64,000 nt of DNA, taken from Callorhinchus milii. Its lineage: Eukaryota. Shown here piece after piece: positions 1-64,000 of the stretch. How positions within the stretch are numbered: the first letter of the stretch is position 1; every line of letters begins with the position of its first letter. The stretch spans positions 123,940,001 through 124,004,000 of the forward strand of contig NW_024704742.1 in the NCBI RefSeq assembly GCF_018977255.1, given 5' to 3'. Both the position numbers and the translations under genes were made by a program. The notes below the pieces were generated by a model. That model was not told the origin of the DNA and searched no databases. It saw nothing but the letters and a program-made list of their open reading frames with translations.

Positions 1-100
1 TCACATCAAAATGTCTCTCACTAAAGTGCTTCACAGCAGATACTGTTAAGTGTAGTGACTATGCATTTGCATTTGTACATGGCAACTATTTTGCACACAG

Positions 101-684
101 CAACAACAACAACAAAATTACATTTATAGAGCGCCTTTCACATCGGGAGGAAGTCCCAAAGCACTGAACAGTCAGGTGTCGGGGCCCCAGCATGGGGGAG
201 GGGTGGTGTAGGGTTAAGGGAAATGGTGTGGATGTGGGGGAAAAAAAGGACAGTTCAGGGTCAAACAAGATACCCAGGTTCCTGACTGGCTTAGTGAGGT
301 TGAGTGTGCAGCTGTGGAGGCTGATGCTGCCAGCGCCTGAGGTGCAGAGGCGCTGATGTGAGCCAATCAGGAGGGAAGGGTAATTGTGTGGGGTGGGGGT
401 AGGGAGGGGGTGGAGGTTGGGGGCCAGGTGGATCGGGAATAGAAGGCAGTTCAGGAGGTGAGGGGTGCAAGGACATTGAGTGTGGTGGAGAGGGTGCTGT
501 GGAGAAGAGTGAGTGAAGCGAGTGGGTTGTTGCGAGAAGTGGGCCAGAGAGTGAGGAGTTCAGAGGACTCCAGGGCAGCGGAGAGGGATTGTGGGGAGAT
601 CTTCTTCCACGGGCAGTAGAAGATGGTGGTAGGTTTGGAGGCAGTGGGGAGAGGGATATGGGAATTGAGAGAGATGAGGTGGTG
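101..684 (-). mobile_element. Rearranged L2 LINE fragments
   Basis: L2 3' tail with (TTG)n at 101-190, an RT fragment at ~260-375 and an endonuclease-adjacent fragment (KPTTIFYCPWKKISPQSL) matching the L2 at 49446-52125. Confidence 0.75.
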
Positions 685-955
685 ACAGCAATGTCCCACA
701 CATAGCCAGGAGGTGAATAACCAATTTGACGAGAGGATTGTTGGCCAGGACACCAGGAGAAACTCTCTTCCCTTTCAAAAAGTGCAATAGGTTCTTTAAC
801 ATTTACCTGAACAGGCAGATGGGATCTCATGTGATGGATAGCACTGCCCTTAACATTGCACTGGACTGTTAGCCGAGACCACTCACAATCGCAGAGGCAG
901 GAAATGAACTGGCAACCTTCTGACCCAGAGGCAAGAAAGCTACCAACTAAGCCAA
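685..955 (-). mobile_element. Older long Deu-type tRNA SINE (SacSINE1-like), degenerate
   Basis: Contains tgtgggacattgctgt, cctggtgtcctggccaacaat and ccatctgcctgttcaggt segments and a tRNA-like head. Related copies lie at ~33605-33860, ~52600-52850, ~58780-59225 and ~63410-63640. Confidence 0.6.
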
Positions 956-1204
956 ATATTATTTGTAAAGGATAGATTTACTAGGAATTTAGAAAGTAAA
1001 CAGCATTGGTTCATGTTTAGGATATCATAGACTATGATCAATATATAAAAGGATAGATATCAGTACTTTATAACTTTGCACATTGATCATTTTGAACATC
1101 TGATAACAAGGAATTGTAATCCTGAAAAGATAAACCATACCATATAATTCTGATTATAGTTAATAATAAAACTAATAAAAAATTAAAGTTGAATATATAC
1201 TTAC

Positions 1205-1271
1205 AGCCTGGTGTTAGAAAAGAGATAACCATGAGAGAAGCAAACACAATCTGCACCAACATTTTCATCAT
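1205..1271 (-). CDS. Gzm1: exon 1 (signal peptide) of a further granzyme A/K-like gene; the remaining exons are not found in the window
   Basis: Reads MMKMLVQIVFASLMVISFLTPG+T followed by a GTAAG donor (phase 1), the same 'LTPG+t|gtaag' end as exon 1 of Gzm2/3/4. TATAAATA (1304-1311) and GGATGTGGT (1323-1331) lie upstream, as in the paralogues. Confidence 0.75.
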
Positions 1272-1303
1272 AACTTGCTGTGTGATACACTGGTACATAC
1301 TGG

Positions 1304-1331
1304 TATTTATAATACTTCAAAGGGATGTGGT
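1304..1331 (-). promoter_or_regulatory. Gzm1 core promoter: TATA box plus GGATGTGGT (ETS:RUNX-type) element
   Basis: TATAAATA (minus strand) at 1304-1311 and GGATGTGGT at 1323-1331; the arrangement is conserved across paralogues. Confidence 0.6.
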
Positions 1332-2411
1332 TTTCTTGTTCTTATACATGTTCAGCGAGTATTTCTTATTAATCTCTTTCGTCACTGTTTCCGGGAAGCC
1401 TCATCAAGTGTGCTAAAACACGTGATATCTTTCAGGATGACAAATCCGTATGACAATCCAGAGTATCTATGTTACTTTATTTTATTATTTTATTTATCTT
1501 ATTAATTAGTTTACTGGAATAGGAAATAGAGAAGGCGATAACGAATAGAATTAGAGTTCTTGGCTTTGTGTTTGGAGGAATAGAACACGAAAGTAAAAAA
1601 GACAGTAATGTTAAATTTATATAAAATGTTATTAAGTCTACATTTGGGGGACTATTTCTTTCCCCCATTCAGTGATATAAATGGCAATCTATGTAGTTTT
1701 CGATGCCCCAACAATAATACTTATTGTTTATCTACCAGAAAGTAAGGACCCGATTGGCGGATCGCTTTACGGGAGTAATGATCCCTTAAAAAAATATATT
1801 TAGTTACTCAAAGCACGACGTTTGTGGAAGAGTGCTGTGTGCAATTGATTGTTGCAATTCGCCAACATAGTACAGTCAATTCACTTCACAGTATATTCTG
1901 TGAAGCGCTTTTGTCATCTCAATCGTATGATAAAGCGTACTATCAAATGCCTGGATTATTATTATTATTATTATTATTATTACTGAGGACAATTCTGGTT
2001 TCTACAAGAACAATATTGTAGAAATGAACAAACTGCAGCATAGATTTACTAGTGTGTTACCAGAGATGAAAGGATGTAAATATAAAGAAAGACTGGACTG
2101 TGTAGAGTATTTTCTTCTCTTTGAAGATGAGATTTTTGGTCATTCGAAATCTGACAAGCGCTAGTTTAGTTCTCACAAGGTGGATAGCAGGTACCAGAAA
2201 CTCCCCGCAAGCTTCTTGGTGAATCAAGAGCAACAACAATTTATACGTTTATAGTGTCTTTCACGTAACGTAGTGTGTCGGGTGGTGGACAGACATTAAA
2301 GAAAGACAAGACAATAACCATGGGTACAGTTCACACTGTGTAGTGAACATTGCGATGAGTTATGTATAATTAACACAGATGGTGCTAATGATCTTTATGT
2401 AAGTGTTATGT

Positions 2412-2780
2412 GTGGAGTCCTGTAGTTCAGTGGTTATAGCACTCGCCTCTCAAGTGGGGGACCTGGTTTCAATTCTCAGCAAGGCGAAACATTGGTCAAG
2501 TTTCCTTAATCCACACTCCTCTGATTTCCTAGTAGTAAGTAGGAACTTGGTTGTTAGTTGATCGGCGGATCGCTTTTCTGGGGGTAATAATTCCTTCAAA
2601 AAAAATGGTCACTCAATCCATGACTGTTTGTGGGACACTGTTGTGTGCAATTGGCTGCTGCATTTCACCAACAAAATATACAGTCAATTCATTTTGCAGT
2701 ATATTCTGTGAAGCCTTTTGAGATGTCTCAAAGACGTGATAAGGTGTTACATTGAATGCAAGGATTATTATTATATTATT
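2412..2780 (+). mobile_element. tRNA-derived SINE, older subfamily
   Basis: Head gtggagtcctgtagttcagtggtt (A box) to ggtttcaattc (B box), a Deu-like core and an (ATT)n tail. Same subfamily at ~15463-15770(-), 16222-16600(+), 21015-21320(-), 41980-42345(+) and 59892-60220(+). Confidence 0.8.
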
Positions 2781-5700
2781 ATAAGATAGCATTCATTCAT
2801 TATGGGTTGGGGGAATGTGGTATTCATGTGATTATTATCATTGGTGATTATTATTGCATCATTCATAGCACTCCTACCTCCTCCCGCAATATATTCACTG
2901 TCAAAAATCCATAACTTAAAGACCGAATGATTTCACAAATGAGTAGTGATGAAATTCTAGAAAGTCTTAACAGGATGTGTGACTACTGTGGGTTGCTTTG
3001 AAATTGAGAGAATTCAGTACCACATGAAATACATTCGGAAAGAGTATCACCAAGAGCTATTAATAAAAGGAAATATGATAATTTGGGGGTTAAGATTTCA
3101 TAGAGCAGAATATCTGTGTATGTGTGAGTGGGAAAGGGAGGGAAATAATCACTGTTTTAAGAAGTTAGTCAGAAAATAATTAAGAAGATGCATGATATTT
3201 TTTATGAATGGAAATGTGTTTTACTACTTTGTAAAACATGTAACATTCTCCTCTCTCAAATTTATTTTTCGTGCAATGTTTTATATGGAGTCCTGTAACG
3301 TAGTGGTTTGGATGCTCACCCTTGCTAACTTCAATACTTGCCTCATTCATAGATGGAGAAATATGAGATGAAGCCTAATGTTGCAAACGGATTTTGATTG
3401 TGCTGAACTGGTCCTTGGTTTCCGTGAGATTTATGCAGTCTGGAGCTGATTCCCGTTTGGTACCATTAATGAGCTTAGATAGGAACATAGGAATATATGT
3501 GACAAAAAAAGACTTGCCCCCAAATAAATAAAAATGCTTTCTTAACCTTTTAGTGCTTTATATATAAATGAGCCTATGAGCCCTGCAAATGAGCTCTAAA
3601 ACAATACTTCCAGATACACCAGAGCCAGCAGAACAAGCTTCAAACCGATCTACTGACATTGGGCCGTCAATCAGTAAGACTTGATTCTGCAGCAACAATG
3701 TAATCTGTTTCATCTAAACTCAGATCTGTTGACTAGAAACTGTAATTACTATCTGAGGTATACTCTTTCTGGATATTCCAACCATCCCTCCCTTGCCTTC
3801 TTCAAGGCCCGTCTCAAGACTTCTTCGTTGACCGCACCTTCGGTCACCCTCCTACCCCTCTCCCTCCCTGCCCTCCACCCCTGCTGATCCCAACTCCCAG
3901 CTCGGGTGCACATCCTTCACTGTCCAGTGCTTTATCACGTCTTCCCGATGTGAATGGCGCTATTTAAATATAATTTGTAGTTGCTGTTATGCAGCCAACT
4001 AGCACTTGATTGTTCTGTTCAGGATATGAGTCAGTGGCAACCATGTCCTTGTCTCACCAGCCAACGGTACTTTGGTGAATAGGTTTTAAGCAATCAGGAG
4101 ATTAGGTTAACTACTTGGGTCTAATTTGCAGGAGAGAGAGCCAAAATATTTGGTATTCCTCAAGGCAATCCTTGTATCAATTAACACAAGAAACATTTTA
4201 AGAAATACAATGCAGATTTATTACTGTTGTGCTAATTAAGAACTCAGAGGAAATCTTTTATGTTAAAACTCAATATACAAACTTACAAACCCTGCACCAG
4301 GAAACTGCCTATAGATGGTCGTTCCTGGGCTTTCTTCACTAGCAAGCAACCAGTTGCCCTTTAGAAGCTGGTGAGAAACAAGGAAAACAGCAGGAGTAGT
4401 GAGATGAGTGCAACAACAACTTGCATTTCATAGAATCATGGAATCATATAGCACAGAAGGAGGCCATTCAGCCCATTGTGACTGTGTTGGCTCTTTGAAA
4501 AAAGCTATCCAATTGACTTCCACTCCCCCGCTCTCTCCCCATAGCTCTGCAAACTTGTCCTCCCCAAATAATTATCTACTTCTCTCTTAAACGTTGTTAT
4601 CGAATCGACTTCCATCACCATTTCAGGCAATGCATTCCAGTATTTATATGCCCTTCACATCAGGTAGCATGTCAGAGTGCAGATAACAACAAATTACATT
4701 TGTATAGTGCCTTGCACATCGGGGTGACGTCCCAATATGCTGGATAGTCAGGGATTTGGAGCTGAGCAGGGGGTTGGTATTAGGAAGCATGGAGGGCAGG
4801 AAGGGTAGGGGTAGGAGATGACTTGATCGAAGACGCAGTCAAAGAGGAGTATCTTGAGATGGACCTTGAAAGAGGCAATGGAGGGGGCGAGGCGAAGGGA
4901 CTGTGGGATGGAGTTCCAAGGGATGGGGGCAGAGAGGCTGAACCGCTGATGGTGGTGCGGGCTTGGCGGGGGATGGTGAAAGCCGGAGTCTGCTGCATGG
5001 AGGGAGCGGACAGGTCTATACGGTGCAAGGAACTTGCTAAGCTGGAAACATTAGCAAATGTGTGGCAATTACTTATTCCCACAAGGAATGCCTTTATGAC
5101 AGGGAGAAAAGGCAAGGTGAAGGAATTTTCAATGAGAGTTTCATAAATTCCATAAGGACCAGTTAGCTGAAAGCTCAGTGATCAGTGGTGGGATGGCTGG
5201 GATGTGGAATAAGTGGACTGAAGTGAATGAATAGAGGATATAGGCAGGCTAATAGGGTTAAAACAGATTGCAGGGTTGGGCATGTGTTGGCTGACTTTGT
5301 TCTGTGAATCAAATGTTCCACGGGTTAGTTGTGTAAGTAATATTCCACAAGTAATTGACTAAACCACAAGTGATAACCATGGTCAACGAGAATGTATCTT
5401 TGTATCAAATGTGTCGAATGCAATGAACGTTATTTACTGGACAAATAACCACTCGTTTTCTTCACACTGAAACCAAAACACAGCTTCTCATATATAAGGG
5501 CTCAAACCTCTGATGTTTTCACGTGAGTCACTAACGTAGGCCTTACCACTAACAGGAAACTGGGACATCTGAGTTATTCCTCTGCTATCTATGTATACAT
5601 TGTCACTTATCAATCACCATCTCTAGCCTGCAGTTCATTTGTATTTTATTTCATTAGCTTATGAAGTTGCTATGCCTGAAAATTCATAGAAGTTATTTTT

Positions 5701-6000
5701 GATACGATTTAATTCCTGGTGCCACACAATAAGTCAGGAAATATTGGAATACCTATATTTGCTTTCCTAGAAAAGACCAGCCTCATGTTTCAATGGAGAA
5801 AAGAAAGCTCAAGAGAAATCACAATGAGATTTTTAAGATGTGCAGATAAGCTGAACCCAAATACTGAAATCTGTATGGCATAATCACAGTGTATAACTTG
5901 GAAATATTTAAAGTCAGAAGAGAGAAAATTCCAGAGATGTTTATTAGAATGGAATGCACACGCTCTCACTCTCTCCCTGGGGGGACGCATCCTGGTTAAT

Positions 6001-6323
6001 AATAATAATAATAATCCTTGCACTTGATATAACGCTTTTCACGTCGGGAGGACGTCCCAAAGCGCTTCACAGGACACACTGTAAAGTGAATTGACTGTAT
6101 ATTTGTGGGCGAACGCGGCAGCCAATTGCGCACAGCAATGTCCTACAAACAGTCGTAGATTGAAAATGACCAATTTATTATTGTTTTGTTTTTTTGGAGG
6201 GATTATTATTAGGCGTGTGGAGTAAGGAAACTTGCCCAAGGTTTCGCCCTGACCTGCCTGGAATTGAACTCAGGTCTCTCGCTTGCAAAGCGAGTGCTCT
6301 ACCACTGAGCTACAGGACTCCAC
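6001..6323 (-). mobile_element. Young full-length tRNA-Ala-derived SINE (~320 bp)
   Basis: Head GGAGTCCTGTAGCTCAGTGGT..ACTCGCTTTGCAAGCGAG..GAGTTCAATTCC (TGC anticodon), Deu-like core, L2-derived tail and (ATT)n. Confidence 0.88.
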
Positions 6324-8010
6324 AATTATATTGTAATCAATAAAAAGAAAATAGCAACAATGCACAACTGGAGAAAACAAGCTATACAGTAGATCCTGTA
6401 ACATAATATAAATTTCATATTGGTCTAAAATTCACTGTACAATTTTGCATGTAAATTACAGCCAACTATTCAAGTTACCTTTATTGCTAACAGATGTTCG
6501 CACTAAAGATGTGAAGCAGCAGCTTTATGCATCAAACTGTTGAAGACATATGAGGTCATGCAGGCATTTATATAAAACCTTAAATTCAGCAAATTGAAGT
6601 ATGGAGGCAATAATAAATTGCTTACCTAATTTCGGAAATTATTAGGCACAGGTTGGCAAGAACCAATGTTAAGGGGCCCCAAGAGCGTGGGTTGGGGTAC
6701 TGCTGGAGTCTATCCGGCTAAAACTGCACAGCTAGCCATTGAGAATATTGCCTGGTAAGCTTTCTCGCTGCTCGTCCAGCTAGGACCACCCTACCTGTGC
6801 AGGGTTAACGGGAGCTGAGTGGGAAGAATCTTTGCCTCCACTCCAGAGAGAATATACATTCCATTCCAATAAAAATCTGTGGAACTTTCATGCATGGAAC
6901 TCTCAATTTGGTTGGGATACTCATAAGCATGGTGATAGGTTTCCGCATGTGCTTAACCAGAAAGCAAGTGCTTCTTTGCTAGTAACCTAGAAATAATTAT
7001 AAGACTAACAAAGTGACTCGTTTGCCCTTCCAAGTCTTGCCAATAAGCCAGCCTGGCTGTGCTATCATCAGCAGTGAGCTGGAGTACCTTGGATCCACCT
7101 GACTTAGGAACTGGACGACTGAGACCGCCACAGAGGGTTGGTTCAGTTCAGACGTTCTGTGGCTAAACATGTCACCTTGGAGACAGCTCAACTCCAAGGA
7201 GACTCTACTTACCTCCCCCTCCAGGGAGGATAGTCACTATTGGTCATTTGACATCTGACAAGCATGAGCTTGAGTCCTTACTAGGTGGATTTCAGGTACC
7301 AGGAACTCCCTTCAAGTTTCCTGGTGGGTAACACAGCTCAATGTGAAATGCATGAGAGCATTGCCACCATCTTCCTGCCCACAGCTTAGACACACATCCC
7401 TTTCCATTGAGCAATGGTTCAATCAATTGTAGGAGCAGAGTTTAAGCAGCGGCTACTTATCGATCTGCAAACCAATCAAGGTGGTCGTACCAAGTGCTGG
7501 ACCAAGCACTAGACCAAGCACTAGGCCAAGTGCTGGACCAACCATGGACGTACAAACACTTGAACTCAGACTCTGTGTTAGCACAAGATCACAAAGATCG
7601 ATTCAGATGAAGAAGGTTCTTTGGTCGACTTGATCTCATTCTTCCAGGTATGGAAGGTGTTCACCCAGATATTCCATTCTAAGCAACACTTCCAGCCTAC
7701 CTCTCTGGAATTCCATCTTGGTGTCCTTCCAACTGGCTCTCTCCCTTAACTATAAGTTGGCATATGGAATGAACTCGAGTGGCGGAATCAAGGAATTATT
7801 TATTGGGTTTCAAAAAGTAATGCACTTAATTTTCACATGCACTCCAGTGCATACTTTTGAAATGGACTTTGTCAGGTTTCTGGAAATTAAGAAAATCCAG
7901 AGTTATTAAGTGATGAAATAGTTGTGTCCATTAATTTATTTGGGAGGTTGGATGGGTAGTATAATCGACTAATGGTCTACTCCTGCCTGAAACAGTTACT
8001 GTGGTTGTAG

Positions 8011-8905
8011 AACAACAAGAACAGCAACAAAGTTACATTTGTAAAGCACCTTTCACGTCGGGGGTCGGCCCAAGGCGCTAACAGTCAGGGATGAGGACCC
8101 GAGTGTGGGGGGGGGGGGCAGGGCTGGGATTAGGGAGGACAGAAGTGGGAGGAGGGCAACTGAAGCCACAGTTAAAAAGGAGGGTCTTGAGTCGTGCTTT
8201 GAAGGAGGCAAGATTGGGAGCAAGATGAAGGGATTGTGGGATGGAATTCCAAAGAGTTGGGGCAGAGAGGTTGAAAGCCCAGTCGCCATATTAGGATGGG
8301 TTGGGCAGGAGACCTGGAGCAGGCTGGAGCCTGCTGAGTGGAGGGAGCGGACAAGTTGATGGGGGTCAGCAAGTCAGAGATGTAGGAGGGCCTTAAAAGT
8401 GAGGAGATGATTTTGGATTCTATCCTCTGGGGGTGGGGAGCCAGTGGAGCCGGGTGAGGGTGGGGGCGATGGGGTCACGGAGTCCGGTGCGGGAGAGGAC
8501 AAGAGCAGCAGAGTTCTGGATGATCTGCAGCTTGTGGAGGGAAGAGTTGGGGAGGCCGATAAGGAGGGAGTTTCCGTAGTTGAGTCTTGAGTTGACAAAT
8601 GTGTGTATGCGGGTTTCAGCGGCCTGAGGGGTGATGCAGTGGTGGAGTCGGGCAATGTTGCGGAAGGTGGGGGAAGGCAGAGTGGGTCATGGCACGGATA
8701 TGGGGAGAAAGGACAGTTGAGGGTCGAACAAGATGCCCAGGTTCCTGACTGGTTTGGTGAGGTGGAGTGTGCAACCGTGGGTGCTGATGCGGTCAGTGCC
8801 TGAGGTGCTGAGGCGCTGGCGTGAGCTAATCAGTAGGGCCTCGGTCTTGCTGACATTCAGCTATAGAAAGTTGGCTCCCATCCAGGACTTGATGTCAGAC
8901 AGACA
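8011..8905 (-). mobile_element. 5'-truncated L2 LINE (RT C-terminus and 3' tail)
   Basis: Similar to 49446-50350; tail gcgccttgggccgacccccgacgtgaaaggtgct followed by (TTG)n. Confidence 0.8.
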
Positions 8906-9514
8906 GTTGGTATAATGACCAAACTTCTTTCCCATGAAGAACAATGGATTGTTTAGGTGTCTGGTCTGGGTTCGTTATACCTAATCGTACCTGTAAAGTA
9001 AATGGAGGAGGATGCTTCTCCTCCATTTATTGCTGGTGATTATTCCCATCGTCAGTAAATTTATTGACTTTGCTGGGGAAGCACATTATTATCAGTTAGT
9101 AATGTTAGAGTGTATAATGTGATTTTCTCCATGTTAGCATTGACCAATTGAGTAAGATTACTTCACTCAATAAATTTACTGACGAGCAAATTTTCCTAGC
9201 TTTGAATTTAGATTCGGATGAGAAGACACCCTGGGAGAGTGGCCGAAAGTGGATTTGAAGCCAGTGGGCCGGAGATAATCAGGAGTGGTGGTGACGCAAG
9301 ATTAGTGTGGGAGCCGGGTCAGTGTGTGAGGTGAGTAGTGGAGGCGAGGCCTCTGGGAGCGAGGATGGCAGGAGCCAACAGGTAACTGCAGGGCCGAGGT
9401 CTTGGTGATTGAGTGGCGAATGGCGGCCATTACTGGGTTCAGGCGGAGCTGCCATTTCACAATTTACCACTTAAACCTCCACCCGATATCACTTTCGCTC
9501 GTCAAGTTGAATTC

Positions 9515-11140
9515 CTGGAACCAGGGAATCTTGGAGGCCAAGGACAACCCCAGGCTTCTCTTTTCCACTGCAAACCAACAACAACAACAAAACATTACAT
9601 TTATAGAGCGCCTTTCACGTCAGGAGGATGTCCCAAAGCGCTGAAAACCGGCTCCTCCGTCCACCCTCTGACATCTCACCACTCCTCTCCTCCAACTCCA
9701 ACTATGAGGAGATGCTGGATTTCCTTGAGACCAAAATCGAGGGAATCCGTTCAGTCACCTCTGCCCTCCAACCACCACCCCATCCCCATCTCTCCCTCAT
9801 CTTCTGGCCCCTACCATCCCTCCCTCCACACCTTCGAACCTGTTTCCTCCTCTTCTCTCATCCATCACTACAACCCACATGATGCCCACCACCTGCTCCC
9901 TCAACCCCACCCCTTCTCTTCTCCTCACCTCCCAGCTCCAATTCCTCGCCCCTTTACTCTCAGTCCTTGTCAACCTCTCCCTGTCAACTGTCACCATTTC
10001 CACCCCCCTAAAAGCAGCTATCTAAAAACCCCATCTTAAAAAAACCTTTCCTCGACCCATCCCTGCTCATCTCCAACCTCCCTTTCCAACGTCCTTGAAA
10101 GAGATGTTGCTTCCCAACTTCACTCCTTCCTCTCCTGACACTCCCGTTACGAACACCTCCAATTGGGTTTCCATGCTGCCCACAGCAAGGAAAAAGCCTT
10201 TGTCAAGGTGACAAATGACATTCTGTCCATCTGTGACCAGGGCTCCCTTGTCTCCTTGTCCTCCTCAACCTCTCTGTGCCTTTGACACTGTGAACCAATT
10301 TATCCTCCTCCATCTCTTCTCCTCTCACCTTAACCTTCAAGGTTCTGTCTCGAATGGTTCAGATCCTATCTCTCACACTGGTTCCACTTTGTCTCCACAA
10401 ACGGCTTCTCCTCCAGCCCCTGCCCCATCTTGTGTGGTGTTCCTCAGAGCTCTGTACTCGGTTCTCTCCTCTTCAACGTGTACATGCTCCCTCTTGGTGA
10501 CATCATCCGTATACATTGAGTCATCTTGCACATGTACGCGGATGACACCCAACTCTATCTCTCTGACTCCACCCTCAACACCAGGACCACTGATGTCCTG
10601 TCTGTCTGTCAGACATCAAATCCTGGATGAGAACCAACTTTCTACAGTTGAACGTCATCAAGACCGTGGCCCTCCCGATTAGCTCACGCCAAAGCCTTCG
10701 CATCTCAAGCACTGGCAGCATCAGCATCCATGGATGCAAGCTCCACCTTACCAAGTCAGTCAGGAACCTAAGCATCTTGTTCAACCCTCAACTGCCCCCC
10801 ATTTCTGTGCCATGACCTGCACTGCTTTCCCCCACCTCCGCCACTGCCTCAGGCCACCGAAACGCTCACACATACCTTCATTATATCCAGGCTCGACTCT
10901 GCCAATGCCCTGCTTGGTGGCCTTCCCAATTCTTCCCTCCACAAGCTGCAGATCATCCAGAACTCTGGAACTCCATCCCACATTCTCTTTGCCTCGGTCC
11001 CTCCCTTGCCTCCTTCAAGGCAATCCTCAATGCCCTCCTCTTCAACCATGCCTTCAGCCACCCTCCTACCTTCCACTCTCTCTGATTTCAATCCCCCTGC
11101 TTGGGTGTTAATCCCTGACTATTCAGCGCCTTGGGATGTT
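9515..11140 (+). mobile_element. Degenerate L2 LINE ORF2 fragment with a short antisense L2 tail inserted at ~9575-9643
   Basis: Translations [44 protein letters not shown] and NFLQLNVIKT; many frameshifts. Confidence 0.82.
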
Positions 11141-11433
11141 CAAATGTATTTTTATATTGTATTTTTGGTATAGAATTAGATTTTCCCTAGATAAATTTTC
11201 CTAGATTTGCTGATGGCTCTAAGCTATACGCCTTATAGTCCTAGAATTCCACGTAAGATCATTTTGCCTGAAAATATAAGGAGAGATTTGGGAGAGATAT
11301 TTTTAAGAAAAACTGACTTCCAAGTTCAGATTGAGTTTAAGAACCTTCCACAATTCTGCGCAATCTTCAATTGAAAGGCACAAAATGGTCTTATAGACTA
11401 AGACAGAATGACTGTTGTGCCTGTGTGGCCTGA

Positions 11434-11790
11434 TAACAACAACAACTTGCATTTATTTTAGGTCCCTCACATAGGATATCGCCCCAGAGTGCTTGACAGT
11501 GACGGAGCATCATGCAGAGCACGGTTGAAGAGGAAGGTCTTCAGGCATGACCTGAAGATGGGGAATGAAGGGGCAAGGTGAAGGGACTGAGGGAGAGTGT
11601 TCCAGAGTTTCAGGGGGTAATAGTTAAAAATATTGCCGCTGATGGTGGAACGAGGGACACGAGGGACAAGCATGAGGCCGGAGCCAGTCAAGTGGAAGCA
11701 ACAGGTAGTGGGTTGGGCAGTAAGCAGGTCGGAGGTACAAGGGCATGAAGGGATTTGAAGACGAATGTGAGGATCTTGAAATCAATGGGT
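11434..11790 (-). mobile_element. L2 3' fragment
   Basis: Translation [27 protein letters not shown] and a (TTG)n tail. Confidence 0.7.
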
Positions 11791-12321
11791 TTGCTGACGA
11801 CCGGTGTTTTGAATTGGAGACTAATTGTTAGTACAATTGTATTCTCAGTTTATATAAAAGTGATTGGGTGACAAGAAGGCTGATAGGTGAGATAATATCA
11901 ATCAACACAGACTAACCGCAATGCTTGAACGTTATCTACCAGTGCATGTAGAATTTGAAAGAAGTGCAATAAAATAAATAAAAGACACTTTGTAAAAATA
12001 AGAGGAAATGCAGTATTTATTGGATTGTAAAATAACATTGTTTATGCTTGCAAAATGTTTCTATTCAAATAAAGTAATTGCACATTTCTGGCCAATCCAG
12101 CAATGATCAATCATCATCCCTTTACTTTGTTCTTACATGTTTGCATCTTTCTATATTGTAGAGCGTAGTTGAGTTTGCAGTATAAGCGACACTATATTGG
12201 GTATGGCTCATTAAACTATTTAAAATACTCTTCAAAGTAAACAATTAAATTCAAACCCCAAAGCTGTTCTTGTTTTGCTGCCAAACGCATCTCATTAAAC
12301 AGGACCAAAAGCAAAATGTAC

Positions 12322-15948
<3,627 letters not shown>

Positions 15949-15994
15949 GTTGACAGCAGTCAGAATGTTAGTGTAGACTGACAACTTGAGCCTC

Positions 15995-16023
15995 TATTTG
16001 TAAGACGGGCTGGAGGATGTGGT
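15995..16023 (-). promoter_or_regulatory. Gzm2 core promoter: TATA-like box plus GGATGTGGT element
   Basis: TACAAATA (minus strand) at 15995-16002 and GGATGTGGT at 16015-16023. Confidence 0.6.
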
Positions 16024-17546
16024 TTAGTCGCTTTCATGTGATTTCTTGCCCTATTACATGTGTATCTCGAAGGTCACTGATGTGCATTTCGCAGAAAACG
16101 TGCATCATGAAAAGAAGGGACCCTAAACCCAGCAACACTGAAGTGAGTAAAGATTATGAATAGCCATTTGAACAGTGAATGTAATTGTAAAGAAATTGTG
16201 TGATCTTCTTAATAACAGCACAGTAACTCAGTGGTTAGAACGCTCGCTTTGCAAGTGAGAGACCTGGGTTTGATTCCCGGCAGCGCGAAATGTTTGGCAA
16301 GTTTCCTTACTCCACATGGAACACCTCTGTTTCTCCAGCAGTAAGTAGAAACCAGGTTGTTAGTCAATTGGCAGATCGCTTTTCCAAGGGTAATAATTCC
16401 TTCCTCCCCCCAAAAATAATAAATTGGTAACTTCAAACCACGACTGTTTGTGGGACACTGCTACGTGCAATTGGCTGCCTTTGTTTCGCCCACAAAATAT
16501 GCAGTCAATTCAGTTCACGGTTTATTCTGTGAAGCGTTTTGACATGTCTTAAAGACGTGATAAGGTGTTCTATCCAGTGCAAGGATTATTATTGTTATTA
16601 TCCTCAATTTTCTCTATTTCTGTGCTTGTCAATTTTGTCCCTCCACATGAGGGTAGTGGAAAGAAACAAGAAAGAACATGTGTTGGATTTGTAGATGGAG
16701 TCTGAATGTATAATGGTGGTATTTGCTATCACTCATGGCGCCTCTTCATTTTGATCAACCCTTCAAGCATGACAAGTCGTGGGAGGCAGATGATAGTTGG
16801 AACAACTTTGTTCCCCTCAAACAGCCCTATGCCATTTCCTACTGCATGAAGCAGCTTAACCTTTGAGCAGTGTTCAACTCTATGAGCAGGGGCAAGTGCT
16901 CTTCTTTCACAGTGCTAGTCAAGATGGGCAGCCTTCACAGCAAATAGCAGGCAGATGTGCCTTCACCCTGCCCAGTGGCAGTAAAGCAGTGTACACGCAG
17001 AATATACGAAGGAGAAGGGTATAAGAGATGTGCAAGTATACTGGCCAACCATTCCCCAAATGAAATAATTGATCATTCACTTCACTGGTGTTTGTGGACA
17101 TTGCAGTGCGCAAATTGGCAACCACATTGATTTAGACGCAAAAACACTTTTTGAGAATTGTAATTGCATATTTATTACTCTGCAAAATAATATTGCAGTA
17201 ACTTTAAACAAAGAAACTGTATAAGGCCATCACTGCACTTGACAGTACCTGTAAAGTACTTTGAGATGTTTGGCATGATAAGGCACTGTAAAAATACAGC
17301 TTCTTTATAACGTTGGTGCATGACCCCTGCTGCTTTTCTAATAGGCACTAAACCAGGTTAAAAATCTGTTAAAAAATTGTTTTGTGCATATGCAGGTTAC
17401 TAACTTTGAATTACTCTACATTGCATAGCTCTGCTAAGCACGGTAAAGTTACACAATTTTAAGGAGCATTTAATCAAAAGCACATTAGCCTTCTCCTAGC
17501 TCACTTCTTCAACATAAAGCTTAGAATAAGCAGTACAGCTTTGTCA

Positions 17547-21505
<3,959 letters not shown>

Positions 21506-21551
21506 GTTGACAGCAGTCAGAATGTTAGTGTAGACTGACAACTTGAGCCTC

Positions 21552-21580
21552 TATTTGTAAGATGGGCTGGAGGATGTGGT
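21552..21580 (-). promoter_or_regulatory. Gzm3 core promoter (duplicate of the Gzm2 promoter)
   Basis: TACAAATA at 21552-21559 and GGATGTGGT at 21572-21580. Confidence 0.55.
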
Positions 21581-22198
21581 TTAGTCGCTTTCATGTGATT
21601 TCTTGCCCTATTACATGTGTATCTCGAAGGTCACTGATGTGCATTTCGCAGAAAACGTGCATCATGAAAAGAAGGGACCCTAAACTCAGCAACACTGAAG
21701 TGAGTAAAGATTATGAATAGCCATTTGAACAGTGAATGTAACTGTAAAGAAATCATGTGATCTTCTTAATAACAGCATAGTGAATTGAAATAAATAAGTT
21801 GCAAAGTCAAAAATCAGAAGACATTGATGCAATACTATTTTTTCTTGCTTGTGTCTGTTTGTGTGTAGATAGATAGGTGGGGACGGATAGATGGAATTGG
21901 AATTGGTAAATAATTTATGCTCTATTGAGGGTATCCTGTAACTCAGTGGTTAGAACGCTCGCTTTGCAAGTGAGAGACCTGGGTTTGATTCCCGGCAGCG
22001 CGAAACGTTGGGCAAGTTTCCTTACTCCACATGGAACACCTCTGTTTCTCTAGCAGTAAGTAGAAACCAGGTTGTTAGTCAATTGGCAGATCGCTTTTCC
22101 AGGGGTAATAATTCCTTCCTCCCCCCCAAAATAATAAATTGGTAACTTCAAACCACGACTGTTTGTGGGACATTGCTACGTGCAATTGGCTGCCTTTG

Positions 22199-22524
22199 TG
22201 GAGTCCTGTGGTTCAGTGGTTAGAGCACTCGCTTTGCAAGCGAGAGACCTGAGTTCAATTCCAGGCAGGGCAAAACCTTGGGTAAGTTTCCTTACTCCAC
22301 ACGCCTAATAATAATCCCTCCAAAAAACAAAAACAATAATAAATTGGTCATTTTCAATCTACGACTGTTTGTGGGACATTGCTGTGCGCAATTGGCTGCC
22401 GCGTTTGCCCACAAATATACAGTCAATTCACTTTACAGTGTGTTCTGTGAAGCGCTTTGGGACGTCCTCCTGACGTGAAAAGCGCTATATCAAATGCAAG
22501 GATTATTATTATTATTATTATTAT
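22199..22524 (+). mobile_element. Young tRNA-Ala SINE nested in an older SINE; present only in duplication copy 2
   Basis: The empty site ggctgcctttgtttcgccc is at ~16473-16491 in copy 1. The filled site is flanked by a short (t)ttgt repeat. Confidence 0.88.
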
Positions 22525-23588
22525 TTGTTTCGCCCACAAAATATGCAGTCAATTCAGTTCACCGTTTATTCTGTGAAGCGCTTTGAGATGTCTTGAAGAC
22601 GTGATAAGGCGTTCTATCCAGTGCAAGGATTATTATTGTTATTATCCTCAATTTTCTCTATTTCTGTGCTTGTCAATTTTGTCCCTCCACAAGAGGGCAG
22701 TGGAAAGAAACAAGAAAGAACATGTGTTGGATTTGCAGAGGGAGTCTGAATGTATGATGCTGGTATTTTCTATCCCCCCTGGTGCCTCTTCATTTTGGTC
22801 AACCCTTTAAGCATGACAAGTCGTGGGAGGCAGATGATAGTTGAAACATCTTTGTTCCCCTCAAACAGCCCTATGCCATTTCCTACTGCATGAAGCAGCT
22901 TAACCTTTGAGCAGTGTTCAACTCTATGAGCAGGGGCAAGTGCTCTTCTTTCACAGTGCTAGTCAAGATGGGCAGCCTTCACAGCAAATAGCAGGCAGAT
23001 GTGCCTTCACCCTGCCCAGTGGCAGTAATGCAGTGTACACGCAGAATATACGAAGGAGAAGGGTATAAGAGATGTGCAAGTATACTGGCCAACCATTCCC
23101 CAAATGAAATAATTGATCATTCACTTCACTGGTGTTTGTGGACATTGCAGTGCGCAAATTGGCCACCACATTGATTTAGACGCAAAAACACTTTTTGAGA
23201 ATTGTAATTGCATATTTATTACTCTGTAAAATAATATTGCAGTAACTTTAAACAAAGAAACTGTATAAAGCCATCACTGCACGTGACAGTACCTGTAATG
23301 TACTTTGAGATGTTTGGCATGATAAGGCACTATAAAAATAGAGCTTCTTTATAATGTTGGTGCTACTCCAGCATGACCCCTGCTGCCTTTCTAATAGGCA
23401 CTAAACCAGGTTAAAAATCTGTTTTGTGCATATGCAGGCTACTAACTTTGAATTACTCTACATTGCATAGCTCTGCTAAGCATGGTAAAGTTACACAATT
23501 TTAAGGAGCATTTAATCAAAAGCACATTAGCCTTCTCCTAGCTCACTTCTCCAACATAAAGCTTAGAATAAGCAGTACAGCTTTGTCA

Positions 23589-26500
23589 CTAGATCTCAGT
23601 ATTGCTGGATGCTTTGATTCTGCTGTTAATCCAGGAAAGGTACTTTTTGGAAAGTCGTGTGTAAACACCAGGTTTCTTAGGTTTTCCGCAACCATCTCCG
23701 AAAGAAACGATTCCTCTGAACACTCTCTTGCATATCAGTGGACCACCTGAATCTCCCTGAAAAAGAAATAATAAAAGTATATTTCAAGCATATATGGGAA
23801 ACCATAAACATTACACAGAGAAGTATTTACCATGTAGATATCTGCACTTTTTGGGCAATTCGTCTGTTATAAGCATTTTGAGACGTCTCAAAGATGTGAT
23901 AAGGCACTATATCAAATCCAAGGATAATTATTATTATTAATATAAGAAACAACTGATTTTCATTGGGAAGTTTATATAGCAATCTGCTGATGAAATTGTG
24001 CAACCTATAGGCAGAACCAAGGAATTTACAGCACAAATTAATGCCACTTGGCCCATCATAGCTCCATCAGCTTGATTTGGGATCAGGATAAGTCAGGCAA
24101 CTTCTAAGATAATGATTCTGTCACACAGTCATGAATTGTATTGTATATTGTATTCTCCCAGTGTCCTGGCCAACAATCCCCGTGATTAAAAATTGGTTGA
24201 ACATTTCATGGTTGTTTGTGGGACATTACCATGTGCAAATTGTCTGCTGCATTTGCCTCAAAATACACAGTCATTACACTTCATCACTATATTTAATGCA
24301 AGAATTATCATTATTATTATTATTACATATTTTTAAAACAAATAACAATATTCTTTAATGGGAGCCCCCAAAGTTTCTTGCATCCTGATCACAGCCAATA
24401 AGGTCATGTCAGGCTTGTCTAGACCCTTCCTCCCATCTATCTGAGTATTCTCCATCACAGGCTCTTTTGTGTCAAAATACAATTTTCAGATCTACAATGA
24501 TGAATATCAATCAGGTTGTAATAGCTATTACAATCAAGACCATTACAACCGATTGATATTCATTCTCAGATTTAGACTGTTGTACATTCTATGTAATATG
24601 TAATAAAAATAGAATTGTCAAACATATTTGATGTACACAGTATTAGACTGCACCGGTTTGACATGAGATGAGGTACAATTACAATACCTCCATGTAGAGG
24701 ATCACTACAACACTTTATTCACTTTACTGTTGCATCCTTCTGATCTTTGGTTTTAGTTGCTAACTCCGAATTTTCTTTTACAATTCTTTAGCCAAGGGAT
24801 AGGTTGAACTTAGCTAATTAGATTTTTAAAATATTAGATTTTATTTTTTTAAATTCTTTTTCTCTTTTGGATTGCTCCACGTCACACACATACTAACTAA
24901 GCAGATAACCTGAAGCCCTGCTACAGCTTAGAACAGACCCATCTCTCCCAGTGCCCAGTCTCCAAGGGAATGAGATTGGTTGATTGACTGTGTTTGAATC
25001 AGTATGAGCCTTGTCCTCTATCGCTTGACACAGCCTCTTTGGATCTTTAAACACTGCACCTCTGCACCATGGAAGTCATTTTACCAGTGTCTGAGTTCAG
25101 TTCTCTGTTTCAGAATGTTGTGCACCTGACAGACACTCACCTGACAGGCATCTTTTCCTCCTCGTTTATCACCAGCACATAGCATATCATCAGTTATTTG
25201 GGAATTATTTTTGTAATATTCTGAACACTTTTTCCTGTCTATGATAGTTATGTTCACTTCCTGCAGCATATCAGAGGGTTGAGAGTTTCCAGCTGCTGTA
25301 ATCCCCCAACCAGCAACATTACACTTGGTTCCAACTTTGACATCATCTCCAGATTTAGGTAACGGCAAGAAATTTACAAAACTATTAGGCTTTGCTTTAG
25401 ATTTAAGCTGCAATAAAAGATAACTTTTATTAAAAAGATATACTAAATAGTGAAAGATCATTTGTTTTTAAAACATTATTAACACACTATTAAAATACAT
25501 TTTTAAATTAAAGAACCCCTATGGTGGAGCGGGTCGCCCCAGCTCCACCATGCACAAGATCCAGTTGATTCAAAACTCCAACTCCCGCATAATCACCAGA
25601 GCACTAAACTCTGTCTCCCCATTACACCAGTTTTAGCCAGGCTCCACTGGCTCCCTGGGCCTGAACGGATCGATTTCAAGATCCTCACACCCGTTTTCAA
25701 ATCCCTTCATGCCCTGGGACCTCCCTACCTCTCCGACCTGCTTACACCCAACTCACTGCCTCTGCTCTGCTCGACTGGCTCCAGCTTTCTGCATGTCTCT
25801 CGTGCTCTCCGTTCCACCATTGGTGGCCACGCTTTTAGCCACTATACCCCAAAGCTCTGGAACACTCTTCCTCTATCCCTCCACCTTACCCCTTTATTCC
25901 CCATCTTCAGCTCATGCCTAAAGACCTTCCTCTTCGACCGTTTCTACAGTCACCACCCCCTCCCCTGGTTTGTGTCGTGCTCCACCATTGTCAAGTGCTC
26001 TGAGATGCTACCTTGAGTGAGGGGCAAGGTATACAAATGTAAGTTGTTTTATTATTGAAAAGAAAGTGCAAATTAATATAAGTACTTGTCGTTCGGAAAC
26101 ATTTTGTTGTTTGGAAGGATAGTATGGAATCAAAATTGAATCATTCATAATTCGAGACTTGCCCAAGGTTTCGCCTTGCTGGGAATCGAAGACAGGCATC
26201 TCGCTGGAGGTTCAAATTGCAGTATACCCAGGTATACTGCAATTTGGACCTCCTGTGTCTAATTATTTTAACCTGAGGAACTGATTTTTTTGATATTTGC
26301 CATAATTAGAAACACAGTCAATACCTTACCTTCAGAAGCATGATATCATTTTTTTGTTGTTTGTGGTTAAAAGATGGATATACGATCATATCTTTGATGA
26401 TGAATATTTGCTTTCCTTTTTCTTTTTTTGAAAGTGAGAGAGCTCCAAGGACCACTTGTTTTTTTCCCATGAGTTCCCTGGAGAGAAATGCCAACAAAAT

Positions 26501-29500
26501 GAATTTAACTACATTCGCAGCAGGAACATGAGAAATCACACGTTCAGGGAAATCTCCCTTTGTCTATGATGAAATACGTATTTTCTCCACGGAGAGATGC
26601 ACCTAGTTCACCTAATCCTGGAAAGTACAATATATTAGGCTCAGTTTCACAAGAGCCAAGGCAATGGAACCCCAAATAAAGTGTTATTCTGCTGCTGGAG
26701 TTTAACCAGCTAAATCCATGCAATTTACCATTGCAAACACTGACTGGTGAGCTTCTTGCTGTTCGTCCAATTCATCCAGTTTGTCCTACCATTAGCACTT
26801 TGGTTTGTAGGATTAGGAGGAGTCAAGTGGAAGGATCCCGGCCCCCAGTGACGAGTCTGTGGTTCCAAGTCCCGTTGTTCCAACATATGTTGACAAACCA
26901 GTGTCTTGGAGTACTGTAGATATACTTGGCTCAGGAACTAGATTACTGAAATCACCAGAGCTGGTCTACTGGATTCCAATATTCCATTGTCAGGTGTGTT
27001 ATCGTGAAGCTATCTCAGCCACAAAAAGACCCAGCATGTTCCCCACCCCTCATTTAGGATCATGGAAATCAGGCTGCACTGGAAAGGTCATTGCAGTCTA
27101 TCTGTCTGCTCTCAATCTTTTGAAGAATCTCATGCCTATTCTCATGCCCCAAAAACTATTTCTTTGCTAATCTAGGAATATACTGGACTGGTACAATTAA
27201 TGTAACTGAAACCATAATATAGTTTCTGTTTGAAGCAGCAAGTTCTCAGGTTTTACTAGATTATCATTTCCCCCCATAAACTATTACTTTAAATTGCTGC
27301 ACAAAGTAATATTGCGGATCAGACTTACATTTTACAATGTGCTGCAGTCAGGATCCAGTTGGGTTTGATCAAAGCTCCTCCACATACATGTGTGAATCGT
27401 TTCCGTGTTTTGTTAAAAGCCTGAATAGATGCCATGTAAGGTTTTGAATGAGATCTAACCTTACTTCCTCCAATAATTTCCACACAATCATCTATAATGA
27501 TAAAAGATAAATAAAAAGCATCCTGATACAATAACAACTTGCATTTGTATAGCACTCTTCAAACAGGGTAGGATTTTGAAACGCTGAATACTACAGAGAT
27601 CACATAATTTGAAAGCAATTTCTAAGCTAGGGGTACATTGAACAACATTTTACCAGAAGCAAAAATATATTTAAATATCTTCCTTATTAGCTATATTAGT
27701 TCCGTGGAGACCTGTAGCTCAGTGATTAAAGCACTTGCCTTGCAAGTGAGAGACCTGGGTTTGATTCCCAGCAGGGTGAAATGTTGGGAAAGTTTCCTTA
27801 TTCCACACGCCTGATAATAATCCCTCAAAAAAAAATAATAAATTGGTCTCTTCAATCCACAATCTTTTGTGGGATACTGTTGTGTGTAATTGGGTGCTGC
27901 ATTTCGCCCACAAAATATACAACCAATTGACTTTACAGTATATTCTGTGAAGCACTTTGAGACAACAACAAAATTACATTTGTATAGCGCCTTTCATGTT
28001 AAGAGGACGTCCCAAGGCGCTGGGTGGGGGTCGGGGGAGAATGGAGGACAGAGTGGAAGCAAGGAGATCAAAAGCACAGTTGAAGAGCAGGGTCTTGAAG
28101 CGGGTCTTGAAGGTGGTAAGTGAGGGGCGAGGCGGAGGAACGGCGGGATGGAGTTGATGTCTAACAGACATTCTTCAGGACAGCAGTGGTCCTGGAGTCA
28201 AGGGTGGAGGCAGAGAGGTAGAGTTGGGTATCATCTGCATACATCCGGGTCTGGCCTCCTCTTCATCCCCCGAGTCCTCCGTTCCACCCTCGGTGGCTGT
28301 ACCTTCAGCCACTATGTCCCGAGGCTCTGGCATTTCCTTCCGCACTCCCTTCGCCTCGCCCCCTCTCTTCCTATTTTCAGATCTCTGCTGAAGACCTTTC
28401 TCTTCGACCGCGCCTTTGGTCACCTTCCTCCCCATCCCCCTGGCTCGGCGCCCGGATCTGTTGCTGTAAAGCGCTCTGAGACACCGTCCGGCATGGAGGG
28501 CGCTATATAAATCCAAGTTGTTATTGGAAGTTGACCACATGTCTACGGATGATGTCACCAAAGGGGAGTAAATAGATATTGAAGAGGAGGGGACCAAGGG
28601 CAGAGCCCTGAGGAACACCACATGAGACAGTCCGGGGTCTAGAGGAGAAGCCGTTTGAGGAGATGAAATGCAGGCAGTGTGAGAGGTACGATCTGAGACG
28701 TCAGATAAAGACGTGAAATGCGCCATATCAATGCAAAGATTATTATCTTTATCTTCATTTTGAGTTTCACCCACAATATACAGTCAATTCACTTTAGGGT
28801 ATATTCTGGGAAGCACTTTGAGACATCTCAAAGACACAAAAAGGCACTATATCAAATGCAACGATTATTATTAAATATCTTCATTTTTATAGTGAGTTAA
28901 CAGTGTTGTCTGCTTTATTTATTGCAGTAAAGCTTTATTTTCACTATAAAGCAACTAAGAAAGGATACTTTCTTTGAGCAGGATTATCACCCAGAAATGT
29001 TAATGCAAATGCAAGGATTATCATTATCAGAATCAGATCTAATTTGGGAATGTATTTCATAGAGTATTTGTCTCCAAACTTTAGACTGGAAGAGTTATGG
29101 GGGAAGTTAGTAGAAACATTTTCACACAAAAACAGGTATTAGAACCTCATTGCCACAAAATAATTATTTGATTAATTATTGATGCTAAAAAGGATTAGCA
29201 TAAACATCTCAATATCCTAAGTATCTACCATATAGTTGTAATAACAGTTTTCAGTTGAATACCTTCTGGCTTATACAAATAAACATTTTTTGTTATTTTA
29301 CAAGGTTCATTAGAAAGGAATGAATGCCCACAAAATGAGTTTAAATGTATTCTCGGCGAGAACATACAAAAAGCATGAAAATGATAATGAGTTCATGAAA
29401 GATACTCTTTCCATGTTACAAGATAACTTTAACTAAAACTGCTAGTCATAGACTATCACTTTACTTACAGCCTGGTGTTAGAGTGAACAAAATTGTCACA

Positions 29501-29526
29501 GAACTGAGCAAAACCTCAAGCAACAT
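23589..29526 (-). CDS. Gzm4: intact granzyme A/K-like tryptase, 267 aa
   Basis: Exons 29469-29526, 27329-27491, 26330-26477, 25141-25407 and 23589-23756 (804 nt, in frame). [63 protein letters not shown]. No Cys93 (YPSFN). Confidence 0.88.
25540..26050 (+). mobile_element. L2 3' fragment in Gzm4 intron 3
   Basis: LHWLP, IDFKIL and LWNTLP-type RT C-terminal segments followed by an L2 tail. Confidence 0.72.
27704..28750. mobile_element. Triple-nested insertion in Gzm4 intron 1: SINE(+) interrupted by L2(-), which is interrupted by an L2 3' end (+)
   Basis: The SINE at 27704-27963 resumes at ~28700, with TGAGAC duplicated at 27958-27963 and 28694-28699. L2(-) pieces lie at 27964-28243 and 28526-28693; the L2(+) piece is at ~28244-28525. 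Confidence 0.72.
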
Positions 29527-29574
29527 GTTCACCACAGTTGTACGAGTGAGTGCGGGCTGAGTGAGTGCGCTCTC

Positions 29575-29603
29575 TATTTATAAGACAGGTAGCAGGATGC
29601 AGT
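29575..29603 (-). promoter_or_regulatory. Gzm4 core promoter: TATA box plus a variant element (GGATGCAGT)
   Basis: TATAAATA at 29575-29582 and CAGGATGCAGT at 29593-29603, with the same spacing as Gzm2. Confidence 0.55.
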
Positions 29604-30360
29604 ATGGTCAGATTTAGTTTAATGACTTTGAGTATTTCTTAGAGTTAACAAGAACACATTTATTGGAAGTCTAATCCCATATCTAAAACATCAAGAGTTT
29701 GTAATGCTGAAATCAGGAGAGATTCTAAAAGGCATGTGAATCATGCAAGTGTGATTTCAGAGGAGAGGGAGAGAAAGAAAAAGATTTAGAATCAAAGCAA
29801 AAAAAATTATAAATTATATTTATATCAAACTATAATCATCAAATTATATCAAGTAGATGTAAAATCCTTAATAGTTTTAACTGATGCTATAACAAACCTG
29901 AAGTGGATTTCACTGTATCACTGTAATACCTGAGTAGAAATGTGCTGCACATGGGTTCAACATGCAGCTTACATTTAGAAATTTGTAAAGTAAAACAAAA
30001 TCAAGATCACAAGATTGGTTTGGACGAAGGCCCTTCGACTTTCCGATCCCATCCTTTCAGAACACCCATCCTACTGTTGCCCCATTACAGGATCAAGCTG
30101 TTTTTTAAATGAATCCAGTGTCATGGCCTTAACCAACCTTCCTGGCAACCTGTCTATAACACTCTGAGTAAAGAAAAACTTCTTGGTCAGTCCTGAAATT
30201 GATTAGGAATGTACCTGGATTGCCGACAACGTAAATCATAAACATTCAGAACAGTGGAGGGTTAGGAAATCCTTTTGTGGCACATCTGAATAACTCTTAA
30301 GTGATACATTACCAATTACTAACTTTAAACCATGGGTTAGAGGAAACTGTCCTCAATGTT

Positions 30361-30684
30361 GTGGAGTCCTGTAGCTCAGTGGTTAGAGCACTCGCTTTGC
30401 AAGCGAGAGACCTGAGTTCAATTCCAGGCAGGTCAGGGCGAAACCTTGGGCAAGTTTCCTTACTCCACACGCCTAATAATAATCCCTCCAAAACTAAAAA
30501 CAATAATAAATTGGTCATTTTCAATCTACGACTGTTTGTGGGACATTGCTGTGCGCAATTGGCTGCCGCGTTCGCCCTCAAATATACAGTCAATTCACTT
30601 TACAGTATATTCTGTGAAGCGCTTTGGGATGTCCTCCCGACGTGAAAAGCGCTATATCAAATGCAAGGATTATTATTATTATTA
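30361..30684 (+). mobile_element. Young full-length tRNA-Ala SINE
   Basis: Near-identical to 6001-6323. Confidence 0.88.
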
Positions 30685-30872
30685 TAATGTTAGTAAAGTG
30701 TCACCTTGTGGAGATAATTGAATATGACAACAGCTCTTTTATGTACCTCTGTTTTGCAGACACTGGAAATCTAAATTAAAGCAAGAATATGGGAATCGAT
30801 ATTTGGTCAGTTGGTCACTATTTGGAGAAAAATAGTTTATTATTTCAGGCAAAACTGTTTATGTTGTGTAAC

Positions 30873-31200
30873 TCCCCTAGTGGGTCAATGATAAAGGCTA
30901 TATAACTAAGCTATACAGACCAGAAGGTTGCTGATTTGATTCCTGGTGAGTGCTGAGTTCGTGGATCTCAGTCAGTGCATCATTTGGGATGTACAATTGG
31001 TCTCAGTGACCCACAGAGAAATATCAACCAGAGTTCCTTCTCCTTGTTGTTATCCTGTCCACTATGCTGGACCATGTGTGTGGCTATTGATTGAGAACAA
31101 GATTGGACTTGTCTGTGATGTCGAATATCGCACTGACATTCAATCATTCAGCTCACACATGAAGAACGGTGAGGGACTATTGAGCAGGCTGCCATTGGAG
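30873..31200 (+). mobile_element. Degenerate ancient tRNA-derived SINE of a different family (resembles the UCON3-type SINE, from memory)
   Basis: Decayed tRNA head followed by gtgctgagtt..gatctcag..tacaattggtctcag..aaatatcaaccagagttcc..gctcacacatgaagaa; single copy in the window. Confidence 0.4.
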
Positions 31201-31568
31201 AAACCGCAGTCAAGCACAAATCCAAAAAGGAGGAGAAAAACAAGTAAATAAGCATATTTACCCCTTGTCAGCCCCACATTAACCAGCGTCATCAACCTTT
31301 CCATAACCTTTGGAATTGTACATCTCCTTTCAAAATTACTATCTTCACCCTTTCCAAATTTGCCACCAGCTTGAATTTCCATCATTCACTCATCGCTCCT
31401 CTTCCCCCCCCTCCCCCCCCCCCCACCACCACGCCCCACAAACCCCCCCCAGCACAGCCTGGATCTGACACTACGGGCGCGGACGTGTGTACGTGTGGGC
31501 GCGGATTTACTGCACTGAAGCTGTGTGACAGCATTGGAGTTTGAGAGGCATTACACCCCAATTCCTAT

Positions 31569-31570
<2 letters not shown>

Positions 31571-31607
<37 letters not shown>

Positions 31608-31741
31608 GCTCACACTCTCTCTCACACGCTCACACTCTCACACACACTCTATTTCTCACACACAGCCTGTCACGTACACACACACACACGCACACCATCT
31701 CTCACGCTCTCGTCCTCTCTTTCTCACCCACTCGCTCTCAT
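31571..31741. repeat. (CT)n/(CA)n compound microsatellite, with a C-rich tract at 31401-31450
   Basis: Seen directly in the sequence. Confidence 0.9.
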
Positions 31742-31742
31742 T

Positions 31743-32072
31743 GTGGAGTCCTGTAGCTCAGTGGTTAGAGCACTCGCTTTGCAAGTGAGAGACCTGAGTT
31801 CAATTCCAGGCAGAGGGCGAAACCTCGGGCAAGTTTCCTTACTCCACACAGAGCCTAATAATAATCCCTCCAAAACCCAAAACAATAATAAATTGGTCAT
31901 TTTCAATCTACAACTGTTTGTGGGACATTGCTGTGCGCAATTGGCTGCCGCGTTCACCCACAAATATACAGTCAATTCACTTTACAGTGTGTTCTGTGAA
32001 GCGCTTTGGGACGTCCTCCCGACGTGAAAAGCGCTATATCAAATGCAAGGATTATTATTATTATTATTATTA
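31743..32072 (+). mobile_element. Young full-length tRNA-Ala SINE
   Basis: Same family as 30361-30684. Confidence 0.88.
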
Positions 32073-32444
32073 TCACTCCTTGTTTGAGACTTTTCATTTT
32101 GGTGTTCAACCTGCTCCTGACACTGAGTTAACCTTATCTCTCCTCATCCTCCTCAACCTCTCTGCAGCCTCAAACTATCTAGAAACACCTTTTGCTGACC
32201 ACAGGAATCACTTTGACAGGAAATATGCTGTGAAGAGGAAGCCAATAATAGTTAACCATATTTACTACACAATAGACACCAAGGATCACTAGAAAAAGCA
32301 TATGGCAGCAGATTCAAAAGCATTGCTTGCTTCATAATAAAATAAAGAATCCTTAGATTTGACATAGCAGCAGGAGGCCATCACAAAACGATTCACAGGA
32401 TATACTGTAAAGTGTAGTAACTATGTTTGCTGTAGGTAACCGTA

Positions 32445-33600
32445 GTAGCAAATATGACAAATGATATTCTATGCATCTGTTCCAGGACTCCCTCTGTCTT
32501 CTTGTCCTCCTTGACCTCTCTGCTGCCTTCGACACTTTCGACTGTTCTGTCCACCTCCGAATCCTCTCCTCTCAGCTCAACCTTCACAAATCTGTCTTTG
32601 ACTGGTTCAAATCTTACCTTTCGCACTGTCTCCACTTTGTCTGCACAAACCGCTTCTCCTCCAGCCCCCGCACCGTCTTGCGTGATGTTCCTCAGGGCTC
32701 TGTCCTCAGTCCTCTCATCAGTAACCTGTACATGTCACCTCTCGGTGACATTTTCCGCAGACCTGGAGTCAACTTCCACCCAACTCTATCTCTCTACCTC
32801 CACCCTCGACTCCAGAATGTCTGTCAGACATCAAGTCCTGAATGAGAGGTAACTTTCTCTAGTTGAATGTCAACAAGTCCGAGGCCCTCCTGATTGGCTC
32901 CCGTCAGCACCTCCACACTTCAGACCCTGGCAGCATCACCATTCATGGATGCACACTCCACCTCATTAAGCCAGTCCAGAACCTTGGCATCTTGTTGACC
33001 CTAAACAGTCCTTTCCACCCAACATTGGTATCATGACCCGCTCTGCCTTCCCCCACCTCCGCAACATCACCCACCTCTGCTACTGCCTCTCCCCTCAGAC
33101 CGTTGAAACCCTCATCCATGCATTTATTACATCCAGATTTGACTATGCCAACTCTCTGCTTGTCGGCCTTCCCAACTCCTCCCTCCACAAGCTGCAGGTC
33201 ATCCAGAACTCGTGGCTTCTCCCACACCAGGTTCCATGACCCTATCACCCCCACCCTTGCCTGGCTCCACTGGCTCCCCATCCCGCAGACAATAGAGTTC
33301 AAAATCCTCGTCCTCTCCTTCAAAGTCCTGCACGGCCTTGCTCCTTGCTACCTCTGTGACCTGCTAACTCCACATTGACCTGTCTGCTCCTTCTGCTTAG
33401 CAGGTTCCGGCCTGCTCCACATCCCTCGCCAACCTTCCCCACAATCGTCAGTCGGGCCTTCAGTCTCTCTGCTCCCAGCTACCTCCAGGTGGGTGCCAAG
33501 CCCTCCTGATCCCAACCCCCTTTTTGAGTCCCAATCCCAAGTGGCTTGGGTCATTCTCCCGACATGAAAGGCACTATACAAATGTGATTTGTTGTTGTGT
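32445..33600 (+). mobile_element. Degenerate L2 RT fragment with 3' tail
   Basis: LVLLDLSAAFDT, DVPQGSVLSPL and LHWLPIPQTIEFKILVL. Confidence 0.82.
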
Positions 33601-33899
33601 GAACACAGCAATGTCCCACAAACAGTATGAAGTGAATAACCCTTCTCTTTTGGAATAATAATTGATCTTTAATGTTCACCTGATCAGGCAGATAGTACAT
33701 CAAGTTAAAATTTCATCTGAAGGATGGCATTTCCAACAGTACAGCATACCCCCAGGACTGCACTGGACTATCATATTAGATAATATGAGTTCAAAGTCCT
33801 GGCATGGGCTTGAACCCACAACCTTCTGACTTAAAGATAAAAGTGATACCAACTGAGCCAGGTTTACACATAGTGACCTTTATTATCTAAAAGAAACGT

Positions 33900-34100
33900 C
33901 AAAATACTGCAGATGATTGAAATCTGAAATAAAAACAGAAGTCAATGGGAACATTCAGCAGGTCAGGCAGCATCTATGGCGAGAGGAAAGTGAGTTAATG
34001 TTTCAGGTCGATGATCTTCTGACAAAATGCCTGAAACATTAACTCATTTTCTTCTCTCCATAGATGCTGAGTCTTCCCAGCGACTTCTGTTTTTATTTTG
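33900..34100. repeat. Palindromic (fold-back) repeat, probably a Penelope-like-element-derived family
   Basis: Arm ~33925-34008 (cagcatctatggcgagaggaaagtgagttaatgtttcagg) is the imperfect reverse complement of ~34030-34100 (cctgaaacattaactcattttcttctctccatagatgctg). The family assignment is from memory. Confidence 0.6.
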
Positions 34101-35737
34101 ACCTTTACTATCTGCCTGTTAGTTCTCAATCTAGTTATCTGGAGTGCACAGCTTATTTGATTATGAAATAGTAGCTTTGCAATAATGTATACTAATTTTC
34201 TTTCCATGCAATGCAGTACCAAACTGTACCTAATACTCTCCAGGATTAGGTGAACATAATCCCTCCAGGACTACGTTTACACAAGAACATTTCCATGCAT
34301 AGGTGGAATTCTCGGATTGGTTTGTATAGTCTTGAGCAAGGTCATGGGTTTTGTCATGTGTTAAGACATCCAGCTAACCAAAGCAAAATGGAAAGTAGCA
34401 GCCGACTATACCACACACCATTTCCTCAGCCATTTCAACTGTCCAGAGAATGAAAACAAATCTATCAGTGTTGATACAAGTCCCTAGAAGCATTTATCAT
34501 GAGTCACAGCACTTTCAGGGTGTATTTAAGGCCCTGAATTAAGTCAGGATGTCCACATTTCAGATGGAGGTGCTGATAGAGGGCTTGGTAGGCAAAAGTT
34601 TTAAAGTAACAGCGACACGATGGACCTGAAGGTAGGAAATTTGGAAATTTCTCACTCTAAGATGAATACCTCTCAGAGATTCTTTTGGGCTAGAATTCCA
34701 TCCAGTCTTAAACTGTTTTGTCTTAAAATGTAAGATTGTGCAGAATTAAACATTTGGTCTTAATTTGGAAACTGGTTTTCCATAGTTCTTAACAACTATC
34801 CTCCAATTCAAGATTGAGTTTAAGAATTTTCCACAATTCTGGGTGATCTTGAATTTTAAGATAATCTTTATCTCTGAGACTGGGAAGAGCATTGGAGCAG
34901 AGAAATCTTCTGATTCAGACATTATATCAAAGCCTGGAGATATTTCCCTCAGAGTCACAGTCACCTCCTCAGAACATTGTCCAATTTGCCTTACCCACCA
35001 CTCCACCACCCATTGCCTCCGTTCGGCCGGCTCTGACCTCCTGTTCGTCCCTCACTCCCTCTGCTCCACCATAGGTGGTCGTGCTTTCAGCCACAACGCC
35101 CCGAAGCTTGGGAACTCCCTCTCTCAATCCCTCCACCTTGCCCCTCCCTCCCCACTTTCAAATCCCATCTAAAGACCTTCTATTTTGATTGTGTTTACAG
35201 TCACCTCCTCGTACCATCTCCCCCTGGCTTGGGGGTCAGACTCCACCACTGTCAAGCTCCCTGGGACACTACCCCGCATGAAGGGCACTATATAAATGCA
35301 GGTTGTTGTTGTCAACTCATGTTCGTTATTCAAATCACATTGGACAACACTGTTTATGAGTTATGTCTTTATTGTACCTTGTGAACTGGGCACTTTTTGA
35401 CTGGCTTGATTCTCAGTACATAACCCTAGCTTTCCGAAACAAATTAGCTTATGCTGCAGCACACATCATGGAAATATTAAACTACCTATGAAGCAACAGA
35501 GTTGATGCATTGAAGAAATGAACCAGATTACAATAGATTATTCTCAAAAGATTATCAAGTTGCAACCTATAGTTCATTACATCTAAACAATTTCACTTTC
35601 AAACATTCAATAACATAAATTGCCAGAAAATCACTCATTCATATGTTATAGGACAAGTGCTGACAGAGTGAAAGCAAGAAACAATTCATTCTGGAGGCAG
35701 TGCAATAGTATGGAAAGGCTTTGTTTGGGTGCACAGG

Positions 35738-38700
35738 TTAATCCATTGTCATGTTATGAGTTGTAACCCTGATTTTATCATTTATCCAGCGGAGATTGTT
35801 CTTGGATAATCGGGTATAAATGCCAGGTTTGTTGCGAAGTGCACATTCATCTCCTCCACCTATAATTATGCCACAGTACACTTTTTTCCTAAACATTTTA
35901 GTTTGACAAATTAATGGTCCACCCGAATCTCCCTGAAACAAAACAAGGAAAAAATTCTTAACATAATAAAGACAAGAGTTCACATATTGCCATCTTTATA
36001 CAGCTGAAAGTGAGGCAATATTGTTGGTAGAAAGCTTAATAATAATAATGATACTTTCATTTCATTTAGCGTCTTATCACATCATCGAGAAGTCTCAAAG
36101 CACTTCACAGAATATACTGCAAAGTGAATTGACTGTTGATTTTGTGAGCGAGCTTGATTTATACTTGCTCCATATCATTTCTGAGCACCAAATTTCAGAG
36201 TTTTTGTAAGGGTGAAATACAGTAAACTTCCCATAAGTCGTATCAATTGGGTCCATACATTTAATATGACTTATGCAAAGTATGAGTGATGTCAAACTTG
36301 CTAGAATATGAACTCTTGAATGGAACTTGGGCAGATGTATGACGGAGTCAATTAGACGATTTATACAGATCTGACTTATGCAAGTTTTACTGTAACTTTT
36401 TAAAACAACAATTTCATCAAAATTCTTAGTCTAAAAACTCTCAGGCATTCCAATAACCAGTTTCAACTTTCCCATCAAGGAAACAATGGGGAGCAGAGGC
36501 CTTAGCAACTTGTTTCACTGAGGTTATACTCAATGGCGCAAATTGATGTGTTTCTCAAATCACCTCCTTTAAAATCAGTGCTTAGACATGTGAATTACAG
36601 GGTTTAGCATTTATATGAATAGGCACTATTGTTGTTAGACTTATTTTATGAAACTTAAGCACAATTAATTTAGCAAAGAACCTCAATGGTGTTAACAACC
36701 ATTTACATTTACATTTAAAATTATTTAAACACAAATTCATAACAGGTATGGAGCCTCTAACATCAAGAGGACGTTCCATAGCACTTCACAGGCTTTACTG
36801 TAACATGGAGTGTTTTGTACATTAGTACATTTGTCTGAATAAACATTGTAATGTAATGCAACAGCCACAGTTGTGAATAGCAAATAGACATTGCAACAAC
36901 TGGAGCCATAAAACAGCAACCTCAAAGCATGAACTTTTGAAGTGAAACAACAATTGGCTTTGTCACTGAATGAATCTTATAATAATAATAAAAATACTTG
37001 CATTTAATATAGCGCCTTATCACGTCGTTGAGACACCTCAAAGCGCTTCACAGAATATATTGTAATGTGGAGTGACTGTATTTTGTGGGCGAAATGTCTT
37101 GCACAAATTTCACTTTTAGGGTCCAGGAATTTACAGCTAAAATAATCAAAATCTAGTAATAATGTATTACTTACCAAACATGAATCTTTTCTATATTTTT
37201 TATCACCAGCACATAACATTTCCTCTGTTATCAAAGGATCGCCATTATAACACACTTCACTGTTGCAGACCTTCCTGTCCATTATTTCTATATTCACTTT
37301 CTTTAGAGTATCAGAAGGTGTTGTACTTCGTGGATTAGTTATTCCCCATCCTGCAATACTGCACTTGGTTTTAGGTTTGATATCTTCTGTCGATTTTGGA
37401 AGCTTCAGCGTTGACACATACTTGTTCAGAACAGCTTCATGAGACAACTGTGACATATTAAGCAAAGAATAGCATTTGTTTATAACTGTTAGTGCTGAGT
37501 AAGAAACAAGCAGTAGAATACTGTTGTTGCACAACCTACGTCCTTTGTGGACTAGATTTGGGCAGCCTCAAATGAGCTCTCAGTAAACTAGGCTGAGAGC
37601 ACAAAGTTGTCTTTAATTTGGTATTAAATGGCACAACATTAACAATACGAGTGAGACTGGATGGCATTCTGGTGCAACAGAGGGCGCACTTTTTGCATGT
37701 TAGTACACGGATATTAATTACAGGTTAATTACACTGCTTCATCCAACAATTGGCTACACACAGAACAATCCCACACAGGAGAGATAAGATTCATTTGGTT
37801 AAGATCCATTACATTTATCGCTAACTTTTATTTGATTATTTGGGGCATAAGATTTATTTAGATCTGTTTGATTACATATTCTAGGAAACCCTAAACTTCC
37901 GCCAAGTCTAATAATAATAATAATCCTTGCATTTGATATAGCGCTTTTCACGTCGGGAGGATGGCCCAAAGCGCTTCACAGAACACACTGTAAAGTGAAT
38001 TGACTGTATATTTGTGGGCGAACGCGGCAGCCAATTGCGCACAGCAATGTCCCACAAACAGTCGTAGATTGAATATGACCAATTTATTATTGTTTTTGGT
38101 TTTGGAGGGATTATTATTATTAGGCGTGTGGAGTAAGGAAACTTGCCCAAGGTTTTGCCCTGCCTGGAATTGAACTCAGATCTCTCACTTGCAAAGCGAG
38201 TGCTCTAACCACTGAGCTACAGGACTCCACTGTAAGCTTTTACAACCATTTTATTTTAAAATGTAAGATGGTACAGAGTTAAGCAAAATTCTTAAATTCT
38301 ATGTTCATTTGGAAGACGATCCTTTTTTAAGAACAGCAGAAAACCAGCTTGCAAATTATGACTGAATTTAAGAATTTCCCACAATTTTCCATCGTGTAAA
38401 ATTTTAAGACTATACGGTTGGTTTTTCAGGTCATAATTGGATGGAATTTCAGGCCTGAGACTCAGTCAACAACATTTAAAATGGAATAGGGTAAAAACTT
38501 TGAAAAGAAAAAATATATAAAAGAGTAGTGGGGAAAAGAATGAGGATTTGGGTTTGGAGTAGATGGCTAGAGTGGGTGAGCTAGCAACAGCTTAAGCTTA
38601 ATTGATCAAATATCTCCTTATTATCCTGTAATTTCTTGGATCCTATTGTGTTCTGGTATTCTGAATTGGCCCACAGTTAACGTGGTGGTGGGTGGGGAGC

Positions 38701-40957
38701 TGGGGGTTATAATCGTACTAACAGTAGCAACAGCAGGGCGAAACCTTGGGCAAGTTTCCTTACTCCACACGCCTAATAATAATCCCTCCAAAACAAATCA
38801 ATAATAAATTGGTCATTTTCAACCACGACTGTTTGTGGGACACTGCTGTGCGCAATTGGCTGCCACGTTTTGCCCACAAATATACAGTCAATTCACTTTA
38901 CAGCATATTCTGTGAAGCGCTTTGAGACGTTGAGAAGACGTGAACAGCGCTATATCAAATGCAAGGGTTATTATTATTATTATTATTATTATCAGCTTTT
39001 CAATCTTAAAGTGTCCTGTGAGAAAATCAAGCCCCATCAAACTGCCCCAGTTGGGTTCTCTGTGCTCTGGCGTTGTAAGCCATCGCCCAATCACAGATTC
39101 TTACCGGATCGAACTTTAGTTACCTGTAATAGCATGATGTCGTGCCTAAGCAAATGGAAATCTTTATGAGGTACAACCTGCACGACTTTCAATAACTGTT
39201 CCTTCTTTCCCGTTCTGTTAGAAAGTGAATGAGCCCCGAGAAGTACTTCAATGCGTTTGTGCATTATATTTCTGCAATTGTAAAAAGAAATTGAGCAGTT
39301 GAAAATGCAGCCGCAGATTCACGTTCATGTGGTCTCTGGCCTCATTGTACGCGATTGCTCGTGGCTGTCTTCATAAGCCTGAAGTGACACTGAGTGATAA
39401 AAGAGTAAATATTAGACAATAATAAATGAGATGGTATGTGCCTATTGCAGCGATTTCCAAATTTGTGGGAGCAGGGATCAGACCAAGTGATAAACCGACC
39501 CACTAACAGCTAAAATTCAGAAATATTAACTGAAATTTTTTTAAGGGCATGATTCTTTGATCATTATTAATCTCACCTACCTGGGCAGGTCAGCATATTT
39601 TATTTTTCATTGGGTAGCAATTCCCATGCTAAACTCACACGGTGAGTGTACAACCATTGACAATTCACCCCAGACCTTTATTCCACATCAGACAGTATAT
39701 TTCCTCACACAGCTTTCAGGGAAAACTAGGGGCTTAAGCTAAACAAAATGAAATTTTATCCCAACAACAACAACAACTTGCACTTATATAGAGCTCTCCA
39801 AGTAGGGTAGCGTCTCAGAGTGCTTAACGGTGGCTGACGCCAAGCCGGAAGGGAGGGAGGTGGCCGTAAGTACGTTCGACACTTTAACATCAGAGCTAAT
39901 TGGGTTTAAAATTAATCTTACATTTAAATAAGATTATACACAGGAAGAGTAAGCAGGTTTTTAGAGGTATTTAAAATCAACTCCCGCACCCCGACATCGT
40001 TGGGAAATTCTTATGGACTTCATAGCCTGACTAGCCCATGGTTTAATGTATGACTTCCATCTGGAACCATAGAAATACATGCAACACAGAAGAAGGCTAT
40101 TCCGTCCATTGGGTCTGTGCTGGTTCTTTGAAAGAACAATGCATTCAGTCCCATTTACTTGCCTTTTTTCCGTACTCCTGCAAATTATTTATTTTCAGAT
40201 ATCTATCCAGCTACTTCCTTATCAAGACTGCTTATAAAAAACACTGTCTAGTAGTGGTATTGCATTAGAGCATCAGCCTAGATTATGTCAAATTGCTTCA
40301 CAGGATCTACTGTAAAGTGCAGTGACTGTGTATTTGTCGGCAAAATGCCTTGGGTGGGGCTTAAATCTACAACTTTCTGATCAAGAGTTTTGCCAATTGA
40401 ATCAAACTAATACTTAAATGATAGTAATTTCTGACAGAACAGATGATAGGTATTTTATTAATGGTCACTGAGTTATTTTTTACAAAAGGTAAATCTTAAG
40501 CAATGAAGGAAAATAAAGGGCAACAAGGTTGTTCTGACTAAATGAATCACTTTTAAAGCATCAAAGATGAATTTCAACAAATATTGTAATCTGTAATATT
40601 ACTTTAAAATCACACCTGCACAATAGGGAATAAGAGAAACAAAGTGACTTACAGTGAACAGTGTGCTGCAGTCAGTATCCATTCAGGTGTGATCAAAGCT
40701 CCTCCACATTTATGATTTCCATCTACCTGAATAGATGCCATGTATGGTCTTGAGTGAGGTTTAACATCTTGACCTCCGATGATCTCCATGCAAATATCTA
40801 TGGCAGGCAATAATAAATAAACAATAAATACGAAATGGTCAGCTCATAGAAAAATTGCTAGTTAACATAAAATTAGATCTGTTCTATACTTACAGCCTTG
40901 CAAGGCCAGGAAAATTATTTTAAAGGCAAGGATCACCATATTAATAACATCCATCAT
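35738..40957 (-). CDS. Gzm5: intact granzyme K-like tryptase, 274 aa
   Basis: Exons 40894-40957, 40653-40797, 39124-39271, 37175-37447 and 35738-35932 (825 nt, in frame). [56 protein letters not shown]. The ME propeptide, Gly215 and KPGIYT resemble mammalian GZMK. Confidence 0.87.
37909..38230 (-). mobile_element. Young full-length tRNA-Ala SINE in Gzm5 intron 3
   Basis: Same family; a 5'-truncated copy lies in the opposite orientation at 38735-38991. Confidence 0.88.
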
Positions 40958-40989
40958 CTTCTTACTTGCATCAAAAAGAAGTGTAGTTT

Positions 40990-41019
40990 CATTTTAAGGT
41001 GTTTTCAGAAGGATGTGGT
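40990..41019 (-). promoter_or_regulatory. Gzm5 core promoter: TATA-like box plus GGATGTGGT element
   Basis: TTAAAATG (minus strand) at 40990-40997 and GGATGTGGT at 41011-41019. Confidence 0.5.
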
Positions 41020-42854
41020 GACACTTCATCCTACAGAGCATAACACACTGATGTGGAAGGTTTACAGACTTGTGATATGTGTGATCATTTTGGAGTGAAA
41101 TTAGCTGCGTTTTTTAAAGCGTTTGAGTTGACTGAAAACGTTATGAAATGCCACTAATTTACTTCTTATATGGTTTGGTTGAATATTTACGAAATTATTC
41201 TTCCCAACCTGTCAACAGAAAACCGATGAATGGCTTCACGGGGGAATTATGTTTTGTTTTGGCAAAAGAAGGGATTCGTACATAAGAACAGAAGAATTAG
41301 GAGCAGAAGTAGGCTATTTGGCCCCTCAAGCTTGCCCCGCCATTCAATATGGTCATGGCTGATCTATTCTAACTCCATCTACCCGCCTTAGCCCGATATC
41401 CCTTTATCCCTTTATCCACAAGAAATCTATCAATCTCAATTAAAGGATAACAGTTAGAAAGCAAAAAGCTGTAACTGACTTTTGGCATTAGTGATCTTTA
41501 ATGTCTCCAAAATTGCTTGTCTTATTAAGAACATAAGAAATGCTAGATAAAAAAAAGACCAAGGTCCATCTTATTCGCCTTGCGCCTCCTGGCGGTTGCC
41601 TGGACATGTTCCGAACGACCCATGTACTATATCCCATAATGTTATTTCCTAAAGGAAAACTGTCTAAACTGTTATTGCTTCATGAGGAATCTATTATAAA
41701 GGCCCATCATTAGAGTATACTAATCATAGAGCTTCACCAGTGAAGTGCTCACCAGTGAGTGCTGTTCACAGAAGTAATTAACCTTAACTGTAATAACTGG
41801 AAAATAGATATTAATGGAGACTTTAAAAAGTGTTTTTGGACTGAGGTGCTGTAACAGATCAGGCTCAACTCTGCATTGAGTAGGCTGCCAACACTCATTA
41901 CCAAGACGTAATGAATAATGATCACTTGAGCAGGGCTATGGAACTACATCCAGAAAGAGGAGGCCAGACCAGGAGGCATATGTAGAGTCCTGTAGCTCAG
42001 TGGTTAGAGCTCTCAACTCGCAAGCGAGAGTCCTGGCTTCTATTCCCAGGCAGAGTAAAATGTTGAGCAAGTTTCCTTAGTCCACACGACGCTGTTTACA
42101 TAGTAGTAAGTAGCAACTTGGTTGTTAGTTAATTGGTGGATCACTTTTCTGGGATAATAATTCCTTAAAAAAAATTAGTTACTCAATCCATGACTGTTTG
42201 TGGGACACTGCTGTGCCCAATTGGCTGCCGAGTTTCACCCACAAACTATACAGTCAATTCATTTTACAGCATATTCTGTGAAGCGCTTTGAGTCATCTTG
42301 AAGATGTGATAAGGCACTACATCAAATGCAAGTTTTTTTTTATTATATGTCATTGTAGAGAAAATTAGGAAAAAAAACTACTGTATTTATTTTTAAAACA
42401 AAAGTAATGGTAATGGAAAAGTTAGTGACTTTAGAAACATGCTATGACATTTGGGATAGGTCAACAAAATTGTGCGAAGAGACCATTTTCTACAAGTCAC
42501 AAACATCTGCAAGACTTGGGTTTTGAGATATGAGAGAGGTTTGAGAAGAGTGCAAAGGAAGAAAAACATGCAAAATTGGATGTGAACCAATAAGATAAAT
42601 ACCTGTGATAGTCAGATATGTGTGAATAGAGACTGATAGAATTGATCCTGCATGCATCAGATCTCACACATTAGGTGTGAAAAGCATACATTCTAAGACC
42701 CTGCTGAACACTTATGCTAACCACTACTGTTAAGTGTTTCTTTTAAGAAAAGACTGAGATAGAGCAGAAATAAGGCTCACTTTGTCTCTTGCAAAACGAG
42801 ACCAAAGATCAACAGTCTATCAGTTTCAGGGTCTAGTCATCACCTCATGAAATT

Positions 42855-43448
42855 ATAGAATCATACAGCACAGAAGGAGGCCATTCGGCCTATCGTGTTC
42901 TATGCCAGCTCTTTGAAAAGAGCTATCCAAATTAATCCCACTCTCTCCCCATAGCCCTGCAAACTTGCCCTCCCCAAATAATTATCTACTTCTCTCTTGA
43001 AAGTTGTTACTGAATCAGTTTCCACCACCCTTTCAGGAAATGCATGCCAGATCCGAACAACTCCCTTCTCCTCACCTCGCCTCTGGTTCTTTTAACAACT
43101 ATTTCAAATTGGTGTCCTCGGGATACTGACCCACCCGCCAGTGGAAATAGTTTATCCTTGTCCACCCTATCAAATCCCCTCCTAATTTTGAAAACTTCTA
43201 TTCAATCTCCACTTAACCTATTCTGCTCCAAGGAGAATAATCCTAGCTTCTCTAGTCTCTCCTGATAACTGGAATCCCTCATTCCTGGCACCATCTTGGT
43301 AAATCTCTTTTGCACTCTCTCCAATGCCTTGACATCCTTCCTAAAGTGTGGTGCCCAGAACTAAACACAGTACTCTAGCTGAGGCCAAACCAGTGTTTTA
43401 TAAAGGTTCATCGTAACGTCCTGATTTTTGTATTCTATACTCCTATTT
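42855..43448 (-). mobile_element. CR1 LINE 3' fragment, interrupted by a SINE at 43449-43777
   Basis: Reverse complement of a CR1 RT C-terminus (VQFWAPHFRKD-type) and 3' UTR ending ctgtgctgtatgattctat. Confidence 0.8.
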
Positions 43449-43777
43449 AGTCCTGTAGCTCAATGGTTAGAGCACTCGCTTTGCAAGTGAGAGACCTGAG
43501 TTCAATTCCAGGCAGGGCGAAACCTTGGGCAAGTTTCCTTACTCCACACGCCTAATAATAATCCCTCCAAAAACCCAAAACAATAATAAATTGGTCATTT
43601 TCAATCTACGACTGTTTGTGGGACATTGCTGTGCGCAATTGGCTGCCGCGTTCGCCCACAAATATACAGTCAATTCACTTTACAGTGTGTTCTGTGAAGC
43701 GCTTTGGGATGTCCTCCTGACGTGAAAAGCGCTATATCAAATGCAAGGATTATTATTATTATTATTATTATTATTAT
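43449..43777 (+). mobile_element. Young tRNA-Ala SINE
   Basis: Same family, with an (ATT)n tail. Confidence 0.87.
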
Positions 43778-44888
43778 AAAGCCCAGTATCACGTATCCTT
43801 TTTTTTAAGTTTTAGGTCCATTTCCTGCTCAGATGTCAGCCTCTGTCAGAATTCTGTAGGTTCAAGCCAGACTTTGGGATTTTGAATTCATATGGTCTAA
43901 GTTGACACTCCAATGGAGTGCTTGGAGGACACTGCACTACAGAACCTTCAATAATACAGCCCAACTCCAGGATTGGATTAAAGTGTCAGCCTAGACTATG
44001 GAAGTTCAAGACTATGAGTTCCAAATCCCAACATGGAGCTCAAATTCACAATCTTCTGACTCAGGGGTGAGAGTGCTACTAACTCAACTTGTCTAACACT
44101 TTGGAAGTACAGATGATCAGGCGTTTGAAGAAAGCATGTGAAAATTGGGATTAAAAATACGAAGAGGTGCGACAATCTGATAAAACAGTAAAGCACCAAT
44201 TCTTACAACTAAATGTTGACAAGATGGAAGCCATACTCCTTGGCTCCCATCAATGTCCTCTGTCTTGTGGCTATGACCTTCTCAATTTCCCCGGAATATC
44301 CCTCAGACTCACCGAACTGGTGGCAACCTAGGCATCAGGTTCGACCCACACCTGTCCTTCTTTCCTCACACCTAGTCCCTAAGCAGGAATGCCTTACTCC
44401 ACCTCCGCCACATTGCCCGCCACTGTCAAATGCTCTGGGACTCTACCCTGCGTGAAGAGTGCTATATAAATGCAGGTTGTTGTTGTTGTTATGCCTATGT
44501 TCCCAATGATATGGAATCTGAATAATTGATCCAAATGCACAAGAACAGTTATGCAGTTTGCTTTATTTTCTATTTCAAACAAAGGCTCAAAAGAGAATAA
44601 GTGGTGCCATGTGGTGCAGTGGGATTCAATAAACACCTTGCTCTGAGCGTCAGTGCAGACTTAATGGGACAAATGACTTTCACTCTTAAATTTCTATCAA
44701 TTATTACCAAATAATATAACTATGAAGAGTTATATTCTGAAAAAAAGCAGCCTCTTAAAGCAAGTTAGCAAGCAGACAGTACTGTGGATTTGAGTTCCAT
44801 TTAGTTCAACCCAAGAGCAGGCAATAATGATATCAAGCAAAGAAATACAGAAATACGTTGTTTCTGCATACAAAGAAACTGATCCCAG

Positions 44889-47800
44889 TCAGTTTTGCTT
44901 CATTGTTGTATTGTAATTTGTGCCTTTAATTGATTTCTTAATCCACGTGACATGTTTACTGGATAGAAGCATATAGATGCCAGGCTTTTTGTCAACAGCA
45001 CAACCCTTTCCAAAAGAGGCAACTCCAGAGAAGACAGGTTTACCGAAACGTTTTGTTTTACACAGTAAAGCATCACCAGCATCGCCCTGCAACAAAACAA
45101 ATACAAATTATCACTCAACTTATATAAACATTAATATAACAATTCACACCATAATAAGTATACCACACTCCACTCCTTCAAACTCCAAAAATGTAAGGAA
45201 AGAGTTTACACCTCAAGCTTGTTTCTGTTTTACAATTATTATTATTATTATTTTCTAAGTTATTTTCTGTCTCCCCTTTTGGTTTCATATTTTGTACTAG
45301 TCTGTGATGGGAGGATAGGCTAATGGCCTATACATGTAATCTTGGTCAATAGTGAGTGCCCTTGAAGGTGATACAAGATATTTGTACAAACAGAGTGGCC
45401 TGAATTCCTTCACTTACTGAGGACAAATTCCTGTTATTCTTTGAATCACTGTGTAAATTATGCATGTTAGTTATACACAACGACAATTATTGTATACAAG
45501 GAATGGATAACTTACCACACATACACTGTTTTTACCCGTTTTGTCACCAGCACATATCATATCGTCAGTTATGACTGGATTCCGATTATAATAATTTTTA
45601 CTGTTGCAGGTGGTTCTGTCTATGATTCTTACAGTTGTTTCCTTCAAAGTGTCAGATGACTCATCATCATCTACACTGTCCTGACCCCATCCTTGAACAA
45701 TGCATTTTGTTTCAGGTTTGATATCTTTTGTTGATTTTGGCAGCGAAAGGATTGATACAAATTTATTCAGTTTAACAGGACGATCTAACTGTAACACACA
45801 AGAAAATCATAATAAAATGTAGACTATGCTTAAAAGTGATGTGTTTATGCCAGTTTTATTTCCCCAAGATTTTGCAATGCAATACATGTAAGTGAATCTA
45901 TATTGGCAGATGAGGTTTAATCCAGAGAAATGCAAAGTAACGCATTTTGGGAGGAAGAATGAGGAGAGACAATATAAGATGATGGTACAATCTTAAAGAG
46001 TGAGAAGGAAAAGAGAGACCTGGGATTTCATATAAGCAAATGTTTGAAGGTAGCAGGACAGGTATATAAAGCTGTTAAAAAGCATATGGGATACTAGGCT
46101 TTATAAATAGGGGCATCAAATACAAAAGTCAGTAAGTTATGATGAACCTTTATAAAACACTGGTTAGGCCTCAATGAGAATACTGTGTTCAGTTCTGGGC
46201 ACCACACTTTAGGAAGAAAGTCAAGGCATTGGAGAGGGTGCAAAGGGGATTTACCAGGATGGTACCAGGAATGAGGGACTTCAGTTATCAGGAGAGGCAA
46301 GAGAAGCTAGGATTATTCTCTTTGGCGAAGAGAAGGTTAAGAGGAGACTTAATAGAAATTTTCAAGATGATGAGGGGATTCGGTAGGGTGAACAAGGAGA
46401 AACTATTTCCACTGGCTGATGGGTTGGTAACCCGAAGACACTGATTTAAAATAGTTGTTAAAAGAAACAGAGGGGAGGTGAGGAGAATTTATTTCACACA
46501 ACGAGTTGTTTGGATCTGGAATGCGTTGCCTGAAAGGATGGTGGAAACCGATTTGATAACAACTTCTAAGAGAGAAGTAGATAATTATTTGGGGAGGACA
46601 AGTTTGCAGGGTATGGGGAGAGATCTTGGGAATAGGATTAATTTGGATAGCTCTTTTTAAAGAGCCGCTGCAATCACGATGGGCCGAATGGCCTCTTTCT
46701 GTGCTGTATAATTCTATGATTCTAACAATATTACTGAGCCACAATGTACACTGTTCTGCGGATAATTTCAAAATACCCAGTGAATTCACTTTGCAGTATA
46801 TTCTGTGAATCGTTTTGAGCAAGAACAACAACAAAATTACATTTGTAAAGCACCTTTCACGTTGGGACGACATTCCAAGGCACTGAACAGTCAGGGATCA
46901 GGACCCAAGTGTGGGGAACCCAGTTGTTAGTCGATTGGCAGATCACTTTTCCAGGGGTAATAATTCCTCAAAAAAAATTGGTTGCTCAATCTATAACTGT
47001 TTGTGGGACACTGCTGTGCAAAATTGGCTACCGGGTTTCACCTACGAAATATACAGTTAATCAATTTACAGTATATTCTGTGGAGGACCTTGAGACGTCT
47101 CGAAGATGTGATAAGGCCCTATATCAAATACAAGGATTATTTTTTTTAAATTATTATTGTAAAGCCTCCAAACCATATGATCTCAATGAATTTATCGATT
47201 CTGTGGATAATTGTACAGATGATATCATAATATATCATATTCCATACATTTGAGACAATAACACATTAACAAAGCCACAATTTTTACCTTAAGTAGCGCC
47301 AGGTTATTTTCCTCTGTCTTTTGATTATAGTTTTCACGTTTTTCCGCTATGGCTGTAAATTCCTGCCTTGTCTTGTTATTCTTCAAGGAAAGGGTTCCAA
47401 GGATCACACTTTTTTTCCCTTTGTGACGTTTGCTGAGGTGACTGTGTAAAGAAACTTTGTTACTTGGTGTATTTTTTAAAAAGGTTTTCAATTAGTTCAA
47501 TCATATCAATATCAACATTCACATGAAAATGAAATAACAGCAAACATTCTGTTTAATTTACTGCTTTCATTTTAGGGTGAAATTCCTACTGGTCTATTTG
47601 TGGATACAAGTATAGTATCTTTTTATACATTTTTACCCATTGTTCACACCCAGTACACACAGATCAGTACAGTAATAATAATCATAATAATAATAATAAT
47701 CATAATAATCCTTGCATTTGATATAGTGCTTTTCACGTCTTCTAGGCGTCTCAAAGTGCTTCACAGAATAGACTGTAAAGTGAAGTGACTGTATAATTGT

Positions 47801-48493
47801 GGCCGAAATGCAACAGCCAATTGTGCGCATCCTCTCTCACAAAAAGTTGTGGTATGAAGTGACCAATTTAATATTGTTTTATTTTCTTAAGGGATTATTA
47901 TCAGGCATATTATTATCAGTGGATTAATTGAAACTAAAATTGGCTTACACCACCCTTAACTTATTCTCAGACTGAGACTTTTCTGTTTGCTACACTAATT
48001 ATTATTAAATTTTGATTAAAGTTTCTTAATGAATGATAATTAATCGAAAATGTACAGCAGTTTGCTGGTACGATCTGGAAGTGGTTTGAGATGCCCTACA
48101 CTTTGCAAATTACAACCTTCAAAGCTAGATAATATCTCATATTAAAAGGTATATTGGTGCTCATTTTGTTTTATTAAGTAACTATTAGTATAAACAACAT
48201 GTTACAATACTTACACAATGCAGTTTGCTGTCGTCAGGATCCACTGGCGATGAATCAATGTTGCCCCACATTCATGTTTGTTTTGAAACTGAATGGATGC
48301 CATATAAGATCCTGTCTTCTTAACATCACGACCATCAATTATTTCCACACAAAAATCTACAGCACAAAATGAATACAATTGTTACAAATAATCGTTATTT
48401 ATGGGAATCTTAAACCAGGTTGTGAACATACTTACAGCCTTGACTGACTAAGGCGATAATGATTACTGAGACGAATAATATTACTTGATGCAT
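44889..48493 (-). CDS. Gzm6: catalytically inactive granzyme homologue (pseudoprotease), about 271-274 aa
   Basis: Exons 48436-48493, 48215-48356, 47288-47432 (alternative in-frame acceptor at 47441), 45516-45788 and 44889-45086. All are GT-AG with no stops. Signal MHQVILFVSVIIIALVSQG, FCVE|IIDG, TTANC (H57N), EENNLALL (D102N), NSVCVGDAGDA (S195A, Ser at 189). Eight canonical Cys are retained. Confidence 0.85.
45885..46722 (+). mobile_element. CR1 LINE 3' fragment in Gzm6 intron 3
   Basis: ERVQRGFTRMVPGMR..LGLFSLAKRRLRGDLIEIFK, FTQRVVWIWNALP and a 3' tail ctgtataattctatgattcta. Confidence 0.85.
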
Positions 48494-48541
48494 GCTGAGC
48501 TATTTGTCCAACTGCACAACTTTAGTCTAAGAGCAGTTCTA

Positions 48542-48566
48542 CTTTATAACAGCTGGAGGATGTGGT
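48542..48566 (-). promoter_or_regulatory. Gzm6 core promoter: TATA box plus GGATGTGGT element
   Basis: TATAAAG (minus strand) at 48542-48548 and GGATGTGGT at 48558-48566. Confidence 0.6.
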
Positions 48567-49445
48567 ATTCACAAGTCACGCAAGCTATGATCTTTGGCAG
48601 CTGTCGGCCCACTTCAGTTGGTAGCATTCTCACTTCTGATTCACAAGGCCATGGAACACAAGAGAGGTTTGGATGAAGGACTTCCTTTTGACTCCCATTT
48701 GATCTCATCCTTCCAGAATACCCACTCTAACATCCATTCGATACAGCAGCAAGTTATTTCTTAAATGTATCCCACTTCAATTATCCTTCCTGGAAACCCA
48801 TCCCTCTGAATAAATTATTCAGCCTCTGAATAAAGAAATACTTCCTGGTGTCTGTGCTGCTGTCCTGAAATTAAGTTTTGCAACCATGAAACTGTGCCCT
48901 GAAGCAGGAGCAGACTGGCTATATGGGTAATCGGGATGTTTACCGAGTGCCCCGTGAATGGCTTCCGATACTTACCACCCCAGAGCCTGACATCCGGGTG
49001 GGTGTCAGGTCAGACCAGCCCAGAGCCCGCTCTCCCTGATGACCGACATCTACGATGGCCAATCACTGCCGAGATCCCACCCTCCTGTTTAAGCCCCAAC
49101 CAAAGATTTTATATTCGCAAAGAATTTATGCTGAATTGAATTTGGGTAGTTCGGAACCGCAGGAAAGAAGGCATTGACGGGAGCCAATGAGTATGGCTTC
49201 CATCTTGCCGACGTTCAGTTGTCTGAAATTTTCGCTCATCCAGGTCTTGACGTCCATCAGACAAGTTGACAAGACATCAGTGGACTGGGAATTGCAGCTG
49301 GAGGAGGAGGAGGAGAAGTAGATTTGGGAGTCATCTGCATACATGTGGAACTTGACCCCATGCTGTGGATAACATCCCTGAGAGGGAGCATGTAAATGAG
49401 GGAAAGAAGGGGGTCAGGGACGGAGTTTTGCGGCACCCCATAGGT

Positions 49446-52125
49446 GACAACAACAACAACAAGATTCCATTTATAGAGCGCCTTTCACGTCGGGAGGACG
49501 TCCCAAGGCGCTGTACAGTTGGGTCAGGACCCGAGCAGGGGGGAAATGGTCAGGGTGAGGGGAGGGAAGGGAGGGAGCGAGGAGGGGGTAGAGAGTCGAG
49601 AGGGGAGCTGAAGGCACGGTCAAAGAGAAAGGTCTTGAGACCACCCTTGAAGGAGGAAAGGGAGGAGACAACGCGAAGGCACTGGGGGATAGAGTTCCAG
49701 AGCCTAGGGGCTGAGAGGCTGAAGGCCCGGCCACCGATGGTAGGGCGGTTGGGGCAGGGGATTTGGAGCAGACCGGAGCCAGAGGAATGGAGGGTACGGG
49801 CAGGTAAGTAGGGGGATAGTAGGTCAGAGAGGTAGGAGGGAGCGAGGCCGTGAATGGCCTTGTAGGTGAGGATGAGGATCTTGAATTCGATCCTCTGGGG
49901 GATGGGGAGCCAGTGGAGGCGAGCGAGGGTGGGAGTGATGTGGTCACGAAGCCTGGTGCGGGACAGTACACGAGCTGCAGAGTTCTGAATGACCTGCAGC
50001 TTGTGGAGGGAGGTGCCGGGAAGGCCGGCGAGGAGAGAGTTCCCATAGTCCAGCCTTGAGGTGATAAAGGCGTGGACCAGGGTTTCAGCAGCGTGAGGGG
50101 TGAGGTAGTGCCGTAGTCTGGCGATATTCCGGAGGTGATGGAAGGCGGTGCCAGTTGTGGCGCGGATATGAGGGAGAAAGGACAGCTCAGGGTCGAACAG
50201 AACACCGAGGTTCCTGACTGGCTTTGAGAGGTGGAGAGTGCAGCCTTGGATGCTGATGCTGTCAGCGCCTGAGGTGCGGAGGCGCTGACGCGAGCCAATC
50301 AGGAGGGCCTCAGTTTTACGCACGTTGAGCTGAAGAAAGTTGTCTCTTGTCCAGGACTCGATGTCGGACAGGCAGCTGTCAGGACATCGGTGGTCGTGGA
50401 GTTGAGGGTAGAGGAGGAAAGGTAGAGTTGGGTGTCATCCGCATACAAGTGGAAGTTAACCCCATGTCTGCGGATGATGTCACCGAGGGGAAGCATATAG
50501 AGGGTGAAGAGGAGGGGACCGAGCCCTGAGGGACACCGCATGAGACAGTGCGGGGGCTGGAAGAAAAACCATTCGTGGAAACAAAGTGAAGACGGTGGGA
50601 GAGGTACGACCTAAACCATTCAAGGACAGGGCCTTAAAGGTTGAGTTGGGAGGACAAGCGGTGGAGGAGGATAGCGTGGTCGACCGTATTGAATGCTGCC
50701 GATAGGTCGAGGAGGGCGAGGAGGCAGAGGGAGCCCTCGTCGCAGATGGTCAGGATGTCATTGGTGACCTTGACCAGGGCAGTTTCTTTGCTATGGGCAG
50801 CACGGAAACCCGACTGAAGGGGTTCGAATAATGAATGGGTGGAGAGGAAAGAGCGCAGCTGGGAGGCGACAACTCGTTCAAGGACCTTGGACAGGAAGGG
50901 GAGGTTGGAGATGGGCCGGTAGCTTGATAGCTGCGACGCATCAAGGGAGGGTTTTTTCAAGGTGGGAGTGATGGTGGCAGTTTTTAAGGGAATGGGAACA
51001 GAGCCAGAGGAGAGGGACAGGTTGACGATGTCTGTGATATGTGGGGCAAGGAGGTGGAGCTGGGAGATAAGGAGTGGAGTGGGGATGGGGTCAAGGGAGC
51101 AGGTGGTGGGTTTCAGGGATAGGATGAGTTTGGCGACAAAGGGTGGGGAAACGGGTACAAAAGTGTGTAGGGGAGGATGGGTAGGAGTCGGAGTGTGGAA
51201 GGACGGGGGTGGGGGGTGGGTGGATGTTGGAGGGGAAGTGACCGCGGAGTGGATTCCCTTGATTTTGGATTCAAGGAAATCCAGCATCTCCTCACAGTGA
51301 AGGTTGGAGGAGATGACCTGCGTGGGGTGGCGGGGGGGACGGAGGAGTCGGGATGTGGTAGAAAACAGTAACCTGGGGTTGTTCTTCGCCTCCAGGATTA
51401 TCCTGGAGTAGAAGGACAACTTGGCCGAGGCTAGAGTGGAGCGGTAGATTTTGAGGAGGTCCAGCCAGATTTGTCGGTGGACCGTTAGGCCAGATTTGAC
51501 GCAGGTGCGTTCAGCGGCCCGCACCTGGCTCTTCAGTGAGTGGAGGTGGGTGGTGAACCAGGGGGAGGAGCAAGAGTAGGAGACAGTACGGGAGGTGATG
51601 GGGGCAAGAATGTCGAGTGTGGAAGAGAGGGTGTTGTGGAGGAGGGTGAGAGAAGAAAAGTGGTCAGTGAGGGTTGAAGGCCAGAAGGAGAGGTGTTCAG
51701 AGGACTCCAAGGCAGCAGTTAGGGATTGTGGGGGTAACTTCTTCCAGGGGCGGTAGAAGATGGTGGTGGGTCTGGTGGAGGTGGGGAGGAGGGTGGAGGT
51801 GGTGAAGGAGATGAAGTGGTAGTCGGAGACGGCCTTGTCGGTGATAGTGACATCCGAGACGCTGAGGCCCCGGGTGATCACCAAGTCGAGTGGGTGGCCG
51901 TGACTGTGAGTGGGGGAGTTGATGTGGAGGGAGAGGTTGAGCGAGGAGAGCAGGGAAGAGAAGTCTGAGGAGATGGAGCAGGAGGGGGTGAAGTGTAGGT
52001 TGAAGTCGCCCAGGATGATGAGGCGATCAGAGCAGAGGCAGAGAGATGTAAGAAGTGTCGAAATATTAGAGATGAAGGTGGGAGAGGTTTTAGGGGGCCG
52101 GTAGAGGAGGAGGATTTTGAGTGAA
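49446..52125 (-). mobile_element. Relatively young 5'-truncated L2 LINE (endonuclease C-terminus, RT and 3' tail) nested in an older L2 (49140-49445 and ~52126-52500)
   Basis: ORFs 50634-51884 (YRPISNLPFLSKVLE, QSGFR, LLDLSAAFNTVDH), 50299-50541 (YADDTQLY) and 49550-50323 (LHWLPI, LWNSIP); few frameshifts; (TTG)n tail. Confidence 0.92.
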
Positions 52126-52861
52126 GGAGGAGGGGTGGGAGGAAAAACGGTTTGCCAAGATGTATTGTTGGCAGTTTGTCAAGTAGGACTCGAATCATGT
52201 GAATGCAGTCCCACTAAGGTGGATGAGGGTGGAGAGGTGGTGGAGGAGAGTTGCGCGATCAACTATGTCGATCGCGGCAGAAAGGTCGAGTAGAATGAGG
52301 AGGCAGAGGGAGCTCTAGTCACAGATAAAGAGGATGCTATCTGTTACTTTGACGAATGCTGTCTCTGTGCTGTGGGCAGTGCGAAAATTGGACTGGAGGG
52401 GTTCGAGTTGGGAGTTGATGGAGAGGTGTGAGAGAAGTTAATTTGCAACCATGCAGGAAGGGTAGGTTTGAAATGGGTCTTAAGGTTACCTGTTCAAGCT
52501 GCACATCCTCAACCACCACCCCACCCCACCCCCCACTCACCCACCCCCCTACCCCAACCACACACACACAACACACGTAAGGACATTGTAGTTATGCTTG
52601 ACACTCCAATGCAGGGCTGAGGGAGAACTCCATTGATGGAAGTGCGATTGTTCGAATGAAGCATTACACTGTGGTCCTGTCTCCCTGTTCAGATCAATCT
52701 TACAGATCTCATGACACTATTGAGTAAGAGAAAGGAATTTTTACCAGTGTCCTGGTCAACAATCCTTCAGACAGAATTGATTTCATTCATGTTTTTTTGG
52801 AGGGGACATTGCTGTGCACAAATTGGCTGCCACCTTTGCCCATAATTGCACAGGTAGTACA

Positions 52862-53802
52862 TCAACAACAAAATTACATTTGTGTCGTACCTTTCCCGTC
52901 AGGAGGACATCCCAAGGTGCTGGACAATCAGTGTTTTGGACCCAAGCTGGGGGTCGATATCGGGGAGGGTGGAGGGCAGTGTGGGAAGGAGGGTGATTGA
53001 AGTCACGGTAAAAGAAGAGGGTCCTGAGATGTGTCTTGAAGGAGGCAAACGAAAGGGCGAGGCAGAGGGACTGCCGGATGGAATTCCAGAGGATAGAGGC
53101 AGAGTGGCTGAAGACTCGCCCGCCAATGATGGGCCGGGCAAGGCGGGGGACATGAAGCAAGCCAGAGCATGCTGAGCGGAGGGAGTGGATAAGTTGGAAG
53201 AGGTTAGGAAGTTGCAGAGGTAGGGAGGAGCAAGGCCAAGGAGGGCTTTGAAGGTGATGACTAGGATCTTGAACGTTATTCTCTGTGTGATGGGAATGGG
53301 GGTGATAGGGTCACGGAGCCTGGTGTGGGAGAGTTCTGGATGATCTGCAGCCTATGGAAGGAAGAGATGGGGAGGCCGACAAGCAAGGAGTTTGCATAGT
53401 CGAGCCTCAATGTAATCAAAGCACGTATGAAGGTTTAGGCAGCCTGCGGTGTGAAACAGTAGTGGAGCCGGGCGATGTCGCGGAGGTGGGGAAGGCAGAG
53501 CAGATCATGGCACAGATGTGGGATAGAAAGGACAATTGAGGGTCAAACAAGACACCATGGTTACAGACTGACTCAATGAGATAGTGTGCATCCTTGGACG
53601 GTGATGCTGTCAATGCCTGAGGTGTGGCGTAGCTGATGGGAGCCAATCAGGAGAGCCTCAGTCTTGTTGACGTTCAACTGAAGAAAGTTAGCTCTCATTC
53701 AGGGTTTGATGTCTGATAGATATGAGGATGGAGGCAGAGAGATAGAGTTGGTGTTATCCGCATACATATAGAAGTTGACCCCATATCTGTGGATTATGTC
53801 AT
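52862..53802 (-). mobile_element. Degenerate L2 3' fragment inserted into a Deu-type SINE
   Basis: RPIIGGRVFSHSASILWNSI; the SINE body resumes at ~53805. Confidence 0.78.
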
Positions 53803-54499
53803 CTTTTACTACACTTTATATTAAATCCTGTGAAGTGCTTTGAGTCATTTCGACAATATGATAAGGCATTTTATCAAATATCTTAACCTAGTCAAGTTGA
53901 ATAGTTCATCTTTTGTCACTTATCATAACCAAAAAAGTAGAACAATACTTGTAATATCATAAGCATTGTCAATTTGGAAGTAAAGCTACATCCGCACTTC
54001 CATTCAGGAATATTGAATGCACATATTTTGTAATGACCGGCAAGTACCATGGTAGAATTAGGAAGAAATATACATTACTGGACAAAGCTATGGTACATTC
54101 CTACTTCGCTTCGGAAACATTCTTGAGAAGTGATAAGGTGGATGCTCAGATCACTAGAGATCATCCCAAGGAAAGCAACAAGGTTGATCCTTAGTGTTAG
54201 AGGAATGTGATATGAGCAGTGATTAGAAAAGTTAGGGCTCTTCAGTCTTGAGATAAGATGACTCAGAGGGGATCTCATAGAGGTGTACAACTGTAAACCC
54301 AGAACAATTCTTTAGGATGTATCAAGGAGTAGAACAGGATGATGTATGTTTAGAGTTGTAGAAGACAATTTCAGGACAGATACCAGAAAGCTTTTATTTA
54401 TTCAGTGGTAATTAATAATTGGAACAGGTAGCCAGGACAGATGGTGAAGTCCAAGACACTGGACTCATTTAAAGGGCAACCTGACGTGGTGTTCTGGAG

Positions 54500-55560
54500 C
54501 ACCTTTCTCCACTGTCTTTCCTCTGTCTTCCACCTCAGTGGGACCGCACTCGCCTGGTTCAAGTCCTACCTCACGAACCACCCAGCGGTACATCTGCACA
54601 AACGGCTGTTCCTCCCGTTCTCACCCGGTTACCTGCGGGTACTCCAAGGATCTATCCTTGGACCCCTCCTCTTTCTGACCTACATGCTCCCTCTTGGGGA
54701 TGTCATCCGCAGACATGGAGTCAATTTCCACACGTATGCGGACAACACCCAACTCTATTTTTCCACCTCACATTGCGACCGTCAGTCCCCTGATGTTCTG
54801 TCAGCCTGCCTGTCAGACATCAGGAGCTGGATGAGCGCGAATTTCCTTCAGCTGACAAAAATGGAAGCTCAGTGGTTAGAGCACTCTCTTTGCAAGCGAG
54901 AGACCTGAGTTCAATTCCAGGCAGGGCAAAATCTTGGGCAAGTTTCCTTACTCCACACGCCTAATAATAATCCCTCCAAAACAAAACAATAATAAATTGG
55001 TCATTTTCAATCTACGACTGTTTGTGGGATACTGCTGTGCGCAATTGGCTGCCGCGTTCACCCACAAATATACAGTCAATTCACTTTACAGTATATTCTG
55101 CGAAGCACTTTAGGACGTCTAGAAGACGTGAAAAGCGCTAAATCAAATGCAAGGATTATTATTTCTATTATTATTATCAACATCTAAAATCACATGGTTC
55201 TCACCTCCTCCACCTATCCGACCTCCTCCTAAGCATCAGGTTCAACCCCCAATTATCCTTCCACCCCCACATCCGATCCCTCACCAGCACCGCTTTCTTC
55301 CACCTCCAACGCATCACCAGTCTCCGCCAATACCTCACTCCAAAAGCCGCTGAAACACAGGTGCATGCTTTTGTCACCTTTCAGCTGGACTATTCAAATG
55401 CCCTCTTTGTCTCTCCTCCACTACCATTCACAAAATCCAGGTCATCCAAAACTCTGTCATCCGCATTTTTACCCACACCAAACTCCGCTCCCTAATTACC
55501 CGAATTCTTGCCAGACTGCACTTGCTGCCTGTCCCAGAGAGGATCCCCCCACTGCCTTCC
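54500..55560 (+). mobile_element. Degenerate L2 RT fragment interrupted by a young SINE (54863-55177)
   Basis: QGSILGPLLFLTYMLPLG and YADNTQLY. Confidence 0.78.
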
Positions 55561-55689
55561 TCTGCTCCAGCCTGGGAATCCTCCGCCGGGCTCATCGTGG
55601 TACTCAGCATTGGCTGTCCAGCAGAAGCTACACCCACAGCCCCATTCCCCACTACCACCACAAGCCACCACGGGCCCAGACCCGGGGGC

Positions 55690-58367
55690 TAACCTCTCCA
55701 TCCTTATTCGCATAACCCAACCGCTCCGACCGCCTCATCATCCTAGGCGACTTCAACCTCCAATTCACCCACTCTTGCTCCACCTCCTCAGACTTCTCCT
55801 CTCTCCTCTCCTTTCCTCTCTTAACCTTTCCCTCCATATGCACTCTTCTATCCATGTTCATGGCCACCCGCTTGACCTAGTGATCACCCAGGGCCTCAGC
55901 ACTTGGGATGTCACCATCGCAGACAAGGCTATCTCTGACCACCATTTCATCTCCCTCAACACCTTTATCCCTCTACCCACTGCCTCCAAACCTATCACCA
56001 TCTCCTACCGCCTGTGGAAAAATCTCCCCACAATCTCTCTCTGCTGCCCTGAGCACCCTCTCCACCACACTTGACGCCCTTGCCTCCCTTGCCTCCCGAA
56101 CTGCCTCTTGTTCCCGACCTTCATCCTGGTTCACCAGCTACCTCTGCTCGCTCAAGGGCCAGGTGCAGGCTGCCGAACACATTTGGTTCAAATCCGGCCT
56201 AATGTTCCACCAGCACATCTGGCTGGACCACATCAAAACCTACCACTCTGCTCTCACCTCGGCCATCGTCCTTCTATTCCAGGTTAATTCTGGAGGCGAA
56301 GAGCAACCCCAGGCTCCTGTTCTTCATCACCAACCGGCTTCTCCGCTCTCCCTGCCATGCCTCGCAGATTCTTTCCTCCAACTTTCACTGCGAGGAAATG
56401 CTGGTCTTCCTCAAGTCCAAAATAATAATAATAATAATAATCCTTGCATTTGATATAGCGCTTTTCACGTCGGGAGGACGTCCCAAAGCGCTTCACAGAA
56501 CACACTGTAAAGTGAATTGACTGTATATTTGTGGGTGAACGCAGCAGCCAATTGCGCACAGCAATGTCCCACAAACAGTCGTAGATTGAAAATGACCAAT
56601 TTATTATTGCTTTGGGTGTTGGAGGGATTATTATTAGGTGTGTGGAGTAAGGAAACTTGCCCAAGGTTTTGCCATGAAAAAAATGAGGGAATCCACTCAG
56701 CTGCCACTGACCCCCAACTTCCATCACCTTCCTAACCCCCCCACCACCACACTCCGACCACTATCCATCCCTCCTTCCACACCTTTGAACCTGTCACCCC
56801 CTCCTCTATCATCACCATCATATCCTTCATGAAGTCCACAACCTGCTCCCTGGACCCCATCCCCACCCCTCTCCTTAAATCCCAGCTTCACCTCCTTGCC
56901 CCACTACTCGCCGACATCATTAACCTCTCCCTGTCATCTGGCACTGTTCCTACCCCCCTAAAACAAAACAGCCACTATCACCCCCACCTTGAAGAACCTT
57001 CCCTTGACCCAACACAGCTATCCACCTACCGCATCTCCAACCTCCCTTTTCTGTCCAAGGTCCTTGAGAGAACCGCTGCCTCTCTGATGTGTGACCAGGG
57101 CTCCCTCTGCCTCCTCGTCCTCCTCGACCTCTCTGCTGCTTTTGACACTGTGGACCATTCAATCCTCCTCCACCACCTTTTCTCCCACCTCAACCTCCAA
57201 GGTTCTGTCCTTGACTGGTTCAGGTTCTACCTTTCACACTGCCTCCACTTCGTCTCAGCTAACGGCTTCTCCTCCAGCCCCCGCACTGTCTCTTGTGGTA
57301 TTCCTCAGGACTCTGTCCTCGGTCCCCTCCTCTTCACCCTCTACATGCTTTCCCTTGGTGATGTCATCCGCAGACATAGGGTAAATTTCTACGTGTATGC
57401 GGATAACACCCAACTCTATCTTTCTGCCTCCACCCTCAACTCCATGACTACTGACGTGCTGGCCGACTGCCTGTCCGACATCAAGTCCTGGACAAGGGAC
57501 AACTTTCTCCAGCTGAACGTCAGCAAGACTGAGGTCCTCCTGATTGGCTCATGCCAGCGCTTCTACACTTCGGGCGCTGCCAGCATCCGCATCCACGGCT
57601 GCACACTCAACCTCACTAAGCCAGTCAGGAACCTGGGTGTCTTGTTTGACCCTGAACTGTCCTTTCTCCCCCACATCCGCACCATGACCGGCACTGCCTT
57701 CCACGACCTCCGCAACATTGCCAGACTCCGCCACTGCCTCACCCCTCAGGCTGCCGAAACCCTTAACCACGCATTTGTCACATCAAGGCTCAATTATGGA
57801 AATTCCCTCCTCATCGGCCTTCCCAATGCTTCCCTTCACAAGCTGCGGATCATCCAAATCTCTGCAGCTTGCATACTCTCGCGCACCAGGCTATGTGACC
57901 CCATCACTCCCTCCCTCGCCCGACTCCACTGGCTCCCCATCCCTCAGAGGATCGAATTCAAGATCTTCGTCCTCACTTTCAAGGCCATCCATGGTCTTGC
58001 CCCCTTCTACCTCTCTGACCTGCTAACTCCCTACCAACCTGCCTGCTCCCTCCGTTCAGCGGGCTCCGGTCTGCTCCATGTCTCCCGCCCGACCCGTCCT
58101 ACCATTGGTGGCCGGGCTTTCAGCCTCTCTGCTCCCACACTCTGGAACTCCATCCCACGGTCCCTTCACCTCGCTTCCTCCCTTGCCTCCTTCAAGGCCG
58201 GTCTCAAGACCCTCCTCTTTGCCCTCCCACCTCCCTGTCTTCCCTCACCCTTACCCCACCCTTCCCCCATGCTCGGGTCCTGATCCTTGACTGTCCAGCG
58301 CCTTGGGATGTCTTCCCGCCAGAAAGGCGCTCTATAAATGTAATTTTGTTGTTGTTGTTGTTGTTGA
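55690..58367 (+). mobile_element. 5'-truncated L2 LINE with an internal deletion and an antisense SINE insertion (56421-56672)
   Basis: ORF 56829-58283 is the RT (LLDLSAAFDTVDH, YADNTQLY, LHWLPI) but lacks the QSGFR segment; (TTG)n tail. Confidence 0.9.
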
Positions 58368-59494
58368 GGATTTCACAAGCAAGTTTACAATCAATTAATG
58401 AAACAAAAGTGAGATTAATACCATGTTTCACAATTTATTTTCTTGTTAGCAAAATACTGATACATTTTTCTCTTGTTTTAGCCTCAAACATTTATGAACA
58501 GCAGTAACATAAGACGTGATGCTATCTAACCTGCATCAAGAGCTGTTTATGGACTATTGCTGTGGACAGATTATCTGCTACATTCACATACACAGTCATC
58601 ACAGTAAATCCCGTAAAGCCCTTTGAGATGTCCTACAAACGCGAAAAGCACTTTATGTAGAAGAATCTCTCTAAACATCTTGGATATACACAGGTTTTAT
58701 ATATAGTTAATAATAATAATCATAAAAAAAATCATTTTATTATTATCAATTCTGTATACAACCTATGCTCATTCAAGATAATAATAATAATCCTTGCATT
58801 TGATATAACGCTTTATCATGTCATCGAGACATTCAAAGTATTTCACAGGATATACTGTAAAGTGGATTGATTGTGTATTTTGTAGATGAAACGCAGCAGC
58901 CCAGTTGCGCATAACAATGTCCCACAAATAGCCATGGACTGAGTGACCAATTCTGTTTGGGGGATTGTTGCCCAGGATACTGGGAGAAACTCCCTTCTCT
59001 TTTCAAATAGTGCAAGTGGGATCTTTAACATCCACTTGAACAGGCAGATGGGATCTCAGTTTAACATCTCATCTGAAGGACAGCACCTCTGACAATGCAA
59101 CACACTTCCATCACTGCATTGGAGTGTCACCTTAGGTTATGTGATTCCAAGTCCCAATGCGACTCAAAGTCCACACAACCTTCTGACTCAGAGGTGAGAG
59201 TGCTGAGTGCACTGTGCCAAGGTGACACACAATTTATTGCTCTCATATTTAGGAAGACTGGTTTCACAATTCCTGAATAAAACAAGCCTTGCTGGTCTGT
59301 TGTTGGTCACTTGGTCTAGACTTACCATATTATCTTTGCTAGTTTTTCCGAATCAGTAGCAATAGAGTATTCAAGAGTCACACATGCTGAAAGTGTCAGA
59401 TTTCTTTCAAATCACTCAAACTACAAAAACCTATAAGCAAGCTATAGTTTAATCACCATAAGCCAACAAATACGGATCCTTCATGATTTTCTTG

Positions 59495-62400
59495 TTAAAT
59501 TTGTTTAACTGGCGCATGATAACTTTCAACTCCAATGAGTTTCTGAATCCAGGAGATGTATTTCTCTGTTAACAGGGTGCAGATTTCAGGCTTGTTGGCA
59601 TCTTTGGAATTCTTTCCATGTAAAGCAATACCACACAACATCTTCTTCTTATGCAAAACCTTTCCTATTTTGCACAGCAATGGACCACCTGGAGAAATCT
59701 GTGGTAAAAAATTAGACAACATGTTAGAACTGGAGTATTCAAGTAAAGATAAAGATATTGCAGTCATGAAATGAATAATCAATTCATGAGGGCATACCAT
59801 GTGAGACATATAATAAGTAATCTTGTGCTATGGTTTACTTTCAAATGATTGCACTCCATGTAATGTATTTCATCTGTTCCAGTGAATATACTGGAACTCT
59901 GCAGTTTAGTGGTTTAGCACTCGCTTCACAAGCAAGAGGACCTCGGTTTGATTCCCGAGCAGGGTGAAATGTAAGCAAGTTTCCTTACTCGACAAGCCTG
60001 TGTTTATCTAGCAGTAAGTAGGAACCGTTAGTTGGCAGATTGCTTTTCCGGGAGTAATAATCCCGTCAAAAAATATATAAAAGGAATATTAATCCACACC
60101 TCTGTGTGCAATTGGCCCAGAAAATATACAGTCAATTCATTTTGCAGTATATTGTGTGAAGCACTTTTAGATGTCTCGAAGACGTGAAAAGGCACTATAT
60201 CAAAAGCAAGGATTATTATTTTGCTTCATCCCATTATAAGTTCATACCATCGAGGCAGTAAAGTTACTGGCCTTGTAAAGGTATGGCGAAAGGCCACCGA
60301 TGGTGGGGCGATTAGGGCGGGGGATGTGGAGCAAACCGGAGCCAGTAGAACGGAGGGTACGGGCAGGTAGGTAGGAGGATAGTAGGTCGGAGAGGTAGGA
60401 GGGAGCAAGGCCGCGAATGGCCTTGTAGGTGAGGAGGTAAATGCAAGTGAGGTGTAAATGCAAGGATTATTATTATTATGTGCCAAGATCTAATAACTTG
60501 TGGAACAAGCTAAATGGCCTCATCTTGTCCTTGCTTTGCTCTGTTCTTATTGACAAATGGACAATTATACAGAGCTGCCATCAAAGTCTGTACATTTACC
60601 AACAATCTGAGAATCAACTCCTAGATCTATTATATAAATAAAGCACACATATATATATATATCCTATATCCTTGCATTTGATATAGCGCTTTTCACGTCG
60701 GGAGGACGTCCCAAAGCGCTTCACAGAACACACTGTAAAGTGAATTGACCGTATATATGTGGGCGAATGCGGCAGCCAATTGTGCACAGCAATGTCCCAC
60801 AAACAGTCGTAGATTGAAAATGACCAATTTATTATTTTTGGGGGATTTTGGAGGGATTATTATTAGGCGTGTAGAGTAAAGAAACTTGCCCAAGGTTTCG
60901 CCCTGCCTGGAATTGAACTTAGGTCTCTCGCTTGCAAAGCGAGTGCTCTAACCACTGAGCTACAGGACTCCACATGTTCTCATGCTAGCTAAATATCACA
61001 GTTTACAATATGAATGAGAGATATAAATTCCTTCAAATGACAGTGGCATTCCTCCCGACATGAAAGGCACTGTATAAACATAAATTATTATTGCTGTTGT
61101 TGTCAATGACTTACCATGCACATATTATTTTTACCCTTTTGTTCAGCTGCACAGATCATGTTGCTAGTTATAATTGGATGTTTGTGGTAAGATTTATTGC
61201 AGGTGGCATTATCAATCACAGTTACATCTGCTTCCATCAAAGTGTCAGACGATTTCTGAACATTTGTACTGGTTTTTCCCCATCCCAGAACACTGCACCT
61301 TGTTCCACGTTTGATGTCTTTTGGCAGTACTTGCAGATGGAAGATTTCTACAGATTTCCTTTTAATATTTGCATCTTGAGCTAACTGTAACAGATAAAAA
61401 TAATCATCTATTGCACTTCAGTCTATAGCTCTTAAATACATACTCCTTAAACATGTAAAGCTCCGAATTCCCACAAAACTCACAGTCAATCCACTTTACA
61501 GTATATCCTTTCTTAGATAAAGAGACCAAAACTGCACAGAATATTCTAGGTGCGGACTCACCAAGGCCCTATGCAATTGCAGCAAGACTTCCCAGCTCTT
61601 GCACTCTAACCCCTTTGCAATAAATGCTCACATTTATTAGCCTTTCTACTTGTTTGCTGAACCTGCATACTAACTTTTTGTGATTGGTGTACAAGGATAC
61701 CTAAATCTCTCTGAATATTAACACTAACTAGTCTCTCCCCCTCTATCTTATATACTCTCATATTCCATTATCATCCTTTTAATCAGTTTTTTAGTTATCC
61801 TTTGCTGATCTCTAAAGCCCTCCCAATCCTCAGGTTTACAGCTCTTTTTTGGCAATAGGCCTCTTCTTTTAATTTTATACTTTCCTTAACTTCTCTAGTT
61901 ACCCATGGTTGAACCACTTTTCCCGTTGAATTTTTATTTCTCAAGGGAATATGCGTTCGCTGGGAATTATATAATATATCTTTGAACATTTGCCATTGCT
62001 TGTCTACCATCATATCTTTTAATCTACCTTCCCAATCTATTTTGTCAAATCATCCCTCATACCTGCAAAGTTGGCTTTATTTAAGTTTAAGACCCTTGTT
62101 TCAGACTTAACTACATCACTCTCAAACTTAATATTAAATTCCATCATATTCTGGTCACTCTGGCCTAGAGGAGCCTTAACTTCAAGATTACTGATTAGCC
62201 CTGCTTCGTTACACAATACAAGATCTAGGATAGCCTGTTCCCTGGTTGGTTCCTCAGCATATTGTTCTGGAAAACTATCTCTAATCATTCCATAAACTCA
62301 TCCTCTAATTTACTTTTGTCAATTTGGTTTTCCCAGTCTATATGAAGATTAAAATCACCCACTATTAGTGTATACCTCTTGCTACATGCTTCTCTAATTT

Positions 62401-63251
62401 CCTGATTAATACTCTGCCCAATACAGTAACTGCTGTTTGGGGGTCTATAAACTGCTCCCACTAGTGTTTTCTACCCCTTGTTGTTTCTTAGCTCCACCAT
62501 TACTGATTCTACATCCTGATTTTTTGACTTAAGGTCCTTCCTCTCTACTGTTTTTATCTCATCCTTTATTAGCTCCCAACCTTGGTCTCCCTGTAACCAC
62601 TCAGTAATGGCTACTAGATTGTACCCATTTATCTCTATTTGTGCCATTAATTTGTCTATCTTGTTACAAATGCTGTGTGCATTCAGTTATAGCGCCTTTA
62701 ATTTTCACTAAAAATACTTTTTACTAATTCCCCTACACATTAATACCCTATTTTCTTTGTTAAACTCTTTGTCCCTACTTGACACACTCTTTTCTTCATC
62801 TCCCAAGTCACTACTCTGCTCTACAGCCTTGACTTTTCTCATCTAATTCTGTTTCTGATGAATGCAGAAATATAAATGTGAACGTATTTTGCCCACAAAA
62901 TACACAGTCACTCTACTTTACTTCATATATTCCATGAAACCCTTTGAGACATCTTAACAACATAATAAAGGGATATATCAAATGCAAGGATTATTATTAT
63001 TAATATCAGATAACCCTCTCTTCAAGTGTAACAGCTTGCCAGCCCCCAGAAAACTCCTTGCTGAAAATAATGGCTGGATAATTTATTACACAAAATTTAC
63101 CTGGAGAAGCATGATGTCATTTTCTAGGGATAAATCCTTGAATTCAGGGAATGGTATTACGTTTTCCACCCGAATTTTCTGTTCTGTCTTACCCTTCTTC
63201 TTTGTTGATTGATCTCCAAGGACCACTGTAGGATTCTTTTTCTTAAACAAC
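59495..63251 (-). CDS. Gzm7: exons 3-5 of a second probably inactive granzyme homologue; exons 1-2 lie beyond the window end
   Basis: Exons 63101-63251 (VVLGDQS...ENDIMLLQ), 61115-61384 (LAQDAN...CSVLGWG...MICAAEQKGKNNMCM) and 59495-59698 (ISPGGPLLC...ISWIQK...stop). All are open with canonical splice sites. GDSGGP has become ISPGGP. Confidence 0.8.
60668..60973 (-). mobile_element. Young tRNA-Ala SINE in Gzm7 intron 4
   Basis: Same family. Confidence 0.87.
61510..62870 (-). mobile_element. Internally deleted CR1 LINE fragment (endonuclease region plus a piece of the RT C-terminus) in Gzm7 intron 3
   Basis: EQYAEEPTREQAILDLVLCNE, LGQSDQNMMEF, LNLNKANF and WQMFKDIL..HIP. Confidence 0.8.
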
Positions 63252-64000
63252 CTGCAGATTTTATAAAAAAACAGATAGTGTTTGAAGGATCTTATCATTT
63301 TGGAAATTATTTAGTTGCATTGAATGAGGATCAGAAAAAGACAAAACGTAAAATATCAGATCTTTAATATCATGAACACTTTCAAGGGGAATTTATTAGT
63401 ATATCTGAATGTCCTGCTAGTTTTGCGCACAGCAAGGTCTCACAAACAGCCAAAGAGTGAGTGACCAATTTTGTTTGGGGGGTTGTTGGCCAGGAGACTA
63501 GGAAACACTCTTCTCTTTTTGAATAGTGCCATGGGATCTTTAACATCCATCTGAACAGGGAGTTTAATGTTTCATCCGAGGACACCACCTCCGAAAATGC
63601 AACACTTCATTGGAGCGTCAAATTAGACTATGTCTTAGCAATGTGTTATGGTACTATATTGAATGCAAGGATTATTATTAGTATTATGTATATCTCCATG
63701 ACTCCAACTCCAGCTTTCCTCTATTGCTTATTCTTTGTCCTTGTCTGCCTGCTTGCACACCCGCCCACCCTGTGAAAGACAGGGGATGCTCTTAGAAGGC
63801 AGAGATATCTCAGCATCCATAGCACAACTTCAATTAAACTACAATTCTCAAATGAGTCCAGCACCCTGGGCTCAATCACCCTTCCCCGCATCCCGTTCCA
63901 GTTGCTAATTACCCTCTGGATAAAGAAAAACCTCTTGTTGTCTGTCCTGAAACTGCTCTTTTCAACTCTAAACCTGGATCCTCTTGTACTGTCTTGTTAT

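Follow-up and report, generated by a model that had tools for sequence, protein, structure and literature searches.

A putative ETS/RUNX composite element beside the TATA-like box of granzyme A/K promoters in Callorhinchus milii

Why does the same word of nine letters precede one first exon after another in a granzyme cluster of Callorhinchus milii, and what may it do there? The window, i.e., the whole stretch of 64,000 nt that was analysed, is a granzyme A/K cluster of Callorhinchus. It contains seven gene copies, whole or partial, every one on the minus strand. Their closest homologues are granzymes A and K, and the genes are characterized by five exons, a signal peptide and an IIGG start. 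The copies are the following:

1205..1271, minus strand: coding part of exon 1 of G1 (signal peptide), which matches the beginning of granzyme K-like P0048 of C. milii; the remainder of G1 lies beyond the left edge of the window
12322..15948, minus strand: G2, granzyme A/K-like, five exons, frame intact, triad H-D-S
17547..21505, minus strand: G3, chimeric recent duplicate, exons 1-3 G2-like and exons 4-5 G4-like; frame broken in exon 2 in the present assembly
23589..29526, minus strand: G4, granzyme A/K-like, five exons, frame intact, triad H-D-S
35738..40957, minus strand: G5, granzyme A/K-like, five exons, frame intact, triad H-D-S
44889..48493, minus strand: G6 (Gzm6), pseudoprotease, five exons, intact 274-codon frame, triad N-N-A, spliced in RNA contigs
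59495..63251, minus strand: exons 3-5 of G7, a further catalytically dead paralogue, with its promoter beyond the right edge of the window

The His-Asp-Ser triad is thus present in G2, G4 and G5 only. The elephant shark granzyme A/K (T-cell tryptase) locus treated in PMC4646688 is of the same family and the same kind, with five genes in the available text of that paper vs. the seven copies (one of them a recent chimeric duplicate) counted here. Its main text nowhere uses the word «promoter».

A word search finds GGATGTGGT on the plus strand at 1323, 16015, 21572, 41011 and 48558 and the variant GGATGCAGT at 29595, all in one orientation, in agreement with the preliminary description of this DNA. 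On the minus strand, i.e., the gene strand, the element reads ACCACATCC. All six first exons of the window are preceded by it (once as the variant), with a TATA-like box 9-13 nt further on; no further granzyme first exon is found in the window by tblastn. The elements and their boxes are:

1323..1331, minus strand: G1 element, exact; 11 nt to TATAAA at 1311-1306
16015..16023, minus strand: G2 element, exact; 12 nt to TACAAA at 16002-15997
21572..21580, minus strand: G3 element, exact, duplicate of the G2 promoter; 12 nt to TACAAA at 21559-21554
29595..29603, minus strand: G4 element, variant; 12 nt to TATAAA at 29582-29577
41011..41019, minus strand: G5 element, exact; 13 nt to the weak TATA-like TTAAAA at 40997-40992
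48558..48566, minus strand: G6 element, exact; 9 nt to TATAAA at 48548-48543
51351..51359, minus strand: exact 9-mer within a LINE reading frame (50634-52178), outside the element set

The scan against background that had been proposed beforehand gives six exact matches in the window, 0.71 being expected by chance, and none of 100 shuffles contains as many. The sixth exact match (51351), overlooked by the earlier reader, lies inside a LINE remnant; it is ruled out as a regulatory site, being LINE coding sequence and not a promoter. The joint pattern of element plus TATA-like box, derived from the same six sites for which it was scanned, occurs at these six places only, both strands considered. 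The distance of 9-13 nt to the box stands as first described; the word «fixed» does not, since the spacing spans 4 nt across promoters. The box is canonical (TATAAA) in three promoters of six (G1, G4, G6) and a one-letter variant of it in G2, G3 and G5.

The number of copies had been overstated. The sites at 16015 and 21572 go back to a single tandem duplication of recent date (98.2% over 2282 nt), therefore the window holds four independent exact sites and one variant. CATCC is unchanged in 5/5 independent promoters. In the G4 variant the ETS half is intact and the RUNX half is altered at two positions; there is no other RUNX consensus in the 500 nt upstream, despite the intact active site of this gene.

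The comparison of the paralogue promoters confirms that the element stands out from promoters that match poorly, as had been claimed. Pairwise identity reaches 82/90 (91%) in the element and 61/90 in the TATA-like box vs. 41/95 in the spacer, 189/594 upstream and 135/361 in the 5' UTR, i.e., 32-43% for the flanks. The element is conserved far above flanking DNA. It is also the longest word common to four of the five independent upstream regions, whether 150, 300 or 500 nt are considered. A common word of nine letters is attained by none of 1000 Markov shuffles at 150 or 300 nt, and a common word of at least nine letters by 7 of 2000 draws of random 300-nt windows with repeats kept.

It might be argued that the 9-mer is a neutral relic of gene duplication or conversion, the genome being slow to evolve. 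The promoters are indeed homologous by descent, 16015/21572 is really a recent copy, and the neutral chance of such a conserved run would be 0.04-0.13 if pairwise distances were near 0.5, and 0.18-0.47 at 0.4. The four-fold-site distances between paralogues are 0.69-1.14 (on 41-70 sites per pair); with a distance of 0.7, neutral descent gives P 0.003-0.007. Gene conversion as the source of the sameness is rejected, because conversion would carry the flanks along, yet these are near random. Moreover, the paralogues are older than the chimaera/shark split and shark models keep matching peptides (see below). The neutral reading is thus already largely refuted, and we regard it as very improbable.

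In a quick tree, each of G6, G7, G2, G5 and G1 (as P0048) groups with an elasmobranch clade of its own, with support of 99, 100, 91, 90 and 89, respectively; the duplications are therefore old. The evidence on shark promoters comes from the peptides of gene models extended across the promoter; the matching models belong to two species. Among 129 proteins screened, four models extend far enough upstream, and all four show TTS or KPHP 46-47 residues before IIGG. KPHPFE is found at 47.0 codons in G1 of the window and likewise in two catshark models. Taken jointly, TTS and KPHP are compatible with this 9-mer only. Thus the element, which had been called ancient, appears to be older than the chimaera/shark split, as judged from these peptides and the quick tree. 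The third domain of catshark P0281 differs: it has TTP and not TTS, at 48 residues, and this fits the RUNX half only (by eye).

The models that the read-through search returns for bony vertebrates are for the most part fusions of several domains. At least 44 residues stand in front of 104 domain starts, and in most cases they are the tail of the preceding domain. The stray hits were set aside as uninformative: PHP at 47 in P0246, which falls within the part coding for the domain before it; TTS at 42-43 in P0318 and P0375, both rich in threonine; PHP at 54 and 59; and TTS at 31 in P0204 of pig. The cheetah GZMK model has none of the peptides in its 54-residue extension, which may stop short of the promoter. 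When metagenomes were scanned for granzyme loci of the host, 78 loci of 31-40% identity came up, one of them with a granzyme-like short motif.

By its letters the element agrees with the ETS/RUNX composite, as proposed in the preliminary description. According to the available text of PMC2787013, the composite GGATGTGG, with its variant GGAT ETS site, marks distal TCR enhancers, and binding was shown there. The promoters of the window have the same overlapping core as the TCR alpha and TCR beta enhancers (PMC2787013 and the available part of PMC5322934): the arrangement, i.e., GGAT overlapping TGTGG, is exact in 5/6 promoters and in 4/5 independent ones. G2, G3 and G6 match the 10-mer of the TCR alpha enhancer, GAGGATGTGG, and the CAGGATG with which the TCR beta form starts is retained in G4. 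The base before GGAT is A in G2/G3, G4, G5 and G6 (an ETS-type flank, as in CAGGAT/GAGGAT) and G in G1. Both the TCR composite and the present element stand in a lymphocyte gene context. The setting differs: the TCR composite lies in distal enhancers, whereas the element of the window is found in each paralogue at 9-13 nt from a TATA-like box and always in the same orientation. Binding of ETS1 and RUNX was shown for the former and is predicted for the latter. So far as the letters tell, an element already known is met here in a setting new for it, the core promoter.

Other cases are less close. RUNX and ETS motifs are the dominant ones in the Runx3 peaks of mouse CD8 T cells and NK cells (PMC3827420), and in the mammalian control of Gzmb and Prf1 these motifs are also found at cytotoxic-lymphocyte genes (available texts of PMC3827420, PMC8377396 and PMC3525900). 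The mammalian case concerns granzyme B of the chymase locus and mostly distal peaks, in contrast to the granzyme A/K promoters of the window; the chymase locus is reported as missing in cartilaginous fish (PMC4646688, available text). A composite at GZMA or GZMK is not described in the available texts of these three mammalian papers. The human LAT promoter has a RUNX site next to an ETS site, and this RUNX site was repressive (PMC1382244, in its available part); unlike here, that proximal promoter is TATA-less, and the sites are adjacent, do not form the GGATGTGG composite and are bound independently by Elf-1 and Runx-1. In the literature searched (mainly open-access main texts), no prior account of the element in granzyme A/K promoters was found; the one match checked for «accacatcc» is an 18S primer.

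The best explanation is that the 9-mer is a functional ETS/RUNX composite, derived from the promoter of the ancestral granzyme A/K gene and preserved in the majority of paralogues by purifying selection. We hold this to be likely, on the strength of the comparisons above. The broken RUNX half of G4, the TTP of catshark P0281, the enhancer setting of the composite in mammals and the repressive RUNX site of LAT count against it. Two other readings must be weighed. (i) A single half could matter, i.e., ETS alone on GGATG or RUNX alone on TGTGGT, the other half being kept weakly or in a gene-specific manner. The constancy of CATCC in all five independent promoters and the loss of the RUNX half in G4 are in favour of this, as are the catshark model retaining the RUNX half only and the presence of the full composite in only 55% of the ETS1-bound CAGGATGT regions (PMC2787013, available text). 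Nevertheless, the whole 9-mer is kept in 4/5 independent promoters, the matching shark models imply both halves, and the two exceptions lose opposite halves; this reading is thus unlikely. (ii) Another factor could be bound, or the role could be that of a repressor or core-promoter site, the likeness to the TCR composite being coincidental. The position at the side of the TATA-like box, unlike the distal enhancers that define the composite, and the repressive RUNX site of LAT speak for it. On the contrary, all nine letters and the upstream A (4/5 independent promoters) match the known composite, and in mammals the related genes are lymphocyte genes that RUNX3 controls. We consider it still less probable than reading (i).

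If the functional composite is accepted, the following operation can be proposed. The element would occupy about -52 to -40; its RUNX half is on the upstream side, and its ETS core points toward the TATA-like box. By analogy with what is known in mammals, a RUNX factor, likely RUNX3 or RUNX1, would sit together with CBF-beta on the TGTGGT half; bound RUNX would cancel the autoinhibition of an ETS factor, likely ETS1, which could then be held on its variant GGAT core; and the pair would keep the core promoter open and help to confine transcription to lymphoid killer cells. As the spacing is loose (9-13 nt), the site would more likely serve a proximal activator than make a stereospecific contact with TBP. 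Among the contigs listed, the assembled 5' ends of spliced transcripts all fall downstream of the box: 34-71 nt from its first T for G6 and 36-49 nt for G5, the furthest being 48514 (G6, 34 nt) and 40961 (G5, 36 nt). It must be noted that these values come from at least seven RNA contigs and that assembled contigs cannot fix a start site. In nurse shark spleen (PMC10529500), T clusters express Runx3 and the CD8 T-cell cluster is devoid of granzyme K-like transcripts; the element therefore cannot be sufficient.

G6, a conserved and expressed pseudoprotease, stands behind this same element. Retention of the element had been taken as a sign that a «dead gene» is expressed. Expression is borne out by a spliced transcript; the gene itself is not dead. 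Its three catalytic residues are all changed in an intact frame, its nearest relatives being granzymes K and A, and splicing at its introns is seen in 4/4 RNA runs examined (two studies), expression being deduced from splice joints in RNA contigs. Its status as a pseudogene is thus rejected on account of the intact frame and the spliced transcripts: Gzm6 is an intact-frame gene encoding a catalytically dead protein. G7 has no serine motif, and the triad loss of both G6 and G7 is found also in their shark and skate orthologues. G6 is basic (43 K+R vs. 25 D+E), though no more so than the active G4. A literature search, mainly of non-subscription main texts, gave no description of triad-dead shark granzymes; for the genes of this locus, the available text of PMC4646688 treats the S1 pocket triplets and does not mention triad loss. 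The same text deals with azurocidin (CAP37), an inactive antibacterial protease homologue of neutrophil granules that has lost its triad as G6 and G7 have. G6 and G7 are likewise secreted-type granule protease homologues; azurocidin belongs to another locus and lineage.

Two granzymes emerge from the analysis as conserved though catalytically dead, and at least one of the two is expressed; G4 is a natural half-site mutant. If the proposed reading is true, a single short element links the RUNX/ETS programme of lymphocytes with the granule-protease locus that is the oldest in jawed vertebrates. A bolder and rather doubtful extension is that the TATA-adjacent composite was an ancestral killer-lymphocyte switch of jawed vertebrates, which would predate the cartilaginous/bony split and persist at bony GZMA/GZMK, and which may send the two dead granzymes, both kept throughout the cartilaginous fishes, to the granules of NK-like cells, where they would serve as effectors or regulators without enzymatic activity.

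The window is a chimaera granzyme A/K cluster, every gene of which lies on the minus strand. Such a locus is the sole protease locus of its kind in cartilaginous fishes (PMC4646688, PMC13337447). The genes are called G1 to G7 from left to right: G1-G6 follow the apparent scheme of the preliminary description and G7 is the seventh gene. The features concerned are:

1271-1205, minus strand: exon 1 of G1, the only G1 exon in the window
13951-25538: tandem duplication that gave rise to G3
44889-48493, minus strand: G6
59495-63251, minus strand: exons 3-5 of G7, the only G7 exons inside the window
1198-1210, 15884-15896, 21441-21453, 29462-29474, 40887-40899, 48429-48441: exon 1 donor region AGGCTGTAAGTA, identical in 6/6 first exons despite diverging signal peptides

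G3 is a recent chimeric tandem duplicate, with exons 1-3 from G2 and exons 4-5 from G4: 13951-16224 and 19501-21781 have 98.2% identity, and in a second block 16480-19503 and 22524-25538 have 96.7%. Exon 2 of G3 is one base short with reference to G2 exon 2, within a G run. It may be either a genuine young pseudogene or an artefact of the assembly.

The ETS/RUNX-like 9-mer, whose gene-strand form is ACCACATCC, has 6 exact matches in the window for 0.71 expected; at least 6 were reached in 0/100 shuffles. The window search recovered, at the same positions, the five promoter matches and the variant of the preliminary description. The sixth exact match, at 51351, falls within a LINE reading frame and was rejected as a promoter site. 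The element (variant included) precedes all six first exons of the window, with gaps of 11, 12, 12, 12, 13 and 9 nt (G1 to G6) to the boxes TATAAA, TACAAA, TACAAA, TATAAA, TTAAAA and TATAAA, respectively. Since G3 is a recent duplicate, the independent sites are 4 exact plus 1 variant. This variant, in G4 (29595-29603), has kept CAGGATG and lost the RUNX half, i.e., it is a natural half-site mutant on a gene with an intact active site. In the G5 promoter (41020-41060), another ETS-like AGGATG, which points the other way, lies 13 nt upstream of the element, and a partial element copy, CCACATC, ~38 nt upstream. Of the six TATA-like boxes, that of G5 is the weakest.

Because the granzyme promoters are homologous, shuffling does not suffice as a test. 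When the five independent promoters are aligned, the element has 82/90 identical pairs and the TATA region 61/90; the spacer has 41/95, the upstream DNA 189/594 and the 5' UTR 135/361. With no motif preset, the longest word common to 4/5 upstream regions (150, 300 or 500 nt) is the element 9-mer. A shared 9-letter word was reached by 0/1000 Markov shuffles at either size tested (150 and 300 nt) and by 7/2000 sets of random windows, owing to repeats. Four-fold-site distances among G2, G4, G5 and G6 are 0.69-1.14 (41-70 sites per pair). Neutral carry-over from a common ancestor would keep such a run, in simulated descent, with P of 0.003-0.007 at distance 0.7 and <0.001 at 0.9, rising to 0.04-0.13 at 0.5; this explanation is very improbable. 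The element is real and probably functional.

In a quick tree built from 75 protease domains, G6, G7, G2, G5 and G1 (the latter as P0048, a C. milii granzyme K-like protein) are each placed beside their own shark/ray clade (support 99, 100, 91, 90 and 89, respectively); G4 has no placement. On this tree, the duplications thus appear older than the chimaera/elasmobranch split, ~400 million years ago.

G6 (element at 48558) is a pseudoprotease as judged from its predicted protein, its triad His, Asp, Ser being replaced by Asn, Asn, Ala; with its intact frame of 274 codons it is not a pseudogene. Its exon 4 is 100% identical to a C. milii granzyme K-like protein; over its full length, the predicted protein departs from that record at 2/274 residues. 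Among elasmobranch rows of the G6 clade, both Asn are found in 7/7 and Ala in 6/7; the remaining model is truncated. In the G7 clade, none of the 10 elasmobranch rows has the His, nor the Ser where covered. G7 itself has no serine motif (exons 3-5 only). The G6 and G7 clades are sisters (support 95), and the two genes are adjacent dead paralogues with triad-dead shark/skate orthologues. The long branch of G7 in its own clade (0.86) and a serine motif more eroded than in its shark orthologues suggest relaxed constraint in the chimaera. In public models, adjacent shark granzyme genes are often fused (P0001-P0003, P0510, P0524, P0528; a G7-type with a G6-type gene in the case of P0001-P0003 and P0510) and labelled TMPRSS9-like or serine protease 53-like, so that the dead paralogues are hidden. 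No description of the two was found in the literature, searched without most subscription journals.

Four of the 12 runs containing G6 (RNA status predicted) were examined over 40500-48900. In 4/4 runs, G6 contigs are joined across introns 1, 2 and 4 at canonical ends, and intron 3 is skipped in the joint table of 3/4; the runs come from 2 studies. Transcription and splicing of G6 thus have solid support; its expression had been predicted from its promoter. Counted from the first T of TATAAA, the 5' ends of the G6 contigs lie 71, 42, 47 and 34 nt downstream, at 48477, 48506, 48501 and 48514, respectively. For G5, contigs of 3/4 runs have their ends 49, 36 and 41 nt 3' of TTAAAA, 2/3 of these values being deduced from record offsets. 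No contig among those listed crosses the element, and contigs cannot fix a start site; these ends are a weak hint that the TATA-like boxes of G5 and G6 are the real ones. At coding positions 47355, 47375, 45572 and 45678 of G6, RNA contigs differ from the window, probably as alleles.

The composite has the form GAGGATGTGGC in the TCR alpha enhancer and CAGGATGTGGT in that of TCR beta, and has been found at distal enhancers where ETS1 and RUNX are bound together (PMC2787013). G2, G3 and G6 are identical to the TCR alpha 10-mer given there, and the A preceding GGAT, outside the motif first described, is found in 4/5 independent promoters. Phosphorylation-dependent autoinhibition of Ets1 is cancelled by Runx1-CBF-beta on the composite (PMC5322934), RUNX and ETS motifs are enriched where Runx3 peaks lie in CD8 T and NK cells (PMC3827420), and Runx3 binds Gzmb and Prf1 (PMC8377396, PMC3525900). 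In nurse shark, granzyme K-like and perforin transcripts are found in the NK cluster, not in the CD8 T cluster (PMC10529500). The element's sequence, position and conservation and the G5 and G6 transcripts are observed; we infer factor identity, cooperativity, sign of effect and cell type as follows: (i) RUNX/CBF-beta would occupy the upstream half of the element; (ii) once bound, it would stabilise an ETS factor at the GGAT core, which faces the TATA box; (iii) the pair would maintain an open, active promoter in lymphoid killer cells. This role of RUNX/CBF-beta and an ETS factor is likely. Since the spacing varies by 4 nt, a strict geometric contact with TBP is disfavoured. Three observations speak against the mechanism: G4 lacks the RUNX half, and no other RUNX consensus was found in the 500 nt upstream; a RUNX site adjoining ETS represses the LAT promoter (PMC1382244); and shark T-cell clusters are Runx3+ while the CD8 cluster is without granzyme K-like transcripts (PMC10529500). 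As to rival readings, that one half-site alone matters is unlikely, and a repressive role, or reading by a different factor, is less likely still.

Automated gene models sometimes extend upstream across the promoter, and the 9-mer would then be read as TTS, xHIx or PHP, expected ~47-50 codons before IIGG, the start of the protease. TTS was first spotted in P0002 and the remaining proteins were then scanned with fixed patterns. Among 129 proteins, 9 have at least 32 residues before IIGG and 4 at least 46; all 4 of the latter contain an element peptide:

P0002, Chiloscyllium punctatum: TTS at 46 residues before IIGG
P0040, Scyliorhinus torazame: KPHP at 46
P0037 and P0106, Scyliorhinus torazame: KPHP at 47 and 47

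The over-long N-termini of these four models are promoter read-throughs. P0037 and P0106 are close paralogues, so that the independent shark cases are three; the chance of a peptide at the expected place is ~0.006 per case. KPHPFE is shared by P0037, P0106 and G1 of the window (same frame, 47.0 codons), and in both shark models DIN comes next, as a TATA box would allow. The one sequence that TTS and KPHP, read in different frames, permit together is ACCACATCC, and in the two G7-type models a single base agreed at 15/15 further positions. As a counter-case, the Scyliorhinus canicula domain P0281 has TTP at 48, compatible with the RUNX half only. In a second counter-case, none of the element peptides was found in the 54-residue extension of a cheetah GZMK model. 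At the level of peptides, not of DNA, the element thus appears to be present in sharks, with nothing firm for bony vertebrates.

PMC4856961, PMC3567031 and PMC6060239 yielded nothing on the element, and the literature, searched without most subscription journals, no account of the element beside the granzyme A/K TATA box nor of its age. The element itself is of a known kind; its TATA-adjacent place in granzyme A/K genes and its age are new to the literature searched. Where DNA is lacking, over-long N-termini of gene models can be used to probe how well a promoter is conserved.

Follow-up and report, generated by a model that had tools for sequence, protein, structure and literature searches.

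Within the granzyme A/K locus of the chimaera Callorhinchus milii, gene B is best explained as a functional pseudoprotease and forms one half of a tandem pair, in which gene A lies upstream and gene B downstream. It is almost certainly a selected, noncatalytic protein. Its product very probably has a job other than cutting, apparently undescribed, for gene B is spliced and the dead pair has been kept across chimaeras, sharks, and rays for ~420 million years.

Gene B is intact but has lost the catalytic triad

We analyzed a window of 64,000 nucleotides, by which we mean the whole stretch of DNA and not the gene alone. Gene B lies on its minus strand, with the following features.

48558..48566, plus strand: GGATGTGGT element, identical in sequence to the ETS/RUNX composite known from TCR enhancers (candidate site; sequence match)
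48543..48548, minus strand: TATAAA box (sequence; the longest RNA-like contig begins ~30 nt downstream, at 48514)
48436..48493, minus strand: exon 1, coding part, with the predicted signal peptide (spliced contigs and splice-site reconstruction)
48215..48356, minus strand: exon 2, with the VE dipeptide, IIDG, and Asn57 (48225-48223) (spliced contigs)
47288..47441, minus strand: exon 3, with Asn102 (47305-47303) and Ala104 (spliced contigs, alignment)
45516..45788, minus strand: exon 4, with the acidic autolysis loop (DSVDDDESS) and Ser189 (spliced contigs, alignment)
44889..45086, minus strand: exon 5, coding part, with Asp194, Ala195 (45080-45078), and the stop codon (spliced contigs)
44562..44888, minus strand: 3' UTR with a candidate AATAAA at 44567-44562 (contigs to 44610; putative poly(A) site)

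The coding exons join to 825 nt, encoding 274 amino acids and a stop codon, and the introns, all GT..AG, have phases 1-2-0-0. The translation of exon 4 matches protein entries labeled Callorhinchus milii without a difference. Five open, in-phase exons with canonical splice sites had been described in an earlier, sequence-only reading of this DNA, and our reconstruction agrees. The granzyme pattern is five exons in phases 1-2-0-0 with a signal peptide and a dipeptide; gene B has it, as do the neighboring genes. Cathepsin C removes the dipeptides of granzymes.

The central claim of the sequence-only reading was that the whole triad is replaced (H57N, D102N, S195A), and the codons are indeed AAC, AAC, and GCT. 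In alignments they fall on the His57, Asp102, and Ser195 positions of intact granzymes, including human pro-granzyme K and granzyme A. With Asn, Asn, and Ala in place of the S1A triad, the gene B product is classed as a nonpeptidase homolog. An S1 protease that has lost His57 and Ser195 has no activity. The tryptase pocket of granzymes A and K (Asp189-Gly216-Gly226) is likewise missing, with Ser189 here and Lys or Arg in 16 of the 17 clade B sequences described below, all in proteins that have no intact triad. No alternative letter was seen at the triad codons in any of the four runs that were mapped, and an assembly error is therefore ruled out; editing of the RNA to restore the triad is no explanation either, because the contigs carry the genomic codons.

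The IIDG after VE, Ser189, Asp194, and the eight mature-domain cysteines were all found in the alignment of gene B, and a signal peptide is predicted, judged by eye and from an N-terminal helix in the structure model. Several residues that the sequence-only reading had stressed (Ser189, the Asp of IIDG, GDAGDA) are present but confined to this species, whereas Lys189 (15/17), IIGG, and GD-x-GGP are the family forms.

Pfam Trypsin (PF00089) spans the whole domain of gene B (1-220/220, E 1e-50), as expected of a chymotrypsin-type fold, and the best sequence matches in the PDB are granzymes K and A (1mza and 1op8; top match, E 1e-51). An AlphaFold2 model built from 90 sequences reached a pLDDT of 87 and replaced a first model from 8 sequences (pLDDT 63). 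Its best fold match is pro-granzyme K (TM 0.79/0.90, rmsd 1.5), so that the structure prediction suggested in the sequence-only reading returned a chymotrypsin-type fold; the model speaks for compatibility with that fold, not for a function.

Gene A, directly upstream, is also dead

Surveying the window together with 50 kb of flanking DNA, we found a tandem cluster of eight granzyme-type genes, all on the minus strand, six of which have an intact triad. Gene B belongs to the A/K locus by its place in this cluster, by a tree in which it falls among chondrichthyan A/K-type genes, and by its top PDB matches. Gene A, directly upstream of gene B and absent from the sequence-only reading, is dead as well (TAASC, NDIMLL, ISPGGP).

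64941-64648 (extended coordinates, just past the window end), minus strand: gene A exons 1 and 2, with Ser57 (flanking DNA)
63101..63251, minus strand: gene A exon 3, with Asp102 retained (sequence, alignment)
61115..61384, minus strand: gene A exon 4, with Asn189 (sequence, alignment)
59495..59698, minus strand: gene A exon 5, with ISPGGP replacing GDSGGP and the stop codon (sequence, alignment)

The chimaera gene A sits on a long branch (0.65-0.77) and has neither IIGG nor Asp194, and the activation switch is therefore not universal in the A-B pair. As to a common ancestor of the two dead genes, the protein tree neither supports nor rejects one (p-AU 0.42). A putative single origin is favored, though not established by the tree, by residues common to both (Asn57, Ala195, GWGQ, a loop Asp, and a VITD motif), by an A-B pS of 0.536, the lowest synonymous distance among 21 paralog pairs, and by the likeness of their promoters (69% promoter/exon-1 identity, against 46-52%).

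Promoter and transcripts of gene B

Upstream of gene B, the TATA box (48548-48543, minus strand) and the GGATGTGGT element (48558-48566, plus strand) that had been claimed there were both located. Six of the eight promoters of the locus, those of both dead genes among them, have a ACCACATCC element ahead of a TATA-like box. In the enhancers of TCR alpha and TCR beta this sequence is the ETS/RUNX composite (PMC2787013).

Reads from 4 of 14 runs were mapped on 44500-48800. None of the runs is recorded as RNA, and we took their RNA nature from intron-free contigs. X1, X3, and X4, which come from two studies, each have a single contig (1,019 to 1,125 nt) in which all four introns are spliced out where predicted; next to an allelic difference, one X1 junction is shifted by 5 nt. 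In X9 the introns are covered and the splice joints are missing, as expected of DNA. The splicing predicted by the sequence-only reading was thus seen at all four junctions in three RNA-like runs.

Orthologs in chimaeras, sharks, and rays

From three protein searches and cluster look-ups we took 202 domains, found in the first 167 proteins, one search contributing the best 120 of 503 matches. After partial, duplicate, and most teleost rows had been dropped, a 77-row tree recovered a clade B of 17 rows (support 100/99) and a clade A of 13 rows (100/100); both clades survive when the triad columns are left out of a 34-row tree. The species retrieved for clade B are one holocephalan, 12 sharks, and 4 batoids. 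Clade A was found in 13 of these 17 and, by motif alone, in Hypanus (P0204), the one A-type protein added by a representative-sequence search that otherwise returned mostly multidomain proteases. Gene A was not retrieved from the other four species, which does not prove its absence there. An atlas search returned granzyme/trypsin clusters alone. Among the matches listed and examined, no bony-vertebrate sequence fell in clade A or B, and in the data seen the pair appears specific to cartilaginous fishes. Chimaeras and elasmobranchs split ~420 million years ago (PMC6238376), and the orthologs indicate that A and B were already dead before that split.

The sequence-only reading had set orthologs with an intact triad or with frameshifts against its own case. 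We looked for them: all 17 sequences of clade B lack His57 and Asp102, 15 lack Ser195, and none has a frameshift. Position 57 is Asn in 16 and Asp in 1, and position 102 is Asn throughout, while position 195 varies (Ala 11, Val 3, Ser 2, Leu 1). Ile16, Gly19, Gly193, Asp194, Gly196, Gly226, and the eight cysteines are invariant (17/17). The S1A activation switch, Ile16 with Asp194, is thus conserved across clade B, and the salt bridge between them is predicted. In the substrate pocket, position 189 is Lys in 15, Arg in 1, and Ser in 1, the last being the C. milii gene of the window; 14 of the 17 have Arg or Lys at 192, 16 lack Ser214, and position 216 is Glu (8), Gly (6), Ala (2), or Gln (1). 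All 17 have an acidic autolysis loop with a net charge of −1 to −6; in the 22 intact chondrichthyan domains compared, the loop charge runs from −1 to +3.

Clade A has lost His57 and Ser195 in all 13 sequences and kept Asp102 in all 13; its pocket has Asp189 in 12, Gly216 in 11, Gly226 in 12, and Ser214 in 10. The two pockets are opposite in kind, Asp189 with a neutral-to-basic loop in A and Lys189/Arg192 with an acidic loop in B.

Gene B has very probably been kept by selection

Of 52 columns conserved at 90% or more in intact granzymes, B retains 44 (10 B lineages scored). Six of the eight lost columns form the catalytic centre (Ala55, His57, Asp102, Met104, Ser195, and Ser214). That the losses are confined mainly to this centre, where new invariant residues have arisen, points to targeted change, unlike random decay.

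When we simulated neutral evolution down to 56% protein identity, only 24 of 20,000 sequences stayed free of stops, with frameshifts left uncounted, and all eight cysteines were kept in 114 of 20,000. Identities between B orthologs (0.65-0.69) are close to those of intact genes in the same species pairs (0.66-0.76), as are those between the chimaera and elasmobranchs (0.53-0.57 for B and 0.55-0.58 for intact genes). Against five intact paralogs the dN/dS of gene B was 0.24 to 0.43, slightly above that of intact pairs (0.19-0.33); these values come from paralog pairs alone, gene g20 being left out, and the dS of 0.9 to 1.95 is near saturation. A dN/dS near 1, the mark of decay named in the sequence-only reading, was not seen. 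A young pseudogene is ruled out by the simulation, the paralog dN/dS, and the dead site common to 17 species. The view of gene B as a conserved pseudo-granzyme under selection is therefore upheld by spliced transcripts, a shared dead site without frameshifts, and the paralog dN/dS.

Relation to known systems

Gene B descends from the granzyme A/K family, although it is neither a granzyme enzymatically nor an azurocidin. With granzymes K and A it shares its place among six intact paralogs, its five exons and dipeptide pro-piece, a cysteine set of the Cys191-Cys220 type, a common promoter element, and its top sequence and fold matches. It differs from them in lacking the triad, in having Lys (here Ser) for Asp189, in the replacement of Ala55, Met104, and Ser214, and in its acidic autolysis loop.

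Azurocidin (CAP37) is, like the gene B product, a cationic, single-domain, catalytically inactive S1 protease homolog, and is a protein of granules. It keeps Asp102, whereas B has lost all three triad residues. The two are not orthologs, gene B lying in the A/K cluster with A/K-type genes as its nearest relatives in a tree that does not include azurocidin. Azurocidin has an independent and much younger origin in the met-ase locus, is confined to placental mammals, and belongs to the neutrophil elastase branch (PMC4646688, accessible text).

Akula et al. (2015; PMC4646688) listed five elephant shark A/K genes, two of them with the specificity triplets NGE and SGG, and suggested that the SGG gene might be a chymase. 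The triplets match gene A (N/G/E) and gene B (S/G/G), respectively, and the genes are probably the same. In its accessible text that paper treats both as enzymes and mentions neither the missing triad nor the elasmobranch orthologs. The statement in the sequence-only reading that no triple-dead A/K member had been described holds insofar as none is reported as inactive in the open literature, but the gene itself is apparently in print as a possible chymase. Within the open literature we found no report that a shark granzyme is inactive, and an earlier mention elsewhere, in subscription papers or as a MEROPS or UniProt flag, is possible. The accessible parts of PMC13337447, PMC7914634, PMC6795676, PMC3964593, PMC10529500, PMC9207270, and PMC10707392 contain no remark on dead shark granzymes. 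The word "granzyme" does not occur in the accessible main text of two of these, the shark proteomes PMC9207270 and PMC10707392, nor in one supplementary file each of PMC3964593 and PMC10529500.

A binding role and its alternatives

We propose that the gene B product is an activation-dependent, protein-binding cofactor or regulator, a reading that we rate at about even chances. Gene B would be made in cytotoxic cells of the NK/T type from the ETS/RUNX and TATA type of promoter, like its active neighbors; a nurse shark NK cluster expresses granzyme-K-like loci, unspecified in the accessible text (PMC10529500). The protein would enter the secretory route and be stored in granules, and its dipeptide would be removed by cathepsin C, as is described for granzymes (PMC7914634, accessible text). 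The Ile16-Asp194 salt bridge would then snap the product into the mature conformation. That both residues are invariant although catalysis is lost suggests a need for the mature conformation as such, like that of the beta chain of HGF.

Mature B would bind, without cutting, through a remodeled cleft made up of Asn57 and Asn102, Lys189, Arg/Lys192, and the acidic 140s loop. Its partner would most likely be a component of the granule effector system, be it an active granzyme, a substrate or inhibitor of that granzyme, or the product of gene A. In charge, Lys189 and Arg192 of clade B resemble, on alignment, the basic pocket of granzyme B, which is formed by Arg226 (PMC7914634, accessible text). 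Alternatively, Lys189 and Glu216 (the latter in 8/17) may plug the pocket, and the cleft, if that plug is real, would be a closed surface and no binding site.

In acting this way, B would resemble HGF-beta and the insect clip-domain serine protease homologs, which employ a dead S1 domain, are activated by proteolysis, and have a binding role of the kind proposed here. HGF-beta binds Met through its substrate-binding region and only after cleavage (PMC2475716), and two dead insect homologs together serve as a cofactor of prophenoloxidase activation (PMC10540698), according to the accessible texts. Both are multidomain proteins of other lineages, and the analogy is one of mechanism, not orthology. 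A fuller version, in which A and B are pseudo-granzymes that have worked together for at least 420 million years, with opposite pockets and granzyme-like activation, as a cofactor, receptor ligand, or acid-site adaptor in NK/T-cell killing, we regard as a tentative idea, with perhaps one chance in four.

The main rival, though improbable, is an azurocidin-like effector. Such a protein of the granules would be cationic and bind heparin; it would kill microbes, bind lipopolysaccharide, or draw leukocytes, and its fold would be a stable support for a basic surface. The mature B domains do have net charges of +11 to +21 and pI values of 9.2 to 9.7, and azurocidin is a known inactive granule protease with antibacterial (PMC4646688) and chemoattractant (PMC2199011) activities, as the accessible texts describe. 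No granule-protease locus other than A/K is reported from cartilaginous fish (PMC13337447, accessible text), and such a role would therefore have to come from the A/K locus. Charge, however, fails to separate B from its active neighbors (−2 to +26), B being no more cationic than they are and having gained an acidic loop, and the invariant Asn57 and Asn102 and the conserved Lys189 suit a specific surface better than bulk charge.

A decoy or trap, in which noncovalent, Michaelis-type complexes of the dead domain with serpins or substrates of active tryptase-type granzymes would protect or dampen these enzymes, seems doubtful to us. The mature conformation appears selected in both A and B, and gene A retains an intact tryptase-type pocket together with Asp102. 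Gene B has instead Lys189, Glu, Gln, or Ala at 216 in 11 of 17, and no Ser214 in 16 of 17; these changes make the Arg or Lys at P1 of tryptase substrates unreadable and would leave acidic sites at most. A serpin decoy or substrate trap thus appears, from the pocket residues, to fit B poorly and upstream gene A better.

Less likely again is that the family functions in sharks and rays while the chimaera gene B has begun to decay or is subject to relaxed selection. The chimaera gene departs from the clade consensus at 23 sites (2 of them at gap columns), family residues lost by K189S, R192V, G197D, P198A, and G18D included, and the chimaera gene A has a very long branch and a lost N terminus. 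All four coding variants in the mapped runs (T96K, D120N, D155E, and I191V) are nonsynonymous, which has a P of ~0.31 under neutrality and is uninformative, yet not reassuring; three further amino acid differences separate the database entries P0004, P0015, and P0016. Against decay, the chimaera B branch (0.45) is about as long as those of intact chimaera paralogs (0.45 and 0.50), the reading frame, splice sites, promoter, eight cysteines, Ile16, and Asp194 are all intact, and the transcript is fully spliced in two studies. Relaxed selection on gene B in the chimaera lineage is possible.

We consider it very unlikely that A and B are halves of one polyserase-like tandem protein. Among the proteins retrieved, fused RefSeq models of ~550 amino acids occur in nine species (P0001, P0002, P0003, P0013, P0020, P0021, P0140, P0144, and P0155). 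The fusion junctions differ among species, however, and the window has no GT donor at the end of gene A, and we therefore read the fused models as probable annotation artifacts; intact neighbors are also fused in models (P0153, P0156, and P0157). Gene B has its own promoter, a predicted signal peptide, stand-alone database entries, and the 1,019- to 1,125-nt contigs that contain B alone, all at odds with a single polypeptide built of tandem protease domains.

An active protease with a noncanonical site, such as the chymase suggested in 2015 from the SGG triplet (PMC4646688, accessible text), has almost no chance of being right, for although 2 of 17 orthologs have Ser195, none has His57, position 195 moves freely among Ala, Val, Leu, and Ser, no alternative nucleophile is conserved, and editing offers no rescue.

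Implications

Inactive immune proteases are already known, azurocidin being one, but a dead pair in the granzyme A/K locus seems to be new. Two of the eight genes in the only granule-protease locus reported for cartilaginous fish are nonenzymes, and they are as conserved as the enzymes. Genes A and B are annotated as "granzyme K-like," "TMPRSS9-like," or "serine protease 53-like," and shark expression counts of granzyme-K-like transcripts may for that reason include dead proteins. The pair, much more ancient than azurocidin, is a natural experiment on what the granzyme fold can do without proteolysis. It can readily be tested, the proteins being single-domain and predicted to be secreted, with orthologs in the laboratory species catshark, bamboo shark, and little skate. 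How cartilaginous fish kill target cells without granzyme B has been stated to be an open question (PMC4646688, accessible text). If the fuller, more tentative version given above is true, the A-B pair would be a nonproteolytic arm of cytotoxic immunity in a lineage without granzyme B.

The dead granzyme pair and its promoters

Upstream of gene B, the dead granzyme on the minus strand at window 48493-44889, lies a second conserved dead granzyme, gene A, which continues beyond the window into its flanking DNA (extended window, L009).

Window 63251-59495 and L009 64941-64648, minus strand: gene A
L009, about 64286: degenerate second copy of gene A exon 1

The chimaera gene A lacks both IIGG and Asp194, in which its shark orthologues differ from it. 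The degenerate exon copy, which contains stop codons, sits in the second intron of gene A.

At the place of gene A's ATG, the 5' UTR of gene B (window 48515-48493) has ATAG, so that translation of gene B here begins at the second Met. The N-terminus M-S-K-M is frequent among the shark orthologues of gene B. Two of these orthologues, domain 2 of the database proteins P0021 (Cetorhinus) and P0140 (Scyliorhinus canicula), have Ser195 but still lack His57 and Asp102; their nearest relatives have Leu or Ala at position 195.

Six granzyme promoters carry GGATGTGGT, an ETS/RUNX-type element, in a fixed placement directly upstream of a TATA-like box. A seventh copy, at window 51351, falls within repeat DNA.

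Window 1323, 16015, 21572, 41011 and 48558: promoter copies of GGATGTGGT
L009 64999: promoter copy of GGATGTGGT

Repeats and duplications

Genes A and B are separated by broken LINE-like pieces in inverted arrangement (window 49400-58400), 66-80% alike and containing endonuclease- and reverse-transcriptase-like frames; their assignment to the L2/CR1 type is a family call made by eye. Recent segmental duplications of 3,035 bp (96.8%) and 2,282 bp (98.2%) occupy window 13951-25538, and because of them the granzyme gene at 21.5-17.5 kb is a hybrid, with exons 1-3 resembling the 16-12 kb gene and exons 4-5 the 27.5-23.6 kb gene.

Other granzymes with altered residues

P0035, a separate granzyme of Heterodontus francisci, has H57S yet retains Asp102 and Ser195 within an otherwise intact clade; this is an independent, younger loss. 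P0133, a teleost granzyme A-like protein from Mugil cephalus with H57R and S195L, is unrelated to clades A and B, the cartilaginous-fish orthologue groups of the two dead genes. In the intact neighbor downstream of gene B (window 40957-35744), a 10-residue stretch at the expected position of Ser214 forms an unusual S1 entrance.

What the first reader, a model, noticed from the sequence alone, without database searches (positions are those of the whole stretch)
59495..63251. Second dead granzyme next door, inactivated by different substitutions (GDS to ISP)
Seen in sequence: exon 5 begins ATT TCT CCA GGT GGT CCA (ISPGGP, 59698-59681), i.e. G193I, D194S and S195P. Position 189 is Asn (KNNMCM), Cys220 is Ser (GKNSKD), Ser214/Phe215 are Leu/His and Gly226 is Glu, while Asp102 (ENDIMLL) is kept. 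Three exons (625 nt) stay open with good splice sites. Established knowledge: the nucleophile, the oxyanion hole and the Ile16-Asp194 activation salt bridge would all be lost. Inference: none of the visible lesions is shared with Gzm6, so catalysis looks to have been lost twice independently, suggesting a family of non-catalytic granzymes alongside the active ones.
Basis: partly seen in the sequence, partly recalled or inferred. Interest (0 to 1): 0.78.

Follow-up and report, generated by a model that had tools for sequence, protein, structure and literature searches.

The report
Ancient dead granzyme pair in sharks
This elephant-shark gene is transcribed and encodes a granzyme (a killer-cell protease) that lacks its cutting residues; equally disabled copies of it and of its neighbour are kept in all the sharks and rays we could check, so they probably do an old non-cutting immune job.

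Summary
Observation confirmed. Three open exons (151+270+204 = 625 nt) encode ISPGGP at 193-198, N189, S220, E226, with D102 kept. Database records identify the locus as Callorhinchus milii and supply exons 1-2: signal peptide, His57Ser, MTRSG instead of IIGG. Probable-RNA contigs of two studies splice at these junctions, and no GDSGG exon 5 exists nearby.

The 'lost twice' inference is not supported. Orthologues in 15 of 15 sharks and rays lack His57 (N 9, S 6) and carry Ala195. The neighbour Gzm6 has Asn57 in 13 of 14 species and Ala195 in 8 of 14. The two clades are sisters with catalytic columns removed (95/79; 82/71; alternatives not rejected). One loss before the holocephalan-elasmobranch split (~420 My), then duplication, fits best; ISP is later erosion in the elephant shark.

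Sharks keep an intact Asp189 pocket, like a natural S195A mutant. Akula 2015 listed both elephant-shark genes as enzymes; nine literature searches found no report of inactivity. Function is inferred: binding, azurocidin-like.

The parts
63101..63251 (-). Exon 3 of Gzm7 (151 nt); holds Asp102 (ENDIMLL, codon 63118-63116)
   Evidence: covered without differences by contigs X8-23 and X5-17
61115..61384 (-). Exon 4 (270 nt); ends KNNMCM with Asn189 (61126-61124) and Cys191
   Evidence: spliced to exons 3 and 5 in X8-23
59495..59698 (-). Exon 5 coding part with stop; Leu214/His215 (59623-59618), Ser220 (59608-59606), Glu226 (59587-59585), Cys228
   Evidence: X8-23 and X5-16
59681..59698 (-). ISPGGP in place of GDSGGP (Ile193, Ser194, Pro195)
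59416..59494 (-). 3' UTR; ATTAAA at 59453-59448 is a candidate poly(A) signal
   Evidence: contig X5-16 ends at 59416; motif found; the poly(A) role is inference
63252..64000 (-). Intron 2 (part); exons 1-2 (signal peptide, His57Ser) lie beyond the window end
   Evidence: residues 1-72 of P0159 have no match here; RNA contigs carry 151 and 158 further bases upstream of exon 3
44889..48493 (-). Gzm6, the sister pseudo-granzyme (Asn57, Asn102, Ser189, Ala195, Asp197), five exons, same strand, downstream
35738..40797 (-). Nearest active-type granzyme (exons 2-5; AAHC, HDIMLL, GDSGGP), used as a control paralogue

Best explanation
Gzm7 is an expressed, secretory-pathway, catalytically dead granzyme A/K-locus protein. 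It belongs to one of two sister lineages (G7, G6) that descend from one granzyme-K-like gene, which lost His57 (to Asn) and Ser195 (to Ala) before chimaeras split from sharks and rays and then duplicated in tandem.
SHOWN: splicing, loss of His57/Ser195, trypsin fold, orthology, conserved G7-then-G6 order.
INFERRED, about 0.8: a single loss.
INFERRED, about 0.5 given the above: it is stored and released with the active granzymes and acts by surface binding rather than cutting, most likely polyanion/LPS binding and monocyte or antimicrobial modulation as described for S195A mutants of human granzymes A and K and, by analogy, azurocidin.
The extra elephant-shark lesions (Met16, Asn189, Ile193, Ser194, Pro195, Ser220, Glu226, Cys228) should leave it zymogen-like with a collapsed S1 pocket, so in this species the job cannot depend on the pocket.
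For: Splicing: X8-23 (786 nt) joins all three exons with 0 differences; X5-17 joins exons 3-4; the genomic-looking run X1 runs through exon-intron borders instead. X5-17 has 151 extra bases, the exon 2 length predicted from P0159 with the Gzm6 phase (hand arithmetic). Full model P0159 = XP_007890379.1, 279 aa. Residues: G7, 16 species: 57 = N 9, S 7; 195 = A 15, P 1; D102 16 of 16. G6, 14 species: 57 = N 13, D 1; 102 = N 14; 195 = A 8, V 3, L 1, S 2. All 23 other rows keep H57, D102, S195. Trees: G7 99/99, G6 100/100; G6+G7 89/91 with all columns, 82/71 and 95/79 with 19 catalytic and pocket columns removed; 818 of 1000 bootstrap trees. Constraint: G7 identity Heterodontus-Hemiscyllium 79% against 79% and 70% for active paralogues over a comparable species split (Heterodontus-Rhincodon); about 10 stops expected on the elephant-shark branch if neutral, none seen (rough P 4e-5). 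Fold: pLDDT 86.6, top Foldseek hit pro-granzyme K 1mza. Non-catalytic precedent: GzmA-S195A still restricts mycobacteria (PMC8368726); GrK-SA binds LPS (review PMC8129556) and triggers sVEGFR1 release, more weakly than wild type (PMC8220216).
Against: The G6+G7 branch is short and never starred; AU tests do not reject G7+active-D group (p 0.092) or G6+D (p 0.27; 143 of 1000 bootstraps). His-to-Asn and Ser-to-Ala are single-base changes and could converge. Two G6 orthologues have Ser195 (Cetorhinus, Scyliorhinus canicula), read here as reversions. Net charge +19 lies within the range of active paralogues (+5 to +26), so cationicity is not diagnostic. The elephant-shark branch is long (0.73-0.91 against 0.44-0.65 for paralogues). 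The 10 displayed exon-4 differences in organism B alter 8 of 8 codons (the list is truncated), hinting at relaxed or positive selection. No tissue, cell-type or protein evidence; the run type is only guessed as RNA. PMC10366535 argues that LPS contamination may explain cytokine effects of granzyme A.
Confidence: 0.6

Rival explanations
1. Active-site decoy or substrate trap: G7 binds Arg/Lys-P1 inhibitors or substrates without cutting them, shielding the active granzymes from host or pathogen inhibitors or competing for their substrates. G6 would be the acid-pocket counterpart. The elephant-shark copy has drifted or switched partner.
For: Asp189, Asp194, Ile16, Gly226 and Cys191-Cys220 are kept in 15 of 15 elasmobranch G7; Gly193 and Gly216 in 9 of 9 sharks; Lys189 in 13 of 13 elasmobranch G6. 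Fast change in the elephant shark and the all-missense differences in organism B fit an arms race.
Against: All 6 batoids have Val193 and Arg216, which should block S1, and the elephant shark has lost Asp189, Asp194, Gly226 and Cys220, yet all keep the gene. These residues may be kept for folding.
Confidence: 0.25
2. One reading: G6 and G7 lost catalysis independently from separate active ancestors (function as in the best explanation).
For: AU p 0.092 and 0.27 for alternatives; D102 is lost only in G6; residue 189 differs between clades.
Against: Same inferred ancestral Asn57 and Ala195 in both clades; further shared derived residues; best tree joins them in 3 of 3 analyses; adjacent genes.
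Confidence: 0.2
3. Partner or scaffold: G7 chaperones, packs or allosterically tunes an active granzyme or G6 inside the granule.
For: G7-then-G6 order is seen in fused gene models of 7 species; G7-specific conserved residues outside the active site (K110, K130, K132, E135, K230 in P0159 numbering); an even count of 10 Cys in the elephant-shark protein with new Cys at three places.
Against: Tandem order is expected from duplication alone; active neighbours are fused in models too (P0179, P0180, P0183), which points to annotation artefact.
Confidence: 0.12
4. In chimaeras the gene is a transcribed relic that has recently come under relaxed selection and is decaying, whatever its role in sharks.
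For: Longest chondrichthyan end branch (0.73-0.91); loss of IIGG, Asp194 and the 191-220 disulfide; 8 of 8 displayed codon differences in organism B are missense.
Against: No stop or frameshift after roughly 185 replacements; canonical visible splice sites; signal peptide kept; spliced contigs in two studies.
Confidence: 0.12

Closest known systems
Granzyme A/K (T-cell tryptase) locus proteases, peptidase family S1A
   Same: Tandem locus, five-exon layout with 270-nt exon 4, trypsin fold (top hits 1mza, 9k1s, 1orf), signal peptide plus xE dipeptide, high positive charge; groups weakly with pig/peccary GZMK (85/70).
   Different: His57 and Ser195 are absent in all 16 G7 orthologues; the elephant-shark protein also lacks IIGG, Asp189, Asp194, Gly193, Cys220 and Gly226.
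Azurocidin (CAP37/HBP)
   Same: Inactive, granule-type serine-protease homologue beside active paralogues (PMC4646688, PMC7914634 passages); its His57Ser/Ser195Gly pattern is recalled, not from a call.
   Different: Azurocidin belongs to the met-ase/elastase locus of some placental mammals and is far younger; this pair is in the A/K locus of cartilaginous fishes. No antibacterial activity is shown here.
Engineered GzmA-S195A and GrK-SA mutants
   Same: Shark G7 is a natural S195A (plus H57N) with an otherwise intact tryptase pocket; the mutants keep antimycobacterial, LPS-binding and sVEGFR1-releasing activity.
   Different: Natural, fixed for about 420 My, and further eroded in rays and the elephant shark; the mutant activities are disputed.
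The 'NGE enzyme' and 'SGG enzyme' of Akula et al. 2015 (PMC4646688)
   Same: The same two elephant-shark genes, judged by their 189/216/226 triplets.
   Different: The section read treats them as enzymes of altered specificity and does not note the missing triad; no elasmobranch orthologues appear in the passages seen.

Membership tests
Granzyme A/K locus gene family (by descent) | Trypsin S1A fold closest to granzymes A/K | tested here: met
   Pfam, PDB sequence hits, AF2 and Foldseek
Granzyme A/K locus gene family (by descent) | Lies in the tandem A/K cluster with granzyme exon structure | tested here: met
   Five further granzyme loci on the same strand in the window; flanking non-protease genes not checked
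Granzyme A/K locus gene family (by descent) | Nests among A/K-like sequences in a tree | tested here: met
   only A/K-like rows were included, so other granzyme loci were not competed
Active granzyme (tryptase) | His57-Asp102-Ser195 triad | tested here: not met
   Ser57, Asp102, Pro195
Active granzyme (tryptase) | Ile16-Asp194 activation switch (IIGG N-terminus) | tested here: not met
   MTRSG and Ser194 in the elephant shark; Ile16 and Asp194 kept in 15 of 15 elasmobranch orthologues
Active granzyme (tryptase) | DGG S1 triplet (189/216/226) | tested here: not met
   NGE here; DGG in 9 sharks, DRG in 6 batoids
Active granzyme (tryptase) | Storage in cytotoxic-lymphocyte granules | not testable with these tools
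   Only a signal peptide judged by eye and spliced contigs of unknown tissue
Azurocidin | Orthology to the elastase/PR3/azurocidin cluster | tested here: not met
   Best sequence and structure hits are granzymes A/K and the gene lies in the A/K cluster; azurocidin itself was not put in the tree
Azurocidin | LPS/heparin binding, antimicrobial or chemotactic activity | not testable with these tools
   Needs recombinant protein
Functional pseudoprotease (not pseudogene) | Open frame, spliced transcript, conservation across species | tested here: met
Functional pseudoprotease (not pseudogene) | dN/dS below 1 in the holocephalan lineage | tested here: inconclusive
   No stops on a long branch, but 8 of 8 displayed codon differences against organism B are missense, from a truncated list

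The most novel reading that the evidence does not exclude
Cartilaginous fishes have kept, for about 420 million years, a dedicated pair of non-catalytic granzymes with opposite pocket charges (Asp189 in G7, Lys189 in elasmobranch G6). They embody the protease-independent function long debated for mammalian granzymes A and K, split off by duplication, and act as pattern-binding or inhibitor-decoy effectors of cytotoxic cells.
Probability: 0.35. Interest if true: 0.8.

Novelty: new variant of a known kind. Interest (0 to 1): 0.63.

Why it matters
Whether granzymes A and K have real protease-independent functions is disputed (PMC10366535). A lineage that has preserved natural catalytically dead granzymes across sharks, rays and chimaeras implies selection on a non-cutting role. 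It also supplies a graded series (intact pocket in sharks, blocked in rays, collapsed in the elephant shark) for mapping the surface that matters. It corrects current annotation ('granzyme K-like', fused 'transmembrane protease serine 9-like' models) and the published reading of two elephant-shark genes as enzymes with new specificities.

Tried and rejected
No whole genome is held, so exons 1-2 were not read as DNA; they rest on database proteins and on contig lengths.
First protein search with exon 4 alone: 0 of 19 candidates scored, uninformative.
No holder run is on record as RNA: 'no RNA holder listed'; the RNA status of X5 and X8 is a guess backed by their spliced contigs. The joint table was swamped by repeats and does not list the exon joints; they were read from the contig-piece table.
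Alternative GDSGG exon 5: none between 61115 and Gzm6; the four G[DN]SG[GS]P matches lie at 35932, 23756, 17714 and 12489.
Real two-domain G7-G6 fusion protein: rejected as probable annotation artefact. Junctions differ between species, the elephant-shark junction has no GT donor in the window, X5-16 runs past the stop into the UTR, and active neighbours are fused too.
G6:G7 complex prediction: no verdict, score 0.00, alignments not used.
AF2 of the Heterodontus orthologue as control: same confidence profile (pLDDT 86.4), so pLDDT cannot tell zymogen-like from active-like; the pro-granzyme K top hit may reflect sequence identity.
Net charge does not separate dead from active paralogues. ESM Atlas gave only trypsin-family clusters. 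Earlier-findings look-ups gave two unrelated bacterial pseudoproteases and otherwise nothing. Supplement of PMC3964593: 0 hits for granzyme, GZMK or GZMA in the 1 file held.
Full report
OBSERVATION. The minus strand carries three granzyme-type exons at 63251-63101, 61384-61115 and 59698-59495. They join to 625 nt and 207 open codons with AG/GT borders. Exon 5 starts ISPGGP. Aligned with active granzymes, the residues are N189, I193, S194, P195, L214, H215, S220, E226 and C228, with D102 kept. All three exons hit Pfam Trypsin, and granzymes A and K are the best solved relatives. No GDSGG-type exon lies between exon 4 and the next gene; the four matches in the window belong to paralogues further downstream.

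IDENTITY AND MISSING EXONS. No genome is held and residues 1-72 are not in the window. A search of cluster representatives with exon 4 (729 hits, best 150 listed) returned the neighbour Gzm6 (P0020, matching the window's exons except three residues in exon 3). Its cluster is annotated Callorhinchus milii and contains this gene: XP_007890379.1 (279 aa), XP_007890380.1, A0A4W3K892, a 191-aa form that reads into intron 4 (V9LFE0) and a fused 555-aa model. These add a hydrophobic leader (judged by eye), CME-MTRSG in place of CxE-IIGG, and WVLTAASC, i.e. His57Ser. Two of three triad residues, the oxyanion-hole Gly193, the Ile16-Asp194 switch, Asp189, Gly226 and the 191-220 disulfide are therefore all missing. 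That this abolishes catalysis is established S1A enzymology, not tested here.

EXPRESSION. Four of 24 listed runs were laid. In X8 (study P3; RNA is a guess), one 786-nt contig joins 59493-59698, 61115-61384 and 63101-63251 with no differences and continues 158 nt upstream. In X5 (study P2), one contig joins exons 4 and 3 and continues 151 nt; another covers 59416-59699 with 13 further bases. With the exon phase of Gzm6, P0159 predicts a 151-nt exon 2 (hand arithmetic); the letters were not shown. X1 contigs run across exon-intron borders, as genomic DNA would. Tissue and level are unknown.

ORTHOLOGUES. Searches with the stingray hit P0033 (22 proteins) and with Gzm6 (6 proteins), plus cluster look-ups, gave G7 in 16 species (9 sharks, 6 batoids, elephant shark) and G6 in 14. 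G7: position 57 is N in 9 sharks and S in 7; 195 is A in 15 and P in 1; D102 in 16 of 16; I16, D189, D194, C220, G226 and Y228 in 15 of 16, the exception always the elephant shark; G193/G216 in 9 sharks, V193/R216 in 6 batoids. G6: N57 in 13, D in 1; N102 in 14; 195 is A 8, V 3, L 1, S 2; K189 in 13 of 13 elasmobranchs. All 23 other rows keep H57, D102 and S195. Species without a hit were not shown to lack the genes; the word-based search is incomplete. No bony-vertebrate member fell into either clade among the rows used.

ONE LOSS OR TWO. G7 (99/99) and G6 (100/100) are firm clades, each containing its elephant-shark gene. They are sisters at 89/91 with all columns (40 rows), 82/71 with 19 catalytic and pocket columns removed (39 rows) and 95/79 with 53 rows. 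In the set, 818 of 1000 bootstrap trees join them, 143 join G6 with the active D group and 50 join G7 with another active group. AU tests do not reject G7+D (p 0.092) or G6+D (p 0.27). Rows left out: P0153, P0039 and P0048 (partial or aberrant ends) from all trees; P0078 (start not parsed); long-branch P0071; two partial Chiloscyllium rows and P0182 (replaced by full or cleaner models); three Logan fragments. Both clades most simply start from Asn57 and Ala195; Ser57 and Pro195 are each one base from these. They also share Q159, D164 and D196, rare in active paralogues. I put a single loss followed by tandem duplication at about 0.8. The split is about 420 My old (PMC6238376, start of abstract only).

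SELECTION. Among elasmobranchs G7 is about as conserved as active paralogues: Heterodontus-Hemiscyllium 79% against 79% and 70% (Heterodontus-Rhincodon); Heterodontus-Amblyraja 65% against 71%. The elephant-shark copy is the most diverged: 49% to Heterodontus against 56-62% for paralogues, end branch 0.73-0.91 against 0.44-0.65. About 185 replacements without a stop would be unlikely under neutrality (about 10 expected; rough model). Against my reading: the 10 exon-4 differences shown for organism B change 8 of 8 codons. About 0.74 of non-stop point changes are missense, so this is near 0.09 under neutrality (hand arithmetic) and less likely under strong constraint. The list was truncated (232 rows hidden), so it is only a hint of relaxed or positive selection in this lineage.

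STRUCTURE. AlphaFold2 gives a confident trypsin fold (pLDDT 86.6, pTM 0.87), with pro-granzyme K first in Foldseek (TM 0.83). The Heterodontus control has the same confidence profile, so the zymogen-like state is inferred from the sequence, not shown by the models.

MECHANISM. Shown: a spliced, conserved, non-catalytic granzyme. Inferred: secretion through the granule route and action by binding. The gene survives with an intact pocket (sharks), a blocked pocket (batoids) and a collapsed one (elephant shark). G7-specific conserved residues lie outside the active site (K110, K130, K132, E135, K230; not mapped in 3D, and the 130-135 stretch is next to a gap). I therefore favour a surface-mediated role of the kind reported for inactive granzyme mutants: GzmA-S195A restricts mycobacteria, GrK-SA binds LPS and releases sVEGFR1 weakly. 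These effects are contested, and net charge (+19) does not differ from active paralogues. The main rival is an inhibitor decoy or substrate trap, which fits the strict retention of Asp189 in G7 and Lys189 in G6 of elasmobranchs.

PRIOR KNOWLEDGE. Akula et al. 2015 (PMC4646688; passages, section 12 whole; figures not held) count five elephant-shark A/K genes. They call these two the 'NGE' and 'SGG' enzymes without noting the missing triad. PMC10366535 (passages and section 13) names only cichlid exceptions to the DGG triplet. Also seen as passages: PMC7914634, PMC6795676, PMC8368726, PMC8220216, PMC8129556. PMC3964593: search listing and one supplement file searched, no hits. Nine full-text searches showed no paper describing inactive chondrichthyan granzymes. 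Only the top 15-25 rows were seen where more matched; subscription papers, figures and bioRxiv supplements are not covered. MEROPS-type homologue lists were not checked. Recalled, not from calls: azurocidin's exact substitutions and cathepsin C removal of the xE dipeptide.

VERDICT. A real, transcribed pseudo-granzyme. It is the most eroded member of an old, apparently undescribed pair of dead granzymes in cartilaginous fishes. Pseudoproteases as a kind are well known, so this is a new variant; the function remains to be tested. Interest 0.63.

Noticed in passing
window 20381-17562 (minus strand): A granzyme copy whose exon 2 has a G-run one base shorter than its near-identical paralogue at 14839, shifting the frame after the start of the mature protein. 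Its exons 2-3 resemble the gene at 14839 and exons 4-5 the gene at 27477: a mosaic duplicate, a pseudogene or an assembly artefact. UniRef A0A4W3K883 models a 171-aa piece.
   Followed up: partly
G6 orthologues (P0195-P0197, P0199, P0200, P0203, P0205, P0211 and fused models): Lys at position 189 in 13 of 13 elasmobranch G6 proteins (Ser in the elephant shark), opposite in charge to Asp189 of G7; two species have Ser195 but still lack His57 and Asp102.
   Followed up: partly
P0154, P0006, P0175, P0176, P0198, P0202, P0206: Public models fuse G7 and G6 into one protein in 7 species, several named 'transmembrane protease serine 9-like' or 'serine protease 53-like'; junctions differ, probably artefacts, though low-level read-through is not excluded.
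   Followed up: partly
P0041 (lungfish XP_043920357.1) and P0005 (Polypterus KAG2466072.1): Granzyme-A-like models with VDTGGP and GDYGGP at the nucleophile motif: possibly further dead granzyme-like proteins in bony fishes; not placed in a tree.
   Followed up: no
window 61112-61103 and P0155: A 191-aa record (V9LFE0) ends MCMVSH, reading into intron 4 to its first stop: an intron-retaining form lacking exon 5.
   Followed up: no
   Followed up: partly
window 60668-60974 and about 61500-62850: A short interspersed repeat 90-95% identical to about ten other copies in the window lies in intron 4; intron 3 holds a longer high-copy repeat that looks like a LINE fragment (recalled resemblance, untested).
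   Followed up: no
P0159 Cys32, Cys234, Cys252: The elephant-shark protein has lost Cys220 but has three Cys absent from its orthologues (10 in the mature chain against 8), so its disulfides may be rewired.
   Followed up: no
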